This document shows, piece after piece, positions 1 through 64,000 of a stretch of DNA of 64,000 nucleotides. The translations under genes and the position numbers were made by a program. Source of the stretch: a virus; IMG/VR virus record IMGVR_UViG_3300045921_000191, positions 46,656 through 110,655 of that record; one strand, given 5' to 3'. Under the pieces are notes generated by a model, which saw only the letters and a list, made by a program, of their open reading frames with translations, had not been told where the DNA came from and ran no database searches. Within the stretch, counting starts at the first letter, position 1; every line of letters starts with the position of its first letter.

Positions 1-728
1 TCATCAGCGTAGCTTTCTCCAGCCAAAGAGAAAGGAGCCGTCTCAGTTCCAACATTTAACATTACTTGAGCAATTCTAAAATTAGTCGCTCCAGTATTAA
101 CGCCGTTGACCTGATTGGATGTGGCGTATAGGTTTCCAGATTGCCAAACGTCTTGTGCGGCTTGAAACGAAGTTCCTGCGGCTAATATAAAGCGTAGCCA
201 AAGGCCGACGCCGTTGGAATAGTTCCACGTTCCTGCGGACGGAGTGGCTTTTAAAGGTATTACAATCTTTTCCCAAGTATTGGCTGAAGTGATTGTGTAC
301 TCTTTAATGTAATTCAAATCTAACGCAGAATTAGCCAAAGAGACGCAATAAATTCCAGGAATAGTTGCTTTTACCCAAAAACTGAGTACCATTGGTTTTT
401 GAGCAATTCTTGCAAAATTAAAACCTTCAATTTTTTGAGCAAGATACATGAGATCGCCAGCAGCAATTGAAGTATCTGGGGTTGTCAAATTTAGTCGAAG
501 TGATCTAGTAGATACTACTCCTGACTCGGCAAAAGTTGGAACGTCGGTATCCTGAGAAACCGTATGAACCATTGCTCCAACTTTATGATATACCCATCTA
601 TCCAAAGAATAAGCCCCATTTGCTATTGCTGCAAAACTAGTTCCTCGCTGGGCGAAGTCCATATTACCGTTAATAATAAAATTTTGAAGAGGATTATCTC
701 TTAGATCTAAATTTAAAATTTTAGCCAT
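1..728 (-). CDS. Putative tail fibre/receptor-binding protein, carbohydrate-binding-like 'NFIINGNFD' family (runs off the window; missing from the ORF track)
   Basis: Manual translation from ATG 728: MAKILNLDLRDNPLQNFIINGNMDFAQRGTSF...LSFWVKA...ANTWEK...IAQVMLN. Paralogous to 738-1826 and 3273-4259. Confidence 0.75.
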   Translation of the reverse strand, partial: MAKILNLDLRDNPLQNFIINGNMDFAQRGTSFAAIANGAYSLDRWVYHKVGAMVHTVSQDTDVPTFAESGVVSTRSLRLNLTTPDTSIAAGDLMYLAQKIEGFNFARIAQKPMVLSFWVKATIPGIYCVSLANSALDLNYIKEYTITSANTWEKIVIPLKATPSAGTWNYSNGVGLWLRFILAAGTSFQAAQDVWQSGNLYATSNQVNGVNTGATNFRIAQVMLNVGTETAPFSLAGESYAD

Positions 729-737
729 ATATTCCTC

Positions 738-1826
738 TTAAAGTTCCGCGTCCGCAGTCCAATGCATTTTAATTTGTGCTCCTGCCGTTTGACTGTTAAC
801 TAATGCACCAAAATTTCGGTCGTTGGATTCAGAACCTATTGTAAGAGCTACATCAGAGGCGCCGACTCGGATTTGGTTGACCGCGCCCGTATCTGCACTA
901 TAAAGAATAACAGAAGGTGAAGCTCTCTTGCGTACAGCATAAGTATTTCCAATTCTAAGTTGACCAGTCGAACCTACGCTGCCCCAATCAGGACCAGCAT
1001 TGCTTATCGCTGCTGGAACTACATCGATTGCGTAGCTTTTTTCATAGTAACGTTGGCAAAGAGCAAGCTCTTCTTGAATGGTTCTTCCTGCGCGAGAAAA
1101 GCCAGTGGCCCCCATGCTGGAACCTTCAACCAGAGATACTTGAGCAAATAGCATATTGTTAGTATTCAAATCCATAATATTTGCAAATGCTGCAGCAGTA
1201 GTCGTGTAAAAAGTACCAGTTGACCACGCGTTTAGGCTTCCACCTTGCCAAGTTGTTCCTTGGGCCGCTGGAGCTAATGTGATTTCCATTGCAAGTTGAT
1301 TATCAAACAAGTAAGCCCCAGTGCTTTCAAAAGTCACTGCTACAGTTTTGAATTCCCAAGTATTAGCGGCGCTGATTGCAAATGTTGAAATTAAATTTCT
1401 ATTTGGGCCAGAAACCGTATTAAAAGCTACTGGAAAAGTTCCTGTCTTAGAGGACTTGACCCAGAAAGATAAAGTACAAGCTTTTCCATGAAGACGTTGG
1501 TAGTCTTGACCTTCCATGCGGTAGGTAAGAGGACGCACAAGATCTCCAGCAGCAGGAGAGGTAAGAGCAGTTAAACAATTGAAGCGGTAGCTGTATAAAG
1601 ACGCGTTTCCCGATTGTGCAGGAGTAGGAACATCAGTAGATCGCAGAATTGAAAAGTTTTTAGAAGTAGCTCCAGTGCCGTAACAGCTCATGCGATCTGC
1701 CGTATAAAGGTATACCGTAGAAGCCGTATTCACTGTAGTAGTTGTGCCTACCACTCGTTGCCAAAAATCAAAATTACCATTTATGATAAAGTTTCGATCA
1801 TTTCTATCAATTCTAGGTGTTCCCAT
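738..1826 (-). CDS. Putative tail fibre/receptor-binding protein (NFIINGNFDFWQR...ELALCQRYYEKSY...HWTADAEL family)
   Basis: Conserved fibre-associated motifs; located in the distal fibre cluster. Confidence 0.7.
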   Translation of the reverse strand: MGTPRIDRNDRNFIINGNFDFWQRVVGTTTTVNTASTVYLYTADRMSCYGTGATSKNFSILRSTDVPTPAQSGNASLYSYRFNCLTALTSPAAGDLVRPLTYRMEGQDYQRLHGKACTLSFWVKSSKTGTFPVAFNTVSGPNRNLISTFAISAANTWEFKTVAVTFESTGAYLFDNQLAMEITLAPAAQGTTWQGGSLNAWSTGTFYTTTAAAFANIMDLNTNNMLFAQVSLVEGSSMGATGFSRAGRTIQEELALCQRYYEKSYAIDVVPAAISNAGPDWGSVGSTGQLRIGNTYAVRKRASPSVILYSADTGAVNQIRVGASDVALTIGSESNDRNFGALVNSQTAGAQIKMHWTADAEL

Positions 1827-1839
1827 TACTCATCCTTCC

Positions 1840-3087
1840 TTAAGGCACAAACGTAGGCTTGCCATTTAATTGAACATCTCCAGAAACGACCCACTCGGTG
1901 GCTGCGGCATTTGCTGCCACGAGCATAGTCGCAGCATTATTGTTTGCTACGGCGTACCATCCGATAGATCCGCCATTGTTTCCAGCAGCGCAGCAGGCCT
2001 GACCAGATGTAAAACCATTTGCAAATGTTAACCCAGTAAATGTTAAGGTTGTTGAAGTGGCGGAAGCAGTTGTGCCTCTTAGATTAAACTTCATCCTCCA
2101 TGAGCCATCCCGAGTTCTATAAGGAACTCCGACTCCTTTTGTCAGGGAGAAAGAGTTGGTGCCAGAAACAGTCAAATCATACTGAGTCAAGGCTGAAAGA
2201 TTATCTCCTACGTAATTATCAATACTCTGCTTATTGCTGAGTACAGTATCACCAAAAGCTTTACGCTCCACTTCCGTAGGCGAAGCGGTCAAGTAATCCG
2301 TTACTGGATTACCAAACGCAATCGCAGCATCTTCAGCTAATCGTTGAATGATCCCTTGTTGACGCTCAAGATCTGAAAAGATCTGAACATCGCCACTGTA
2401 AATCTGAAATCCGATCTCAAACTGAATCAAATCACTTTGAACAGCAGGAGCGTTATTGAGTTCTATAGTAGTTCCGTACCCATTGCCAGCATCAATTTCT
2501 TGATAGTTACCATCAGCGCTAGGAGAGGCTGTAGCGTTACCTGTGTTACGAACTTGTAATACACCGTTACGCCAGATCTTAACTGCTCCAATTTGCATTG
2601 CAGCATTTTCGTTAACTTTGAAAATAGATCCCAAGTTGACAGTAGTGTTTCCTACGGGAACTTCTACAGTTCCTTTGATATTACGGCCTTCGCTAACGAT
2701 TAGATCGCTAACAGGCACTTGATCAATCACACCTTCAAAAATCTCACCATCAGCAGCACCTACGTTTAAGTAGTTACCAATGAGCATGATAGTTGTTGCG
2801 GTTACTGGAATAAAATCTAGATCTTGAATGAGCATTCCGCCCAAAGAAGATTTAAGTGAGAGGTTCTTTTTATTGATGGTTAGACGCGCAGCAGCAATTT
2901 CAGCAGCCGAGGCGTTAACAAAACTTGGCATTTCAGGAGGAGTCGTAAGAGCGTTCAAATCGATAGTCGTTTGCCCCAGAGTTGCCTTATGAGCAAAACG
3001 AATTTTACGCGTTGCGACAGCAGGAGAACGCGAAGGAGCAACGTCCTTCTTCCTGATCGAGATAGCTTGTTTTCCGAAAGTACTCAT
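1840..3087 (-). CDS. Virion structural/fibre-associated protein
   Basis: 415 aa, Thr/Gly/Ala-rich beta C-terminus, RNGVLQ module shared with neighbours. Confidence 0.55.
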   Translation of the reverse strand: MSTFGKQAISIRKKDVAPSRSPAVATRKIRFAHKATLGQTTIDLNALTTPPEMPSFVNASAAEIAAARLTINKKNLSLKSSLGGMLIQDLDFIPVTATTIMLIGNYLNVGAADGEIFEGVIDQVPVSDLIVSEGRNIKGTVEVPVGNTTVNLGSIFKVNENAAMQIGAVKIWRNGVLQVRNTGNATASPSADGNYQEIDAGNGYGTTIELNNAPAVQSDLIQFEIGFQIYSGDVQIFSDLERQQGIIQRLAEDAAIAFGNPVTDYLTASPTEVERKAFGDTVLSNKQSIDNYVGDNLSALTQYDLTVSGTNSFSLTKGVGVPYRTRDGSWRMKFNLRGTTASATSTTLTFTGLTFANGFTSGQACCAAGNNGGSIGWYAVANNNAATMLVAANAAATEWVVSGDVQLNGKPTFVP

Positions 3088-3115
3088 ATTCCTTTTACCT
3101 TATTCTAATCAAAGA

Positions 3116-3271
3116 TTACAAGTCCTTGATGGGAGTATTTGACCAACCAGTAATTGGTGCTTCGACCTCTACCGTATAATTTGTTCCATCAAAATTGCAA
3201 GTAATAATTCCTGCTGAGTGAGAAAGAACGATCCTAGGTTTGTAAGTAGATCTAGTAATTAATTGTGCCAT
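3116..3271 (-). CDS. 51-aa mini-ORF, possible internally deleted fibre gene remnant
   Basis: MAQLITRSTYKPRIVLSHSAGIITCNFDGTNYTVEVEAPITGWSNTPIKDL; starts just after the upstream stop and fills the gap. Confidence 0.5.
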   Translation of the reverse strand: MAQLITRSTYKPRIVLSHSAGIITCNFDGTNYTVEVEAPITGWSNTPIKDL

Positions 3272-3272
3272 C

Positions 3273-4259
3273 TTATAGCTCCGCGTCCGCGGTCCAATGA
3301 AAAGCTACTCGGTTTCCAGAAACAGTTGTGCCTGTAAATATAACAGAGTCTCCAGATTCAGATGGATCGTTAGTTCTAGCACATGCTATGTTTGTGCCTG
3401 CGGTAATGTCCCTACCTGAACCTGAAGCTCCAGTTGCGGTATTATATGTTAAAAAAGTATAGTTTGAAGTTCTTTTAAGAACCCTAAAATACACATGATA
3501 CGTTACGTTAGTTGTAGTTGGGCTTGTTTCAAAATGTGCTCCATTTAAAACTGCGGTTCCAGGAGCATCATCTAATCTATAACTTTTCTCATAGTAACGT
3601 TGGCACAATGCTAATTCGCCAGAAACATCTTCTCCAGCTAAAGCAAAATTAGCTGGCGCAGCGCCTTCATTGAGCATCACCTGAGCCAGATCAATAGTCA
3701 TTGTGGTATTTAGCGGTAATGCTAATATTAGTCGAATATAGTCAGAACTAGTTCCTAATGTTTTACCTGCGATTGAGGGAATAGAGAAAGTTAAAGTAAA
3801 TTTTTTCCAACTGGTAGTTAGGTTTACGGTCTGAGCTGCGGTTGAAACAGGACTTGAGGGAGATCCTCCTGAACCAAACACTTGTTGAAAACTAACGTTC
3901 ACGCTGCGTGCTGCATCTGCTTTTGCATAAAAACTAAGGGTTGCTTGTTTTCCAGCTAGAGTTCTGACAGATTCAATTTTGTGTTGAATTTGTCTAGCAG
4001 TAGACCCAGAGCCAGCTACAGTCTGCGCCCATCTATAAAAATAAGTAGGTTCTCCTGGAACATCTGTTTGGCCAAGAGTAAAAGCTTGTCTGGAAATTGT
4101 AAATGTTCCAATTGAACCGTCGTAGAAATGCGTAAAACGATCAGCCGTGTACGCTCCAGAAGAAGGGGTGGTAAACGACGTGCCGCGTTGCCAAAAGTCA
4201 AAGTTACCATTTATGATAAAATTTGGACTTGAATTTTTAATTAATCCTATTGTCGCCAT
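3273..4259 (-). CDS. Putative tail fibre/receptor-binding protein (paralog of 738-1826)
   Basis: NFIINGNFDFWQRG, LSFYAKA, LAQVMLNEG, ELALCQRYYEKSY, HWTADAEL. Confidence 0.7.
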   Translation of the reverse strand: MATIGLIKNSSPNFIINGNFDFWQRGTSFTTPSSGAYTADRFTHFYDGSIGTFTISRQAFTLGQTDVPGEPTYFYRWAQTVAGSGSTARQIQHKIESVRTLAGKQATLSFYAKADAARSVNVSFQQVFGSGGSPSSPVSTAAQTVNLTTSWKKFTLTFSIPSIAGKTLGTSSDYIRLILALPLNTTMTIDLAQVMLNEGAAPANFALAGEDVSGELALCQRYYEKSYRLDDAPGTAVLNGAHFETSPTTTNVTYHVYFRVLKRTSNYTFLTYNTATGASGSGRDITAGTNIACARTNDPSESGDSVIFTGTTVSGNRVAFHWTADAEL

Positions 4260-6205
4260 TAGGTGCTCTCAAAAATGATGTTGTTACTGTTGTCTAGTCT
4301 CATTTCCACTAGAGTTCCATCGGGCCTGCGAAGAAGCACGCCACGACCAGCTAACGATCTATCCACAGAAGGATCTGTTGAACCCAAATGATTGGCTGCA
4401 ATCGTTGCCGCATTGTAGTCCGAATTATCAAATCCGCTTCCTTGAGATTGATCAAATATTAATTTAAACTTTTGACCTGCGTGTACAAATTGTCCACTTG
4501 GGAAAGTTACAGCATTACCATTGAGTCCGAACATTCCATAACGATATACTTGACCAGTAAATCCGTCATAAACTTTCAGATAACGAGCATCAGGTAGGAA
4601 ATTAGTAATAGTAAAAGAGGTAGTATTTGCGTCCCCGTCTACTTCAAAGGCTTGAATAGCGTCATCGCCTGTTACTACGTTTGCAATCTTCTCTGCGTAA
4701 AATACTGCGTATCCGTTTAACTTACGATTCGCAGCACTCGAAATAACCTTGACTCGTAGATCATACACATGACCTCTAAGTAGATAGGTAAGAGATACGC
4801 CAGAAGAAGTAGACCAAGTCGTGCCGTTGAAAATAGAACTGTTATTAGGACCTGCACTATTAGCTCTCCATCGCAATGCGGTTGTGGAAGTAACAAAACT
4901 ATTCTTATACGCTGCGTCAGTAATTACTGATAACCAATATGTGCCAGCGGGTAGAATTGCTTTTAAATCGCTAAGAACTACGGTATTGTCGCCTGCTGAC
5001 AAAGATGAAATGCTTTGAGGAGACGATTCGTAAATCAGATCTGTTTGAGCAGTGGAGGGTTGTCCAGCACTGTCTCGCACCAATCTAACTCTAAAAGTAC
5101 CAAGAGGAGATCCTACCTTATTCAGGTAAGTAGTGATTTCTCTGACGGCAGTTTTAGTAGATAGTGTAAAAGGAGTAGCTCTGCTTTGCGCTGTTGAAGC
5201 GTTTAACTCTTGATCCGAGTTTTCGTTAACTGCTGCATACTCGTCTTGGTTAGCTAAGGCTGGTTCTGCTAGAACTTTATATCCACGAAAACGCTCAGTG
5301 GTTCCAAGGCGTTCCATGTCTAAAGTCTCAAAGTTAGTGCCATCAATTGCTACAGATACTTGCGAAGCGCTGGTTTCTTCTGAACCAGAGAACCAATCCG
5401 TAATGACTTCGATTTGACGAGAGTCTTCTTCGGTCAAAAGCCATTCTGCGTCAAACATTTGAACAGATAACAGGAACTCTGTATTGTCCATATCATAAGT
5501 GTTGTCGACTAGGTTATAACTTCCAGTGGAAGCTCCGTCGATCAAAGTATCAGTAGATTGAGCAATAACGTTAGGAGTAAGATACTCGAAGTATGAATCG
5601 AAAAGGCGAATCTTCATCTCTTCGACGAATTCGTTTGCATTTCCAGATCCAGAACCTCCTCCGCCGCCTCCGACCATTTGAAAGATCGAAGTGTTAGTGA
5701 TGTTTTCTATTGTTCCAGCGTTGTTAAAGATTGAAACGTATCCAATCTTAAAAGTGCCAGAGGGAGCAGGAGGAACGGGGGCAGACGCTTCTACAGCGTT
5801 CGATGCTCCAACTACTACTCCTAGGTTTCCGATAGCAGTCAAGTAAATAGTTACTTTGACGTATTCGTTAGGAGGACAAGTTAGAATTCCGTTGTTTCCA
5901 GGAGAAACTGTGATAGTTCCGCCAGTAGAGGCAGGAAAAGTAATGGTTCCAGAAGTGAAAGCTGGGAGTAGGCCCCCGATATGAGGAATCGTGCGGTTGC
6001 GAAGAGTTACAGGATTTTGTACTTTGATGCTGCCGATGTTAAGAACTAGGTTAGGTGTTGCTGTTGCAAACATGTGCAGAGGCGGAGTCGCTTCTGCGTT
6101 AAGTGATCTCAAGAGATCGTCTAATTCTGTTCCAGAAGCGAGGGCAAGGCGGTTCAAGGTATCCCTTGAAATTACTTGACGAGCATCAAATTTCGTGATA
6201 GCCAT
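4259..6205 (-). CDS. Tail fibre/baseplate-associated structural protein
   Basis: 648 aa, Gly linker, beta-sandwich-like segment (LPAGTYWL), translationally coupled in the fibre cluster. Confidence 0.55.
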   Translation of the reverse strand: MAITKFDARQVISRDTLNRLALASGTELDDLLRSLNAEATPPLHMFATATPNLVLNIGSIKVQNPVTLRNRTIPHIGGLLPAFTSGTITFPASTGGTITVSPGNNGILTCPPNEYVKVTIYLTAIGNLGVVVGASNAVEASAPVPPAPSGTFKIGYVSIFNNAGTIENITNTSIFQMVGGGGGGSGSGNANEFVEEMKIRLFDSYFEYLTPNVIAQSTDTLIDGASTGSYNLVDNTYDMDNTEFLLSVQMFDAEWLLTEEDSRQIEVITDWFSGSEETSASQVSVAIDGTNFETLDMERLGTTERFRGYKVLAEPALANQDEYAAVNENSDQELNASTAQSRATPFTLSTKTAVREITTYLNKVGSPLGTFRVRLVRDSAGQPSTAQTDLIYESSPQSISSLSAGDNTVVLSDLKAILPAGTYWLSVITDAAYKNSFVTSTTALRWRANSAGPNNSSIFNGTTWSTSSGVSLTYLLRGHVYDLRVKVISSAANRKLNGYAVFYAEKIANVVTGDDAIQAFEVDGDANTTSFTITNFLPDARYLKVYDGFTGQVYRYGMFGLNGNAVTFPSGQFVHAGQKFKLIFDQSQGSGFDNSDYNAATIAANHLGSTDPSVDRSLAGRGVLLRRPDGTLVEMRLDNSNNIIFEST

Positions 6206-6504
6206 TAAGCACTCCTATCTACTCTGAATCTTACAGCATCTCCAACTAGTAAGTCAAAGGTAAAAGATACCTCAGTCCTAGGCGGAGATCCTTCGTAATT
6301 ATAATCAACCAACTGCTCTAATCGTTGTCCACCCAAATACACTTCTAGTTCATCAGCGGAGTAGGTGCCTGATGCGGGAAGTTCTACTGGGGTTCCAGTT
6401 AAAATGGGAGACGCTACTATGAAACTTTCATCGTAAATGGAGATCGAGCCTGCTTCATCGAAGGATCTCGGAACTCCATTTGAAAGTCTTAGAAACTTAC
6501 CCAT
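6205..6504 (-). CDS. Small structural protein (single 'LEVYLxGQRL..DY' Ig-like module)
   Basis: Module also present inside 10310-12814. Confidence 0.55.
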   Translation of the reverse strand: MGKFLRLSNGVPRSFDEAGSISIYDESFIVASPILTGTPVELPASGTYSADELEVYLGGQRLEQLVDYNYEGSPPRTEVSFTFDLLVGDAVRFRVDRSA

Positions 6505-6520
6505 TCATTAATCCTCTCTC

Positions 6521-7975
6521 TTAGTTAACGCCCATTATTTGAATTTGAACTTCAAGGTTGTTGGCATCTCGTGCCATAGCAACTTTGACCACGGCTTCGT
6601 CAGCAGCGGAAGGAGCAGTGTTTGACAAAGCTCCAGCAGCGTTCAAATAAATAGGCGCGCCTACTGTAAACCCGTGTGAAGGGGCGTTCAGCAAACCAGC
6701 CTTAGTTACCGTAACAGGATCTCCTGCGGCAAGCGAGGTAGAAGGACGAACAAGTCCCATAACATGGAAATTATCCACAGAACTTGCATCTTTGTCCGCC
6801 TTATAAACTCTACCAGCTACAAAACCTGCGTCGGCGGCTTTAGCCCATCGAACTGCGAACAGAGTTGCAGAAGCCATTGCTTCCCCAGCGTTAAGCGTTT
6901 CTTTAAGAGACGCGGAGCCAGCTTCGACTGTAACAAGGCGATCGGCCAATTCGTCCAAATGAGCGGCAATCGAAGAACCGTCGGCAACGGTCCAATCCGA
7001 AGCATCAGCTTGGGTATGGTTAAGATCTGCCGAATCTTTTGTGGCAAAACGAGTATCAAATCGAGCATTTGTGTAGTAAAGGTTAGTCGAACCTTCATCC
7101 AAGTCGTCTGTGTCTTTAGCAGCAAAAGCTGAATCAAATCGAGCTTGTGTGTAGTAAAGGTTAGCAGCGCCTTCAGCGATATCATCAGAATCTAGCACAA
7201 CAACGCCAGTCATGCCGTTTACAGACATTACTGCGTCAGCATTATCCGTTTGTTGCCAGATCGAACCATTGTAAACTACCCAATCTCCAATAGAGAAAGT
7301 TTGGTTTCCAGATCCAAGATCTTGAGTTCCAGCAACGCTAACTCGGTAAACCATACCAGCATCGCCAGTACCGTCTTGAAGTTGGGGATCATTAGCAGAA
7401 GCATCCCAAATACCTTCGTAGGTCATTACCGCAGAAGGAAGTTGAGCTACAGGAATCTTGCCACCACCATCAAGGGTAGCAACGCCGTTTGCTGCGCCTT
7501 TTTCGGTAAGTGCAATCTTTTCAGAATCAAGTTCGTTAAGAGCAGCTTGAACGTTAGTGGCCGCTAAATTGCCAGCAGGAACAGAGCTGATTGCAGAAGC
7601 GTCGTGCGCGTCTGCTGAGTCTGCAAGGTGGTCATCGATGTCTTGTTGAGCGTCAGCAGCGTCAGACAAAGCCTGAGTAGCGTCTGCTTGTGCGGCTTGT
7701 GCTGCGTCCAACGACTCTGCCAAAGCAGCTTCTACGTTAGTAGCGGTAAATTGTGCTGCTGCGTCTTCAATGCCAACTAGCGAAGCGCCAAGAGCGTTCG
7801 CATTAGAAGCAAGGTCTGTACGAATTGCAAGAAGCGAATCGAGTAATGCTTTAGTCAGTTCAGTGGGAGACGAAGTTCCTACTTTAAGTGACCCAACAAT
7901 AAGGGAGTTTTGAGAAAGGTCCACATGACGTTGTATGCCTGCGACCAGTCTTGAGAGTCTTGAAATATCGGCCAT
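6521..7975 (-). CDS. Fibre protein with coiled coil, tandem 'TDDLxEGxxNLYYTxARF' repeats and C-terminal tip module
   Basis: Repeats DSDDIAEGAANLYYTQARFD / DTDDLDEGSTNLYYTNARFD; GVATLDGGGKIPVAQLP and SVNGMTG fibre motifs. Confidence 0.7.
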   Translation of the reverse strand: MADISRLSRLVAGIQRHVDLSQNSLIVGSLKVGTSSPTELTKALLDSLLAIRTDLASNANALGASLVGIEDAAAQFTATNVEAALAESLDAAQAAQADATQALSDAADAQQDIDDHLADSADAHDASAISSVPAGNLAATNVQAALNELDSEKIALTEKGAANGVATLDGGGKIPVAQLPSAVMTYEGIWDASANDPQLQDGTGDAGMVYRVSVAGTQDLGSGNQTFSIGDWVVYNGSIWQQTDNADAVMSVNGMTGVVVLDSDDIAEGAANLYYTQARFDSAFAAKDTDDLDEGSTNLYYTNARFDTRFATKDSADLNHTQADASDWTVADGSSIAAHLDELADRLVTVEAGSASLKETLNAGEAMASATLFAVRWAKAADAGFVAGRVYKADKDASSVDNFHVMGLVRPSTSLAAGDPVTVTKAGLLNAPSHGFTVGAPIYLNAAGALSNTAPSAADEAVVKVAMARDANNLEVQIQIMGVN

Positions 7976-7980
7976 TTGGG

Positions 7981-8184
7981 TTAGTTTCCTTGTTTCTTAT
8001 CGAAATCTTTGGGTTTGATTTCAAACTGCATCATGGCTTTCATACCGTAAACTTCCAAGATGCGGTTTGCTTGTTCGCATGCGTTATCGCATAGTTCTCG
8101 TAGTTTCTGTCCGATTGCTTCACTAAGTTGTTGAAGTTGTTCATCAGATAGATTCTCTGCATTTACGCGGCGTTCTCTGTTCAT
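7981..8184 (-). CDS. Hypothetical small protein
   Basis: 67-aa ORF with GAGG RBS. Confidence 0.55.
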   Translation of the reverse strand: MNRERRVNAENLSDEQLQQLSEAIGQKLRELCDNACEQANRILEVYGMKAMMQFEIKPKDFDKKQGN

Positions 8185-8229
8185 AGTATACCTCGATTCT
8201 TTCTGGGTTTTCTTTCCTATGTAAATGTA

Positions 8230-9303
8230 TTAAAGTTGTCCAACTAGTTGAATATTAACATGTAAATCCTTCAAAGATGGGTTAGAAGAATTCTCCATAA
8301 TAGTTCCGATCTTTATTACAAAATCGCCCTCTTCAAATCCTCCTGATCCAATATCAGGCTCTACGTCTGTTATTCCGCCAGTTTTGGATAAAAACACTGG
8401 AGATCCTACTGCAATGGCAGTACTAACGTCCTCTAAAATGCCACTCAAAACTACCACACCAGAGGCAGAGTCCGCTGTATTAGCTTTAACTACTCCAATG
8501 GTAGATAAGGCTTCGGCTTCTACGGAAGGATCTATCTCGTCCATCTCACCGTCTGAATTAACTCTTACTGGAGTGAGTTTGGTAATAGTGGACCCAGAGT
8601 TGTTATCCATCTCTTTTTCAAGAGCATTTGACGCACCGCCTCCACCACCTGCTTCTTGAATCGCTGCGTCAATTAAGAAATTATCCCTATTTCTTATAAC
8701 AGTCCTAGCTGCATCAGAAATAGGAGATCCTTGAAATAAAGCAAAATTAGAAGTAGATCTGTATAAACTGGCCTGCCCTGCGGCTGGAGTAATTCCTACT
8801 TTCTCAACCTCCTGTATTACAACAGTAGTTGCCCATTTTGTTGTGGGATTAGAAAATGACAAAATCTTGTACTCTTTTCCTGTCGAATCAACTACTGAAT
8901 CTCCTATCTCGGAGGCATTCGCCGAAGAGGAAGAGTCCCAACTAGCGGTCACAGTATAACTAAAATTTGGACCAGAAAGTAAAACAGCAGAATTTAAAGT
9001 TCCAGCAGTTCGCACAGCAGGTCTAAGATCGACTTGTCCTGGAGTAGCTATTGTAGAGTTGTAGTCGTCATCTTCTACTGGGAGTACATTGTTAGATAAG
9101 GCCGTCACGGTTACTACGTCGCCGTCTCCTACGGGTAGCGAAGTTGAGTTCGCTATCTCGTAAGTATTCATCGCTGTGTCCGTTATTACATCACCGTGTC
9201 TTGTAAATTTGGCGCTTGAGGCTGGGGAATAGTACAGTTCGATTGTATAAGTATTTCCTGCTATAAAAGTCGGATTAAAAATAAAAACAGATGTTGATAA
9301 CAT
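8230..9303 (-). CDS. Structural/fibre protein
   Basis: C-terminal module (GSPVFLS..GG...P...FVIKIG) similar to the C-terminus of 6521-7975. Confidence 0.55.
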   Translation of the reverse strand: MLSTSVFIFNPTFIAGNTYTIELYYSPASSAKFTRHGDVITDTAMNTYEIANSTSLPVGDGDVVTVTALSNNVLPVEDDDYNSTIATPGQVDLRPAVRTAGTLNSAVLLSGPNFSYTVTASWDSSSSANASEIGDSVVDSTGKEYKILSFSNPTTKWATTVVIQEVEKVGITPAAGQASLYRSTSNFALFQGSPISDAARTVIRNRDNFLIDAAIQEAGGGGGASNALEKEMDNNSGSTITKLTPVRVNSDGEMDEIDPSVEAEALSTIGVVKANTADSASGVVVLSGILEDVSTAIAVGSPVFLSKTGGITDVEPDIGSGGFEEGDFVIKIGTIMENSSNPSLKDLHVNIQLVGQL

Positions 9304-9313
9304 TTTTAAACTC

Positions 9314-10297
9314 TTAAGCTAAGCTTACTAGTTTTACAAAAATTATTACTTTAAAAGACGCGTCAGTAGAGGCTACCAAATCTGCTATAGAAAAGCTGTT
9401 TAAAGATATATTAGCTTTAACGTTTGCGTCAGCAAACTTGTTAACTAAATCGTAACGTTGAACAGCAGCAGGACCTGAGTCTCTGACTTGCATTATCGAA
9501 ACTAAAGCAGGCATCATGGCTAAACCGTGAGTTACAGCTAGATCTGCTGCCGTAGAATGTATGCCAGTAATGGCTGCGACTGATGCTGGTTGAACTGACC
9601 ATCCAGCTGGAACTGAGGTAAAGCCGTCAGCAATTCTAGTTGCTAAATCTGATCCTGCACCTAATTTAATGACAAATTCATTAGAAGATCCACCGCCCTC
9701 CGCTAAAGCTGCAATAGCCTGTGCAGTTCTAAGAGGAGTCATGAGTTTATCATTCACTGCTCCAGCTTCCGCTTCACTCTGTGAAGCAATAGACGCAGAG
9801 ATTGTAATATCGTTAGCGTTTTGAGCTGTTGCAAGAGGGGCAGAAGCGATCAAAGATCGCATCTCAAAATTTACTCCAGTCTTTTGTTTAAAAACTTGAG
9901 CTCCTGAGCCAAGGTTAGAAGCGGTATTAGCTTCGCCGCTTCCTCCGCCAGAGGCTGAGATTTCAATATCATCAGCATTTTCAGTAACGGTTACGTTAGC
10001 TCCAGCTTTAATTTTTCTAAATTGAAGTTGAACGCCTGACTTTTGTTTAAAAACTCCAGCTCCAGTAGCGCCTACGTTAGAGCCTGTGTTGGTTTCCCCG
10101 CCACCTCCGCCGCCTATAGGAGATCCACCGCTAGTAAGCTGGACCTCGTTTCCATTGCTGTCGATATACATACCTTCAGCAACTCCGTTAATTACTTTAA
10201 CGCCCCAAGCGCCTTTGCTTGCGCCAGTGGTTGGTGCAGACGAGTACGCGCTTTGTGAAAGCGGTTCTGGAGAAAGTTGATTTGGTTTAATGGCCAT
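9314..10297 (-). CDS. Fibre protein with two 'GExNTxSNxG..VFKQKxGV..FR' repeats
   Basis: Repeats visible in the translation; ASQSEAEAG...MTPLRTAQAI fibre motif. Confidence 0.65.
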   Translation of the reverse strand: MAIKPNQLSPEPLSQSAYSSAPTTGASKGAWGVKVINGVAEGMYIDSNGNEVQLTSGGSPIGGGGGGETNTGSNVGATGAGVFKQKSGVQLQFRKIKAGANVTVTENADDIEISASGGGSGEANTASNLGSGAQVFKQKTGVNFEMRSLIASAPLATAQNANDITISASIASQSEAEAGAVNDKLMTPLRTAQAIAALAEGGGSSNEFVIKLGAGSDLATRIADGFTSVPAGWSVQPASVAAITGIHSTAADLAVTHGLAMMPALVSIMQVRDSGPAAVQRYDLVNKFADANVKANISLNSFSIADLVASTDASFKVIIFVKLVSLA

Positions 10298-10309
10298 GAT
10301 AATCCCTCG

Positions 10310-12814
10310 TTACTTCCTGATGAAAGTAAAGACTTCCGAAACTGTTGCGGCGGAAGCCAATGTTATTGAAGTTGTACTAGTTTCTTGATAGCGATCAGTC
10401 GCTGAGCCAAGAGACAGCGAGTTAAACATAAGAACTCCGTTTCTATAAACAAGTAGTTCACCAGTACCCACTGTATAAGTAGGAACTGAAAGAACGGTTC
10501 CGCTCAAACCAGATTGATCATATCGATATTGAGGAACATCTTCATACATTACCACAAGAACATCTGAAGCTACTAGAGCAACTGCTAAAGTAATTGAAGT
10601 GGCCGAAGTTTCTGTGTACTGATCTACAGCAGAACCTAGAGCCGAAGCGTTCATCAAAACCCCGTTTCTAAAAACCCTAAGAGAGTTGTTTCCAACTGTA
10701 TAAGCTGGGACTGAAATAGAGGTTCCAGAAAGTCCCGTCATTTCGATTCTATAGTTTGGTTTATCGTAATTATGAATTAACGAGAACACGTCGGTTCCCA
10801 CTGCTGCTGCTCCGAGTTTCAAAGTTGAATCGCTGAGTTCAGTATAACGTGCCGCTGCAATGTCTAGAGTCGCAGTATTAACCATTAGTAGTCCGTTTCG
10901 ATAAGCCTCTAACCTATTAGAACCAGTATTGTAATCTGCTCCTGTAGGAATAATGTTGCTAGTCTGACCGCTAACTAGGTTATGAAAGAAGTTGTAATTC
11001 TGACTTCCAGATTGAGCAATAACAATATCATCGCCAACTTGAGTGATACTAATTCCAGCTCCAGCCAACAGTCTGCGAAGTTCCATATTAGAACCAGCGA
11101 CTTGTTTAAATACGTTTCCAGTTCCAGTTCCAACGTTAACTCCAGAAGTTACGCCTGCGCCGCTGCCTGCATTAAAGCCTCCAAGAGTACCAATGCGGAA
11201 AGTAATAACATCATCGACCGTAAGGTCCATGTTAATTTCGATTTCATTACTGAGGGTATCAACTGCGCCGACCTCTAACCAATCAGTTCCTAATCGAAGA
11301 TACTGACCATTAAGGAAGAGTTCTAAAATACCACGACCAACTACGTACTCTTCAATCGTGTTAGAGTCTCTACTATCTAACGGAAGAGTAATAATGGTTC
11401 CAGCAATTACTGGTCCAGTAATTTCATGGTCGTCAGCAGGCGCTCCAGAAACAACTGTTACCGTTTCGTCGTAGATGTTACCTTGAATAGCAAGTCCAAG
11501 AGCGTTAATGTTATCGGTGTTGGTGGAGATCGCTTCTACTAAATGATCGCTAGTAGAGAATGTATTAGTGAAAATATTAGGATTAGGTGTGATCGAGTAT
11601 GGAACGCTAGTGGCTGTCTCGGGATTAAATCCAAGTAGCATTTGAAGAGTACGAGTCGTCTCGTCATTAATTTGTTTTTCTTCGCCAGGTTCCAACTCAC
11701 CCATACCGCGAAGATATACGCGAGTACCTTCTCGGTAAGCAAGCCAGTATGTTTGTTCTGAAAGAGGAACGCTTCCACGAGGAGAAACTTTGTAATTAGT
11801 GGATAAAGCTCCGACTCCATCATAAACAATGTTTGCGGTGGGGCTAGGAAGGGATACGTATAAAACTTCTTGGTCAGAAAGTGCAATGGCGTTTGCGCCA
11901 TCTTGACGAGTAAGGAATATGTTCGAACTATCATTGAGTGCTCGAATAGCAGATAGTTGATCGGAATCTAAAGGAGTTCCAGAGTCATCAGTGATACTAA
12001 GAGCTGAACCGTCCCAAGAGAATCTAGCGCTAGAAGATAATCCTACTAAAGTACTGAGTCCAGTGTTTTGAAATACCGCAGGTGGTGAAACGATAGAAGC
12101 TTCATACCAATAATTAGTACCTTTAGACTCTCGAATAGAGTCCATAACGGCATCAGCCCATTGTTTAAAGTTTTTAAGATCTTTATCGGCACCAGTAAAT
12201 TGAGTGACTGGGGGTTCGGTTCTAGAAGCCCAAGGATGAGAGTAACCAGCGTTGCCGCTTCGCCCAAGTCTCCAGAACATGTTTCTGGAATCTCTAATTG
12301 CAGTAATGATACCGCTTCCGTTTACGTCAACTTCACAAATTCTAACTTTGTCAGGATCGCCAGTAAAGTTAGTGGTTGAAATGTTTAGAGAAGCTTTTAA
12401 AAAGATAAAAGTATCTACGATCTGAGAAAACTCTCCGCCAGCTCCGCCATTAGCTGTTTGGTCCCAAAAAGCACGAGAGTCAGCACCACCAGTATCCTGG
12501 TCTACGGATATTTCAATGTAGTTTGTTGCGCTAGGCGTCAAAGATGCAGTGGACAGGTTTGAAAGGCTTGGAGCCCCGATGTACATTACCCCGTCATCCT
12601 CTCCAATGAGAAGGGTAGAGCCAGCTAAAACGATGTCGAGAGTGTCAGTGCCAATCCCAGAAGCTTCAAAACCAGAGATAACAAAGTTGCCGCTGGTCCA
12701 AACATTCTTATGAATAGCTTTAAAATCGGCGCAAACAAAGTCCTCAATATTATTGAAGTCTGGGCGATCCAGGCGCTCGTTTGGAAGAATTCTGACGCGT
12801 TGCAATAAAGCCAT
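10310..12814 (-). CDS. Baseplate-attached tail fibre/receptor-binding scaffold protein
   Basis: Directly follows the baseplate wedge genes; three C-terminal 'Y.xG...L.xYRNG.LM...Y.E.S' repeats. Confidence 0.65.
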   Translation of the reverse strand: MALLQRVRILPNERLDRPDFNNIEDFVCADFKAIHKNVWTSGNFVISGFEASGIGTDTLDIVLAGSTLLIGEDDGVMYIGAPSLSNLSTASLTPSATNYIEISVDQDTGGADSRAFWDQTANGGAGGEFSQIVDTFIFLKASLNISTTNFTGDPDKVRICEVDVNGSGIITAIRDSRNMFWRLGRSGNAGYSHPWASRTEPPVTQFTGADKDLKNFKQWADAVMDSIRESKGTNYWYEASIVSPPAVFQNTGLSTLVGLSSSARFSWDGSALSITDDSGTPLDSDQLSAIRALNDSSNIFLTRQDGANAIALSDQEVLYVSLPSPTANIVYDGVGALSTNYKVSPRGSVPLSEQTYWLAYREGTRVYLRGMGELEPGEEKQINDETTRTLQMLLGFNPETATSVPYSITPNPNIFTNTFSTSDHLVEAISTNTDNINALGLAIQGNIYDETVTVVSGAPADDHEITGPVIAGTIITLPLDSRDSNTIEEYVVGRGILELFLNGQYLRLGTDWLEVGAVDTLSNEIEINMDLTVDDVITFRIGTLGGFNAGSGAGVTSGVNVGTGTGNVFKQVAGSNMELRRLLAGAGISITQVGDDIVIAQSGSQNYNFFHNLVSGQTSNIIPTGADYNTGSNRLEAYRNGLLMVNTATLDIAAARYTELSDSTLKLGAAAVGTDVFSLIHNYDKPNYRIEMTGLSGTSISVPAYTVGNNSLRVFRNGVLMNASALGSAVDQYTETSATSITLAVALVASDVLVVMYEDVPQYRYDQSGLSGTVLSVPTYTVGTGELLVYRNGVLMFNSLSLGSATDRYQETSTTSITLASAATVSEVFTFIRK

Positions 12815-12873
12815 TTTATCCTAAATCCTTATTATATATTCCAGTCCAGTTTATCATATAAGTCTTCATTTTA

Positions 12874-14763
12874 TCAGAACACCAGAGGTCCCGAACCAGA
12901 AAGACTTCCGACTTGATCTGGACTAGTTGATGGTTCACAGCCTCGACAAACACACTCAAATAACACTTCGGGAAACTCAATAATGAATCTAACGACTACG
13001 CCTGCCGCTAATAACGATCTTATCAGAGATTGAGCGGCTGTTCTAGCTTCTTCTGTTCCTACTATGTAGACTGGATAATCGTCCCCTGTTACGCGAGGGA
13101 GTGTAGGTTGGTCTGAAATAAAATTTACTTTACTTCCTGGCAAGTGCTCTTTACCAAATACATAACTGGCGTCAATTAGTAGGGTGGAGTTATTAGGCCT
13201 ACTGTTGTATGTAATTGGTCCTTCTTGTTTAGATCTGCCAAAGTCTAATAGTATCTTTCCACTTTGATTTGGAAAAATACTAGCATTATTAAGTACTAAG
13301 CTAGGAGATACTTGACCTTCATTTACAGTTGCGGCTAGTTCTGAAGCAATTCCAGTAACAGTGAATAACTGCCCAACAGGATCGAAAATATAAGCAGAAG
13401 GATAGTTAGTTTGGATCAAATCGGGATCTTGCTGCAATGCGGTATCAAAAAGCAAAACCGTATTAGAGGTGCCGCCCGTGATTTGGTATTCAGAGCTGCC
13501 GACGGTAGTTCTAAGTCCGACTCGTTTGTAGTTTCCCGCAATTCCATCAGTAAAAGCTTGCAAAAAGCTAAGTTGAGAGTTTATTTGAGCAACTATCTCT
13601 TCAGAAGTTACAGCGGATACGTTTCCAAACTCTGAATGAGTAAAGGTTACTACATAAGGTGAACCATCAATATCTAGGTTTAGAGTTGAGGAAGCGCCTA
13701 GAGCGCTAAAGTCGAATACTTCTTTTTCGGAGAAGATCTCAGTTTTGGTTTCTTTTGGATGAACGGAGCCCTTTAAGCTTCTACGAAGAACTGGAACAGA
13801 ACTAGGAATCTTAATTACAACTTCGTTAGGGTTAAGCTCATATACGGCAGCTCTTACTTCAGTCATTTTTTCTAAAGAGAAATTTAGTCTAGATGGCGAG
13901 TTTGCAGTTCCACCATGTATCTGAATGCTTCCGAGTAGTCCAGGTGTATTGGTTCTAAGGTTTAATTTATTTCCAGACAAAGGGTCCACAAACACGCTAG
14001 CAGTAATGTTCCCATTATGCTCTACGTTTGAGTTGATAAAATTAACAAGTTCTTGAACAGAGATGTTGGTAATATCCTCGAATGCGTTTGGAATGAAACG
14101 AATCATTCGACGGTCTCGACCATTATCGACTTCATAGTCTAGCTCTAAGGGATCTACTATAGCCACTGTAGCAGCTACTGCTACTAGATTTTCAACTACT
14201 TTAGATAGAATAATCTCAGTATTTGAGACTACTGCTGAAACTTTGTAGTAGTTTTTATCAGAAAATCCGATAGGTTTTATATATTGGCCAACAGTTACTT
14301 CGCTTAAAAACGCAGAACCAACTCCGATGACTCGGTTTGAATTCTTTTTAAAAGTTGCAGTTCCAGAAAGAGTTCCTGCGGGTCCAAAATTAAAACTCTC
14401 TTCGTTACCGCTATTGATATTAGGTCTAGTAAATCCACTTCCCCAAAATACGTCTAACAATGCTATTAAAGTTTTACGAACCTGTTTAGGATAGTAAGAC
14501 AGAACTGGAATTAGTTTTCTAAAGTCGGCATCTTCTATGCCAAGTTCTGGACCACGAGATACTCCAACGTTGCTAGCTAGCATGTCTAGATATCTTGCCG
14601 AAGCAGTGTCTACAAAGATTTGATCTTTAGTTTCTTTAATCTGCACTTCTACTTCATCGTCACTTACAGCCCAAGCCTTAAGCAAGCCGCGAATCATAGT
14701 GTTCACCTCCGCTTTGTAAAGCGAGGGTAATGACTTACTCATCCTGGTAAATTTATCCGCCAT
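12874..14763 (-). CDS. Baseplate wedge protein (P2 gpI / T4 gp7-like) with inserted domains
   Basis: LPSLY...FVDTASARYLDMLASNVGVSR...DADFR N-terminus; LLAAGV C-terminus; follows gpJ. Confidence 0.75.
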   Translation of the reverse strand: MADKFTRMSKSLPSLYKAEVNTMIRGLLKAWAVSDDEVEVQIKETKDQIFVDTASARYLDMLASNVGVSRGPELGIEDADFRKLIPVLSYYPKQVRKTLIALLDVFWGSGFTRPNINSGNEESFNFGPAGTLSGTATFKKNSNRVIGVGSAFLSEVTVGQYIKPIGFSDKNYYKVSAVVSNTEIILSKVVENLVAVAATVAIVDPLELDYEVDNGRDRRMIRFIPNAFEDITNISVQELVNFINSNVEHNGNITASVFVDPLSGNKLNLRTNTPGLLGSIQIHGGTANSPSRLNFSLEKMTEVRAAVYELNPNEVVIKIPSSVPVLRRSLKGSVHPKETKTEIFSEKEVFDFSALGASSTLNLDIDGSPYVVTFTHSEFGNVSAVTSEEIVAQINSQLSFLQAFTDGIAGNYKRVGLRTTVGSSEYQITGGTSNTVLLFDTALQQDPDLIQTNYPSAYIFDPVGQLFTVTGIASELAATVNEGQVSPSLVLNNASIFPNQSGKILLDFGRSKQEGPITYNSRPNNSTLLIDASYVFGKEHLPGSKVNFISDQPTLPRVTGDDYPVYIVGTEEARTAAQSLIRSLLAAGVVVRFIIEFPEVLFECVCRGCEPSTSPDQVGSLSGSGPLVF

Positions 14764-14765
14764 AT

Positions 14766-17700
14766 TTATCCAATAATCAAATCCACATCATCAAGACGGG
14801 CTAATTCGCCATCTGCGATGGTGATGTTTTCGGTATGGTTAGAAATCTTAACGTCAAATACTCCAGGAATTCCTTGGGCTGCAAATATAATTTCAGACAA
14901 TACCACGTCTTGACCAACATCCCTAGAGTTCACGTATCCAGTGATAGCGCTTGCGATGCTGTTTGTGATTGCGCTTAGGTTAACGCCTTCCTCGGTAGTC
15001 ACGTCGACGATCAACTTAATCTTGATAAGAACTGGGGAAATTACTTCAAACTGAGTTCCAGCGGCACCAAGACCAGGAAAGTTATTAGAATCTCGATCTA
15101 AACCGTCAATAGTCCACTGAGCTAATTGAATCAATCCAGTGAAATATTTGTAACCGTCAATACCCTCTATTTGAGTGGTAGAGAAATTTAGACCATTCAA
15201 GTCACGAATTGCCGCACTGAGTTGAGGAGTAAATCCAGAAACATCAATCGGAGTATTTGTTTCGTCGTTTAGGGAAATAGTGTAAGGGGCTGAAGTTCCT
15301 ACTACGTCTACTATAAATGCTCGCTTAGAAATTCTAAAAGACGTTCCAATAACTAATGGGTTTGGAGCACTATCGGTTAAAACTATTTCTCCAGTAGCAT
15401 TATTATATGCTGCCACTGTTGTAACATGTCCTGCGTTTAGTCCTGACAAAATCTCTAGTTCTAATCCGTCAAAATATGCGGGTAGTCCAGAAATCAAAGA
15501 GGTCGCGATTAAAGTGTCGTATGGCGCTACTGCATCACCAGTGGTAATTGTAGAGTCTACCGTTAACAAGACTGGTAAACCTTTTGCTAATCCAGCTTTT
15601 GAATTGGTAGTAACGTCGTTTACTGGAGCGCCTGCAACAATGCTTTCGATAGCAATGCCGATTCTATTACCAGACCCGCCCGTAACAAATACTTTTCCAG
15701 AAGAGCCAGGAGTCTTAGTGGATAGCTGTACCAGGTCGCCTTTAATACCAGTAGCTTCTGCTTTAGCGACTACCGATATAGTGGTAGTGTTTAGATCGTT
15801 TAACAGCGTTACCACGTTGCTCGCAGTTCTGGGAACTATAGCAAACGTATCCCCTGCCGCGATTGTGATCGGTGCTGTTGAAGGGAATATAGAAGTCGTG
15901 GTAAATAGTCCAGTGACCCCAGTATAAGTAAGTACGTATTGAAGTGTTCCTTCATTTGCTCCACTAGTCCAATAAATCCAAAAATCGGTAAAGAAGTTTG
16001 AGGTTAAATATTTTGCGCCCAAAGCTGGAACTGCAAAAGAATTTGACCCACCAGTAACAACCTCTTCAGCAATACTCAAAGGAACTGAAAAAGTTTTATT
16101 AGTATTGTCGCCATCGAAAATCGCAACTAGAGTTTGATCGGGTCCGAGAGTAAAGCCTAATGCTCCAACGACTCCATCTCTATCTGAGTTAGAGGAAGTT
16201 AGATATGCAGTATTAGTTTCTTGGTTGTTTTGTTCTTCGGTAGAAAAGGCAAGAACTCCATTTGCCGAACCGCCAAGAATCTGAATAGAGCCAGCATCCG
16301 TAAAATTAGTTGTGCGAAGTCTTACTTTTCCGTTAGACAGTACTTCTGAAGTACCGCCGAGTAGTTCATCATTGATGGCTGCCACAACTTCTAAAGCGAA
16401 TACGTTAGTGGGATCTGCAAAATCAGAAGCGTGTACAAATTGAACTACTTGAGACAGTATGAACCTGTCTCCTAAAGCAATAGGATTAGTAAATCCAGTA
16501 GTGGTTTGAAGCTGGCCGTTACTAGGATTATATGCGGCTACGTAGCTTACTTCTCCCAAGTTATTCCCACTGATCCATTCGATATGGAATCCAACAAAGA
16601 AATTAGTATCAAAATCAATTAAAGAAGTTGATCTGAAAGTATCATAAGCGGCTACAAAATCTCCAGTAGTAACAGTGGCTTCGATTCCGCCATCAATTCT
16701 TACGATGAGAGATGAAGAAGCTCCTAGGATAGAAAAATCAAAAGTTTCAATAGTAGAATCTACGAACGCACGAGTATTCACGCTGCCCGCAGTTAAACTA
16801 TCTCCGACGACAAGTGGGACGGCTAGTTCGATCTGACCGTTAGATCTATTAAGAGTATAATCTTTGTTCTGGCCTTCAACTAACTCGCTAAAGTTCATTT
16901 TAGTGCCTGCAACGTTAGTGTGAGTACCGCCTCGATAAACTTCTGTAAGATATAATTGCGTATCACTTTCTATAGATTCTATTTTAGTCCACGAGCCTGT
17001 TCCGTCTAGCCCAGCTTTAATCCATTGGCCTTCTTCTAACTCGGTAGTGAATTGTGTTCCAGTTCCGCTAATAGATTTGTTGCCATAAGTTGTGGATATT
17101 TGACCAGAGATAGACTCGGCTGTGCAATAACCCATAGCTACTGCGCCAGCGCCTCCAAGAACTTGAATCTTAGAATCTGCGCTATTTTCTTTTTCAGAAA
17201 GCAAAAGCACTCTAGTACCGTTTACTGCGAGTTCGGCTGAAGACAAATTGAGTTCTGTTTGAATCCTAATCAACGCTTCCGAAGCTAATCCTTGAGCTGG
17301 GTTTGCAAAGTCGGTTGGAGCAAAACTAATTACTTCAGTTTCTACTTTATCCCCGTTTGCTGCAATTTCCATCTGAGGAGAATTCCAAATAACTAAATCC
17401 CCAGTGCCGCCGCCAGTTGGTGCGTAATCTGTTTCTAGGATCAGTTTAAAATTATCTACTACGGTCTTAACTTTTCTATATGATGTATCTGGATCAGATG
17501 AAAACTTAACATAATCTCCTGGAGATACTATAGAAGGAAAAGGTTCAGTTCCAGCTACTAATTTAGTAACAATTCTGGAACTAGGAGTTACAGTAAAATC
17601 GTTATCAGAGGTTGTGACAACTGATGCTGAGAAATCGAAAGGTTGCGCTGCACTAATTAAGGAAGCAGTTAATCCGTCTTTATTGAGAATTTTATCATTC

Positions 17701-19121
17701 TTATAAAGTTTAAGAGTAAATACCTGTCGTTCTGGGAAATTTAAAATAGCCTGCGCTGTGGAAGATTTATTGATTTGAATTTCTTCGTTCTTATCTGCTA
17801 TAGGAGTAATAAGGAGTTTTCTTCCTGAAGCATCTGTTAAAGTTCTGGCCTCGAAGATAGTAGAGCGAGCATTAATAGCTTGCGATACTTCCGTTGCTTT
17901 AGCTGTACCTGGAATTGAAAAGTCGGATGCTAGGAAGGTAAAAGTCTCTTCGTTAGTTCCAACCCTAATAATTAGGGTCTCTCCGCCAAACAAATTAAAT
18001 GGTTCGACTTTCTGAGAAATTAATTGAGCTTTTACTAAAGGGAAGTTTTGTAATTGAAAAAACTGTTCTCCTCCAGTAGCAGAAGTTATCAACGTTTCCA
18101 ACCCAGTTGGGGACAAGGATGGCTCAAGGCCTCTGCCATTATCGATATAAACTTTAGTGGGACCATCTGCCAATACAACGGGAGGAACTACGTTTGCAGA
18201 CACAATGCTGCTGTTAGTCTCGCCATCGATCAAACCGATGACACCTGTCTTAATGGAACGTCCAGTTCCTCGCGAAAGAGCTTGAATAGTATCTCTAATA
18301 CGGTCTCTTAAGGCTTGGTCTGATTCTTCATCCCTACCGTTTACAAAAGGTAAAGGGTTAAATACGCTAGCTCCAGTAAAAGGGGCATTTACAAAATTAG
18401 AAATTGAATTAGAAGGAACTGAGAAAGCTCCAGGATCTAGAGCAGTAACCAGTACATTGCTGACTATATTCTCTCCATCCAAAAGAACTACGGTTTGATT
18501 GAGTTCAAATAATACTTGTTCACTAAAATCGTTGGCAGGAATCTCAACTTCAGTACCAGCAGTAATAGTTCTATCTCCGAACTGGGATAAAACTACAGTT
18601 TCGTCTGTGCCGTGATCGTTCAGCAAAGCTGTATCCAATGTAATAGTCCAATAAGATGTATTATTGACTGGTGCAGAAGAATAGGCAATGGGGCCTTCAG
18701 AATTGGAAGTTCCGCGACCTAAATATACCGAACCAGAAGCAGGAAAAGTGCTAGCGTCGTCTACGTTAATTACGGTGGTTCCTGCTGTGGGACCTGGAAG
18801 GCCTGCGAATATCTTAGAAGCTATTTTAGAAAATCTAGCATCTTCGATTGTAACAAAGCCGCTATGTGGACGAGGTTGTAATCGGGTCAGACCGAATTCA
18901 GAAGCGCGAGAATCTAGATCGGCTCCCTCAGTTGTATCTAGATTGTAATTCCTGATGATATTAATCATCTGGATGTATTGTTGAAAGTCTTCTTGAGCTG
19001 CTGTTTCTAGCAAGGTAAGAATGTTAGAACCTGGATTAAAGTCAGTGATCGGAGTTTCTGCGGCAACTTTTGCTGCCATATCCGCTACGATTTGAGGGTG
19101 TGATTTTGGAGTAAAAGCCAT
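14766..19121 (-). CDS. Baseplate J-like wedge protein (T4 gp6/P2 gpJ) with a large internal insertion
   Basis: ITDFNPGSNILTLLE, LDSRASEFGLTR, GRDEESDQALRDRI, C-terminal GQDVVLSEI...IPGVFDV. Confidence 0.9.
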   Translation of the reverse strand: MAFTPKSHPQIVADMAAKVAAETPITDFNPGSNILTLLETAAQEDFQQYIQMINIIRNYNLDTTEGADLDSRASEFGLTRLQPRPHSGFVTIEDARFSKIASKIFAGLPGPTAGTTVINVDDASTFPASGSVYLGRGTSNSEGPIAYSSAPVNNTSYWTITLDTALLNDHGTDETVVLSQFGDRTITAGTEVEIPANDFSEQVLFELNQTVVLLDGENIVSNVLVTALDPGAFSVPSNSISNFVNAPFTGASVFNPLPFVNGRDEESDQALRDRIRDTIQALSRGTGRSIKTGVIGLIDGETNSSIVSANVVPPVVLADGPTKVYIDNGRGLEPSLSPTGLETLITSATGGEQFFQLQNFPLVKAQLISQKVEPFNLFGGETLIIRVGTNEETFTFLASDFSIPGTAKATEVSQAINARSTIFEARTLTDASGRKLLITPIADKNEEIQINKSSTAQAILNFPERQVFTLKLYKNDKILNKDGLTASLISAAQPFDFSASVVTTSDNDFTVTPSSRIVTKLVAGTEPFPSIVSPGDYVKFSSDPDTSYRKVKTVVDNFKLILETDYAPTGGGTGDLVIWNSPQMEIAANGDKVETEVISFAPTDFANPAQGLASEALIRIQTELNLSSAELAVNGTRVLLLSEKENSADSKIQVLGGAGAVAMGYCTAESISGQISTTYGNKSISGTGTQFTTELEEGQWIKAGLDGTGSWTKIESIESDTQLYLTEVYRGGTHTNVAGTKMNFSELVEGQNKDYTLNRSNGQIELAVPLVVGDSLTAGSVNTRAFVDSTIETFDFSILGASSSLIVRIDGGIEATVTTGDFVAAYDTFRSTSLIDFDTNFFVGFHIEWISGNNLGEVSYVAAYNPSNGQLQTTTGFTNPIALGDRFILSQVVQFVHASDFADPTNVFALEVVAAINDELLGGTSEVLSNGKVRLRTTNFTDAGSIQILGGSANGVLAFSTEEQNNQETNTAYLTSSNSDRDGVVGALGFTLGPDQTLVAIFDGDNTNKTFSVPLSIAEEVVTGGSNSFAVPALGAKYLTSNFFTDFWIYWTSGANEGTLQYVLTYTGVTGLFTTTSIFPSTAPITIAAGDTFAIVPRTASNVVTLLNDLNTTTISVVAKAEATGIKGDLVQLSTKTPGSSGKVFVTGGSGNRIGIAIESIVAGAPVNDVTTNSKAGLAKGLPVLLTVDSTITTGDAVAPYDTLIATSLISGLPAYFDGLELEILSGLNAGHVTTVAAYNNATGEIVLTDSAPNPLVIGTSFRISKRAFIVDVVGTSAPYTISLNDETNTPIDVSGFTPQLSAAIRDLNGLNFSTTQIEGIDGYKYFTGLIQLAQWTIDGLDRDSNNFPGLGAAGTQFEVISPVLIKIKLIVDVTTEEGVNLSAITNSIASAITGYVNSRDVGQDVVLSEIIFAAQGIPGVFDVKISNHTENITIADGELARLDDVDLIIG

Positions 19122-19126
19122 ATTAT

Positions 19127-19549
19127 TTACCTAGTTACCGCAAATTGCAAAGGAACTTCAATACCAGTGTTACTAAGTGTTACTCGCATATCCACCACGA
19201 TAGTTCCTCCAAAAACTGACACGTTTACAAAAACCTTATCAAAGCGAGGATCAGTGCTAAGAGAATTCAAAATCTGCATTTTGATCTCAAAAGCGCTGAG
19301 CGTTTTCTCGCCAATCCTTAAATTAGTTCCAATCTCAGGATGATAAACCAAACCTCCTGGTTCTATTTCCAGTTTGAGTCTAACAGCTTGAGCTGCGTTT
19401 TGTCCACCAGCAATTAGCTTTAAATCTTTAAGATTGCTGATTTCTAGATCCCCGTCCTGACTGATTTTAAGATCAACTCCGAGATTCTTCTCGACTTCAG
19501 ATAAGTCTTTAGTTATATTGTACTCTTTGTTTCGGATCAAGTTTGCCAT
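19127..19549 (-). CDS. Baseplate wedge/sheath initiator (gp25/GPW-like)
   Basis: GDL...G.NAAQAVRLKL...G.L.YHPEIG...LSTDPRF; directly upstream of gpJ. Confidence 0.85.
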   Translation of the reverse strand: MANLIRNKEYNITKDLSEVEKNLGVDLKISQDGDLEISNLKDLKLIAGGQNAAQAVRLKLEIEPGGLVYHPEIGTNLRIGEKTLSAFEIKMQILNSLSTDPRFDKVFVNVSVFGGTIVVDMRVTLSNTGIEVPLQFAVTR

Positions 19550-21303
19550 TAGTCTACTCCGATCAAGAGTTTATCGCCAGGAATCTTAACGCCATCTCGA
19601 CGCACCGTGTCTATATAAGGGGGTTTTAAATTGTTCAAAACAACGATATCTACCCAACGGGCGGCATCTCCATACTCTCGTTGCGCAATACGTTCTAGGA
19701 TTTCGCCTCGCTCGATTACAATCTCTCGTACTGCGGTGGGAGCTGTGAGAGATAAAGAGCCTGCAAAGGGCGCAGACGCTTTGTCAAAGGCAGTTTGAGC
19801 GTCAGATTGAAACATACCATTAGTGGCAAGTACGGCTTGTAATGAGGACTGTATCGTTTGTAAAGCTCCCAATAGAAGCATCTCTTCGTCACTAGCAACC
19901 TTTAAAGGGTTAGGCTGTGACGTGGAGACGCGGCGTACAATTTTATCGTAATTGGGATCTCCTAGGTTAAGGGAGTCTGCTATATTTTCTGATAACGAAC
20001 GTGCTTGAGTAATGACGTTTTCTACAAAAGATCTAGGTAGCGGGACTCTGTTATCTGTTTGTATTTTATTAAGAATCTCTCTCGACTCGTTAAATTGTCC
20101 AGGAGTGAGTGCGGACGAAGAACCTGATGTAGCGTTTTGAGTTGATAATGAAGTCGAGGAAGTTGATGAAGCCCTTGATCCAGATGCAGTGCTGCCAGTG
20201 AGAGAGAAGTTGTTTACAGAACTAGCAATTTCTCCAGCAGATTCGCGAATATCTAATACCGAGGCTTTAACGTTTCTAACCAAAATTGCTGGCAAAGACA
20301 GGGTAGTAGCTACTCCGTCCGATATGTCTTCTAGAGCAAACTGCAATTGACGCAAAGGTCCAAGAAAGGTTTGATCAATAGCTTGTGAAAAACGTTGTAA
20401 TAGTTGATTAGAAGCGCCAATCACTGCTCTAGCTTGCCTAATGGCAGCGGTAGAATTCGCAGCAACGTTTGCTATTTTATTCAATAAATCCGCTGAACTA
20501 CCTTCAGATCTACCGACTCCGTCAAGGGCTGCATCTGGAGTTCCAATAGCCTTCAGTACGATTCTATAATTATAAGTCATGGGAGACTTTGAGTTACGTT
20601 CCATAACAAACTCAAGCGGTTCCACGATCAAAGTCTGAGAATCTTTTTCATTTACAAAAATAAGAAATCGATCCCCATCAGAATCGACTTTCTCTTTTGC
20701 GTATCTAAGAAAGAATTGACGGAGGCGAATAAACTCTTCATATCCTGAAAGAGTAGAAGTACTTTGGGATAGAGACTTACCGTCCTCTACTTTAACTCCC
20801 GCTGGTTCTCTGGGAGGAGCAGTAAAGTCTGAGAAATTTGCTTGAGGAGAATTAGATCCACCGCGAGGGCCTGGCATGATACCAGTGGTCCCTTGTATAA
20901 CAATGTCTTTAAATACAACACCTTCCGACTCAACAATTACCCCTTTTCGGGTGGCAGAAATATTAGTCGCGAAGATTTCTTTTTGAGAAATTGCTTGAGG
21001 AGGGATATCCAAGTAGTAGATATTTTCTTTAGGAATATTCTTACCTACAATTTTAGAGGCAGTTAGAATAGCGAAACCGTATTTAACTTTATTCTTATTT
21101 GAACCAGCATTACCAATCCAATTAGACTTCTCATAAGCTAAAGCTCCGCCAAGTTTTGGATTGAATAAAGCGACATCTTTATTGTCGTTCCTGACAGATT
21201 CGCCTTTATTGTTGCCTTTGGTTGAGCCGAGGCCAAAGATTTGCTTGATGGACGAACTGAAATCATCCACAATCTTCGTAAATGGTCCTAAACTCAAAGC
21301 CAT
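19549..21303 (-). CDS. Tail tube initiator/baseplate protein with C-terminal LysM-like domain
   Basis: GEILERIAQREYGDAARWVDIVVLNNL...PGDKLLI; N-terminal tube-like segment (IVIQGTTG). Confidence 0.75.
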   Translation of the reverse strand: MALSLGPFTKIVDDFSSSIKQIFGLGSTKGNNKGESVRNDNKDVALFNPKLGGALAYEKSNWIGNAGSNKNKVKYGFAILTASKIVGKNIPKENIYYLDIPPQAISQKEIFATNISATRKGVIVESEGVVFKDIVIQGTTGIMPGPRGGSNSPQANFSDFTAPPREPAGVKVEDGKSLSQSTSTLSGYEEFIRLRQFFLRYAKEKVDSDGDRFLIFVNEKDSQTLIVEPLEFVMERNSKSPMTYNYRIVLKAIGTPDAALDGVGRSEGSSADLLNKIANVAANSTAAIRQARAVIGASNQLLQRFSQAIDQTFLGPLRQLQFALEDISDGVATTLSLPAILVRNVKASVLDIRESAGEIASSVNNFSLTGSTASGSRASSTSSTSLSTQNATSGSSSALTPGQFNESREILNKIQTDNRVPLPRSFVENVITQARSLSENIADSLNLGDPNYDKIVRRVSTSQPNPLKVASDEEMLLLGALQTIQSSLQAVLATNGMFQSDAQTAFDKASAPFAGSLSLTAPTAVREIVIERGEILERIAQREYGDAARWVDIVVLNNLKPPYIDTVRRDGVKIPGDKLLIGVD

Positions 21304-21372
21304 GATTTTCCCTTTATTTTATAATAGTTAGACCGTTTTACGGATCTTACTCATTTATTATAGCACTTAACC

Positions 21373-21861
21373 TTATGAGATTACACCGCTAACTACTTGA
21401 GCATTTGTCATGATGTGATTAGCGATTGCAGTACATTTTGCAATCAAAACTGGAGTCGTTCCAGGATAACCTGCGGAGGATGCTACTAAAGTCGCCATAG
21501 CTGGACCGCTTAGTCCTGAGATAGTTCCTCCTAAAAAATAACTAGGACCAGGAGGAGTCGGGCCAGTATAGGTAACTATGCCAGACCCTTGTATATGTGC
21601 AACTATTCCAGTACAATAGCCTATTAGTGTTGGAGTAGTTCCTGGGTATCCCGCATATCCTGCAATCTTAGAAGCCATACTTAGGCCTGTCATTCCCGAA
21701 ATCGAGTGTGGTCCTGGGATGCCTCCAAAAGTAGCTACGCCATTCTGCGTCAATTCTTCCAATAATCCAGTGGCCCAACCCAGAACTTCTGCTGTGACAT
21801 CTCCAGGATGATTTAAGGCAGTAGCAACTTCAGAAGCTAGGAGAGTTGGAGATGTTGCCAT
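21373..21861 (-). CDS. Hypothetical baseplate-region protein (possible spike tip) with internal duplication
   Basis: Two ISG..G..MA......AGYPGTTP.LI..CT.I..HI repeats; downstream of the spike gene. Confidence 0.5.
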   Translation of the reverse strand: MATSPTLLASEVATALNHPGDVTAEVLGWATGLLEELTQNGVATFGGIPGPHSISGMTGLSMASKIAGYAGYPGTTPTLIGYCTGIVAHIQGSGIVTYTGPTPPGPSYFLGGTISGLSGPAMATLVASSAGYPGTTPVLIAKCTAIANHIMTNAQVVSGVIS

Positions 21862-22468
21862 TAATCCTCCGCATACTCAAAGTAATAACCTTTATGAGTC
21901 TTACGTTTTCCGTTTAAACAATTACAAACTTTTGATCGTGATAAACCTAAAGAGTCTGAGGCATCTGCTTGCGTTTCAAACAATCCAACAAAATCTCCCT
22001 TTTCTACCACAGACTTTCTCTTGCTCTCAAATCCTCTAGCAGGAGATACTAAAATCGCCTTAAATACTAAAATAGCTTTTCCTCCGCGTTCTCTGGAATG
22101 TTTTACTCTTGTTCCTGGAAGTTTATAATAAATATTTCTAAGAGTCTTTGATATCTTATTTTTAACTTTTTGGGTTCCAGCAAAACCATCTCCACCTAGC
22201 GATTCATTGTATCCAATTTTCATAGCATTTAGTTTCTTTATCCAATAACACTCTCGTTTGCAGGCTTTATACCTAGAACCGTTTACTTCCTCTATAATTT
22301 TCCATTTTATATTTTCAAAACCATATTTACGAATAGCACGATGGAAGGCCGTAGTTTGTCCTTTTTCAGCTTGATACTTGTGTCCTCTCTTTCTATTGTT
22401 TAAATTTTTAGTTAATCCTATATAGAATTTCCCAGATGGAGAAGTTGCTTTGTATATTAAAATCTCAT
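21861..22468 (-). pseudogene. GIY-YIG homing endonuclease with NUMOD1-type C-terminus, start codon out of frame
   Basis: The frame upstream of the listed 120-aa ORF reads LIYKATSPSGKFYIGLT...R...H...FHRAIRKYGFENI...E...GYN. The coupled ATG at 22468 gives ATG AGA TTT TAA. Confidence 0.8.
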
Positions 22469-23619
22469 AGAGAGCCTTTTATGCCATCTACTAGGCTTTT
22501 AATAGCGGATAAAGCTCCAGAGGCTGAGGACCAATCTCCTGCGGTGTCTGGAGGTGCGCTGGGATATCCGAGGTTAGATACGTGAGTATGTGTAGCTACC
22601 GTTCCAAATAAAGTAATTAACTCCTGAAGTGCGTCTGATATCTGCTGTAGTAATTCTGCACTTGAAGCTCCCAGAGCAATTTTGTCTCCAGTTATCTTCA
22701 GTTTTCCAGTGCCGTTATCTTTCAATTCGATGGTTCCAGAAGAGCCGTCTGCTAGAATTTTAGTTCCTCCAGCAGTCTGAATCAAAACCTTATCTCCAGC
22801 TCCATCACAAGTAATGACTAATCCTGATTGAAAAGTCAGAGTAGTTTTTTCTGCCGTGCCATCTAAAACTTCAACTACTTTAGCTGTTCCAGCTTTTCTA
22901 GTGATTTTTTTAGCTGGACGATCAAACTCCATCTGATTAATAAGAGTAGAACCCTCTTTTTGTTCTAAGGTAACTTTCTTAGTAACTCTGTCAACCAGTA
23001 GGGACTGGTTTTCATTATCTATGATTTTAAATCGACCTTGATTATCGATTGTAATTTGAGTTGGTCCAGTTGGTTGACGTACAAGTTTTGTGTCTGGAGT
23101 TCGGTTACTATTATAGGTAAGAATAAGAGCGCCCTCTTTATCTATCTCAAAAGTAAGACCCCTGAATTCAGCAATATTACGAATTCCGTCTGCTCTCTTT
23201 GCTCCATTCTTTTTAGGATGAGACAAGCTTCCGATGATTAAAGGCTTATCTATACTTGCATTTAAAAAAGCCAAAACAACAATAGTACCGTTTTTGTTTT
23301 TAAATAGATTGCTAGGATCTAGTTTTCCTTCAAAAGCAAACTCATTAGACTCTAGGATTTGCTCTGAGAAGTCATTCACTCCACCTAACAATTCCATTTT
23401 TCGAACATTTAGGAACTTACTCTGTCCACCTTTAGCATCTCTAACACTAACGTCGTATTCAACATATTGCTTAGATCGATTTGCAGGATCGTCTACGAAA
23501 TGGATCTTCTCGACTTGGCCGAGCATAAGTTGTGCTCCACCGTCGTAAACGGCGTCGCCATTAGGAGCTTCTTTGAAATTAAAATAACTACTTAAAATTG
23601 AACCGTCTCCAGATTTCAT
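22465..23619 (-). CDS. Baseplate central spike (gpV/gp5-like)
   Basis: N-terminal OB-like region (VVLAFLNASIDKPLIIG), beta-repeat stalk, THTH metal-binding apex motif. Confidence 0.8.
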   Translation of the reverse strand: MKSGDGSILSSYFNFKEAPNGDAVYDGGAQLMLGQVEKIHFVDDPANRSKQYVEYDVSVRDAKGGQSKFLNVRKMELLGGVNDFSEQILESNEFAFEGKLDPSNLFKNKNGTIVVLAFLNASIDKPLIIGSLSHPKKNGAKRADGIRNIAEFRGLTFEIDKEGALILTYNSNRTPDTKLVRQPTGPTQITIDNQGRFKIIDNENQSLLVDRVTKKVTLEQKEGSTLINQMEFDRPAKKITRKAGTAKVVEVLDGTAEKTTLTFQSGLVITCDGAGDKVLIQTAGGTKILADGSSGTIELKDNGTGKLKITGDKIALGASSAELLQQISDALQELITLFGTVATHTHVSNLGYPSAPPDTAGDWSSASGALSAIKSLVDGIKGSL

Positions 23620-25361
23620 CTGTTATTCTCCAAGATAGAAGTAGAAACACTAACAGGATCTTTATACCGACTAGAGGGTCCAATAAAGAATGCTTGTTCA
23701 TTAACTAATTTTTGTCCACGAGACACGCGTAATTCCGTAAGATATGATCTTGCTGCTGATAAAGAATCCACCTCATAAGTGTGTGTATATCCTTCGATGT
23801 GAAATAGCTGCTGCATATCGGAGATATATAAATTAGTCCCAAGTTCAACGTGCTCATCTATTCCATCAATTATCAAACTTCCATTAAACAATTGATGACT
23901 TAAAAAGAACCAATCTGCAATCAAATTCGTACAACGCTCGCAGTAGTTTTTTATACCCTCGGCTTCATCCAATACGTAAGCCGTCTGCGCCTGAATTGTC
24001 TTAAAGCCGTATCGTTGAATAGATGGAGTGTTGATTATCGACACAAAGGCAATGTCGTAAGTTTGAGAATCGACCCTAGGAACCACGATCACGTGGTTCA
24101 CTCTTTCAAAATCACTCTTTCCAATATTCTTTTGTCTAATTTCAGTGCTAGGAATAGTGTAACGAGGTAGATCTATAAAATAAGTTTTTTGATCGTCTGG
24201 AATTTTATCGTTAAATTTTGCGCCGTTGCCCCCTTTAGAAGGAGCGCGTGAACTGGCGTTAAATACGTTAGTCTCGTGGGCGGCTTTATTAGAAAAAGGT
24301 ATCTGACGATGAATAACGCTGGGTACTAGATTTCCTTTTGAATCCACAGTAAGATCTGTAAACAGCTCATTTACCGCTGCATTAGATAAAAAATGCATTA
24401 CAGACCAAATCGTTCCCGAAGCTGGCAAAGATTTTACCAGGCAAGCTCCTGGCAAGGCCCCTACTCCAGTAAACTTATTTTTTGAAAACTTATGCATTCC
24501 TATTTTAGAAGTGCTAAGAATATCTACAAAAGAGACCCCTTTGGATTTTATCTTTTCTCTAGGAAGAAATCTTTGTGCCAACTCTGCTGGTACATACCAG
24601 GCTTGATTATTCATGTTCAAAGAATCAAACTTTCCGCCCATATAAAAACTAATAACGTTCTTCATGACTGCATCTGGAGTAAAATTGCTTACAGAAGCTC
24701 TTTCATTTCCTTTTAGGATCTTGCTAGAATCAGTAAGAAAGTTTGCTCCGAGAAGTGTCTGGTAAGTTTGCTGGTTCAATTGGGGATTAAAAAATATGTC
24801 ATTATCAAACACTTTTCCCCAATCTCTTCCAGTAACCATATACTCTACTCTAGGTTTTCCTGTAGAAGGATCGTCAAATTCTATTAGACGAACTGTTTCT
24901 ACAATACCTAAAAACTTAAGACCGCTAGAGGGTTTTACGCTATCAACGTCAATAGATTCGTCGGCTCCGTTCTTTTTCATATAAATCATGATCCAGTCTC
25001 CTGGATGCACGGCTTCTATGTAATCTACTTTATCTTTTTGAAGTTGACCTTGCTTGATTTGCTTTCCTTGCTTTAAAGTTACCGAAAAAGTTCCGCTAGA
25101 GCCTTCCTTATCTTTACTTATTGTGCAACGAACTACGTCACTCTTAATTACTAGACGACTTCTAGTAGAGAAGTTTCCAGAAGCATCTCCAGAACCGCCT
25201 CCAGATATGCTGCGATCATTGCTTGCATTAACGCGAGTGAGTTTAGTAATGTCGGTTTGATCATAACGATAAATAACCACAATACACGAGGATCTCTGAG
25301 ATACGTTCATAGGAACTATCTTAGAAGCGTCTCGTCTTTGATCTTGAAATTTGACGGACAT
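23616..25361 (-). CDS. Baseplate hub protein (gp27-like)
   Basis: Lies between tape measure and spike; GTFSVTL, VTGRDWGKVF, SIQRYG, FHIEGYTH motifs. Confidence 0.75.
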   Translation of the reverse strand: MSVKFQDQRRDASKIVPMNVSQRSSCIVVIYRYDQTDITKLTRVNASNDRSISGGGSGDASGNFSTRSRLVIKSDVVRCTISKDKEGSSGTFSVTLKQGKQIKQGQLQKDKVDYIEAVHPGDWIMIYMKKNGADESIDVDSVKPSSGLKFLGIVETVRLIEFDDPSTGKPRVEYMVTGRDWGKVFDNDIFFNPQLNQQTYQTLLGANFLTDSSKILKGNERASVSNFTPDAVMKNVISFYMGGKFDSLNMNNQAWYVPAELAQRFLPREKIKSKGVSFVDILSTSKIGMHKFSKNKFTGVGALPGACLVKSLPASGTIWSVMHFLSNAAVNELFTDLTVDSKGNLVPSVIHRQIPFSNKAAHETNVFNASSRAPSKGGNGAKFNDKIPDDQKTYFIDLPRYTIPSTEIRQKNIGKSDFERVNHVIVVPRVDSQTYDIAFVSIINTPSIQRYGFKTIQAQTAYVLDEAEGIKNYCERCTNLIADWFFLSHQLFNGSLIIDGIDEHVELGTNLYISDMQQLFHIEGYTHTYEVDSLSAARSYLTELRVSRGQKLVNEQAFFIGPSSRYKDPVSVSTSILENNR

Positions 25362-27592
25362 TATTTCACTGGACCTTTAGTTAAGTTAGTTCTAGAACTT
25401 TCACTTATCATTTTTTTAAAAGCTTGTTGAGATTCTAAAAATACTTTGGTTAATTCTACTAATCCTTGAGCGGCACCTCTAATACCGTCATCGAAGGCTG
25501 AGAAACCTTGTTCAAACCTTTCCTGACTAATTCTGGACTCTACCTTAGCCATTTGTCCTTCTTTAGAATCAATCACTTCTTTTCTCATTGATTCGATTCC
25601 AACAGGTACATTTAAACTTGGTTTAGAGGATTGTGCGTCTCTAACTCCAAGACGTTGCTCCGTAGTAATACCTTGACTGTATGCTCCAAAAGCTAGACCC
25701 ATAGAAGAGTCTGGATCTATACCAGCCAGTTTTAAACCTTCATTTAAATTATTTCTTTTTCGCTCAACCAATTGTTGTGCTTGTTCTTTAGTTATTCCTA
25801 AAGCTTTTTGAGTATCTTCTACTGTGGCGTCTTGAGACAGATTCATAGCTGCCATAATTTGGCCAGGCGTTGCATCTTTTCCTAGAACATCTTGTATAGC
25901 CGTAATGTTTCCTATTCCAGCAAAACCTGTGGTAGAAATAGACTCTGATTTAGATAACTCACTCAATGACTGCGCTTGCTGCATTGCTTGGGAAGTGATG
26001 GGACCTCCAGCCGCAAAGCCTTGAGCCATATCTATCATTCGGTTAGAAATACCGCCAGTGTCTACTCTTCCAAAACCAGCGCTTGATTGTACATAATCGG
26101 CGGTAGTTCTCATGAATTGAGAAGTTTTACTTCTATCTAATCCAGCGCTAATTGCTCGTTCTATGATTTGAGTTTGTTGAGTTGCCGCTCTTGCGAATCC
26201 TTGTCCTCGTTGACCAGTTCCAGCGAAGGTTTCAATTACGGAAGCTTGAGAACCGACATCCATACCCGTTGCTCTAGATATATCTTGCATTTTTGCTAAG
26301 TTATCTTTTGCTCCTTGATTTCCTAAAAAGCCCCTAGCTTGTGTAAATTGACTTAAAGTTTCTTCGGGAGAAAAGGCATTCCTATTGCCTGTAGATTGCA
26401 TGCTTGTCAAGTCCGAGGAATTAATTCCTCCACCTTGCAAAGCATTTAGTCTAGAAGGGTTTAAACTTTTAGCATATTGAAAAGATCTAGATAATGGGGC
26501 TACTTCTTGGTTTCTCCAATCTCCTTGAAGATTAGATCCTGTCATATATCCGCCTATGCCACCAGCTACCCCTCCTATTGCTCCGAGAGCTAACATTCCA
26601 GGTATTCCTAGAAAAGCTCCAACTTTAGCTCCCGTAGCTGCTCCTACTGCAGCTCCGCCTGCTGCTAAACCCCACTTAGTAGGGCTATTCTCATCCCTAC
26701 CAAATTGAGTTGCTTGAGCGCCTATGTAATCCCCGCTCTCTATATCTTGAGCAAATCGTTGTTTTCTCTCTAAATCCATAGTACGAAGTTTATGTAATCC
26801 CAAAACTGTTCCAGTAATGACTGTTCCAGCAGCTCCCATTCCAGAACTAATAGATCCAGCATTTACTCTATTTGATTTTTTTGCTAACTCTCTAGCGTCT
26901 TCTGGACTCATGCCAACAGTTCTACCTATAGAGGCTACGGCTGATCTATCTAATTTAGAATTTTCAGTGGCTTGCTCTAATCGTTTTTGACGCAAAGTTT
27001 CAAGATTCTTAATGTTTTGATCAAGATCTTTTTTACGATCTTTTTCTTTTTGAGATTCAAGTTTCAGATGATCTCTTTGTTGAATTTTAGAAAGCTTTTC
27101 TTTTTCTCGTTTTTCTAGTTCAATGCCTTTCAGTTTTTCTTTTATAGACGCGGCGAGTTCTTTATCATGTTGATCCCAAGACTTCTGATTTATTTTTTCA
27201 AGAGTTTGACTAATCCGAGCTTGTTCTCGTAACTCTTTATTGCGAGCTTGATCGGCAAGTTTTTCCTGCTTAGCCATTCTTCTAGCTTCTTGCCTTGAAG
27301 AGTCACGATTAATATCGTAATCTTCTCCTAGCATTGAATGGCGACGACTTGAACGTCTTCCACTAGAACCACCACCGCCGACGCTCATATTAGAGCCTTG
27401 CACTGCTTTCTTAAGCTCTTCTGCAAAACCTTTCGCAATATTTTTAAACTCATTCTTAATAGAAGTAGTATCTTGAGAAGAAAGGCTGAGGCCAGCTTTC
27501 AATTCATTTTTGAGAGTTGCTATCTCTTTTTTTAAGGCAGCAGAGTCTAGCGTGGCCTTGATAACTAGTTGTTTTTTAATATCATTTGCCAT
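25361..27592 (-). CDS. Tail tape measure protein (likely start ATG 27592, TAATG overlap)
   Basis: Helical K/E/A-rich sequence, Gly/Ala hydrophobic segment, follows the chaperones. Confidence 0.85.
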   Translation of the reverse strand: MANDIKKQLVIKATLDSAALKKEIATLKNELKAGLSLSSQDTTSIKNEFKNIAKGFAEELKKAVQGSNMSVGGGGSSGRRSSRRHSMLGEDYDINRDSSRQEARRMAKQEKLADQARNKELREQARISQTLEKINQKSWDQHDKELAASIKEKLKGIELEKREKEKLSKIQQRDHLKLESQKEKDRKKDLDQNIKNLETLRQKRLEQATENSKLDRSAVASIGRTVGMSPEDARELAKKSNRVNAGSISSGMGAAGTVITGTVLGLHKLRTMDLERKQRFAQDIESGDYIGAQATQFGRDENSPTKWGLAAGGAAVGAATGAKVGAFLGIPGMLALGAIGGVAGGIGGYMTGSNLQGDWRNQEVAPLSRSFQYAKSLNPSRLNALQGGGINSSDLTSMQSTGNRNAFSPEETLSQFTQARGFLGNQGAKDNLAKMQDISRATGMDVGSQASVIETFAGTGQRGQGFARAATQQTQIIERAISAGLDRSKTSQFMRTTADYVQSSAGFGRVDTGGISNRMIDMAQGFAAGGPITSQAMQQAQSLSELSKSESISTTGFAGIGNITAIQDVLGKDATPGQIMAAMNLSQDATVEDTQKALGITKEQAQQLVERKRNNLNEGLKLAGIDPDSSMGLAFGAYSQGITTEQRLGVRDAQSSKPSLNVPVGIESMRKEVIDSKEGQMAKVESRISQERFEQGFSAFDDGIRGAAQGLVELTKVFLESQQAFKKMISESSRTNLTKGPVK

Positions 27593-28035
27593 TACTCTTC
27601 TTCCCACTGTCGTAATTGACTGAAATCAGTAGTGATTTTGTCAGGCAGTTCTTCTGTCTTGATCTTAGCTTCTTCTTCTGCTTGTTCCCGTTTGTCAGCA
27701 GAAGCTTTATCATATTCTAACACTTGCTCGACCATTTGTTCATCACTGATGTAGGAATCGCCCATCTCCTTTCTAAGCCATTCTTCATAGCTCTTAACAT
27801 CTGGATTGAACGTTTCTTCAACAATCTCTGGATTATCTTTGACGCGATGCATCTGATGAAGCACAAGAAGTTCTTCTAAAGTCAAATCAAGTAATCTAGG
27901 ATCTTTGAGCGTAGTGTTGAATTTGAAAGCGAACCAAGCTTTTAGCTGCCTTTCCAGGCCATCAAAAGTAGTAGTGTCCGCATTCACGTGCGCGTCGGCG
28001 ATCCTTAAGAAGTTAAGGAGACCGTACTTAGACAT
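27592..28035 (-). CDS. Tail assembly chaperone (second)
   Basis: Position before the tape measure; W...KF....DPRLLDLT.EE motif. Confidence 0.7.
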   Translation of the reverse strand: MSKYGLLNFLRIADAHVNADTTTFDGLERQLKAWFAFKFNTTLKDPRLLDLTLEELLVLHQMHRVKDNPEIVEETFNPDVKSYEEWLRKEMGDSYISDEQMVEQVLEYDKASADKREQAEEEAKIKTEELPDKITTDFSQLRQWEEE

Positions 28036-28038
28036 TGT

Positions 28039-28455
28039 TTACTCTTTCTTTTTTTGCTTTTCTTTAATTTCTTTCTCGGCTTCTTTTTGGGCTTCTTCTT
28101 GCCCGCCCCAAACCTTATCTTTCCAAGCTTTCTCAAACTTCATAGTTTCAGCATAAATAGCTAAAATAATATTAAAATCATATAGTTCCATTCCTGAATC
28201 ACTTTTCTTCCACCAATCAGGGGAATCTATGATCGTATAATAAAGCCATGCGATTGCGAAATGCAAGTCTCGCACGTCATCTGGAAGGAATTTGATATCT
28301 TCGTTGAGTTTGGATTCGAGCTTAGCAATTTGCGATTTGGCTCGTAGATTAGGACGACGATAAGTAAATGATCCCTCGTAAAGGGCTACTCCGCTTTCGT
28401 GTTTACCTTCAATCTTGACCGAAAAGGTGTGTTCCATTGATGGAAGCTCTTTCAT
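28039..28455 (-). CDS. Tail assembly chaperone
   Basis: YEGSFTYRRP...IIDSPDWW; lies between tube and tape measure. Confidence 0.75.
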   Translation of the reverse strand: MKELPSMEHTFSVKIEGKHESGVALYEGSFTYRRPNLRAKSQIAKLESKLNEDIKFLPDDVRDLHFAIAWLYYTIIDSPDWWKKSDSGMELYDFNIILAIYAETMKFEKAWKDKVWGGQEEAQKEAEKEIKEKQKKKE

Positions 28456-28503
28456 AATTTTCTCCTTATTTTCGTATACTTATATAATTGCGTTACCGCT
28501 CTT

Positions 28504-28532
28504 ATATTATACCACAAAAGTAAAGGAGTCAA
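28504..28532 (-). promoter_or_regulatory. Sigma70-like promoter upstream of the chaperones
   Basis: TTGACT-17-TAATAT (TATAAT at spacer 15), just after the tube terminator. Confidence 0.5.
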
Positions 28533-28539
28533 GTACTTG

Positions 28540-28579
28540 AAAAAGAAATAGGCCCTGACCCGTGCAAGGGATCAGAGCC
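28540..28579 (-). terminator. Intrinsic terminator after the tail tube gene
   Basis: GGCTCTGATCC..GGGTCAGGGCC stem followed by TATTTCTTTTT. Confidence 0.8.
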
Positions 28580-28621
28580 TCCAGGAAATCGTATTACTCA
28601 GACTAGCCGAGGGTCGAATTT

Positions 28622-29035
28622 TTAAGCGCCAGCTTCAGTAGACTGTTTGATGCCGACAAACGATAGGGTCAATTGGCCCAAGTTACGAGCGTCGATGTTC
28701 AAGTCTTCTTGAGTACACTTAACGCGTTCGATCAAAAAGAGCGAAGCGCCAGTAATACGGTCAATCAACTCAGCAGTAAGTTCTGGCTGAGTAAGGATGT
28801 TTTGCAACTTAGGACGAAGGCCCAAGCTGATAGCATCTTGATTTGATACGCGGAAAAGCGTCGCAGTGAAGTTTACAGTGTATCCAGTTTCAGCGTATTC
28901 TGCTGGTTCCAACTGATCGAGAACATCGACTGGTTGGTGAGCATGAGCTACGGTGTAGCTGATAGCGTTTGCGAAGGCGATCTTAGTTCCGTTAACTCGG
29001 AATACTACTCTTGCGCCTGTTGAAGTTTGACTCAT
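28622..29035 (-). CDS. Tail tube protein
   Basis: TGARVVFRVNG.KIAFA...PVDVL...PAEY; 137 aa; near the sheath gene and followed by a terminator. Confidence 0.85.
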   Translation of the reverse strand: MSQTSTGARVVFRVNGTKIAFANAISYTVAHAHQPVDVLDQLEPAEYAETGYTVNFTATLFRVSNQDAISLGLRPKLQNILTQPELTAELIDRITGASLFLIERVKCTQEDLNIDARNLGQLTLSFVGIKQSTEAGA

Positions 29036-29091
29036 CTTATATCTCCTTTACTACCCCATATTTCAGGCAGGGGGTTAACGATCTTTTTGCC

Positions 29092-29937
29092 TTATTCTTC
29101 AATTGCCGCTTTCAATTCGGAAGCAGCTTCTTTATCCGCTAGGGCAATTGCCATAACGTCTTCGGAACGTTTAGAAACTTTGTTTTCATTTGATGCAGCT
29201 TTGGCAGCAGCAAGGGCTGCTTGAGCTTCAGCGAGAGCTTCTTCAAGTTGCTCTAGGTCATCCGATTCATCGGCTCCGTTAGCAAAAGTTGCAACTTCTC
29301 CATCGCCTTCTCCTGCATCAGCAAGCGCGGTAGCATCTCCACCAGCGGCAGTTTGAAGTTCTCTCAATGAACTGGAATCAGCAAGAACAACATTCTTACC
29401 AACGACAGCTCCAGTATTGATAAGTTCCGCTAACTCGGCAGTAGTAAGATCTACGGGAGTGGCGGAATTATTAGTTCCATCATTAGGAGTAATTGTCAGT
29501 ACAATAGCGTCAGCCGTGCCAGTGAAAGCTGCAAGAACTTCATCATCATCATTGGCAGCGGCGGCAAGTACTTGTAGAGTAAAGGTGTCGCCGTTTCTGG
29601 CAGCACCTTTGGCAGCAGAGGTCAGCGTAATGTCAGCAGTAAGATCAAGAACAGCTTCAGCGGCCACAGCAGGCTCATACGCGTCCAAGGCATCTTGAGC
29701 AGCCTCAACTGCGTCTTCTGCGTCAGAAATATTAGAAATATCTTCCGCTAGTTCTGCGAGAAGATCGCGAGCTATTTCAGCAGCGGCTTTTTTATCAGCC
29801 ATTGCAATTTCAAGTTCTCGCAATTCTCTTTTACTAAGGACTGCGTTTGCTTCAATCTTGGCAAGCAAAGCATCAGCAGCTTTATTGCTGCCCATTGCCA
29901 TGTCCAATCGGTATTTAGTATCTTTACTTAGTGCCAT
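29092..29937 (-). CDS. Hypothetical structural protein between sheath and tube
   Basis: Three SK....L.xAMADK.AA helical repeats flanking a coiled coil and a beta insert. Confidence 0.55.
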   Translation of the reverse strand: MALSKDTKYRLDMAMGSNKAADALLAKIEANAVLSKRELRELEIAMADKKAAAEIARDLLAELAEDISNISDAEDAVEAAQDALDAYEPAVAAEAVLDLTADITLTSAAKGAARNGDTFTLQVLAAAANDDDEVLAAFTGTADAIVLTITPNDGTNNSATPVDLTTAELAELINTGAVVGKNVVLADSSSLRELQTAAGGDATALADAGEGDGEVATFANGADESDDLEQLEEALAEAQAALAAAKAASNENKVSKRSEDVMAIALADKEAASELKAAIEE

Positions 29938-29946
29938 GTTTATTCC

Positions 29947-31758
29947 TTACGCCGATTGACGGATGTTATCGAGCGTGATTCGGTTAAGGATGAAGTCGAT
30001 ACCTTGAACTGGGGTAATGGTGATGTCAACAAAAGCGGTATTACCGTTAATCGTAACAACAAGATCTTTCCAGCCTAGGCCTTCGTTTGTATCATCGCCG
30101 ACAATGATCTCATCCCGAAGAAATAGAGACATAATCGAGATAACAGTGTTTTTAATAGCGACAGCCGAACCAGTACGAACTTTATCACCGACAAAGATAG
30201 CTTCAAGTTGTTGACGTAAGTTGTAAGCAACATAGTCAGCAGCATAAAGAACCGATACTCGGTTAAATACAAAGTTAGCATCAAGGCCGTAAGTAGTGTT
30301 ATGAACAACTACTCGGAAACCGCCAGTATCGCGCTCTTCGAGAGGCAATAGACCAGCGTCGATAGCAAGGTCAACTTGCGTCTTAGGGTTGTAGTCTTGG
30401 TGACGAAGACCGCTTGCATTGATCCCTTTGAAAGTAGCAGGGGTTCCAACGTCAGTTCCTGACTGAATACCAGCGAGCATAGCGCCTGCTGCCCAAGGAT
30501 CAAGAAACACTAGATCTCCAGAGGAGTTAGTGGTTTCAACGTCTTGGAACAACATCGAAGCTCGTTCGTGCGACAGATCTCGAGCGGCTTGTTGAGTTGC
30601 TGCAAAAGAAGCTTTCTTAGAAACGTAACAGTTACGTTCAGAACGGTTCTTAGTATTAGATGCTACGATACAGTGTTGAAGCGCTTGCGCGTTTACAGCA
30701 TCAACTGTAAAAGTAGAAGCGGGGTCAGTTTCGCCAATCGAAATCAATTCCGATGCGTCTCTAGAAACTAGAGGAAGAACGGTATTGCAACGAGTGGCAA
30801 GAAGTGCGTCAAAGCCTGCTTGAAAGCTAGAGTTTGCAGATGCTCCGCGAGAACCTCCTGCCAAGAATGCAGAAATGTTCACAGGAAGGCCTTCAACATC
30901 CGCCGCTATAGAGGCTTCTACAAGTTGAGATTCTGTGGCAATAATGTCCAGAAGCTCTTGTTGTGCTCGGCGCAAAGTCTTAGCAGAAGTGATGTCTAGA
31001 GCAGTGCTAATCCAATCTAACGAATTAGCTGGAGTTCCAGAAGCTTTGCTGTAAGTAGTAGTACAAGTATATGATGGGTGGTTTTCGATAATATCTACAA
31101 GACTGCGAACTGTTTTTCCAGAAAGTACGATGCTAAGATTGTCGGCTGGAATGGAAGCAGAAGCAGTGGTAGTTACCAATCGTTTTTGACCACTTACTGT
31201 TTTAATTTCAAGATCGCAAACAGTTGCAGCGCCAGTGTATTGAATGCTTAGAATAGCGTCGTAAGCGTTTTCAGAAAGGTTTTCAGTGACGCCGCCTTTT
31301 TTAATCGTTAGAACTTTGTTATTAGCAGAAGTACCATTTGCAATAGTAACTTGGATAAGATTTTCATCTTCGCCCCAGTTTGCTGAAGTAAGAGTCAGCA
31401 AGTTAGCGGAAGCTGCGTTTTGAAAAACCCTAGAAGCTTTTGTGCTTGAGTTGGTTTTCCAAACTCGAATTTGAGATGCACCGTTAGTTACGCGATTATC
31501 ACGAGCAGGAGAAACAAGAATTCGAGCTGCATCTACGATAGGACCCTCTTTGTAAAGTTCTACGAGAGCTGCGATGTCTTCGCTAGTAAAGGTTTGAACT
31601 CCAGCACTTGAACCAGGTTCACCGCCAGAGGCTTCGCCCACAATCGCAACTACTCCAGTAGGAGATAGCGGAAAGCCGCCAGTAAGATTTACTCGTGTTC
31701 GCGAGTAAGCTCCAGGCTTCCTTAGCGATGCTCCATTAAAATTTTGACTAATAGCCAT
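29947..31758 (-). CDS. Contractile tail sheath protein
   Basis: FNGASLRKPGAYS, VAIVGEASGGEP, GTPATFK, C-terminal ITPVQGIDFI. Confidence 0.93.
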   Translation of the reverse strand: MAISQNFNGASLRKPGAYSRTRVNLTGGFPLSPTGVVAIVGEASGGEPGSSAGVQTFTSEDIAALVELYKEGPIVDAARILVSPARDNRVTNGASQIRVWKTNSSTKASRVFQNAASANLLTLTSANWGEDENLIQVTIANGTSANNKVLTIKKGGVTENLSENAYDAILSIQYTGAATVCDLEIKTVSGQKRLVTTTASASIPADNLSIVLSGKTVRSLVDIIENHPSYTCTTTYSKASGTPANSLDWISTALDITSAKTLRRAQQELLDIIATESQLVEASIAADVEGLPVNISAFLAGGSRGASANSSFQAGFDALLATRCNTVLPLVSRDASELISIGETDPASTFTVDAVNAQALQHCIVASNTKNRSERNCYVSKKASFAATQQAARDLSHERASMLFQDVETTNSSGDLVFLDPWAAGAMLAGIQSGTDVGTPATFKGINASGLRHQDYNPKTQVDLAIDAGLLPLEERDTGGFRVVVHNTTYGLDANFVFNRVSVLYAADYVAYNLRQQLEAIFVGDKVRTGSAVAIKNTVISIMSLFLRDEIIVGDDTNEGLGWKDLVVTINGNTAFVDITITPVQGIDFILNRITLDNIRQSA

Positions 31759-31771
31759 GTGTATTCCTCAC

Positions 31772-32032
31772 TTAGTATGTCTTCAATATCTGCTCGAACT
31801 TCTCTTTCGATACTTCATTCATTATACCTTGAGATTCAACATACTTTCTCATAGGCACTTTATGATGTTCCAGAACTTTTCCTTGTCTAAGGAGACTCTG
31901 AAAGAAGGCGTCAAAGCTGATAAGTTCTTCTGTTTCGACTTCTTCCGAAGTCAGGTTAAGTTCTTGTTTTTCTTCTAATTCTTGTAGCTTATCAGCATTA
32001 TTTTCGTAGCGTCGAGATTTTCGGTTTTCCAT
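31772..32032 (-). CDS. Small hypothetical protein before the sheath
   Basis: AAGGAG RBS; occupies a position conserved in SPO1/Twort-like modules. Confidence 0.6.
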   Translation of the reverse strand: MENRKSRRYENNADKLQELEEKQELNLTSEEVETEELISFDAFFQSLLRQGKVLEHHKVPMRKYVESQGIMNEVSKEKFEQILKTY

Positions 32033-32090
32033 ACCAGATTCTCCTTCAAATCTATCACATTAAAACCCTTTTTTTTCAAAAGGGACTGTT

Positions 32091-33023
32091 TTAATCCTCT
32101 TCAGGGCTCGTATTTATATTTGTAGCAGTGGGACTATCTGGGTTTGGATTAGGCGCTTTAATAGTCAGATCGAAGCAATCTACCAGATTAACCTCGGTTT
32201 GGTTCCAATCAAATTCTGATATACAAGACATGTCTAAAAACCTACTGAAGATATTTTCGCCTTGATATTGATCGGCACGATCATACATACCGCCTGTGCC
32301 TTTATCCAAGTGAATACCACGAGCAATCATTGAATCTTTTCGAGACTTTAGAATCCATACTAGTATATAATACAAGTACTTAGACAGGTGTACATCATCT
32401 TTAGAGTGGCAACCTATACTTACGACCTCTTTTAGTCGGATCATATTACGTTCAACTCGGCTGATATCAATTCTGCTTACGATTTGACCCGCTGCGTTAA
32501 GAGTTGGCTCTTTTCCCGAACCGATATTAATATATTTGTCCCCAGACATATTACTGTTGCCTGATCCGATGTCGAACTCAACAGAGTTCGCATCTATAAA
32601 AATCATACCAGGACAAATGCTCTCTAAATTAGCAGCAGGATCAATTGTAAGCTTGCCAGTGACTGTATCATACGCTGTTGGAACTACAGGGTCGGCATAT
32701 ACTTTAGGGTCTTTAGGGCTATCTCGGTCTTCCAGGTAGTCGTCGAATTGTTGTAGATCCTCGCTCTCATCGGAGCGAAGCATTTGTATGGAGTAACACG
32801 GCATTGTGGTTGGAACCATTGCCCAAGATTGAACAATCCGAATTTGATTATTTGTGATATATGTTTTTAACTCGTCAATCTTAGATTGACCATATTGATT
32901 GTTAAAATGGGCAGCAGTGAAACGGCTAAACAGGTCGTCAAGAATCGCTGGATTGGAGCGAATAAGTCCCAGTCCATCCCTAATTACAGATTCAAGTACA
33001 AACTCACTTAAAGGAAATCCCAT
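32091..33023 (-). CDS. Tail terminator/completion (neck) protein
   Basis: Position before the sheath; PCYSIQM..SDE motif. Confidence 0.65.
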   Translation of the reverse strand: MGFPLSEFVLESVIRDGLGLIRSNPAILDDLFSRFTAAHFNNQYGQSKIDELKTYITNNQIRIVQSWAMVPTTMPCYSIQMLRSDESEDLQQFDDYLEDRDSPKDPKVYADPVVPTAYDTVTGKLTIDPAANLESICPGMIFIDANSVEFDIGSGNSNMSGDKYINIGSGKEPTLNAAGQIVSRIDISRVERNMIRLKEVVSIGCHSKDDVHLSKYLYYILVWILKSRKDSMIARGIHLDKGTGGMYDRADQYQGENIFSRFLDMSCISEFDWNQTEVNLVDCFDLTIKAPNPNPDSPTATNINTSPEED

Positions 33024-33025
33024 AT

Positions 33026-33718
33026 TTAAAAATACCTTGACAACATTGTATCAAATATCTCAGATACTTCAAGCTCTAAATCATCTAAAACTCTAGCGCC
33101 CTCTCTAGGAGTGGCTGGCCACTTTTTACCCTCTGATAGGCGCACTATATTCAAAAACTGAGTCGAAGAGTTAGATGGATTGACGGATTTGATGACATCT
33201 TTAACACGTTGCACTATTCTATTCTCAATTTTGACTCCGCCCCTTTTAACATCAGAGAACTTGTACGGTCTTTGTGAAAACTGCTTTATTAGGTCATCGG
33301 CGCTTTTAAACTGCTTAACGTTGTAGATATCTCCTTTGACTGAGATATTTCCTGCTGCGTCAGCGTCACGCGACATTGGAACGTCTACATAACGCTTGCC
33401 AGTTTCTTTGTTATACTTAGCTCGATTGCCTTTTAGGATCATGTCGGAGATCTCTCCAGCGGCAATTTGATCCTTTTCCATTAAATGGGCAAGTTTGCCT
33501 TCAATAGTAATAATGTAATTTCCATCTTCAATTTTATGAAACTTATATCCACTGTTCCAATGTTTAAGTCCATTTCTAAGACGCTGAGATGCTAGTTTTT
33601 TACCGCGAGCGTAAACGGCTTCGGTAGTGGCAGCGGTGGCTGCGTTTAATTGACTCTTGAAAGCGTCAACAATTTCTTGCTCATTAAAATCAGATAATTC
33701 AAATTTAAGCTTTAACAT
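33026..33718 (-). CDS. Neck/head-completion protein
   Basis: Position; LME...MILKG...GKRYVDVPM. Confidence 0.55.
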   Translation of the reverse strand: MLKLKFELSDFNEQEIVDAFKSQLNAATAATTEAVYARGKKLASQRLRNGLKHWNSGYKFHKIEDGNYIITIEGKLAHLMEKDQIAAGEISDMILKGNRAKYNKETGKRYVDVPMSRDADAAGNISVKGDIYNVKQFKSADDLIKQFSQRPYKFSDVKRGGVKIENRIVQRVKDVIKSVNPSNSSTQFLNIVRLSEGKKWPATPREGARVLDDLELEVSEIFDTMLSRYF

Positions 33719-34482
33719 TATGACTCATTAGGGTCATAGTATTGATTTGCAGCTATAGTTTGACCCTGACCGTCCTTTCTTTCTAAAAGGTAATCACGTT
33801 TCAAAATCCAAGTTTCAGGCATTTTGACGTAAGTTTTACCATTCACAGTCTTAGATCCAGGGGTAGCTGATCTTAAATTAAACTGTGAATATCTATCTCG
33901 ATGTACTGCTTTGATTGCTCGATACACTGGATGATATTTATAATAGACCGAGTAGATTTTTTTATCGGCTGGTTTGTGAGTTCCAATCCACTTAATAGAG
34001 CCGTTTTGGTCTAGAGTGAAATCTGTTCCAAAATGAAAACGTTCTTGTGTTGTACTATTTACCGCTATAAAAAGCCCTAGCACATCACAAGCAGGATACT
34101 TTAATACGTCCGTATCTGTTCCAACTTGCCGCTGAACTGCTTCGTAAAAGTCTTCAGAGAAGTCTAATAAAGCTACTTTGGTATAAATATGTAGAGTCGT
34201 GCCTGTAAGAAACGAGACTAAGATCTCGTCCATGTTAAAGGTGCCTTGTAGTTTATACTGCTCTATCAGATCTTGTTGCTGAAACAGAGCAATAGTCTCC
34301 TGGCAATCGAAATCGATCATGTTATTTCTGCAAAGTTGGCAGTTAATATCGTGATCCATTGATTCTAAACTTTTAAAATTTGGGCAAACGGTTGACTTCC
34401 ATATACGAACGCGAACACCTAGATCCCTAATAAGTTGATCTAGACGGTCTACGTTAATACCAAAAGTCAGCGGCTTGCCCAT
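33718..34482 (-). CDS. Head closure/neck protein
   Basis: GVRVRIWKSTVCP...CQLC zinc motif; YSVYYKYHPVY. Confidence 0.7.
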   Translation of the reverse strand: MGKPLTFGINVDRLDQLIRDLGVRVRIWKSTVCPNFKSLESMDHDINCQLCRNNMIDFDCQETIALFQQQDLIEQYKLQGTFNMDEILVSFLTGTTLHIYTKVALLDFSEDFYEAVQRQVGTDTDVLKYPACDVLGLFIAVNSTTQERFHFGTDFTLDQNGSIKWIGTHKPADKKIYSVYYKYHPVYRAIKAVHRDRYSQFNLRSATPGSKTVNGKTYVKMPETWILKRDYLLERKDGQGQTIAANQYYDPNES

Positions 34483-34491
34483 AATTACCTT

Positions 34492-34872
34492 TTACTTCTT
34501 TTGAGAAAGTTTTTGAATATCTTCCGCACTCATAACCGTGTTGCCTTTGTTGCGAGCGTTAGCTACATAATCTTGAGGAGACTCTTTAAAGTTACTTAAA
34601 ACTGTCCCTCGTGGAGTCTGAGCCACAGAGCTACCGAGAGTAAAGCCGCTAAAAAGGCCAGGTGCAAATTTGACCTTTTTCGGCGCAGGTTCGGATTCTT
34701 GCGTTTTATTTTCTTCAGTTTCACCAGTAACTCCCTCTGCCTTTACTTCGGCAGGAGCTGGAGTAGAACCAGGGATTACTGAAGTTTCAACTTGCTTAAC
34801 TTCATCACCTGGAGACGGAGGAGTAGCATCCTCATATCCAGCAGTCATTGCTTTTTTAAGTTCTTTGCTCAT
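34492..34872 (-). CDS. Putative internal head protein
   Basis: N-terminus LKKAMTAGY resembles the capsid KALSAG motif; low complexity. Confidence 0.5.
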   Translation of the reverse strand: MSKELKKAMTAGYEDATPPSPGDEVKQVETSVIPGSTPAPAEVKAEGVTGETEENKTQESEPAPKKVKFAPGLFSGFTLGSSVAQTPRGTVLSNFKESPQDYVANARNKGNTVMSAEDIQKLSQKK

Positions 34873-35213
34873 TTCTGTTCTCCCTTTTTCCGTTTTACAA
34901 AACTCTTAATTAGATCAAAGCTTCCTTGAATGAAGCTTTCTAAAGATTTCTTGGCTTTTTCGTCCTTAGTTTTATAATCATTTTTACCAGAAGGTCCTAT
35001 ATTAAATTGTCCACCATAAGGACCATACATAACGGGCTTTTTAATATGTTTGGGTCCATATTCTTTTTTCTTAGACTCGTCCACATGTTTAGCTTTTGGC
35101 TTTTTAGGATCAGGTCTACTAACGCTGTCAATTTTAACATCGCCTTCGGTTTTTCTCTTTTTACGATGCCTCTTAACGGCGTCTAAAATTTTCTTCTTTT
35201 TAGCATTATCCAT
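34869..35213 (-). CDS. Basic hypothetical protein (putative internal head protein)
   Basis: Lys-rich; AKKSL and LIKSF motifs. Confidence 0.5.
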   Translation of the reverse strand: MDNAKKKKILDAVKRHRKKRKTEGDVKIDSVSRPDPKKPKAKHVDESKKKEYGPKHIKKPVMYGPYGGQFNIGPSGKNDYKTKDEKAKKSLESFIQGSFDLIKSFVKRKKGEQK

Positions 35214-35967
35214 TTTGTTTTCTCTCCTTAAGTTTGTTATGAGAGTTTTTTAGAGCAGTTTGGAGAGACTTAAAACTCTCCTTATACTCATTTTGAACAT
35301 TAGTAATTTTTTCGGCAGAGGTTTTTACGCCTTCTTGGTTGCCGCTGGCGGCATGTTCTTTTCCAAGTTTCTTAAGGTTATCGACTCGGTTTTTGATCTC
35401 AATCAACTTATTAAGTCTTTTTTCGATTTCGGGTTTGTCTTCTGGAAGAATTCTACCGTTTAACTTTTTCATAAACTGGTTTACTTGTGCTTTTCCATGT
35501 TCAGTCGAGAAATCGCGTTTATCTTTAGTCTCGTGATCGCCGTAGTAATGTCCCGTAGATACGTCTACCCAAACACCCTCGTTGATTTTCTTTCTACCAT
35601 TGCGGATAGTTCCAATGGGAAATCTTCTAGCAGACCGCTTACCAGAAATCGATTTAGGCGTGGCTCCTGTACTTTTAGGAGTAGCAGAGGTCACTGGTTT
35701 TGGGCCAGTTCCTGGTAATGCTTTACTTACAGAATCAAGATTAACCATCAAGCCGTCATCTAGCAAGTTTAAAAGTTTATCTCTAGGATAAGCTACTTTA
35801 TTTCCATGTGAATCTTCCAAAATACAAATCTCGGAATCAGATTTAGTCAACATCTTGTACTGATTATTGAACATAGAAACTTTACTATTTTGAGCAGGCA
35901 AGCGACTAGCTTTAAGATTCCGCCTCTCTGACATATATTTGCTAATAAAGTCTTTATGCTTGCTCAT
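35206..35967 (-). CDS. Basic hypothetical protein (putative internal head protein)
   Basis: LTKS and VSKA motifs, FPIGTIR...K...GVW module, C-terminal coiled coil. Confidence 0.5.
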   Translation of the reverse strand: MSKHKDFISKYMSERRNLKASRLPAQNSKVSMFNNQYKMLTKSDSEICILEDSHGNKVAYPRDKLLNLLDDGLMVNLDSVSKALPGTGPKPVTSATPKSTGATPKSISGKRSARRFPIGTIRNGRKKINEGVWVDVSTGHYYGDHETKDKRDFSTEHGKAQVNQFMKKLNGRILPEDKPEIEKRLNKLIEIKNRVDNLKKLGKEHAASGNQEGVKTSAEKITNVQNEYKESFKSLQTALKNSHNKLKERKQNG

Positions 35968-35970
35968 AAA

Positions 35971-36759
35971 TTATTTTTGATTTTGCTGCACTGCAAAAAG
36001 GATTTGATTAAAACGTTCTTTTTCTTGTTCCCAGTTGCTTAAAATGAATTTAGCAGCTTCAGTGTCATTTGTAAATTGCTGAAACTGGTTATTACGTCTC
36101 CACGACTTAATGGCTTTTTTCATCAAATCTTGAGGATGTTGTCTTGCATTTCGAAAGTCAGAAACAAAGTCTTTAATGGACTTTTGCATTTCAAATTCAA
36201 AATCTCCCATTTTAATTCTAACGGATTTGGGACCGTCTGAGGGAGCTTCTATAATAACTGGAGCAGGTGCTACTGGGGCAGGGGTTGAGGCTAGGATTGG
36301 TTCGTAGTCTGCTTTTTGGATAAAGCCTTTGACCATTAGAGTTTTAGCAGCAATCTCTAAAGTTACATCAGATAATTTTTCTACTACCTGACCTTGGATA
36401 TCTGAAAAATCGCAATTATATAAATTGTCGGCCTTTTGAGCAAGAGTTAGAGTCCCTTTTAAAAAAGGAATCTTATAAATGCCTTGATGTCTTTCTGCGT
36501 CAGTATTTTCCTTAGAATCGTGGCCTTTATACATGCAGTTTCGCATGTAATCTAAAAGAGAAGAAGGAGTACCCTCCTCCGCTGCCTGTTGATCTTTAGC
36601 GTCAATAGACACAAACTGATCTTGATAATCGTAAGATTTTTTGACTTTAATGCCAGCACTTAGCTGTTCTTTATCAAAATCTTTTGGACTCTTATTGTCG
36701 GCAGTACCCCCTGGGAGTCTGTCTTTATATGATTTAAGGAAGGTTTTAACTTTACTCAT
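35971..36759 (-). CDS. Hypothetical protein (putative internal head protein)
   Basis: FLKS, VKKS, IQKA, MQKS, MKKA motifs; N-terminal LPGGTAD...DFDKEQLSAGIKV fragment. Confidence 0.5.
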   Translation of the reverse strand: MSKVKTFLKSYKDRLPGGTADNKSPKDFDKEQLSAGIKVKKSYDYQDQFVSIDAKDQQAAEEGTPSSLLDYMRNCMYKGHDSKENTDAERHQGIYKIPFLKGTLTLAQKADNLYNCDFSDIQGQVVEKLSDVTLEIAAKTLMVKGFIQKADYEPILASTPAPVAPAPVIIEAPSDGPKSVRIKMGDFEFEMQKSIKDFVSDFRNARQHPQDLMKKAIKSWRRNNQFQQFTNDTEAAKFILSNWEQEKERFNQILFAVQQNQK

Positions 36760-37577
36760 TATGGCACCACAAATTGGAAGCCGTTATAATACTTCCTGAC
36801 AGTTTCTACATAATCTTTCAATTTCTTTCTATAGCCGTCTATTCTAGCCGAATAAGCGCTGTACATGGCCGAAGCGGTTAGGGTTTTGCCGACGCTTGCG
36901 CCGTCTAAGCCTACACTCTCACTAGCTACTCCAGGCCCGAGTACAATGTCTCCTAAGATCTCAAATATACCAATGGAAGCTTGAAGTCCAATCATGTCGT
37001 TAATAATTACTGGAATTTGGTCAGCACAAAAGCCTGCGGTATAGTCTACCTCGAATAGATGTGGCCACGACTCTTTAGATCCATACATCAAAGGAGCGTA
37101 AGCTCCTCCTGAAGTGGTAACGATACTGTTGTAACTTCCCGTTGACGGAGACAGTTGAAGTTGTCCTGATTCTTTTTCTAAAACAAACCATTCAGGTGGA
37201 TAGTCAATTAATTCTTGACTGTTTGCTAATTTGGCTTTTAAAGAATGGACTTCGGCGGCGGGTCGCTTCTTCAAATGAAGAAGGTTAAATTCAGTATAAT
37301 CCACAGCTCGATAATCGTATCGTTCTAAAAACCGTGCAGGGGTGATACAGATATCTAGCTTATGTTGTAAATAAGATATTGCCGTATTAATCTGATGCTG
37401 AATGGTTTCTAATGGAAGCTCGTTACCATTGCTGTCGGTCAGGTCGATTCCGAACAAATACCTAGCCTTTAATTGCTCAGGGGTCAGCATCGCCTCTGTT
37501 TGTGTAAAAGCATTGCTGCTAATTTGATTTGGAAGAGTTCCTACTCCGCTCATTTTATGCCTCGAAAAAGAGTCCAC
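36759..37577 (-). CDS. Head-tail adaptor/connector protein
   Basis: LKARYLFGIDL, ERYDY, VDYTAGF, GVASESVGLDG.S...TASAMYSAYSARI; typical of the SPO1/Twort-like post-capsid adaptor. Confidence 0.8.
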   Translation of the reverse strand: MDSFSRHKMSGVGTLPNQISSNAFTQTEAMLTPEQLKARYLFGIDLTDSNGNELPLETIQHQINTAISYLQHKLDICITPARFLERYDYRAVDYTEFNLLHLKKRPAAEVHSLKAKLANSQELIDYPPEWFVLEKESGQLQLSPSTGSYNSIVTTSGGAYAPLMYGSKESWPHLFEVDYTAGFCADQIPVIINDMIGLQASIGIFEILGDIVLGPGVASESVGLDGASVGKTLTASAMYSAYSARIDGYRKKLKDYVETVRKYYNGFQFVVP

Positions 37578-37806
37578 CTTTCTTGGTGATTACTCTTCCT
37601 TTAAAATTCTCTGCCATCAACTGCATGAATCGTTTTGGTTGATTATTAAACAGAATAGCTTCTAGATAATCTTTTATGTCTTTTTGAAGTTGTTCAGAAG
37701 AGTTAAGAACTCGGTTCCTAATGCACACCAGGGCCGCCTTATCATTAGGATGTTTCCTAACATAATCTACATCTTTGAGAGCCTCTTCCATGGTTTCATA
37801 TTTCAT
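37555..37806 (-). CDS. Hypothetical protein (likely start MKYET at 37806)
   Basis: ORF track entry trimmed to avoid overlap with the endolysin. Confidence 0.55.
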   Translation of the reverse strand: MKYETMEEALKDVDYVRKHPNDKAALVCIRNRVLNSSEQLQKDIKDYLEAILFNNQPKRFMQLMAENFKGRVITKKGGLFFEA

Positions 37807-37807
37807 A

Positions 37808-38206
37808 TTATTTATTCTTTCTAAAATTCCAACGAGCTTTTGAGCCTCTACTGTCGATATGAGTAAAGGTATCATATCTCCCGAGGCCGTCAAAATGCTC
37901 GCACGAGCTTGCTACTTGTTCTGGAGTCATACCAGACACTACAATATCAGTTGCGTCAGAGATTAAATGCCTAGATTTTGACGAGCCGCCTTCAGCAGCA
38001 TTGTGTTTTGGACATCTAAAACCTGAAGTAATTTTAACAGGTTTGCCCCATTTATCTCTCATTAATTGTAGCTTCTCAACGTGGTCCAAGTCAATAATAG
38101 TTTGCTTGCATTCTGCATTCTTACAATTACAGTCCCACTCATTTGACCAAAAATTCTTGGTCATTTGAACTTTTTCGCCTCGTTTATAAATTCTGATTTT
38201 AGCCAT
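37808..38206 (-). CDS. Endolysin, peptidase M15A (Zn D-Ala-D-Ala/L,D-type) family
   Basis: ITSGFRCPKHNAAEGGSSKSRHL..ATD...GLGRY..FTHIDSRG; no cell-wall-binding domain. Confidence 0.88.
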   Translation of the reverse strand: MAKIRIYKRGEKVQMTKNFWSNEWDCNCKNAECKQTIIDLDHVEKLQLMRDKWGKPVKITSGFRCPKHNAAEGGSSKSRHLISDATDIVVSGMTPEQVASSCEHFDGLGRYDTFTHIDSRGSKARWNFRKNK

Positions 38207-38586
38207 TAGCAGTTCACCAAGCTCACTTTCTGAAGTCCCATCTGAAGGATGGCAATAGACACGTTAGGGCCTTCTGTAACTTTTAGAATTAGATTTTGGC
38301 TAATTAAAACAGCGGTTTCTGACGCCGAAAGAGACAATAAAAGCACTGATCGGTCATCATCGGGAAATTTAAGAGTGGGGACCTTTACAAGAACCGTGCC
38401 GTCTGATCTAAGCAAATCCACAGAAAAGGTAGCTCCAGCGGCGGGAACATATCGTAGTTTTTTACTAGGTTGCCATAGTTGCATTACAACTTCGGCAGTT
38501 TCTCCGCCTACGACAGAAGCGGACGACATGATTTGAAACGCATTCAGCGTGCAATCACTATTAAGTATATTTAAAGAAAGTGACAT
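38206..38586 (-). CDS. Hypothetical protein
   Basis: 126 aa, RYVPAAGA motif, coupled to the endolysin. Confidence 0.55.
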   Translation of the reverse strand: MSLSLNILNSDCTLNAFQIMSSASVVGGETAEVVMQLWQPSKKLRYVPAAGATFSVDLLRSDGTVLVKVPTLKFPDDDRSVLLLSLSASETAVLISQNLILKVTEGPNVSIAILQMGLQKVSLVNC

Positions 38587-38639
38587 TTAAAACCTCTACC
38601 TACATTATATACTAAGCTCTTGAGAATAAAAGCTAATTC

Positions 38640-39023
38640 TTAGCTAAACAGGTTGTAGATAGCTGCTATAGCCCCTGCTAAAGCTCCTAGGCCAATAATC
38701 CATTGTCCTATTGTTTTTATAATCTTTCTTGGTTCTTCTAATGCAGCAACTCTAGAATCTACTTTTCGTATTTCAAGTTTTAAAGCTTCTTCTCTAAGCT
38801 CGTTGTCCCGCTTTAGTTGAATACTTCTATCGTGGTGTTCTTGCAGAATTTCGTTTTGCTGTTTATCTAGGGATCTAATTCCCTCTAGCTCAAATTCGGT
38901 CTTTTGGATATGAAGATCTAAATCTCTGCGCAAATAATGCACTAAGTTATTTGTGTCTTCAGACTTTTCAAGAACTTTCTTTAAAAGTTCAAGGTAAATG
39001 CCTGATTTATCTTCTTGATCCAT
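38640..39023 (-). CDS. Holin/hemolysin XhlA-like protein (coiled coil plus one C-terminal TM)
   Basis: RVAALE followed by WIIGLGALAGAIAAIYNLF; near the endolysin. Confidence 0.55.
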   Translation of the reverse strand: MDQEDKSGIYLELLKKVLEKSEDTNNLVHYLRRDLDLHIQKTEFELEGIRSLDKQQNEILQEHHDRSIQLKRDNELREEALKLEIRKVDSRVAALEEPRKIIKTIGQWIIGLGALAGAIAAIYNLFS

Positions 39024-39032
39024 TTTAATTCC

Positions 39033-39530
39033 TCATTTACTACTCAGTAGCTCATATATGTCTTTTGGGGTAATTTCGTCTAGATTTTGTGAAATAGAGT
39101 ATCCAAGTTCTATTAAAACTTCGGCCACCAATTCACAGCATATGTAATGCGATCTTCCGTCTTTAAAGGGGTTTGATCCCTTAAAACCCAAAAAATTCAT
39201 TAATTTAGCTAATCCTAGCCCTACTAGTTGCTTAACGGAATATGGTGCTCCAGCTTGATCCATAGCAAACTGGATGACTTTCTTTCTCGTAGCATCTGAC
39301 AACAGTATATCAAATTTATCGACTGTTTGGTTTATGGAATCGAACCTTTTTCCCTCCATAAAATGGACCATACTGCCAGAAGCTTGATATATCACATCTC
39401 GCTGTAAATATTCAGAATTCCATCTAATAAACACATGAGAGAACTCGGTTCCCTCTAGCCAGCGAATTAAGGTAGAAAGGATCTTCCACTTTGATTTTGC
39501 CTTGGAAAATCCAATAGTTAGAGTCTGCAT
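39033..39530 (-). CDS. Permuted papain-like amidase (YaeF/YiiX, C92-like)
   Basis: FSHV His motif, GAPYS, YICCELVA Cys motif, ITPKDI. Confidence 0.8.
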   Translation of the reverse strand: MQTLTIGFSKAKSKWKILSTLIRWLEGTEFSHVFIRWNSEYLQRDVIYQASGSMVHFMEGKRFDSINQTVDKFDILLSDATRKKVIQFAMDQAGAPYSVKQLVGLGLAKLMNFLGFKGSNPFKDGRSHYICCELVAEVLIELGYSISQNLDEITPKDIYELLSSK

Positions 39531-39535
39531 GAGTA

Positions 39536-40204
39536 TCAGTCTTTTACTTCATTCATTATCAAGTTTATGCCAATAGTTTTGGCAGAAACAGAATTATAAG
39601 TAACTTTTAGCATCATCCCTTGATAAAGGTCTGCATCAAACTGGGAAGTTCTGATGTAATAGTCTTTTGGAACATTTACGCTGTATGCAAATTGATTTAG
39701 TTTTAAATTTGGATATCCAGAATAAGAGCCTTGAGCATCATCATAAACTTCAAAATCGCAATAATCAAGAGTTTCGGCTCCAATAACCTCTACTCCTAAA
39801 AGCTTTACCCAAGGATAATTTATTACATAGGTAATGGTATTTGTGCCTTGATCTAAGGCTTGTTGAATACCTGTGTTGCGGGCATATAATTTCTTAACTA
39901 CACCACCTACCACCAGCGTTTTTGCGGCAAAAGACGGTATGCTTTGAATGTTTAAATCGGGTTGAGAAGTTATAGCTACTTGCTGAACTGAATTTTCTGG
40001 CAATGGAGTGTTGTCGTGTGCAGCAACAAGTGCATTGAGTATAGTCTCATCGCCTTCCGATAGTTCCGATTTAAACCATATATCTGTTTTTGCTGGCGAG
40101 GAAGCTGTTTCAATGTGGTCTAGCGCTATTATTATTTCGGATTGCGAGATTTCTAAAGCAATTTTATCCGAGTCACAAAGAACATCAAATGTGTATTTTT
40201 TCAT
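39536..40204 (-). CDS. Hypothetical structural protein (likely start MKKYTF at 40204)
   Basis: ELSEGDETILNALVAAH motif; TAATG overlap. Confidence 0.55.
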   Translation of the reverse strand: MKKYTFDVLCDSDKIALEISQSEIIIALDHIETASSPAKTDIWFKSELSEGDETILNALVAAHDNTPLPENSVQQVAITSQPDLNIQSIPSFAAKTLVVGGVVKKLYARNTGIQQALDQGTNTITYVINYPWVKLLGVEVIGAETLDYCDFEVYDDAQGSYSGYPNLKLNQFAYSVNVPKDYYIRTSQFDADLYQGMMLKVTYNSVSAKTIGINLIMNEVKD

Positions 40205-41016
40205 TATGCAATCCTCCAAATAAACATTCGCGCCTGTTGCACAAAAATTGTCGTCGAGCTACCTGTCCATTTAAAGTCAAAAGTGTAGGTATTCACCCCC
40301 GAAATGCCAGGAGTCCTCTTAAAACCAGAAAGAAGCTGCCTATCCTGGGTTCTAGCTGTTGAAGGACTCCAGGCGACGATGTCGGAACCGTTCAGTTGAA
40401 ACCTGAAATCAGCTTCACGGTTTGCATTGGAAGATCTCCAGATGAACTGGAAGTTTAAAAGATAGTCTCCAAGAGGAAGACTCGCGGGAGTTGTGAGTGT
40501 AAGCTTGTTCGCCCATGTCGTGCCAGAGTTGTTTGAAGTTTCTGACTCATCTACAACATCATAAATCTGGGTTCCGAACACGTTTCCGTTATCAAGAGTG
40601 TATGTAAGTGCCCAGTTTCCATTTGATGTTCCGTTATCTCTCAAAAGCACGAAAGTCTGTCCATTGGCTTTTAAAGTAGCCAAAGTAGTGCCGCCTGCGT
40701 TTTTAATTAAAACAGATTGAGAGGATAAGTTCCAAATTTCATAATGATGACCTTTTGTTAAGGTAGTTGCATTTGGTAAAACCAAGGAATGACCAACTGC
40801 TGTTCCTATGAATACCTGCAAGCTATTGCTGGTCGCCGTTAATGTGGTGGTTCCTGCTGCTGATGTTGTTATCTCAGATTGATCGAGTGCTATTCTTTGT
40901 CTGACTTCTTTAAGAGCAGATTGTACTTCAGTTGATTGAAATGATGAAGCTGTATTATCAAATGGAACAGAACCCGCTACTGGAGATTTATAGATGGGTC
41001 CGAATCCTTTTGACAT
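40204..41016 (-). CDS. Head fibre/decoration-like protein
   Basis: VPFDN...VQSALKE; LVLPNATTL..G..YEIWN module; beta-sandwich C-terminus. Confidence 0.55.
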   Translation of the reverse strand: MSKGFGPIYKSPVAGSVPFDNTASSFQSTEVQSALKEVRQRIALDQSEITTSAAGTTTLTATSNSLQVFIGTAVGHSLVLPNATTLTKGHHYEIWNLSSQSVLIKNAGGTTLATLKANGQTFVLLRDNGTSNGNWALTYTLDNGNVFGTQIYDVVDESETSNNSGTTWANKLTLTTPASLPLGDYLLNFQFIWRSSNANREADFRFQLNGSDIVAWSPSTARTQDRQLLSGFKRTPGISGVNTYTFDFKWTGSSTTIFVQQARMFIWRIA

Positions 41017-41017
41017 A

Positions 41018-41326
41018 TTATGCGAATTCCTGAACTATAACAGTGGCGCTCCCGCTATTCTTAATCATAAAGACTCCAATATCGCCTATAGGAAGAGAAA
41101 CCGATTGATCCTTTTTCAACTCGTCGCCAGTAGAAGTAGTTACTCCAGCGGGGCCAAACCAAATGCTGCCAGGTCCTTGATTGGTTATAGTCAGAGCTTC
41201 TCGATTGGTTAATCTAGAGCCTCCGACCTTAGCTTCTATAGCGGACGTAGACACTGTTACGGGTCCTGAAACGTACCCGTCTTGCATTACATCAGAATAT
41301 TCTCCAGTACTACTTAGTCCCGACAT
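41018..41326 (-). CDS. Small decoration-like beta protein
   Basis: R..LTITNQG...WFGPAGVTTSTG module shared with 41636-42517. Confidence 0.55.
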   Translation of the reverse strand: MSGLSSTGEYSDVMQDGYVSGPVTVSTSAIEAKVGGSRLTNREALTITNQGPGSIWFGPAGVTTSTGDELKKDQSVSLPIGDIGVFMIKNSGSATVIVQEFA

Positions 41327-41561
41327 CTTTTTTTGCTCGCTTCTTTTTAGGTTCTTCCAAAACTGCTGCTGGTTCTTTTGGCATTTGAGGGGCTGCTAAT
41401 TTTGGTGACAAATCTTCTTCAATACGTTTTTTAAGTTCGGCGGCCCAGTCCATTACTCTCGCAACAGCTATAACCTCATTACCTTTTAACTCATGTTGTG
41501 CTTTTGCTAGAACTTCAATTAATACATTTGAGCAAATCGCATCGCGTTTATTTACTAACAT
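41310..41561 (-). CDS. Hypothetical protein
   Basis: GGAGG RBS, 83 aa. Confidence 0.55.
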   Translation of the reverse strand: MLVNKRDAICSNVLIEVLAKAQHELKGNEVIAVARVMDWAAELKKRIEEDLSPKLAAPQMPKEPAAVLEEPKKKRAKKDVGTK

Positions 41562-41576
41562 TTATCCTCCAAAAAC

Positions 41577-41611
41577 AAAAAAGGGTAGTAGAGCATTACC
41601 CCTACTACCCT
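41577..41611 (-). terminator. Intrinsic terminator
   Basis: AGGGTAGTAG...CTACTACCCT stem followed by a T tract. Confidence 0.85.
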
Positions 41612-41635
41612 ACATCTTATCCTAAGTGTTAGGAT

Positions 41636-42517
41636 TTAGGCAAGTTCAAATACGCGAACGTTTAGTGCTGCCGTTCCAGCGATAGCAAACAAGGACACGT
41701 TGGGACCAATTTCAAGTGCCAAAGATCCGCCTGCGCCAATACGAAGACCAGTAGAAGTAGTTACTCCAGTGGGTCCTACGTTGATATCTTTGTTTGACAA
41801 GTTCTGAATAATCATTCGGCGGCGGCCTGCTAAAGGCGAGCTAGACAATGCTACTTCGGTAAGACCTACTGTTACGGCTGTCGAAGCGACACCGATATTA
41901 GGACTATCGTTGATGTAAATACGACGGTAGAGATCTGAGATAACATCGGCTCGATCACCAGTTGCCGATACGGCTGCTAGTGCGCCAGAAAGGGCTCGTG
42001 AACCAACTTTAAGAGGATTTCCAGAATCGGGAGCATCATCAGCGATATCACCACTAACAGAAGCGGCGGTCCACAAACGGCCAACTGAATCTACTTTCAG
42101 AGCGGCATAATCGCCGTCTGCGGAAACAGAATTCGCAAGAGTATCTTGGCGAACAGCCAACATAAACGATCCAATATCCCCGCTGGTGTGGGCTGCGTCT
42201 TCAGCTTTCTCATGACCGTTAACTACTGAAATATCAGCATTAACGTTGATGCTACCATCAGCGTTAACAAGCATAGTGTTACCGCCTTGGGCGATAGCTA
42301 CGTTGTCTTGAGCGTGATTAAGATTACGAATATCAAGATCGGTAGCTGTAACTGCGATACTGGTATTGGCAATACTAACGTCGAGAGCTTTTTTAGCCCC
42401 CTCGGTAGTATGCGTCAACAAAGTACCGTCAGACGAACGAAGGTATGCTCCTACGTTATCTGAGCTATTTGCCTCAGTTGCATCAAATACCAACAATTCT
42501 TTACCTAAACCGCTCAT
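41636..42517 (-). CDS. Head fibre/decoration protein
   Basis: ATDLDIR, AEDAAHTSGD.G...LAVR, DGDY motifs; has its own terminator. Confidence 0.6.
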   Translation of the reverse strand: MSGLGKELLVFDATEANSSDNVGAYLRSSDGTLLTHTTEGAKKALDVSIANTSIAVTATDLDIRNLNHAQDNVAIAQGGNTMLVNADGSINVNADISVVNGHEKAEDAAHTSGDIGSFMLAVRQDTLANSVSADGDYAALKVDSVGRLWTAASVSGDIADDAPDSGNPLKVGSRALSGALAAVSATGDRADVISDLYRRIYINDSPNIGVASTAVTVGLTEVALSSSPLAGRRRMIIQNLSNKDINVGPTGVTTSTGLRIGAGGSLALEIGPNVSLFAIAGTAALNVRVFELA

Positions 42518-42530
42518 TTAATTTCTCCCC

Positions 42531-42974
42531 TTAAGTCCAAGCCAAGATCTCTATCGTCGTAGCTTTGGTGGACTGTACGTATAAAGTTTTTTCAACTAAT
42601 AATAACCCATCTGATTCGTAAAATGTACCAAATGGGACAGTAATAAAGTTTGTTGCACTTTCTCCATTCTCAAAAGAAAATTGGAGCGTTGCGTTATGAA
42701 TCCTAGATTTAATGAGTAACTTCTTAGTATTATTGGGTAATACTTGTGAATACTCTGTATTTGGATTCGGCACGTCTAGATTATAAATCGTGGGCGTGTC
42801 AGCAGAGTCTACTGCTACGCTAATTGTACCACTTATTGAAAGTGGATTTTGATCGTCTATTGGATTTCCATCAAAGTCAACTAAAACGACGCGACGAGCC
42901 GAGGCATTATCTTCATGCTCGTGCTGCTCAATCGCTCCTATAGAGCGAATTTGTCGTTTAGGTAAACCAACCAC
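42531..42974 (-). CDS. Decoration-like structural protein
   Basis: Small beta protein in the post-capsid cluster. Confidence 0.5.
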   Translation of the reverse strand: MVGLPKRQIRSIGAIEQHEHEDNASARRVVLVDFDGNPIDDQNPLSISGTISVAVDSADTPTIYNLDVPNPNTEYSQVLPNNTKKLLIKSRIHNATLQFSFENGESATNFITVPFGTFYESDGLLLVEKTLYVQSTKATTIEILAWT

Positions 42975-43007
42975 AGAACCCTCCTAGATTGTGTCTGAGA
43001 GTCTTGA

Positions 43008-43391
43008 TTAGTGTTCGAGAATCACAACTTGAACGGTTGTAGCGCTAGTTTTGACTGCCATTGAAATTTTAGGATCACTTGATTGTCCCAAGAAAATTAC
43101 TTCAGCGGAGTTTGGAGGAAGAGCAAATCCGTTAGTAATGTCTACAGTTACAGGCGCTTCGTCAGCAGGTCCTGTCCAAACAAATGCAGTTGTTCCAGAA
43201 GTATTACAAGCTCTAATCATTGCGAAGTTTTCTAACGGCTTTAAAGTCGTAGAATTTGCAAGAATTTCTCGAATAGTTCCAGGCATTCCTTTAGTGCTTT
43301 TTGCAGACCCACTTTGATCATGATGTTCCATATTTGTGATGGAACCTGGACTGCGAGATGTTTTTAATCCCAATCGTGAATTTTGGCTCAT
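43008..43391 (-). CDS. Decoration-like structural protein
   Basis: IRACN....FVW.G....NGFALPP, related to the neighbouring small beta module. Confidence 0.5.
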   Translation of the reverse strand: MSQNSRLGLKTSRSPGSITNMEHHDQSGSAKSTKGMPGTIREILANSTTLKPLENFAMIRACNTSGTTAFVWTGPADEAPVTVDITNGFALPPNSAEVIFLGQSSDPKISMAVKTSATTVQVVILEH

Positions 43392-43705
43392 TTGTCTTCC
43401 TCTTCTTCACCAGAAACATATTGTTTTTGGCTTCGATATTCTTTAGCTATTTTATCAAGCTTTTTTACGGATCTCTCAAGTTCGTTACGAAAAAAGAACC
43501 AAGCGTCTCGGTACTTCTTTTCATCACTGCGCATGAAATCCATTTGCAAGTCTCTGCCGACGCCGAGTGGATCTTCAAATAAAAAGACTGCCACAAGTCT
43601 ATCGTTTTTGCCAAGAGAATGTTCCATACCCAAATACTTAAGACCTTGCCCAAGTAAGTATGGTGCAAGTGCTAAATTATCTGTTCTAAAGACTTTTTCC
43701 GACAT
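43388..43705 (-). CDS. Small phage protein (DUF5659-like)
   Basis: FRTDNLALAPYL...G.....VFLFED pattern. Confidence 0.55.
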   Translation of the reverse strand: MSEKVFRTDNLALAPYLLGQGLKYLGMEHSLGKNDRLVAVFLFEDPLGVGRDLQMDFMRSDEKKYRDAWFFFRNELERSVKKLDKIAKEYRSQKQYVSGEEEEDK

Positions 43706-43721
43706 TGCTTCTCCTGATAGC

Positions 43722-43750
43722 AGGATAACCTAATAATAACACACAAGCAA
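43722..43750 (-). promoter_or_regulatory. Sigma70-like promoter
   Basis: TTGCTT-17-TATCCT upstream of 43705. Confidence 0.6.
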
Positions 43751-43760
43751 GGGGATTTAT

Positions 43761-43794
43761 AAGAGAAAGGTGCCCCTAGGAGAACCCTAGGGGC
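43761..43794 (-). terminator. Intrinsic terminator
   Basis: GCCCCTAGG...CCTAGGGGC stem followed by ACCTTTCTCTT. Confidence 0.7.
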
Positions 43795-43861
43795 TTTAGG
43801 AAAGGAAGGCCAGAAAGACCTTACAAGGAGTTGCACCTTGCAACTTCGAGTATATCAGAAC

Positions 43862-44470
43862 TCAGAGAAACTTTCTCCATGACTCGTTTTGATACGTTCC
43901 GTCAAATCGGTTGCCTTTGGAATCGTTCTCAAAGGCTGATAAATATTGGAGATTAGCTGGAACATGTAGGCCGCAAACATCATCGCTTTCCAAGGGAATT
44001 ATGTGATCAACGTGATATCCTTTTGGGCAATTGGCATAAATCTCTTTTAGTACTTTACGGTCAATCCAAGGAGGGGTGGCTTGTTTCTTAAGGGCTCTAC
44101 GGTAGGCTGATTTTTCTCGATTAACAGCTTTACCTTTTTCAGTTTTGATATATTTTCGGTTGTGTGCGTTTATCCTGTCTTTATTAGCTCTTTGATAAAT
44201 TCTGTGAGAGTCTTTTATATGTTGAGCGTTGTCTTTTCGCCAAACTTCCATGATTAGTTTCTGTTTATTTTTATCGCGAGTTTCTACGGCATATTTCAAA
44301 TGCTCTGCACAACGGGTACGACTTGTTAAACATTTATTTTGACAACCAGTAGTAGCTGTACATAGTCCTAACTCTTTCTTCCATAAAACCATAAACTTAG
44401 ATTTAGTTAGACCAAGTGCTTCTGCGGCTTTTCTTATAGATCCTGTTTCTTTTAATTTTTCATCATACAT
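43862..44470 (-). CDS. HNH homing endonuclease
   Basis: ATPPW...HVDHIIPL...VCGLHVPANLQ...N..KGN; N-terminal HTH and Cys cluster. Confidence 0.9.
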   Translation of the reverse strand: MYDEKLKETGSIRKAAEALGLTKSKFMVLWKKELGLCTATTGCQNKCLTSRTRCAEHLKYAVETRDKNKQKLIMEVWRKDNAQHIKDSHRIYQRANKDRINAHNRKYIKTEKGKAVNREKSAYRRALKKQATPPWIDRKVLKEIYANCPKGYHVDHIIPLESDDVCGLHVPANLQYLSAFENDSKGNRFDGTYQNESWRKFL

Positions 44471-44476
44471 ACGATT

Positions 44477-44505
44477 ATTATTACACGAATTGCATCCAAA
44501 GTCAA
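44477..44505 (-). promoter_or_regulatory. Sigma70-like promoter of the HNH gene (likely leaderless)
   Basis: TTGACT-17-(TGt)AATAAT, then 6 nt to the ATG. Confidence 0.55.
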
Positions 44506-44506
44506 C

Positions 44507-44544
44507 AAAAAAGAACCCCCGATATCCGAAGATACCGAGGGTTT
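44507..44544 (-). terminator. Intrinsic terminator after the major capsid gene
   Basis: AACCCTCGGTATC-TTCG-GATATCGGGGGTT with cUUCGg loop, followed by a T tract. Confidence 0.9.
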
Positions 44545-44575
44545 GAATTAGTTAATATTATTAACTAGTTACCTA

Positions 44576-46027
44576 TTATGCCGCACGGCCAATGTTTTCA
44601 AAAATGAAACATTTACGGGGAGCAAACACAATTGGACAACCGTAAAGCAGTTGCATCCAACGGTAAGACGTTGCAATGATTGCCAAATCCATCTTCATCA
44701 GAGGAGCCAATTGCTTAAAGCGCATGACTTCTGAATCATTGCTCAACAAGAAGGCTTGAGCCAGACCAGGCAATTTGTGGTTTGCGTCCACGAAGGTAGC
44801 AGCGCCGCCAACAGCAGCAGGAGCAACATAACCGATAAACTCATGATTAGCACCAGCGCCGTCTTTAGGAGAACGGTACACAGCGTAAGCAATAGCGCCA
44901 GCGGTAGCAGCAATCGTAAGAGTAACAGCGTCACCAGCGGCAACAGTTACGTCCGACGTAGCGGCGCTGGCAGGACCTTCGCCAGCGTCAGTAAGTGCAG
45001 TAATGCGGTAATCGTAATCACCAGCATCAGCGGCAGCAAACTTGCTCAAAGCGTTAGGAGCAGCAGCAACAGTAGGAACAGCGGGAGTGGTTGCATGAAC
45101 GGGAGCACGGGGAGTGCGAAGAGGACGCAAGAACACGTCGCTCATAAGTTGGAATTCGCCAGCAGCAGCCACAAAGGACTGAAGCACAAAACCAGCTTTA
45201 CCGTTTTGAACGCCCATAGGATTAACGCGCTCTTTAGGATAAAATTGACGACCAAGATCGCTATGCGATTTAGTGTCAAGCATCATGAGGTTGGCCAAAC
45301 CGAAGTTCTCGCTAACTACTCGTGCGCCGTCTTCCAAAGCATCTTCGTCAAGAACGTCAGCGCGTTGATCGCGAATAACGTCTTCAGCAATGCCATATCC
45401 AACGAAAGCTTTTGCTTGAGCCGAAGCATCAGCGTTGCCTTTGCGAATTTGTTTGTCAAGACCATCCCAAGCGTTATCAGCATCAAGAACGGCAGCGTCA
45501 GAACCATTAAACTGACCAGCCGAGCTGTAGTGACCACGACCGTCAAACAAAGCTCGCTCAACGATTTCGAGGATACGCATAGTACCGTTACGAATTTCAC
45601 GAGCGATGGCGTCACCGTGAGCGTTTCGAACTAGCGTGTAAACGTGAGTCAATTCACGGGTAACACCCACAAATCGAACGCGTTGGATTTGACGGCTGTA
45701 GCTAGCGTCTTCAGAACGGGGCAGAGCGCCTTCGTTAATGAAGCCACGACCTTGATCGCCGAAAGCGTCAACTCGATTGTATTGTTCAATCGTGTTGTAA
45801 GCTTGATCTTTAGCAATGATCGGCCACAGTTTGATTTGTTTCATTTCATAGGTAACGGATTTCAAGCTAGAATCCAGAGATTCTACCTGAAGGACGCCGC
45901 CGCCCGAAAGGGCAGTCGGAGCACCAGCGTACCCAGCGCCAGCACTAAGGGCTTTGTTCAGTTCTTCTACTTCAGCAGCAGAAGCCTGTCCAGTTCCTTC
46001 GCCAAAGTTTACAAAATTATATTCCAT
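44576..46027 (-). CDS. Major capsid protein (SPO1/Twort-like)
   Basis: KALSAG...GGGVLQVESLDSSLK, AYNTIEQYNR, LAPLMKMDLA, YGCP..FAPRK..IFENIG; strongly biased codons. Confidence 0.93.
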   Translation of the reverse strand: MEYNFVNFGEGTGQASAAEVEELNKALSAGAGYAGAPTALSGGGVLQVESLDSSLKSVTYEMKQIKLWPIIAKDQAYNTIEQYNRVDAFGDQGRGFINEGALPRSEDASYSRQIQRVRFVGVTRELTHVYTLVRNAHGDAIAREIRNGTMRILEIVERALFDGRGHYSSAGQFNGSDAAVLDADNAWDGLDKQIRKGNADASAQAKAFVGYGIAEDVIRDQRADVLDEDALEDGARVVSENFGLANLMMLDTKSHSDLGRQFYPKERVNPMGVQNGKAGFVLQSFVAAAGEFQLMSDVFLRPLRTPRAPVHATTPAVPTVAAAPNALSKFAAADAGDYDYRITALTDAGEGPASAATSDVTVAAGDAVTLTIAATAGAIAYAVYRSPKDGAGANHEFIGYVAPAAVGGAATFVDANHKLPGLAQAFLLSNDSEVMRFKQLAPLMKMDLAIIATSYRWMQLLYGCPIVFAPRKCFIFENIGRAA

Positions 46028-46050
46028 TTGAATGTATCTCCTTTGACAAA

Positions 46051-46818
46051 TTATTGATTACGTTTTTGAGTTTCGCTCATTACGAGAGCTTTGATCTGAC
46101 CATTGGAGATATTTCCAGTGGCCTCAAATTCTGCAACATGATGCGAGGTTACACCCTTACCAGATTTTTGAAGGTCGAGCATAGTGTCAAGCACTTGAGA
46201 TTTGCTGATAGTAACGGAATCTTGTGTTCCGCTCTTAGCAAGAGTTTCAAGAGTATCAATGCTGCGTTTATCGTAGGCAGGTTGGGATGAAAGTTTTTTA
46301 ATTTGTTCAGAAAGACTCTTAATAAGGTCATTCTGAGCATTCATAGATTTTTTAAGTTCTTCGACTTGAGCGCTAGTAATGTCACTCACTGCTTTTGCAA
46401 TATCTTCAGATTTCACCACTGTTTCCTCTTCTTGTTCAGCGCGCCAAGCTTTGACGAGTTCAAGTTCGTCTTCTTCAAGAATATCAGAAAGCTCTTCGAT
46501 AGACTTTTTCATGGACTTTTTCTTTTCCATTTTTTCTTCGTCTTTATCTTCTTTCTCGTCTTCTTTGCAAGCAGAGGCTTTTTCCATCTCGTCTTTCTTT
46601 TTCTTTTCGTCTTCTTCAGACTTCTTAGCTTTCTCTGCTTTATCGTCTTCTTCTTTTTTCTTAGCAGCAGCTTCAGAAAGCTTCATCTCTTCGGTCTTCG
46701 GTGAGCCCGATTTGATTTCATCCTTTCCACCATTTTGAGCTTCGTTGTTCAACCCTTTTTCAAGAGCGTCGTCAACGAGAGTCTCGATGGTTTCCTGGAT
46801 TTCTTGTTTATTTGCCAT
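46051..46818 (-). CDS. Scaffold-like head protein
   Basis: Highly charged E/K coiled coil with many KS/KA motifs; between protease and capsid. Confidence 0.75.
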   Translation of the reverse strand: MANKQEIQETIETLVDDALEKGLNNEAQNGGKDEIKSGSPKTEEMKLSEAAAKKKEEDDKAEKAKKSEEDEKKKKDEMEKASACKEDEKEDKDEEKMEKKKSMKKSIEELSDILEEDELELVKAWRAEQEEETVVKSEDIAKAVSDITSAQVEELKKSMNAQNDLIKSLSEQIKKLSSQPAYDKRSIDTLETLAKSGTQDSVTISKSQVLDTMLDLQKSGKGVTSHHVAEFEATGNISNGQIKALVMSETQKRNQ

Positions 46819-47656
46819 CTTCAGTCTCCTTAAACTTTGTGAAAGTATCTAACACTGCCTTGACGAGATCTTTAGGATCTTCTTCAGGAAATAGTTCAAT
46901 TACTTGCTCACAGATTGATTTTAGCATTGCCTTTTGACTTTTTTTGTCTGCTTTGTTAATTTTCTTAACCTTTCTCTCCAAAGACTCTTTCATTAGAGTA
47001 GATCCACCAGTCTTTTGACTCGGTGCGCTAGAATCGGCTCCTGCCGACATAGCTTTCACTACAGCGTCCTGGATTAGAGCAGAAAGTTCAGCTTTATTGA
47101 TAGTGATGCTCTCTTGAGCTGGGTCAATATCAGGTTGTAAATTGGGATCATTCATCGATTTTACCAAATCAACGTATGTATATGGATTTACAGGGTCTAA
47201 TGTGAGGGCTACCTTCTCGACGCGAGCTTTCCGAATGGTGCTTTTGTTCATCGCGTCTCGTTGGAGAATTTTACCCTCAATGCTCAAATGAACACGAGGA
47301 CCAGCGGACTTTTTGATAGACTTCAAGATATTGAAGAAAGCTTTAGATCGATCCTGGTGCTTAAACAGATAGCCATCTACTTCTAGAACCGTCTTACCAT
47401 CTTGGGTTTTAAAATTCGCATCTTCAATGGCACCTAGAATATTCTCAGGACCTTTTTGATGATCGTAATTGAATATGCCACGACCTGCCTTCAAAAGGCT
47501 AATGTCGAGACCGCTTTGATCAACGTTCTCACCTTGAAGATCTACGTCTGGAGTCGAAGCAATGCCCCTAATTCTCCAGTCACCATCTTCATCTTCGGCT
47601 TTCACAAGATCAACAGGCATGTGAAATTGGAATGATTTCAATACTTTATCAGACAT
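46808..47656 (-). CDS. Prohead protease
   Basis: WRIRGIASTPDVDLQGE, FNYDH, LSIEG, VALTLDPVNP. Confidence 0.9.
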   Translation of the reverse strand: MSDKVLKSFQFHMPVDLVKAEDEDGDWRIRGIASTPDVDLQGENVDQSGLDISLLKAGRGIFNYDHQKGPENILGAIEDANFKTQDGKTVLEVDGYLFKHQDRSKAFFNILKSIKKSAGPRVHLSIEGKILQRDAMNKSTIRKARVEKVALTLDPVNPYTYVDLVKSMNDPNLQPDIDPAQESITINKAELSALIQDAVVKAMSAGADSSAPSQKTGGSTLMKESLERKVKKINKADKKSQKAMLKSICEQVIELFPEEDPKDLVKAVLDTFTKFKETEDGK

Positions 47657-47712
47657 ATTTCCTCAAAGCGTTCAACGCTAGATTACAGAATAGCACGGAA
47701 GAAGTTGATTTT

Positions 47713-47991
47713 TCACAGATCGGTGGTTTGGCGTAGCTTCTCTATGGCTTTCTTTTCGATAGTAGTCACGGCTGAAATCGACATGTGCAATAAGCTGGCG
47801 ATTTCTTGCAAAGTGTGTGGACGTAGGTTTGCTTTTAAATACGTGAAGAAGCAATTAAAATGCTCAGGCGAGTCTACCCACCATTCTTCAGGACTTTCAT
47901 TACAACGACAGCCATCTAAGTGCTGTACGACTTTTTCACTCATATTTTTAATTTGACAGAAATTCTTAATAAAGTCAATCAAATTAATCAT
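47713..47991 (-). CDS. Small protein with sigma70 region-4-like HTH
   Basis: HTLQEIASLLHMSISAVTTIEKKAIEKLR; the start may be MSEKV (47943). Confidence 0.7.
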   Translation of the reverse strand: MINLIDFIKNFCQIKNMSEKVVQHLDGCRCNESPEEWWVDSPEHFNCFFTYLKANLRPHTLQEIASLLHMSISAVTTIEKKAIEKLRQTTDL

Positions 47992-48052
47992 TTATGCACA
48001 GCGTTATATGGTGTCTAATATTTATACATTGACAAAATGATTTTTTTATGAT

Positions 48053-48073
48053 ACTAGTAAGCAAGTTACTAGT
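48053..48073. promoter_or_regulatory. Perfect inverted repeat (operator-like), just downstream of a TTGACA at 48029
   Basis: ACTAGTAA-GCAAG-TTACTAGT. Confidence 0.5.
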
Positions 48074-48210
48074 CTTTAAACGCAATACCCTTTTATAAAA
48101 ACAAAAGCTACCGTTAAGTGTAGCACTTTTCTAGCCTAGTGACTACGTATTATTTAACTACGCGCTCGCATTCACACTAAAAGCCAAAGCTCTGTCTAAA
48201 ATAGACCCTC

Positions 48211-48238
48211 TCCTAAGATAAAAACTTTTATGTTAATT
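48211..48238 (+). other. dif-like XerC/XerD recombination site
   Basis: TCCTAAGATAA-AAACTT-TTATGTTAATT (11-6-11); right arm matches the E. coli XerD arm TTATGTTAAAT at 10/11, left arm ends in ATAA. Confidence 0.6.
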
Positions 48239-48283
48239 AAAATTTTTTACAAAAGCTCAATAATGTTCCGCTTTTAAAAGTAC

Positions 48284-48312
48284 TTGACAAATCTAGTTAA
48301 GTTAGCTATAGT
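48284..48312 (+). promoter_or_regulatory. Sigma70 promoter (leaderless start at 48319)
   Basis: TTGACA-17-TATAGT, then 6 nt to the ATG. Confidence 0.8.
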
Positions 48313-48318
48313 ATCGAG

Positions 48319-48516
48319 ATGTTACTCGATTACCAAGACGAAATCGTAAAACTAGAAGATGAAAAATTTAAAGTTATTTTACGTTACGGAGAGTGTGAAT
48401 TCGTAGCGGAGCGTCTAGCTTCGCTGGATAAAAAATTAGAAAGGTTATACGAATGGCTGGCAACAGAGAAATCAAAGGACTCTTTGGATCGCCTAAACCG
48501 AAAGCTGATGTCATGA
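48319..48516 (+). CDS. Hypothetical protein
   Basis: 65 aa, ATGA overlap with ilvE. Confidence 0.6.
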   Translation: MLLDYQDEIVKLEDEKFKVILRYGECEFVAERLASLDKKLERLYEWLATEKSKDSLDRLNRKLMS

Positions 48517-49412
48517 GGGTTTGGTCGGACGGACATATCATTCATACCAAACGGCAAATCGACTCCTTGAATTTTGTGATGCATTACGGTTCTCCTGCGT
48601 GTTGGGAAGGAATTCGTTCATATCTACAAAGTAATGGCACCACTAAAATTTGGAAGCTAGAAGAACATGTCAAGCGTTTGTTCGATTCCGCGAAGATCCT
48701 AGGAATAGAAATTCCATTCACTCAATACGATATACAAGAAGCCTGCCGCCGCGTAGTGGAAGCAAACGGTAATGGCGATTTATATTTGCGTCCTATCGTT
48801 TACTCGACCCAGGACGCGGAATCAGTTCGTCAAGTAGATTATAAAATTGCAGTAGATATTTATGCATTCCCAATAGCTAAATTAGGCCGAGAAGAAGGTA
48901 TTACTGCTAAAATTGCTTCTATGGCCCGCGGCTATCCACAATTTCAAATGCAATGTAAGAATCCTGCAAATTACGCAATTTTAAATAATCTTAAGAATGA
49001 AATGGCAGGAGTGGACGAATTACTATTTTGTGACAATCAAGGATACGTAGTTGAGGCCACCGTGGCAAATCTTTTCATAGTTAGAGGTGATCAAGTGTTT
49101 ACCCCACCCAATGAAGGATCAATTCTTCCTGGTATAACTCGAAGAACTGTGGCCGAGATTTTGGGGGACAACGCTATGATGTTTTCAAAATATAATAAAC
49201 ACGTAAAAGTTATGGAAAAGCGCATAACACGCCCAGATCTTTATACCGCAGACGAAGTGTTTATGTGTGGTACTTTTGCTGAAATTGTCCCAATTATACA
49301 AATCGATGGAAGAATTATTGCTGACGGAAAGCCTGGATTTTATAGTAGAATGGTACTTAAGAGTTACCAAGACCTGGTTAGAGGTAGAAATGCCGATTAT
49401 AGAAAGTCTTGA
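48513..49412 (+). CDS. ilvE: Branched-chain amino acid aminotransferase (PLP fold-type IV)
   Basis: HYG..CWEGIRSY, H.KRL..SA, YLRP, catalytic K in CKNPANY, EAT.ANLF, ILPGITR, ADEVFMCGTFAEIVPI; likely start at the coupled ATG 48513. Confidence 0.92.
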   Translation: MRVWSDGHIIHTKRQIDSLNFVMHYGSPACWEGIRSYLQSNGTTKIWKLEEHVKRLFDSAKILGIEIPFTQYDIQEACRRVVEANGNGDLYLRPIVYSTQDAESVRQVDYKIAVDIYAFPIAKLGREEGITAKIASMARGYPQFQMQCKNPANYAILNNLKNEMAGVDELLFCDNQGYVVEATVANLFIVRGDQVFTPPNEGSILPGITRRTVAEILGDNAMMFSKYNKHVKVMEKRITRPDLYTADEVFMCGTFAEIVPIIQIDGRIIADGKPGFYSRMVLKSYQDLVRGRNADYRKS

Positions 49413-49617
49413 TTCGGTATTTATGATTCAACTTGGCGAAACGCTGTCGCACCCAGTCTTTGGAAAAATGAAAGTACTATTCATAGGCCCCATAGACGGT
49501 GAAGAGTGTGAAATGCTATGTCAGCTAGAAGAGTTTAATGGAACTTTAAAAGTATTTGACGCATTGACTCTTTCTAGGATAAAGTTTAGAGTTACAGGAC
49601 TTAGGATAGTTAAATGA
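49390..49617 (+). CDS. Hypothetical protein (HPVFG motif)
   Basis: GAGG RBS before ATG 49390. Confidence 0.55.
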   Translation: MPIIESLDSVFMIQLGETLSHPVFGKMKVLFIGPIDGEECEMLCQLEEFNGTLKVFDALTLSRIKFRVTGLRIVK

Positions 49618-49870
49618 AAATTTACATGATGCTCTTGCTCGATTGGATCAAGACGATTTTGATGGTCGAGTCTTGGCGCTGGGAATTTAAACGACCATTC
49701 ATAAGGGCAAGTGAAAACTTTAGTAAAGCCTTTTCACAATTATTCGTCTTGGACGATTCTGCTGGAGACGAACTCTGCGAAGCCCACTTGGATCTACGAT
49801 GATAAAAGGCCAGAGGATTTTATGCCTAAAGCGCAGTGGATTGGTCGAAAGGAATGGTTGAAAGGGTAGC

Positions 49871-50209
49871 ATGTCTAAAAACTTAAAAGAAAAACTAGCT
49901 TTACTTCTGAAAGATACCGAACGACTGGGAGATGTAGAGCGTCTTAACCGCTTAGAGCGCCTCGTTCAACAAGAGATAGACGATCTTAGCACCGAGCATC
50001 AACTCACTTTTAATGATCTAGCTTATATACGATCAAGGGCTATTTCGATCTATAATGATGAAAATATGGCAGCTTTTAACGTAGAAGGCCATAGCCATCG
50101 TTCTGAGCCAGAGAATTTACGGACCTACTCCTTTGTTTCGGCAACTATCGATTTTCTTCGAGGAAACGGTCTAACTAAGATTAAAGTTAGTATCAAAAAA
50201 AGAACTTGA
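49871..50209 (+). CDS. Hypothetical protein
   Basis: 112-aa ORF. Confidence 0.6.
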   Translation: MSKNLKEKLALLLKDTERLGDVERLNRLERLVQQEIDDLSTEHQLTFNDLAYIRSRAISIYNDENMAAFNVEGHSHRSEPENLRTYSFVSATIDFLRGNGLTKIKVSIKKRT

Positions 50210-50234
50210 CAAATTGAGTCAAGTATGTCATACT
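50206..50234 (+). promoter_or_regulatory. Sigma70 promoter upstream of the GGDEF gene
   Basis: TTGACA-17-(TGt)CATACT. Confidence 0.75.
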
Positions 50235-50275
50235 CCTTTATAGCTTGGAAAATTCCAAGAAGAAAGAAGGACTGA

Positions 50276-50995
50276 TTGAACCTCCCAAAAATAGAACCTA
50301 AAGAGAATGCAGAAAATGCGTTTTTAGAAGCCAGACTGGAAAATTCAGACTTTAACGTGGCTTTCATAGATGTAAATGGCTTAAAACTAGTAAACGACGT
50401 TTACGGTCACTCGCAGGGCGATTTACTTATCCACGCCTTAGCAATGGCCTTTTCACAACAACTACATCCAGACGAACGAGTCTTCCGATTTGGAGGAGAT
50501 GAATTCGTGGCCATTTTAAAACCCAGAACCAGACTACAACTCCTACAACTAGCTACAGTGTTGGAATCGGAAATGCAGAAATTTGCTGGTATAAAAGTTG
50601 CAACCCTCGCAGTAGGGTTTGTAAAAGAGTCTGAATACGCTAATTTCAATCAATTGATTGAGGGTGCGGACGCTTTAATGTATGAATCGAAGTTGTCAGG
50701 TCGTCCCATTTATCGTGAAGATAAAGTAACTCCAGACTCTATTAGAGCGCGAGATCCAAAAGCTTTGTTTAGAAGGGACTATTTCACCTTAATACTTAAA
50801 ACTGTGCTTCAGACTTATCCCGAATTGAAGAACGCAGAAAATCTAATGCGAGATGTTCGACACTTTTGGAGAGCTTACGATGGGGAGTATTTTGAATCTT
50901 TATCACCTTCACAATTAATAAATAAGTTAGTGGATTATTTACCTGTTGAAAGGAAGAAACAACATGGCGCTCAAAAAAGCAACCGAAGTAGCTGA
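50276..50995 (+). CDS. GGDEF-domain protein (putative diguanylate cyclase)
   Basis: FIDVNGLKLVNDVYGHSQGD, RFGGDEF, ADALMYESK. Confidence 0.9.
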   Translation: MNLPKIEPKENAENAFLEARLENSDFNVAFIDVNGLKLVNDVYGHSQGDLLIHALAMAFSQQLHPDERVFRFGGDEFVAILKPRTRLQLLQLATVLESEMQKFAGIKVATLAVGFVKESEYANFNQLIEGADALMYESKLSGRPIYREDKVTPDSIRARDPKALFRRDYFTLILKTVLQTYPELKNAENLMRDVRHFWRAYDGEYFESLSPSQLINKLVDYLPVERKKQHGAQKSNRSS

Positions 50996-51257
50996 GTCTG
51001 TTAAAACGAGACGAGAAGCCGCTGTCCACTCTCAGGTGGATGCTTTGATGGAGAATATAGAGAAGTCCGTCGAAGCTATGATGGAAAATACGTTTATTGA
51101 GGTAGATTTGCCTGAAGACACAATTAGCGGAGTATTGACTACTGTGGTAGAGCGTCTTCGAGAACTCGGGTATAAAACTTGCTTAGTTGAGCAAGTGAAT
51201 CGAGAATCTGAGATCATTGAACGTAGGCTTAGAGTCTCAGTAGCACACTTAGGATAA
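50964..51257 (+). CDS. Hypothetical protein (likely start MALKKA)
   Basis: AGGA RBS; LRELGY motif. Confidence 0.55.
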   Translation: MALKKATEVAESVKTRREAAVHSQVDALMENIEKSVEAMMENTFIEVDLPEDTISGVLTTVVERLRELGYKTCLVEQVNRESEIIERRLRVSVAHLG

Positions 51258-51260
51258 TGC

Positions 51261-51289
51261 TTGACAAAAACGATCTGATTTGTTAGTAT
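51261..51289 (+). promoter_or_regulatory. Sigma70 promoter of the recombinase operon
   Basis: TTGACA-17-(TGt)TAGTAT followed by AAGGAGGT RBS. Confidence 0.75.
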
Positions 51290-51305
51290 ATTAAAAGGAG
51301 GTAAC

Positions 51306-52145
51306 ATGAACTTAGTAAAAACTCAAAATACAACAAATGTATTGATTCAGTTTATTAATAGTTTTGTGTCGCCTCAAACTCGCAGGTCCTATTCCAACGA
51401 CTTGAAAGGGTTCTTTGAGTTTGTTGGACCCCTTAATTCTCCAGCAGATCTTCAACCAATTCACATTTCAGCCTTTCGAGATAAAATTGCAGCAGACGGA
51501 GCGTCTACAGCAACTATTAATAGAAAGATTTCTACAATCAAATCTCTAACTCGCTGGCTAATTCAAAACGGGCACCTAACCACAGACCCTACAATATCTG
51601 TAAAAGTTCCAAAGGTAGTTCATTCTCGTTCTACGGAAGCTTTTAAAGACGAAGAAGTAGCTAAGATTCTTGAAATCGTAGAAGATATTTCACACAAGAC
51701 ATTATTGATGACCCTGTTTTATACAGGCTTGCGCCGATCTGAGGTGGTAAAGTTAAGCCCAGCCAGCATTGTTCAGCAATCAGGTCTCAGCGGCTTTAAG
51801 GTTATAGGTAAGGGCGGCAAAGAACGCCTCGTAGCTATTCCAGAAGAACTTACTAAACAACTTAATATCTACTTTCAGCGCACGCGGATAGGTGACTTTT
51901 TGTTCGAGATGGACGAGTCCACTGTGTACAGGATCGTAAAACGTTATGCTGCGAAAGCTGGAGTGAAGGGCCGATTCGGAGCGCATTCTTGCAGAGCCAC
52001 TGTGATTTCAAATCTACTAGATAACCAAGTCCCGATCCGAGATGTAGCTAATTTTGCAGGTCATAGTTCAGTAAACACTACAACTCTTTACGATAAAAAG
52101 CGAAAAGGTCTAGCAGATAATGCTGGATATAAGATTAGGTACTAG
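51306..52145 (+). CDS. Tyrosine recombinase/integrase (XerC/D-like)
   Basis: SAM-like N-terminus; catalytic set TGLRRSE, GKGGK, HSCR, GHSS, TTLY. Confidence 0.93.
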   Translation: MNLVKTQNTTNVLIQFINSFVSPQTRRSYSNDLKGFFEFVGPLNSPADLQPIHISAFRDKIAADGASTATINRKISTIKSLTRWLIQNGHLTTDPTISVKVPKVVHSRSTEAFKDEEVAKILEIVEDISHKTLLMTLFYTGLRRSEVVKLSPASIVQQSGLSGFKVIGKGGKERLVAIPEELTKQLNIYFQRTRIGDFLFEMDESTVYRIVKRYAAKAGVKGRFGAHSCRATVISNLLDNQVPIRDVANFAGHSSVNTTTLYDKKRKGLADNAGYKIRY

Positions 52146-52146
52146 A

Positions 52147-52536
52147 ATGTTGATTACCAAGAAAACCCACTATGCTCTAATCGCCCTGATAGATGTATGT
52201 CATCACTCTGGAGATCCAGTTAGCACTGCAAAGATTGCGGAACGACAAAACCTACCTAAAGCATTTCTTGATCAAATTTTCAACGTGCTAAAAAAGTCTA
52301 AAATCGTCCAAGTACAAAGAGGCCCAGGCGGAGGATACACGCTGTCTGATAAACCTGAAAACATTAGAGTTGAAGATATAATCTCGGCAATTGGCGATTT
52401 TGAGATATCAGTAGAAGCTGTTGGAAGTTCCCCAGAAGCTAAACGAGTAAACGAATACGTAAGGCTTTTGAACGACAAGGTTTGGAATTATTTCTCTATC
52501 TCTTTGAGAGATTTAGCGGAAGGAAAATATGACTAA
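52147..52536 (+). CDS. Rrf2-family transcriptional regulator lacking the Fe-S cysteines
   Basis: YALIAL...IAERQNLPKAFLDQIF..LKK...RGPGGGYTL...I.V.DII.AI. Confidence 0.9.
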   Translation: MLITKKTHYALIALIDVCHHSGDPVSTAKIAERQNLPKAFLDQIFNVLKKSKIVQVQRGPGGGYTLSDKPENIRVEDIISAIGDFEISVEAVGSSPEAKRVNEYVRLLNDKVWNYFSISLRDLAEGKYD

Positions 52537-52729
52537 CGAAATTAAAACTAGTGAAGAATGGTCTAAAGAGCTTCTTAAAGGTTCTGTTATTTTAGACCCA
52601 GATGGATGGGATAGGCAGAATTATCAATTCTCTTGGTTTGAAGAAAAGATTACTGCTAAAGAGTTTTTACTCAGAGCGTCAAGTTCGACTGGAATGTGGA
52701 CGAAGGAATTCTTAGAAAGGCATTTGTAA
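52529..52729 (+). CDS. Hypothetical phage protein
   Basis: ILDPDGWDR...ITxxEF motif. Confidence 0.65.
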   Translation: MTNEIKTSEEWSKELLKGSVILDPDGWDRQNYQFSWFEEKITAKEFLLRASSSTGMWTKEFLERHL

Positions 52730-53043
52730 TGAAACATTATAGAGGCTTTTTGTCCATGGAATTCAAAAAAGGAATGGACCGTTTTGAGGTCTTTTTGAAC
52801 GGAAAAGAATACGATGATGGTATTAATCATCTGCGCCAAGGAGATTACCTAACTATTTACAATGTTCAAGATATTCCTAGCAGGAGTGATTTTCCTTTGA
52901 CTATTATATGGGAAGGCAAAATTACACAAGATACTTTTTTACAAAAACGTTATCAAATGAGTACCGTTCCAACAGGTATAGATTTTCATAAATATCTTAA
53001 CTTTGTTAGTGCAGGACATTTGGCCGTGTTATCGAGACCTTAA
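52729..53043 (+). CDS. Hypothetical protein (likely start MKHY)
   Basis: TAATG overlap. Confidence 0.55.
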   Translation: MKHYRGFLSMEFKKGMDRFEVFLNGKEYDDGINHLRQGDYLTIYNVQDIPSRSDFPLTIIWEGKITQDTFLQKRYQMSTVPTGIDFHKYLNFVSAGHLAVLSRP

Positions 53044-53249
53044 TGATTCCTCTAGAATTAAAACCAATTTTGATACTAATGATTGGAATGTTGACATTAA
53101 GCGTGATTTTAAGTATTGTATTCTCTAAGGCGACTAATACGCCTAGAAAGGACGACTGTCCTCCGCATGAATGGAAGTATGAGGTAAATCATCTCATTTG
53201 CCAAAAGTGCAGGATGCCAGCAGGGTATCCAAATGACCGAATGGATTAG
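53043..53249 (+). CDS. Small membrane protein with CPPH...CxxC Zn motif
   Basis: N-terminal TM; CPPHEW...ICQKC. Confidence 0.6.
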   Translation: MIPLELKPILILMIGMLTLSVILSIVFSKATNTPRKDDCPPHEWKYEVNHLICQKCRMPAGYPNDRMD

Positions 53250-53379
53250 CTTCTCGGCCTTTTTGCTTTCTTTTATTATTCAAGTAGATTTCTTTCTTTA
53301 TAAAAGAGAAGTTAAACAATTGTTTATAGCGTGGGGACTGACGGCGGTAGCTTGGTCTATTCACCTGTTTGGAGGATAA
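53233..53379 (+). CDS. 48-aa hydrophobic protein (not in ORF track)
   Basis: MTEWISFSAFLLSFIIQVDFFLYKREVKQLFIAWGLTAVAWSIHLFGG. Confidence 0.45.
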   Translation: MTEWISFSAFLLSFIIQVDFFLYKREVKQLFIAWGLTAVAWSIHLFGG

Positions 53380-53595
53380 ATGTCAAATTCAACCACTAAA
53401 ACCATTTCTATGTCGTATTCAGAATACGAGGCTGATTTGAGTAAGTCAAATCTTGAAGGATACAGCCAAGCTATGTCGATCGTTCGTCACGTTTTAAACG
53501 GTAAGACGGTTAAGCGCGGCGAAGGCACTACGGATGAGGAATGGGCAATTTGGGCTCAACTTATGGAAAAAGTTAAAAATGAAAAAGATACTTAA
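53380..53595 (+). CDS. Hypothetical protein
   Basis: GGAGG RBS. Confidence 0.55.
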   Translation: MSNSTTKTISMSYSEYEADLSKSNLEGYSQAMSIVRHVLNGKTVKRGEGTTDEEWAIWAQLMEKVKNEKDT

Positions 53596-53812
53596 TTTAG
53601 CCTGGTTGATTTTATCTAGAAGTGCTGTAATTGCGGCTTTTGTTATAACTTCAACTTTAGTAGGCTGGAACAAAGGACACGATACTGGATATGTTCATGC
53701 AATGGCTGATGTAACACTTGGTCAAGTAAACGCAGAACAATTTATGATTGATTATTGGATAGGAATTGGTCGTCTTGATCCGACCAAGTTTAACAGAAAG
53801 AAGATTAAGTGA
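53579..53812 (+). CDS. Small membrane protein (likely start MKKIL)
   Basis: N-terminal TM followed by a G..KG..TGY repeat. Confidence 0.5.
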   Translation: MKKILNLAWLILSRSAVIAAFVITSTLVGWNKGHDTGYVHAMADVTLGQVNAEQFMIDYWIGIGRLDPTKFNRKKIK

Positions 53813-54351
53813 AAATTCTTAGCCTGGATCTGGAAATGAATCAACCATCGGGGCGGATTATTCAAATCGGCGCTTGTGTAGGAGATACATTAACAGGGGA
53901 AATTTTAGAAACCTTGTCGGTTCTAGTTGACCCAGGCGAAGAGTTAACGGATTTCATTGTAAATCTTACTGGTATTTATCCAGCTCATATCTCAGAAAAA
54001 GGGGGCACTTTAATGGCCGCCTACGAGAAATTGAAAGAGCTTCATATCAAACATGCTTGTTTTATGAACCCCATCACTTGGGGTGGTGGGGATTCTTACG
54101 AATTAAAACAGCAACTAGTTAGAGACTATCCTGATTGGGATCAAAAATTATGGACTTTTGGCCGACGATGGATAGATGTTAAAACTCTCTGGCACACTCA
54201 GCAAATTGCCATAGAAGGTAAACTGCAAGCTGGCCTTGCCAAAGCTTTAGCTAAGTCTGGCATGCAATTTAAAGGGAGAAGGCATAACGCAAAGGACGAC
54301 GCAATAAACACGTTCTACATGTTCCAATACATGCTAAGAAGATTCAGGTGA
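53809..54351 (+). CDS. DEDDh 3'-5' exonuclease
   Basis: LDLEM, IIQIGA, TWGGGD, HNAKDDA. Confidence 0.9.
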   Translation: MKILSLDLEMNQPSGRIIQIGACVGDTLTGEILETLSVLVDPGEELTDFIVNLTGIYPAHISEKGGTLMAAYEKLKELHIKHACFMNPITWGGGDSYELKQQLVRDYPDWDQKLWTFGRRWIDVKTLWHTQQIAIEGKLQAGLAKALAKSGMQFKGRRHNAKDDAINTFYMFQYMLRRFR

Positions 54352-54354
54352 GTC

Positions 54355-54546
54355 TTGCAAAATCCGAAGAAAATATTTTGTTTCAAATTTTACAGACTTC
54401 AACAAGTTGAGGTAGAAGTGTATGCCGAAGACGAGGATCGCGCTAAACAGCGGTTTTTAGAAAGAAAATGGGCGAACAAACCTTTTGAAGTTTACGCTGA
54501 AGAGGAAGAGATTATAGATATTTTAGAAGTGGAGTATTGGAATTAG
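54355..54546 (+). CDS. Hypothetical acidic protein
   Basis: VEVYAEDEDRA motif. Confidence 0.5.
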   Translation: MQNPKKIFCFKFYRLQQVEVEVYAEDEDRAKQRFLERKWANKPFEVYAEEEEIIDILEVEYWN

Positions 54547-54547
54547 T

Positions 54548-54868
54548 ATGGTAAAAGAATTACCAGAAGCTGTTTTACAAACTTATGCGTTTTGGAGAGA
54601 GACCAGAACTCTAGAAGAATGCTTGACAGAAACTTTAAATGGTGATAAAATAGAAGGGTTTGATCTCGTGTACGATGACTCTTTAGTAGAAGAGGACCTC
54701 GAGACCGAGAAACTGAATTATGCTATGACTTCTATAGAAAAGCTTCACATTTGGACAAAAACCAGAGTTTTGATATGGGAACCCGAGTGGAGATTTTTTC
54801 GCGTATTTCCCAGAAATCCAGATAAAAATAATAAGTTTAAAATAAAGAGGGACGACGGATGGACTTGA
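54548..54868 (+). CDS. Hypothetical phage protein
   Basis: IWTKTRV...PRNP motif. Confidence 0.6.
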   Translation: MVKELPEAVLQTYAFWRETRTLEECLTETLNGDKIEGFDLVYDDSLVEEDLETEKLNYAMTSIEKLHIWTKTRVLIWEPEWRFFRVFPRNPDKNNKFKIKRDDGWT

Positions 54869-54971
54869 AAAAGATATTAAACAGCGGACAAGTTCCTAAA
54901 GAAATAGCAAAAGCTGCTATTTTACATGAACATAATATGACTAAGTGCATCACTAAAAGTGAACTTAAAAA

Positions 54972-55128
54972 GTGAAAGAAAATAGACTTAAATTTAACGG
55001 ATGACGCCGCCAAATTAGTTAGACAGTGGTCCAAGAAACTTCGAGTCTCTGAGGAGAGTATAATTTATGCAGCACCCCTTCAATACATTAAAGAAACCCT
55101 TGGTGGATCTGAAGAAGTTGGATATTGA
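54972..55128 (+). pseudogene. Ribbon-helix-helix-like small ORF with out-of-frame start
   Basis: Frame KKIDLNLTDDAAKLVRQWSKKLRVSEESIIYAA... lacks a start; the coupled GTG at 54972 is 1 nt out of frame. Confidence 0.45.
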
Positions 55129-55243
55129 AACTGTTGAGCAATTCATTGCTCGCGGCGGAAAAGTACAGAAAATAAACAGCAAACCTCCTGCCAAACCTAT
55201 ACCATTTAACTTTATGTTTTCTTGGCGAAAACGTCGTAAATAA
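55103..55243 (+). CDS. 46-aa SutA-like putative RNA polymerase-binding protein (not in ORF track)
   Basis: ETVEQFIARGGKVQKI...PPAKP resembles the SutA EEFLSRGGKVQEI...PPKKP segment. Confidence 0.6.
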   Translation: MDLKKLDIETVEQFIARGGKVQKINSKPPAKPIPFNFMFSWRKRRK

Positions 55244-55246
55244 AGC

Positions 55247-55275
55247 TTGACAATTCTAGTAAACTATGTCATGAT
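55247..55275 (+). promoter_or_regulatory. Sigma70 promoter (leaderless start at 55282)
   Basis: TTGACA-17-(TGt)CATGAT, then 6 nt to the ATG. Confidence 0.75.
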
Positions 55276-55281
55276 AGGAGC

Positions 55282-55857
55282 ATGGGTAAGATTTTAATAT
55301 ACGAAAAGTATAAACACTTGCTTCTTCCTGCAACTAGGGAAGTTCTTGAAAAATCCTTCGATACTGATAAAGTAGAGCATCGCATAACCCGTGCCACTGT
55401 TAAAAACAGCTCTGTTATGCCGTTTATTGTTCAAGTTAGAGATCGCTTCGAACAAGCCGAAGCTATTCACCGAATTTGCAAAGAACTAGATCATATGGTC
55501 GAAGTCAATGCTTTGGCTGGAGTTTATAAAAACGAGGCATTATTTTATCAGCTTAATCCTCCTGTCACTGAGCAAACTCCAGGTTACGATCTTTGGCGAT
55601 CAAGTTCATACAATCAACATGCCGATGGTAGATTTGTAGGAGCCATGCTGCATGTCTGGGGAGGTAGCTTTTACGAACTACGAGCATTCTACAGTAGTGT
55701 ATTCTGCACTTCTGAAGGTGAGATAGCTCCCTTTCTTCCAAAAATAGCTCAGCCGAAAAAATGCGTTTGTGGGATTGAGGTATTGTACGGTGATAAGTCT
55801 ATTAAACAGATGCACGCGGATTGGTGCCCCTTGAGTGTTTACGAAAGAGGTAGTTGA
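55282..55857 (+). CDS. Hypothetical protein with C-terminal CxCG...H..WCP Zn motif
   Basis: KKCVCG...HADWCP. Confidence 0.6.
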   Translation: MGKILIYEKYKHLLLPATREVLEKSFDTDKVEHRITRATVKNSSVMPFIVQVRDRFEQAEAIHRICKELDHMVEVNALAGVYKNEALFYQLNPPVTEQTPGYDLWRSSSYNQHADGRFVGAMLHVWGGSFYELRAFYSSVFCTSEGEIAPFLPKIAQPKKCVCGIEVLYGDKSIKQMHADWCPLSVYERGS

Positions 55858-56454
55858 GTGCTAAAGCTTAGAGTAAAACAAGAACAAATCATTTCCGCTC
55901 GAAAGAGAATGAAAGCCCATCCAGATAACGGTTTATTGAAAACCAACACTAATAACACTCTTAATGGGTATGTTTCAGAAGAAGTACTCCGAGAGTACCT
56001 CAAACAGTTTACTCCAACAGACTTAACTACGCACAGCAAGGCTGCGGTAGTAAATTCGGACTTCCTTTACAAAGGGCTTAAAATCGAGCTTAAGACCAAG
56101 CAATCGAAGTATCTGGAAATCCCAGATCATTGGGACTGCTCTATATGGGCATATCTAAAGCTATACCAAAAACCCGATTACTATATTTTTACGCGTATTT
56201 ACAAAGAGCAAAAGGACTGGATTCTTATTGTGATTGGCTGGATTTCTTCTAAAGACTTTTGGGAACGTTGTGTAGAAGTTAAAAAGGGCTCCTACTTAGC
56301 CAACTCTGACAGTTATGCACGGGACACCTCATACAATGTTTTGGTTAAAGACGTTAATCAGGACTTAAGAGAATTAATGATTGAACTTGACGCCGAAAGT
56401 CAAAAGCGTCAAACTGCAACAAGCGCCACCCGAAAGTTTAGGAGAGAAGCGTGA
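55858..56454 (+). CDS. PD-(D/E)XK-family nuclease
   Basis: GYVSEE...DF....KIELKTK...DYYIF...IGW. Confidence 0.65.
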   Translation: MLKLRVKQEQIISARKRMKAHPDNGLLKTNTNNTLNGYVSEEVLREYLKQFTPTDLTTHSKAAVVNSDFLYKGLKIELKTKQSKYLEIPDHWDCSIWAYLKLYQKPDYYIFTRIYKEQKDWILIVIGWISSKDFWERCVEVKKGSYLANSDSYARDTSYNVLVKDVNQDLRELMIELDAESQKRQTATSATRKFRREA

Positions 56455-56915
56455 AACGTAAAGCAGTCATCTTTGATTTAGACGGTACGCTTTGTAATTA
56501 CAATCACCGTCGTCCATTAATCACTGGATCCAAGAAGGATTGGGATGCATTCCTTTCAGCTTGCGACAAAGACACGCCCAATCGTTGGGCTGTCAAATTG
56601 GTTCAAATGTACTCTTATCCTCCCGCTGGCTATCGAATAATGTTTGTGACTGGCAGAGGCAGGGAATACGAAGAGAAGACTCGCGCCTGGATTTATAGTT
56701 ACCTTGGATGGGGCCGACTTCAGAATCGATATGCTTTATACATGCGTCCTGAAAAAGATTCTCGCCCCGACGACGAAATTAAAAAGGAAATCTATTTACG
56801 AGATATTGAGCCGTTTTTTGACGTTGAAGTGGTAATAGATGATCGAACTAGAGAGGTAAAGATGTGGCGTAGTCTTGGGTTAACTTGCCTACAATGTGAT
56901 GATGGGAATTTTTAA
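56451..56915 (+). CDS. HAD-family phosphatase (T4 PseT/PNKP 3'-phosphatase-like)
   Basis: FDLDGTL, VTGR, LYMRP..D.RPD..IK, IDDR, WRSLGL.C. Confidence 0.9.
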   Translation: MKRKAVIFDLDGTLCNYNHRRPLITGSKKDWDAFLSACDKDTPNRWAVKLVQMYSYPPAGYRIMFVTGRGREYEEKTRAWIYSYLGWGRLQNRYALYMRPEKDSRPDDEIKKEIYLRDIEPFFDVEVVIDDRTREVKMWRSLGLTCLQCDDGNF

Positions 56916-57406
56916 TGAGAACGATCTTTAAATGTGAGTTTGGATCTGCCATTTATGGTACTTCTACGCCCACTTCAGACAAAAGATTACAAATCGATCT
57001 TTGTTCCTGACCCCTTGGATATAGTGCTTCAACGCGTTCCAAGAAATATCACTAAGAATACTAAAACTGATATTCATGCTAAAAATACCTCTGATGATAT
57101 CGACGATCAGGCTTTATCACTTCAGGAATACCTGCGCCTGCTCACTCAAGGTCAAACTCCAATGCTTGATATGTTGTTTTGTCCAGAAGAGAAAGTCCTC
57201 ATTACATCTCCCGAATGGGAGCGTGTAAAATCTTACCGTCACTCTTTTCTTCATAAAGGCACGTCGGCATTCGTAGGTCATGTTCGTCAGCAAGCCGCCA
57301 AACAAATCAGCATTTACCACCTACAGCATCAGCTTTTACTTCGGATAGTTTGGTCACTGAAATCTATTCCAATGAACTTAAGAAATGGCTTGACATATCT
57401 CATTAA
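56915..57406 (+). pseudogene. Pol-beta-like nucleotidyltransferase (T4 NrdC.11-like), frameshifted and internally deleted
   Basis: MRTIFKCEFGSAIYGTSTPTSDK | DYKSIFVP: an extra A at 56981-56984 splits the GS..YG...SDxD motif; sequence breaks after QQAAK. Confidence 0.8.
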
Positions 57407-57418
57407 ATTAGGTATTTT
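57390..57418 (+). promoter_or_regulatory. Sigma70-like promoter (near-leaderless, ATG 57426)
   Basis: TTGACA-17-TATTTT, then 7 nt to the ATG; no RBS. Confidence 0.6.
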
Positions 57419-57425
57419 ATATTAA

Positions 57426-57764
57426 ATGCTTATTAAACACTCAAAACCCTTTAAAAGACCCAATTACAGCGCTATGTATGTTGTGGAAGTTAATGAACAA
57501 CTAGGCTTTGTTGAAGTTGTGCCTTGGATGACTGAGATAGGGTTTGAGTATGATGACACCTTAGCTTCATTTAAGGGCCGAGTAGAGTGCATAGCTCAAA
57601 GAAAGGTCGTATTGCAATACGATCCTGAATTGGACGAACGGCTAGCAAAATTTTTAGTGGATAATTTTTTTGAAAAAGACGAAACTACTAGGGCTGACAT
57701 TTATGGCCCCGATAGTTGGTATTTGATTGACGGAAAAGACAAACAACCTTTCAAAGAAAAGTAA
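57426..57764 (+). CDS. Hypothetical protein
   Basis: 112-aa ORF. Confidence 0.55.
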   Translation: MLIKHSKPFKRPNYSAMYVVEVNEQLGFVEVVPWMTEIGFEYDDTLASFKGRVECIAQRKVVLQYDPELDERLAKFLVDNFFEKDETTRADIYGPDSWYLIDGKDKQPFKEK

Positions 57765-57770
57765 GAGTAA

Positions 57771-58418
57771 ATGAAATATCTAGCATTTGATACTGAAACA
57801 GGAGGACTTGATCCTAAAGAGTCATCGTTATTGACTGCCTACTTTGCAATCTTAGATGACAATCTTAATACTATAGATTCCTTGAGTTTGAAAGTGAAAC
57901 CTGATGATGGATTGTTTAAAGCTAATCCAGAAGCTTTGGCTATAAACAAGATCAACTTGGAAGAGCACGATGCGGCAGCCGTGACTTATCAAGAGGCTGG
58001 AGCACAACTTGCTAAGCTAATTGCAAAGCATTCATCTAAATATGATAAGCTAACTCCAATCGCTCACAATATTGAGTTCGATCTTAGCTTCGTTTATGAA
58101 CACTTGCTCAGCAAGAAACTTTGGGAAAACGGAGTATCTTATCGTAAGATTGATACTGCTCAAATTGCTAACTTTTTGAAGTTGGCAGGCTTGCTCGATA
58201 ACAAACAGCAAGTAAATCTTGGAGGCCTTGCAGAGACGTTGGGCGTTCAGTTCTTTGGAGATGGTGCTCACTCTGCTCAGGCGGATGTTGAAGTGATGAT
58301 CGGGGTTCTTGGTCAATTCAAAAAGCTAGTAAATAACGCTCCGAAATTTACGACTCCTGCCCCAATCGTTAACACTGACGGAGTTGCTTCTTCACGATTT
58401 AGAAAGAGGACTATATGA
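57771..58418 (+). CDS. DEDDh exonuclease (DnaQ/epsilon-like)
   Basis: FDTETGGLDP, AHNIEFDLSF, IDT, AHSAQADV. Confidence 0.9.
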   Translation: MKYLAFDTETGGLDPKESSLLTAYFAILDDNLNTIDSLSLKVKPDDGLFKANPEALAINKINLEEHDAAAVTYQEAGAQLAKLIAKHSSKYDKLTPIAHNIEFDLSFVYEHLLSKKLWENGVSYRKIDTAQIANFLKLAGLLDNKQQVNLGGLAETLGVQFFGDGAHSAQADVEVMIGVLGQFKKLVNNAPKFTTPAPIVNTDGVASSRFRKRTI

Positions 58419-58651
58419 ACAAGGGTGAATTAGTGGCAATTGCTCCAAGCGGAGCTTTAGTAGTCTTAATCCCAATTTACACCAGAAATATAGCAGAAGA
58501 ACTGTGCGTAAAGGAAGGTTACAGTTTTCATTTAATCACGACCGAAGAATCTCCTGTGGGTTATATTTTAGATTGGGAAGAGACAGGCGATCAGTGTCGT
58601 ATTTTTGGTAAAGACATTCTTGATAGCTTGGAAGTGTTGGGCGAACTGTGA
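58415..58651 (+). CDS. Hypothetical protein
   Basis: GAGG RBS, ATGA overlap. Confidence 0.55.
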   Translation: MNKGELVAIAPSGALVVLIPIYTRNIAEELCVKEGYSFHLITTEESPVGYILDWEETGDQCRIFGKDILDSLEVLGEL

Positions 58652-58826
58652 AAAACTCATTTACGAAAAAACGGCTATCCTGGGGCACCTTAAAATCTTG
58701 CTCAAAATAAGATCTCAGTGGGATTTTGGAGTAGCGTGGGATATGACTGAGGAAGTATTAATAAAAACTTTGAAGAGATTTCTTCAAGTTAATTGGATCG
58801 TTTGCGATCCTGATTTGGAGGAATAA
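58648..58826 (+). pseudogene. Small ORF with out-of-frame coupled GTG start
   Basis: GTG at 58648 followed by an A5 run is 1 nt off the KLIYEKTAIL... frame. Confidence 0.4.
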
Positions 58827-59035
58827 TGTGTTTACTTTGCTGGGAAATTCAAAAAGAGAGAATGAACATTAGGGAAGTGGCTCGCGCATTTCGTGAGATG
58901 GTAATTCCTAAAGAACACGAAGACGAGGTTTATTACCACATCGAACGGTCGTATGGAGTAGAGGAGATAGCAAACGAGCTATTTCAAATAGACGCAGAAG
59001 AGGAAAAAAGTAAAAGTGAATCAAGAAATCGCTGA
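58826..59035 (+). CDS. Hypothetical phage protein
   Basis: MCLLC...EM....EH motif, GGAGG RBS. Confidence 0.6.
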   Translation: MCLLCWEIQKERMNIREVARAFREMVIPKEHEDEVYYHIERSYGVEEIANELFQIDAEEEKSKSESRNR

Positions 59036-59234
59036 ATTTGTTAAGTTCTTACGTTTGGGGTCCGTATGCCATTCGTGGCGTAGAATTGCCGAATTGGTGG
59101 TAGAGGAATTCCCTGGATATGCAGAATCTCAAGGTTGGCCTAGTGACGCAGCCGCTCATGGAAATCAATTGTTCGGTAAAGATCTCTGTCACGACGCCGC
59201 CGAGTTTTTGGACATAGAGGAACTCAAAGAATAA
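59016..59234 (+). CDS. Hypothetical phage protein
   Basis: SWRRIA...GNQLFG..LC..AA. Confidence 0.55.
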   Translation: MNQEIAEFVKFLRLGSVCHSWRRIAELVVEEFPGYAESQGWPSDAAAHGNQLFGKDLCHDAAEFLDIEELKE

Positions 59235-59255
59235 TAACTAGACCAAGGATTACAA

Positions 59256-59411
59256 ATGGGCAAATTTGATACAAAGACTGGTTTCAAGAAAATGTTAAAA
59301 GAAGCTGATTCTATTGATAAAATGCCTAAAAAGTCTGTACGCAAATGGAAACGCGGAGAAAAGCAAAAAGTTAAGAAGCAGATTATAAAGGATCAAAATG
59401 ATCAAGGCTGA
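59256..59411 (+). CDS. 51-aa basic protein (not in ORF track)
   Basis: MGKFDTKTGFKKMLK...; AAGGA RBS. Confidence 0.45.
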   Translation: MGKFDTKTGFKKMLKEADSIDKMPKKSVRKWKRGEKQKVKKQIIKDQNDQG

Positions 59412-60279
59412 AGTAGTCGCTGATTCTATCAGTACGGCAGGAGTAAGACTTACTACATTTGTTCTAAAATATCCTCGATTTATTCATTCAGAACTAATGA
59501 CTCATCGAGTATTTTCTAGGAATGCATCCTCGTCCCGTGCTATCCCAGTTAAGAAATCAATTCAACTGGTTCAGTCGGAACCAGTGATTCCGCTTGCATT
59601 TACTCGCAATCAAAAAGGAATGCAAGGCGGAGAAGCTCTTTCTGGATCTGAACATGACGAAGCAGTCAGCCTTTGGCTTAAAGGAAGAGATTACGCAGTA
59701 GAAATTGCACAAGGTCTTTCTGATCTCGAAGTACACAAACAATACGCAAACAGGGTTCTTGAGCCTTACTCTTGGATTCAAGTAGTTCTCACTTCAACGG
59801 ACTTTTCTAACTGGTATGCTTTAAGATACCACGGACAAGCTCAACCTGAAATTCATGTGCTTGCAAAACTTATGTTTGAAGCTCAAGAGGCCAGCACTCC
59901 AAAGTTTATTAATCCTGGAGAATGGCATCTCCCATTTATCGACCCTAAAACCAGTACGGATACTCTTTCCTCACTTGGAACCATTAAAGATACTTACGAA
60001 TGGAGTATGGCTTTGGTAAAACGATCCGCTGCTCGTTGCGCCAGAGTATCATACTTAAATCATGATGGCAGTTCTACTACTTACGAACAAGATCTTCAAC
60101 TTCATGATCGTCTTCTAAAATCAGCCCCTCTTCATGCTTCTCCTGCCGAACATCAAGCAATGGCAGTAGGAGATTCTAACGTTCGTTCTGGTAACTTTAG
60201 AGGTTGGATTCAATATCGTAAGACTATTCCAAATGAGAATATTTCACATTTTAATCCTCCAATACTGGAGGATCTATGA
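59398..60279 (+). CDS. thyX: Flavin-dependent thymidylate synthase
   Basis: PRFIHSELMTHRVFSRNASSSRAIP, VHKQYANR, AQPEI, ARCARVSY, HASPAEH. Confidence 0.9.
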   Translation: MIKAEVVADSISTAGVRLTTFVLKYPRFIHSELMTHRVFSRNASSSRAIPVKKSIQLVQSEPVIPLAFTRNQKGMQGGEALSGSEHDEAVSLWLKGRDYAVEIAQGLSDLEVHKQYANRVLEPYSWIQVVLTSTDFSNWYALRYHGQAQPEIHVLAKLMFEAQEASTPKFINPGEWHLPFIDPKTSTDTLSSLGTIKDTYEWSMALVKRSAARCARVSYLNHDGSSTTYEQDLQLHDRLLKSAPLHASPAEHQAMAVGDSNVRSGNFRGWIQYRKTIPNENISHFNPPILEDL

Positions 60280-61034
60280 AATGGTTAATCCTTCTATTAC
60301 TGGCAGCAAATCCATCTTACGCTAACGCTCCTACTGTTTTTGCTAAAAGCTTAATTAGAGTGGCTGTTATCGACACTGGAAAACCTATAATCACTGATGC
60401 TCCAGTTTGTCCCACAGGACATAAGGATTTTTCTGGATTAGGAATTCGAGATACACACGGTCATTCTGGACATATTGCTGACGTGTTAGATCAACACGTA
60501 AAACAAAAATTACGTACAAGCCTTTTTAACGCTAATCGTGATAACTCCGAATTTAATAAAGATATTGGATACTGCATTGTCTTCTTCAAATACTATAACG
60601 AACTAGCTACTGGAACTGAAAATTTAATAGCTTCAAATCAAGCTTTGGAAGAAGCGACTAGGCAAAAAGTAGATGTAATAGTTTATGCGGGCGGCGGTGC
60701 GGCTTATGATCACAGAGAAGCAAGAGCGGTTAAAGCAGCTCTGAATGCTGGAATTAAAATGATAGCCGCCGCTGGTAACGAGGGGATGGATACTTCTATT
60801 CATCCCTACTTTCCAGCTCAATACGATTCAAGAATACAAATGGTAGGAAATCTCACTTCTAGCGGAAGCAGAGGTCCGTTATCAAACTTCGGTCCTCGGG
60901 TTAGCTTTTGGGAAGTAGGAACTTCAGTTTTAGCTAAAGTCAACGGAAAACCGATGTACATGACTGGGACTTCCCAAGCTACAGCAGTTCGAGCTGGAAA
61001 AGTGGTGAGAGAGCTTATTAGGAGTCGAAAATGA
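60276..61034 (+). CDS. Secreted subtilisin-like S8 protease
   Basis: Signal peptide; triad VIDTG / HGH..H / GTSQA; AAAGN oxyanion Asn. Confidence 0.88.
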   Translation: MKWLILLLLAANPSYANAPTVFAKSLIRVAVIDTGKPIITDAPVCPTGHKDFSGLGIRDTHGHSGHIADVLDQHVKQKLRTSLFNANRDNSEFNKDIGYCIVFFKYYNELATGTENLIASNQALEEATRQKVDVIVYAGGGAAYDHREARAVKAALNAGIKMIAAAGNEGMDTSIHPYFPAQYDSRIQMVGNLTSSGSRGPLSNFGPRVSFWEVGTSVLAKVNGKPMYMTGTSQATAVRAGKVVRELIRSRK

Positions 61035-61059
61035 TGCAGTTTTCAAGTAAGGAGGAAAA

Positions 61060-61494
61060 ATGAGTGGAGAATCAACGCCCACTACCCCAGAGGATCAACT
61101 TGATTATATCAACATGGAGTTGCAAAAACTAGGCCTTGCTCCTGTGGCTGTTCCTGGAGAGACTACGGATTACCAACAAGCTTTGGAATCAGCTCTTATC
61201 ACCGCAGGGCAAACCTTAGCTCTATATGACCAACTTTTAGACACTGTGAAAAACAATGCGGAGCTGGTAAAAGCAAAGATCGGAAGTCTCGATCTTAAAG
61301 GAAAAATCCTTCTTATTCAAAACTCAGGAATGACTATGAGCGAAGTGGACTATCTTCGAAAAAATCTAGAAGACGCTAAGCCTCTTGGAATCATGCTAAT
61401 GCCAGATGATGCCATAATTACTGCTCTTGAGATCGATGACATGATTCTTCGTTTACAAGGACTGTCTTTGAAGAAAAAAGGCCAAGTTCAGTGA
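61060..61494 (+). CDS. Hypothetical protein
   Basis: TAAGGAGG RBS. Confidence 0.6.
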   Translation: MSGESTPTTPEDQLDYINMELQKLGLAPVAVPGETTDYQQALESALITAGQTLALYDQLLDTVKNNAELVKAKIGSLDLKGKILLIQNSGMTMSEVDYLRKNLEDAKPLGIMLMPDDAIITALEIDDMILRLQGLSLKKKGQVQ

Positions 61495-61528
61495 TTTTTG
61501 TCCACGCCAAAATTTTTTAAGATTATAC

Positions 61529-61557
61529 TTGACACAGTGCATAAGATCTGTTAGGCT
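61529..61557 (+). promoter_or_regulatory. Sigma70 promoter (leaderless start at 61564)
   Basis: TTGACA-17-(TGt)TAGGCT, then 6 nt to the ATG. Confidence 0.75.
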
Positions 61558-61563
61558 ATAAAC

Positions 61564-61727
61564 ATGACCATTATAGAAGTCCTCGAAGAGCATGAGAAGC
61601 GGATTAAAAAGCTTACGATGACGCCTCAATAAAATATTATGGAAATTTCGCACTAACCAATGCTCAACTTGCAAATATGCCAAAAGAGGATGAACGACAT
61701 GAGTTATCTAGGAAGTTGATAAGATGA
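61564..61727 (+). pseudogene. Frameshifted small gene
   Basis: MTIIEVLEEHEKRIKK | YDDASIKYYGNF...KLIR*; the second frame ends in an ATGA overlap with 61724; 1 nt missing near 61606-61614. Confidence 0.55.
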
Positions 61728-62266
61728 AACGCGCTATCTTCGGTTCCCTTCTAATCCATTTGGCTATCCTGGCATTATTCTTGAATGCAGGCAGCGGAAT
61801 CGATGGTAACTGTGAAGGACCTAACTGCTCAGACAAAAAATCAGAAAACGCAGGCACTGGTAATTTTGATGACGACAAAAGAGAAATCGTAGATAAACCT
61901 GTCCAAATCTCTCCTGTAAGTCCAGAAGTCTTGGAAGCTATCAAAAAGCAAAACGAACAAATTAAACTAGAAGAAGAGCAAAAGAAAGAACAAGCTCGTC
62001 TTGAAAAAGAAGCCAAAGAATGTCCTTTGTGGTTTGGTGGAATCGGAGTCACTTTCAACTCTCTTGAGGGTCGAGTCCTGACAGTTCACCGAGGTTATCC
62101 CGCTGAAGCAGCAGGAATACAGCCTGGAGACTATCTTACATCTGATACAGAAATCAAAGGTCAAGTAGGAACTCCTGTAGTAGTTCAAGTTACCAGAGGA
62201 ACCTTAGTTTATACTCTCACTCTTATTCGCGCAAAGATTTGCGTAGTACATGATGGTCCCAAATGA
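61724..62266 (+). CDS. Membrane-anchored PDZ-domain protein (TolA/TonB-like anchor)
   Basis: SLLIHLAIL anchor; FGGIGV...V..GYPAEAAGIQPGD...G..GTPV PDZ motifs. Confidence 0.8.
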   Translation: MKRAIFGSLLIHLAILALFLNAGSGIDGNCEGPNCSDKKSENAGTGNFDDDKREIVDKPVQISPVSPEVLEAIKKQNEQIKLEEEQKKEQARLEKEAKECPLWFGGIGVTFNSLEGRVLTVHRGYPAEAAGIQPGDYLTSDTEIKGQVGTPVVVQVTRGTLVYTLTLIRAKICVVHDGPK

Positions 62267-62532
62267 AAACTATAATACTCGCTTTTTTATTCTCAACATT
62301 AGCATTGGCGGAAGTCAACATTAAAGATGTTCAGCAATCCTCATTTTACACAGGTTGCATCGACGGCTGGATCGTAACTTATGAAGCTGGCTGGTACGTT
62401 AGACCAAAAGGAATGACAGGTCATGACGTTTTTAAAAAATTAAAAAAGGATTGTGCTAAAAAAGCTGACCTTTACCGAAAAGAGCAAGAAGCTTTTGAAA
62501 TTACTCCTTCGAAAGGAGAACTGCCGCGATGA
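62263..62532 (+). CDS. Small exported protein
   Basis: Signal peptide MKTIILAFLFSTLALA. Confidence 0.6.
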   Translation: MKTIILAFLFSTLALAEVNIKDVQQSSFYTGCIDGWIVTYEAGWYVRPKGMTGHDVFKKLKKDCAKKADLYRKEQEAFEITPSKGELPR

Positions 62533-62876
62533 GTAACGATCATTTGGTTAAAGAGCTTTTGAGAGATACCATGCTTTACCGAGTTACTTCGGATGGAATA
62601 CTTGAAACCAGGAAGACCAGACAAGGCAAAATCGGGACGGAATGGCGAGTAGCAGGATACGACAATCATCACAAAGGAAAAACCTATCGTTTCGTGAAGT
62701 TCAAAGGCAAGCACCTCAAAATCCACCGAATCGTTTATCAGCACTTCAAAGGCGATCTTCAGTCACATCTAGTTATCAACCATTTGGATGGCAATGGCTT
62801 AAACAACCATCCTGACAACTTGCAACAAACAACTGTTGAATACAATGCGGTTTATCGAACGCAGGAGGCAGCGTGA
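62529..62876 (+). CDS. HNH endonuclease
   Basis: IHRIVY..F.G......INHLDGNGLNNHPDNL. Confidence 0.85.
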   Translation: MSNDHLVKELLRDTMLYRVTSDGILETRKTRQGKIGTEWRVAGYDNHHKGKTYRFVKFKGKHLKIHRIVYQHFKGDLQSHLVINHLDGNGLNNHPDNLQQTTVEYNAVYRTQEAA

Positions 62877-63313
62877 AAATCGGTGATCGCTTTTTCGTTT
62901 CCAATTATTTTTCTAAGCAAGACGTAGGTGATTTAGTTGAACTTGTGGATCAGAATACAGGTTCCAGAGACGAGCCCTACGGAGTATACGGAGCCAAGTC
63001 TTTAGACGAGTACTACACCACTAAAAAGATTCATTATTTTAGCGACCACGGTTCTATGGACGTAATGGGCGCTAGAATTTACAAAACACAACAAGAAGTT
63101 GACGCCTATCTTAAATATGCCCAAGACTAGGAAGAACGAAAAGCCAAAGCTATGGACATTTTCCCTGAAATTACCCGCCTAACGGTTCAAAACGAAAAAT
63201 TTCGTGCAGCACTTGAACTCATCGCGTCACCCAAACGTGCGGACGGAACATACAATCGAAGCCGAGAAGCTTGTGAACAACTAGCCAAGGAGACTCTCAA
63301 TGAGGAACGCTGA
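62873..63313 (+). pseudogene. Hypothetical gene split by an in-frame TAG (63128-63130)
   Basis: ...YLKYAQD*EERKAKAMDIFPEITRLTVQNEKFRAALELIA... continues in frame to TGA 63313. Confidence 0.55.
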
Positions 63314-63548
63314 CCGATTGATTATCATGTGCGAGAACGATTGCCCATCTGAAGCTATCGTCCTCATTACTGACGACCATAATCAACACCTCAGATCTCA
63401 CTGGAAGTATTTCTGGAGATCTGGTATGTTGCGTCATATCTTTCTTCATTTCAAACTCCGCAAAGAACAACGGTCCAAAGGTATTCCTGTAATCCAATTC
63501 TCCAAAGTTATCAAACACGTATTGAGGAATGATCGCCGTGACCACTAA
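63300..63548 (+). CDS. Hypothetical protein
   Basis: ORF track; start uncertain. Confidence 0.45.
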   Translation: MRNADRLIIMCENDCPSEAIVLITDDHNQHLRSHWKYFWRSGMLRHIFLHFKLRKEQRSKGIPVIQFSKVIKHVLRNDRRDH

Positions 63549-63855
63549 AAGAAAGTACACTAGAAAGAAGAAATCGAAGGTGGTAGCTGCACCTGAAGTC
63601 AAGTTGGTGAAACCGCCTCTCTTTGGATTGCGGGTCCGCAAAGAAGTGGCTGGACAGTTGGTCGAGGGCGTGATAGTACATTATATCAAGGGGTGGGAAC
63701 AAATGACCGAAGAACAGGTCAAAACGTTTGCCTTCCTCGGCCCTAATGATAAAAACTACAAATCAATTCGAGGTCCTGCTGGACTTGACCGAGTGGTGGT
63801 GGCCAAGGAAAATGCCGAAGGCCTTTGGATTCTACCACTTTGGAGGTTAGTGTGA
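63529..63855 (+). CDS. Hypothetical protein
   Basis: GAGG RBS, 108 aa. Confidence 0.55.
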   Translation: MIAVTTKRKYTRKKKSKVVAAPEVKLVKPPLFGLRVRKEVAGQLVEGVIVHYIKGWEQMTEEQVKTFAFLGPNDKNYKSIRGPAGLDRVVVAKENAEGLWILPLWRLV

Positions 63856-64000
63856 ACAACTTTACTAAACTTAAAGAACTCCTTACCCAAGCAACTCAGG
63901 TAGTTAGCCAGTACGCTCACGCTCTTTGAGCCGAGAATGCCGAGCTTAGTCAAGCGTTACTGACTGCGTTAGATACTTGAAAGAAGGGAAGGCTAGATTT
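63852..64000 (+). pseudogene. Gene interrupted by in-frame TGA codons (runs off the window)
   Basis: GGAGG RBS and GTGA overlap: MNNFTKLKELLTQATQVVSQYAHAL*AENAELSQALLTALDT*KKGRLD. Confidence 0.55.

Follow-up and report, generated by a model that had tools for sequence, protein, structure and literature searches.

Why should several small genes in one arm of a phage genome be broken when the neighbouring virion genes are whole? This question is raised by the window analysed here, a stretch of 64 kb at the end of a 110.5-kb genome (G000), complete and assembled as a circle, from an uncultivated contractile-tailed phage (myophage). In its early arm, three to five dispensable genes are broken, and the genes for replication, packaging, and the particle are whole. 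The initial annotation read this asymmetry as the decay of a prophage or phage-plasmid under domestication and kept ordinary turnover in an active phage as the alternative. Assembly error and programmed recoding also have to be weighed.

Genome Assembly and Relatives

The first 127 bp of the contig are identical to its last 127 bp, and this exact overlap closes the contig into a circle of 110,528 bp from which host flanks are absent. Inspection of the contig ends revealed no host genes at either of them, and the genome was classed as a virus record in the genome search. The capsid protein is distantly related to that of SPO1-type (Herelleviridae-like) phages (32-35% identity). Species-representative genomes yielded three capsid relatives, all on MAG contigs (2.7-52 kb) binned to unrelated phyla, which is indicative that they are probably mis-binned phage contigs. 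Megablast of the plus-strand arm against 50,697 phage records returned no match; the sole near-identical sequence (L001, 99.5%) spans just 560 bp of the arm, and the other relatives are divergent, with arm proteins that are 40-64% identical. Searches of the genome for tRNAs and for Rfam families were both negative. Reassignment of TGA, as in a stop-codon-recoded phage, was rejected because TGA is an ordinary terminator here, ending 24 of the 82 ORFs of at least 150 aa; in-frame TGA was verified only once in the genome.

The Plus-Strand Arm Is a Plastic Early Region

Some 40 small genes lie in the plus-strand arm, grouped into short transcription units; the median ORF of the arm is 107 aa, versus 228 aa in the virion arm. 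Nine plus-strand promoters of the TTGACA-N17 type occur within 16 kb, one at 48284-48312 and the other eight starting at 48029, 50206, 51261, 53091, 54623, 55247, 57390, and 61529; four of the nine drive leaderless ATGs. Several enzymes encoded in the arm are whole, namely an aminotransferase, a GGDEF protein, an Rrf2 regulator, two exonucleases, a PNKP phosphatase, ThyX, an S8 protease, and an HNH endonuclease. Intactness was taken here as a full Pfam domain match or an evidently complete sequence, and only for ThyX and the S8 protease were catalytic residues inspected by eye. Pfam and PHROG scans gave no matches for the small ORFs of the arm, including the 87-aa gene and the 78-aa ORF described below.

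The content of the arm varies among relatives. Those with a 72-76% identical capsid have little of the arm in common: the aminotransferase, the recombinase, and a small number of further genes, at 40-64% identity and in different neighbourhoods; in L136, for example, the exonuclease follows immediately after the recombinase. Querying IMG/VR and JGI metagenomes with the exonuclease alignment yielded 125 loci, none closer than 61%, in which synteny was almost nil apart from the S8 protease and the exonuclease itself. A 119-kb relative carries an exonuclease (P0019) that is 80% identical, and no related loci were found for the PNKP phosphatase. All relatives have the Xer-type tyrosine recombinase, which leaves some chance of a temperate or plasmid-like phase; the dif-like site adjoining the arm is not kept in them. 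In essence, the plus-strand arm is a plastic early/accessory region of the phage.

Variable genes in T4-type phages are reported to be concentrated in hyperplastic regions, with insertion, deletion, and replacement beside promoter cassettes (PMC4122927, PMC2839356). The present arm resembles such regions of T4-type and other large virulent phages in placing small, mostly uncharacterised early genes beside conserved core modules, in a gene content that differs between relatives, in units with their own early promoter, and in one truncation that stops just before a promoter-plus-gene unit. It differs from them in its lineage, SPO1-like by the capsid (32-35% identity), in having several leaderless units, and in the presence of a conserved Xer-type recombinase; moreover, no repeated promoter-stem-loop cassette was demonstrated in it.

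Broken Genes in the Early Arm

Each of the eight proposed positions was examined individually. A sliding-window six-frame hexamer plot proved too noisy near gene boundaries for genome-wide detection of lesions, and a scan for coding pieces without a start was dominated by antisense shadows and was applied on the coding strand only. A 5' fragment of an NrdC.11/RlaP-type nucleotidyltransferase gene lies at 56915-57302 (plus strand). It opens at ATG 56915, which overlaps the preceding stop as TAATG, and gives 23 residues as far as GS..YGTSTPTSD; the remainder reads in the +1 frame, and the frame switches between SDK and DYK, inside SDxD. An uninterrupted GS...SDxD catalytic motif is therefore absent, and it is restored only by skipping one A of 56981-56984. 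With that A skipped, PHROG 388 aligns straight through the break (1.4e-37; positions 36-158 of 351) and the E-value of Pfam RlaP improves from 0.0043 to 1.3e-10, which bears out the extra A that had been proposed in the catalytic motif. Homology to the intact 317- and 325-aa proteins of Aeromonas phage Ah1 and Erythrobacter phage vB_EliS-L02 stops at residue ~131 (nt ~57302) of about 320, so that the 3' ~60% of the gene is missing; its C-terminal half was not found elsewhere in the genome. An internal deletion had been proposed at ~57300; the loss of sequence is genuine, and what has been lost is the 3' part. The non-homologous tail (57303-57425, plus strand) has a non-coding score of -14; the following gene starts at ATG 57426, and 7 nt ahead of that ATG, still within the tail, lies a TTGACA-N17-TATTTT promoter (57390-57418). 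Over its N-terminal 131 residues, GS..YG...SDxD included, the fragment shares 36-41% identity with the two intact phage proteins of this family (PF10127 RlaP/T4 NrdC.11-like). Unlike them, this copy has a 1-nt insertion in the motif and is without the C-terminal ~190 residues. It is a pseudogene and not a working member of the family.

A second break lies in a small gene of 87-89 codons at 54859-55128 (plus strand). The ORF from ATG 54859, which has a GAGG ribosome-binding site, closes after 38 codons at TGA 54973-54975, past which the same frame stays open for 50 codons more, without a start codon and with a hexamer coding score of 31.3 (null P~0.001). The homologue P0108 is intact at 87 aa and matches along its whole length (E 2.6e-28, 62-64% identity); in tblastn its residues 1-87 match 54859-55125 (E 3.6e-32). 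P0108 has Trp opposite the TGA, which implies a TGG>TGA change. The initial annotation had sensed a break at ~54975 and ascribed it to a start that was off by one; the break is real, being spanned by P0108, and is an in-frame TGA instead.

At 58653-58826 (plus strand) is the 3' remnant of a macro-domain gene without a usable start, from which ~105 N-terminal codons, including nearly the entire Macro domain, are absent. Alignment with the 166-aa Macro protein of relative L003 is limited to the last 33 to ~57 residues of the remnant (for the last 33, 48% identity to residues 132-164), and Pfam gave no match for it, PF01661 included. An intact 78-aa ORFan adjoins it (58415-58651, plus strand) and has no similarity to macro-domain proteins. 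Here too a break had rightly been noticed; an A-run indel does not account for it, as a C-terminal macro remnant stands beside an unrelated ORF. The remnant is thus a replacement scar.

Three other small-gene sites were examined on the plus strand. A leaderless small gene at 61564-61727 has probably lost 1 nt in the A5 run at 61606-61610, as had been suggested, and the indications are all internal. The promoter-proximal leaderless ATG at 61564 opens just 22 codons; the -1 frame provides 39 further codons without a usable start, since the only ATG leaves 16 codons, and its end overlaps the start of the next gene as ATGA (coding score 17, P~0.015). Homologue searches found none for this gene. 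Two same-frame ORFs of 85 aa and 53 aa are separated by TAG 63128-63130 (62873-63313). Reading this TAG as a lesion finds no support: the second ORF can start from an ATG of its own (63152), the two are called separately in other assemblies, and a search with the 62873-63313 read-through found no spanning homologue. Finally, a 25-codon ORF with a GTG start and a GGAGG ribosome-binding site is ended by TGA 63927 (63852-63980). Its coding score is 26; the sequence beyond is weak and then clearly non-coding, and a second in-frame TGA follows at 63978. Both TGAs had been put forward as lesions, and they are candidates.

Some of these sites could conceivably be programmed recoding signals giving a low-level product, with UGA 54973 read as Trp and the ribosome slipping by -1 on T-AAA-AAG (61605-61611). 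The TGA falls exactly at the Trp position and is followed by A, the proposed reader being tRNA-Trp through wobble, and a -1 shift on AAA-AAG joins both frames of the 61564 gene exactly. Slippage of tRNA-Lys on A-AAG is well known from dnaX. Nevertheless, the heptamer is non-canonical, with T instead of A preceding AAA; P0108 is a plain, stop-free product with a Trp codon; the nucleotidyltransferase is beyond rescue because 60% of it is gone; and the mixed types of decay in one arm are more simply explained by mutation. We consider recoding very improbable.

That the lesions are homopolymer indels, consensus errors, or chimeric joins is, in our estimate, more improbable still, in agreement with the initial annotation, which had doubted sequencing error. 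Two of the sites lie within A4/A5 runs and the genome is a metagenome assembly. Yet the same lesion-bounded ORFs occur on a 110,558-bp Logan contig and a 110,676-bp JGI contig, whose libraries are possibly shared and whose assemblers differ; the ORFs bounded by the nucleotidyltransferase frameshift, the 54973 TGA, and the 58651 stop recur there letter for letter. The truncated nucleotidyltransferase tail is also present, in a one-residue variant, on the contig of a variant strain. The nonsense codon is a substitution, the nucleotidyltransferase and macro-domain losses exceed 100 codons and are not homopolymer slips, and the virion arm, three times longer, is without such errors. We suggest that five short ORFs of the arm, being fragments of broken genes, be annotated as pseudogenes and not as hypothetical proteins.

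Intact Core Genes and the Lesion Asymmetry

The contractile-tail virion module (1-47991, minus strand) is intact, as had been stated, with 96.5% ORF coverage. Its products comprise the head protease, major capsid protein, tail sheath, baseplate wedge, tail proteins, and a peptidase M15-like lysin, among which the sheath, baseplate, head protease, and major capsid protein are whole. The sole defect detected in this 48-kb arm is the one that had been recognised earlier, in a GIY-YIG/NUMOD homing endonuclease (21861-22478, minus strand) in which the frame of the ATG and that of the 205-codon body are offset by 1 nt. A frameshifted homing endonuclease is the expected end of a selfish gene after fixation. 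This free-standing GIY-YIG gene conforms to the degeneration cycle of homing endonucleases, unlike the remaining lesions, which are in ordinary accessory genes. Across the genome, full-length ORFs with strong PHROG or Pfam matches were found for an ATP-dependent ligase, portal, TerL, a TerS-like protein, RNR, a UvsX-like recombinase, PolA, and a primase-helicase, and rIIA/rIIB, GroEL, ClpP, and a dNMP kinase are intact as well; in the first 46 kb the check covered the intactness of long ORFs only.

Per kb, lesions are more frequent in the plus-strand arm than in the virion arm (binomial p = 0.014-0.048, nominal); per gene, the difference is not significant (Fisher p = 0.07-0.31). The set of homology-backed lesions against intact virion genes bears out the earlier proposal that selection is relaxed on several dispensable plus-strand genes and not on particle genes. 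Intact essential modules beside broken accessory genes are to be expected in any viable phage, and domestication should not be inferred from such asymmetry without host flanks or the loss of replication or packaging genes.

A long-resident prophage or phage-plasmid turning GTA- or tailocin-like, with its particle genes kept by host-level selection, would show lesions concentrated in the non-structural arm, as seen here; the conserved Xer-like recombinase and a circular assembly compatible with a plasmid form also agree with it. Like decaying prophages, GTAs, and tailocins, the element has intact structural genes and some broken non-structural ones. Unlike them, it is not integrated and recurs as a full-length circle in several assemblies, and its replication, packaging, and lysis-timing genes are intact. 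Domesticated elements typically lose replication, recombination, and packaging genes first; in this genome those genes, along with the nucleotide-metabolism and rII genes, are all intact, terminase and portal included. Furthermore, no partition (ParA/ParB-type), plasmid Rep, or repressor genes were found among the ~70 ORFs scanned, the dif-like site near the arm is not conserved in relatives, and the capsid relatives in species-representative genomes are themselves probably phage contigs. The closed circle without host flanks and the intact core genes thus contradict domestication, the explanation initially preferred, and we regard it as very improbable.

Probable Turnover of Dispensable Early Genes

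We consider it likely, with a probability of roughly three in four, that the broken genes reflect the usual decay and replacement which dispensable early genes undergo in an active phage. The lesions are confined to genes that are patchily distributed among relatives, in an arm of variable content, and this favours the turnover that had been mentioned as the alternative. Dispensable genes of the arm would be lost one by one through common kinds of mutation. The 87-codon gene has acquired a nonsense codon (TGG>TGA). The nucleotidyltransferase gene has gained 1 nt and lost its 3' ~60%, the cut falling shortly before a promoter-plus-gene module. An unrelated ORF has taken the place of the 5' two-thirds of the macro-domain gene, and the leaderless small gene has probably lost 1 nt. 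Lesions in essential genes would be lethal to the phage and hence purged, and such purging would produce the asymmetry between the arms without any further cause. Counting against turnover, four to five defects in ~40 genes is fairly high for a phage selected for compactness; we found no direct literature figure for pseudogene density in virulent phages, and the contigs of free relatives stop short of the region equivalent to 54-64 kb.

The presence of rIIA/rIIB and a full set of replication and nucleotide-metabolism genes suggests a virulent lifestyle, about which the conserved tyrosine recombinase leaves doubt. There is also a slim chance that the cluster of broken genes marks a recent change of host or lifestyle, or that the UGA at the Trp position and AAA-AAG are deliberate low-level recoding switches in leaderless early genes. 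If such a change had occurred, for example to a carrier or plasmid-like phase using the conserved Xer-type recombinase, selection would be relaxed on counter-defence and RNA-repair genes, namely the nucleotidyltransferase beside the PNKP phosphatase, the macro domain, and the 87-aa protein. Under ordinary turnover as well, the RNA-repair-type nucleotidyltransferase and the ADP-ribose-binding macro domain may represent counter-defence or auxiliary functions that are unneeded on the current host, and these discarded functions would hint at defences which the phage no longer meets.

Gene content and expression signals of the plus-strand arm

Between 48,319 and 63,855, the plus-strand arm carries ~38-40 small, tightly packed genes (median 107 aa), and it runs on past the assembly junction as far as rIIA/rIIB. 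Its products include a class IV aminotransferase, a GGDEF protein, a Xer-type tyrosine recombinase, an Rrf2 regulator, two DEDD exonucleases, a stand-alone PNKP-type phosphatase, ThyX (with the usual N-terminal motif), a secreted S8 protease (with the Asp-His-Ser triad; both features were read by eye), a PDZ protein, and an HNH endonuclease. We found nine plus-strand promoters of the form TTGACA-N17, four of which are followed 6-7 nt past the -10 hexamer by an ATG without a Shine-Dalgarno sequence, at 48319, 55282, 57426, and 61564 (chance P ~2e-4). This arrangement suggests that these four units (48284-48321, 55247-55284, 57390-57428, and 61529-61566, all on the plus strand) yield leaderless early mRNAs. 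Spanning the assembly junction is an ORF-poor sequence of ~2.1 kb with 36.8% GC (~63930-64000, continued by positions 1-2095 of the whole genome, L131), which has a negative coding score in all six frames, no Rfam or tRNA match, and no similarity to relatives; an origin, the genome ends, or eroded genes are candidates for it.

Degraded genes of the plus-strand arm

The gene for an NrdC.11/RlaP-type nucleotidyltransferase (56915-57302) carries two defects. Its ATG at 56915, in a TAATG overlap with the upstream stop, opens a frame encoding MRTIFKCEFGSAIYGTSTPTSDK, and DYKSIFVP... follows in the +1 frame. When one base is skipped, the Pfam RlaP match improves from E 0.0043 (residues 42-128) to 1.3e-10 (residues 2-134), PHROG 388 ('nucleotidyltransferase') matches at 1.4e-37, and both alignments run uninterrupted through the frameshift, which confirms the extra A at 56981-56984 reported in the initial annotation. 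Homologues occur in ~1,680 phage records, T4-like for the most part. Exactly as predicted, the alignment to two intact genes, those of Aeromonas phage Ah1 (317 aa, annotated NrdC.11) and Erythrobacter phage vB_EliS-L02 (325 aa), is spread over two frames. The convincing alignment ends at residue ~131 (...RQQAAK, nt ~57302), the last 41 codons have a non-coding score (-14) and harbour the next gene's promoter (57390-57418), and the C-terminal half is absent from the entire genome. The gene is thus frameshifted and lacks ~60% at its 3' end; the deletion noted at ~57300 stands as a loss of the 3' part, which may or may not be internal. A separate 2.2-kb JGI contig encodes a variant of the protein differing in one residue, with the same aberrant tail. 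Directly upstream, with the same TAATG overlap, lies the PNKP-type phosphatase gene (56451-56915), which has no kinase domain, and the pair could represent an RNA-repair module that has been dismantled in part.

At 54859, an ATG with a GAGG site begins 38 codons that are terminated by TGA at 54973-54975, past which 50 further codons stay open in the same frame with no start codon among them. The hexamer coding score of this start-less stretch is 31, matched by ~0.1% of out-of-frame segments in long genes. When 1.84 billion representatives were searched in full with HMMER, an intact 87-aa homologue (P0108) aligned to residues 1-89 with E 2.6e-28; a second homologue of 88 aa likewise aligns through the stop. 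P0108 reads KKWKK where this phage has KK-TGA-KK, which makes this a TGG>TGA nonsense change instead of the start displaced by one nucleotide that had been proposed at ~54975.

The break suspected at ~58651 is real at that coordinate, but it is not the A-run indel first envisaged. The 78-aa ORF at 58415-58651 is intact with a good ribosome-binding site, and the overlapping frame at 58572-58826 has only TTG starts, all without a Shine-Dalgarno sequence. Over its last 33 residues, this frame shares 48% identity with a 166-aa Pfam Macro-domain protein in the related locus L003 (residues 132-164, pairwise E 7e-11), and no Macro-domain resemblance is found upstream of the remnant. The frame is the 3' remnant of a macro gene whose 5' two-thirds were replaced by an unrelated ORF.

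From the promoter at 61529, the leaderless ATG 61564 opens a frame of 22 codons. In the -1 frame, 39 more codons follow without a usable start, since the sole ATG would leave just 16 of them, and the PDZ gene overlaps their end by ATGA; this stretch has a coding score of 17 (P ~0.015), and one A added to the run 61606-61610 would restore a 54-codon gene. Frame layout and coding score thus make the nucleotide reported missing at ~61606 a probable loss, and only probable because no homologue of this gene was found. The in-frame TAG at 63128, in turn, is not counted as a lesion: the 85-aa and 53-aa ORFs flanking it are in the same frame and both strongly coding, yet the latter has its own ATG 21 nt past the TAG, other assemblies call the two separately, and no homologue spanning the TAG was found. 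A short ORF of 25 codons with a high coding score (26) starts at GTG 63852, which has a GGAGG site and shares a GTGA overlap with the stop before it; the score is weak past TGA 63927 and negative past TGA 63978. This could be a real mini-ORF or a 5' stump.

Distribution of lesions between the two arms

On the minus strand, the 48-kb arm encodes the head protease, capsid, full-length tail sheath, baseplate wedge, and tail proteins, with an ORF coverage of 96.5%. Its only defect lies between tail genes in a free-standing GIY-YIG/NUMOD homing endonuclease (21861-22478), where the ATG forms an ATGA overlap with the stop before it and misses the frame of the 205-codon body by 1 nt; the first in-frame start would drop the catalytic domain. 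This frameshift had been recognized correctly as the lone clear one of the arm, and the gene is probably a dead selfish element. By comparison, three genes of the 15.5-kb plus-strand arm are broken as verified by homology (four with 61606), against one in the virion arm, or none with the endonuclease set aside; the frameshift and truncation of the nucleotidyltransferase are selectively non-independent events. The claimed concentration of lesions in the plus-strand arm is nominally significant per kb (binomial p 0.014-0.048) but not per gene (Fisher p 0.07-0.31), since the genes of the plus arm are half as long.

Sequencing error is an unlikely cause of these lesions, as the initial annotation had also argued. 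Assemblies from different pipelines contain the same ORFs delimited by three of the lesion sites, a substitution accounts for one lesion and losses of >100 codons for two, and the long virion arm is clean.

Genome form and affiliation

The window covers bases 46,656-110,655 of one virus record, 110,655 bp long, whose first and last 127 bp are identical; the assembly therefore circularises at 110,528 bp, with host DNA at neither end. Exact copies of the arm proteins are present on JGI/IMG contigs (up to 110,676 bp) and Logan contigs (up to 110,558 bp), and a 4.2-kb IMG/VR fragment from a different sample is 99.5% identical. The major capsid protein shares 32-35% identity with its counterparts in SPO1-type Bacillus phages and 72-76% with proteins on ~50-kb uncultivated contigs (IMG/VR, MAG bins). 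Many metagenomic contigs of 110-120 kb carry exonuclease homologues, the closest (P0019, 80% identity) on a 119-kb contig. From the capsid matches and these homologues, the phage is a member of an uncultivated family of ~110-kb myophages. Three contigs with 74-75% identical capsid genes (L136, L137, and L138) were binned in 'Candidatus Saccharibacteria' and 'Proteobacteria' MAGs; most likely, phage contigs were drawn into these bins, and the MAG assignment is therefore unreliable as host evidence.

Domestication or ordinary gene turnover

The asymmetry between the arms had been read as a resident prophage or phage-plasmid, possibly under domestication into a GTA- or tailocin-like element. This reading fails the checks proposed for it: host flanks are absent, and the genes for replication, recombination, nucleotide metabolism, and packaging are intact, as are the rII genes. 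Outside the window we found intact rIIA, rIIB, ATP-dependent ligase, portal, and large terminase genes, together with RNR subunits, a UvsX-like recombinase, an SbcD-like exonuclease, a family-A DNA polymerase, a primase-helicase, GroEL, and a two-part helicase; further core genes encode ClpP, FKBP, a TerS-like protein, a transglycosylase, and a dNMP kinase. The first 46 kb of the genome were checked for whole long ORFs. TGA ends 24 of the 82 long ORFs, so the genetic code is standard, and the genome has no tRNAs or Rfam families. The ORFs scanned included no partition or repressor genes. Since the Xer-type recombinase (51306-52145) is conserved at 37-58% identity in the related loci L003, L004, L136, and L137, a temperate or plasmid-like phase is formally possible; the dif-like 28-mer first noted at 48211-48238 is absent from these four loci, even with up to 7 mismatches allowed.

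In any viable phage, selection removes lesions in essential genes, so that an intact core with a scarred periphery is uninformative about domestication. The broken genes appear not to be common to relatives, and no counterpart of the nucleotidyltransferase was found in 138 related loci, the relatives compared ending before the equivalent of 54-64 kb. The recombinase-exonuclease interval is ~5.6 kb here, whereas the two genes are adjacent in L136. In T4-type phages, variable genes cluster in hyperplastic regions, where insertion, deletion, and replacement occur beside promoter cassettes (PMC4122927, PMC2839356). The broken, unshared genes and the variable interval of this arm match the plastic periphery described for those phages.
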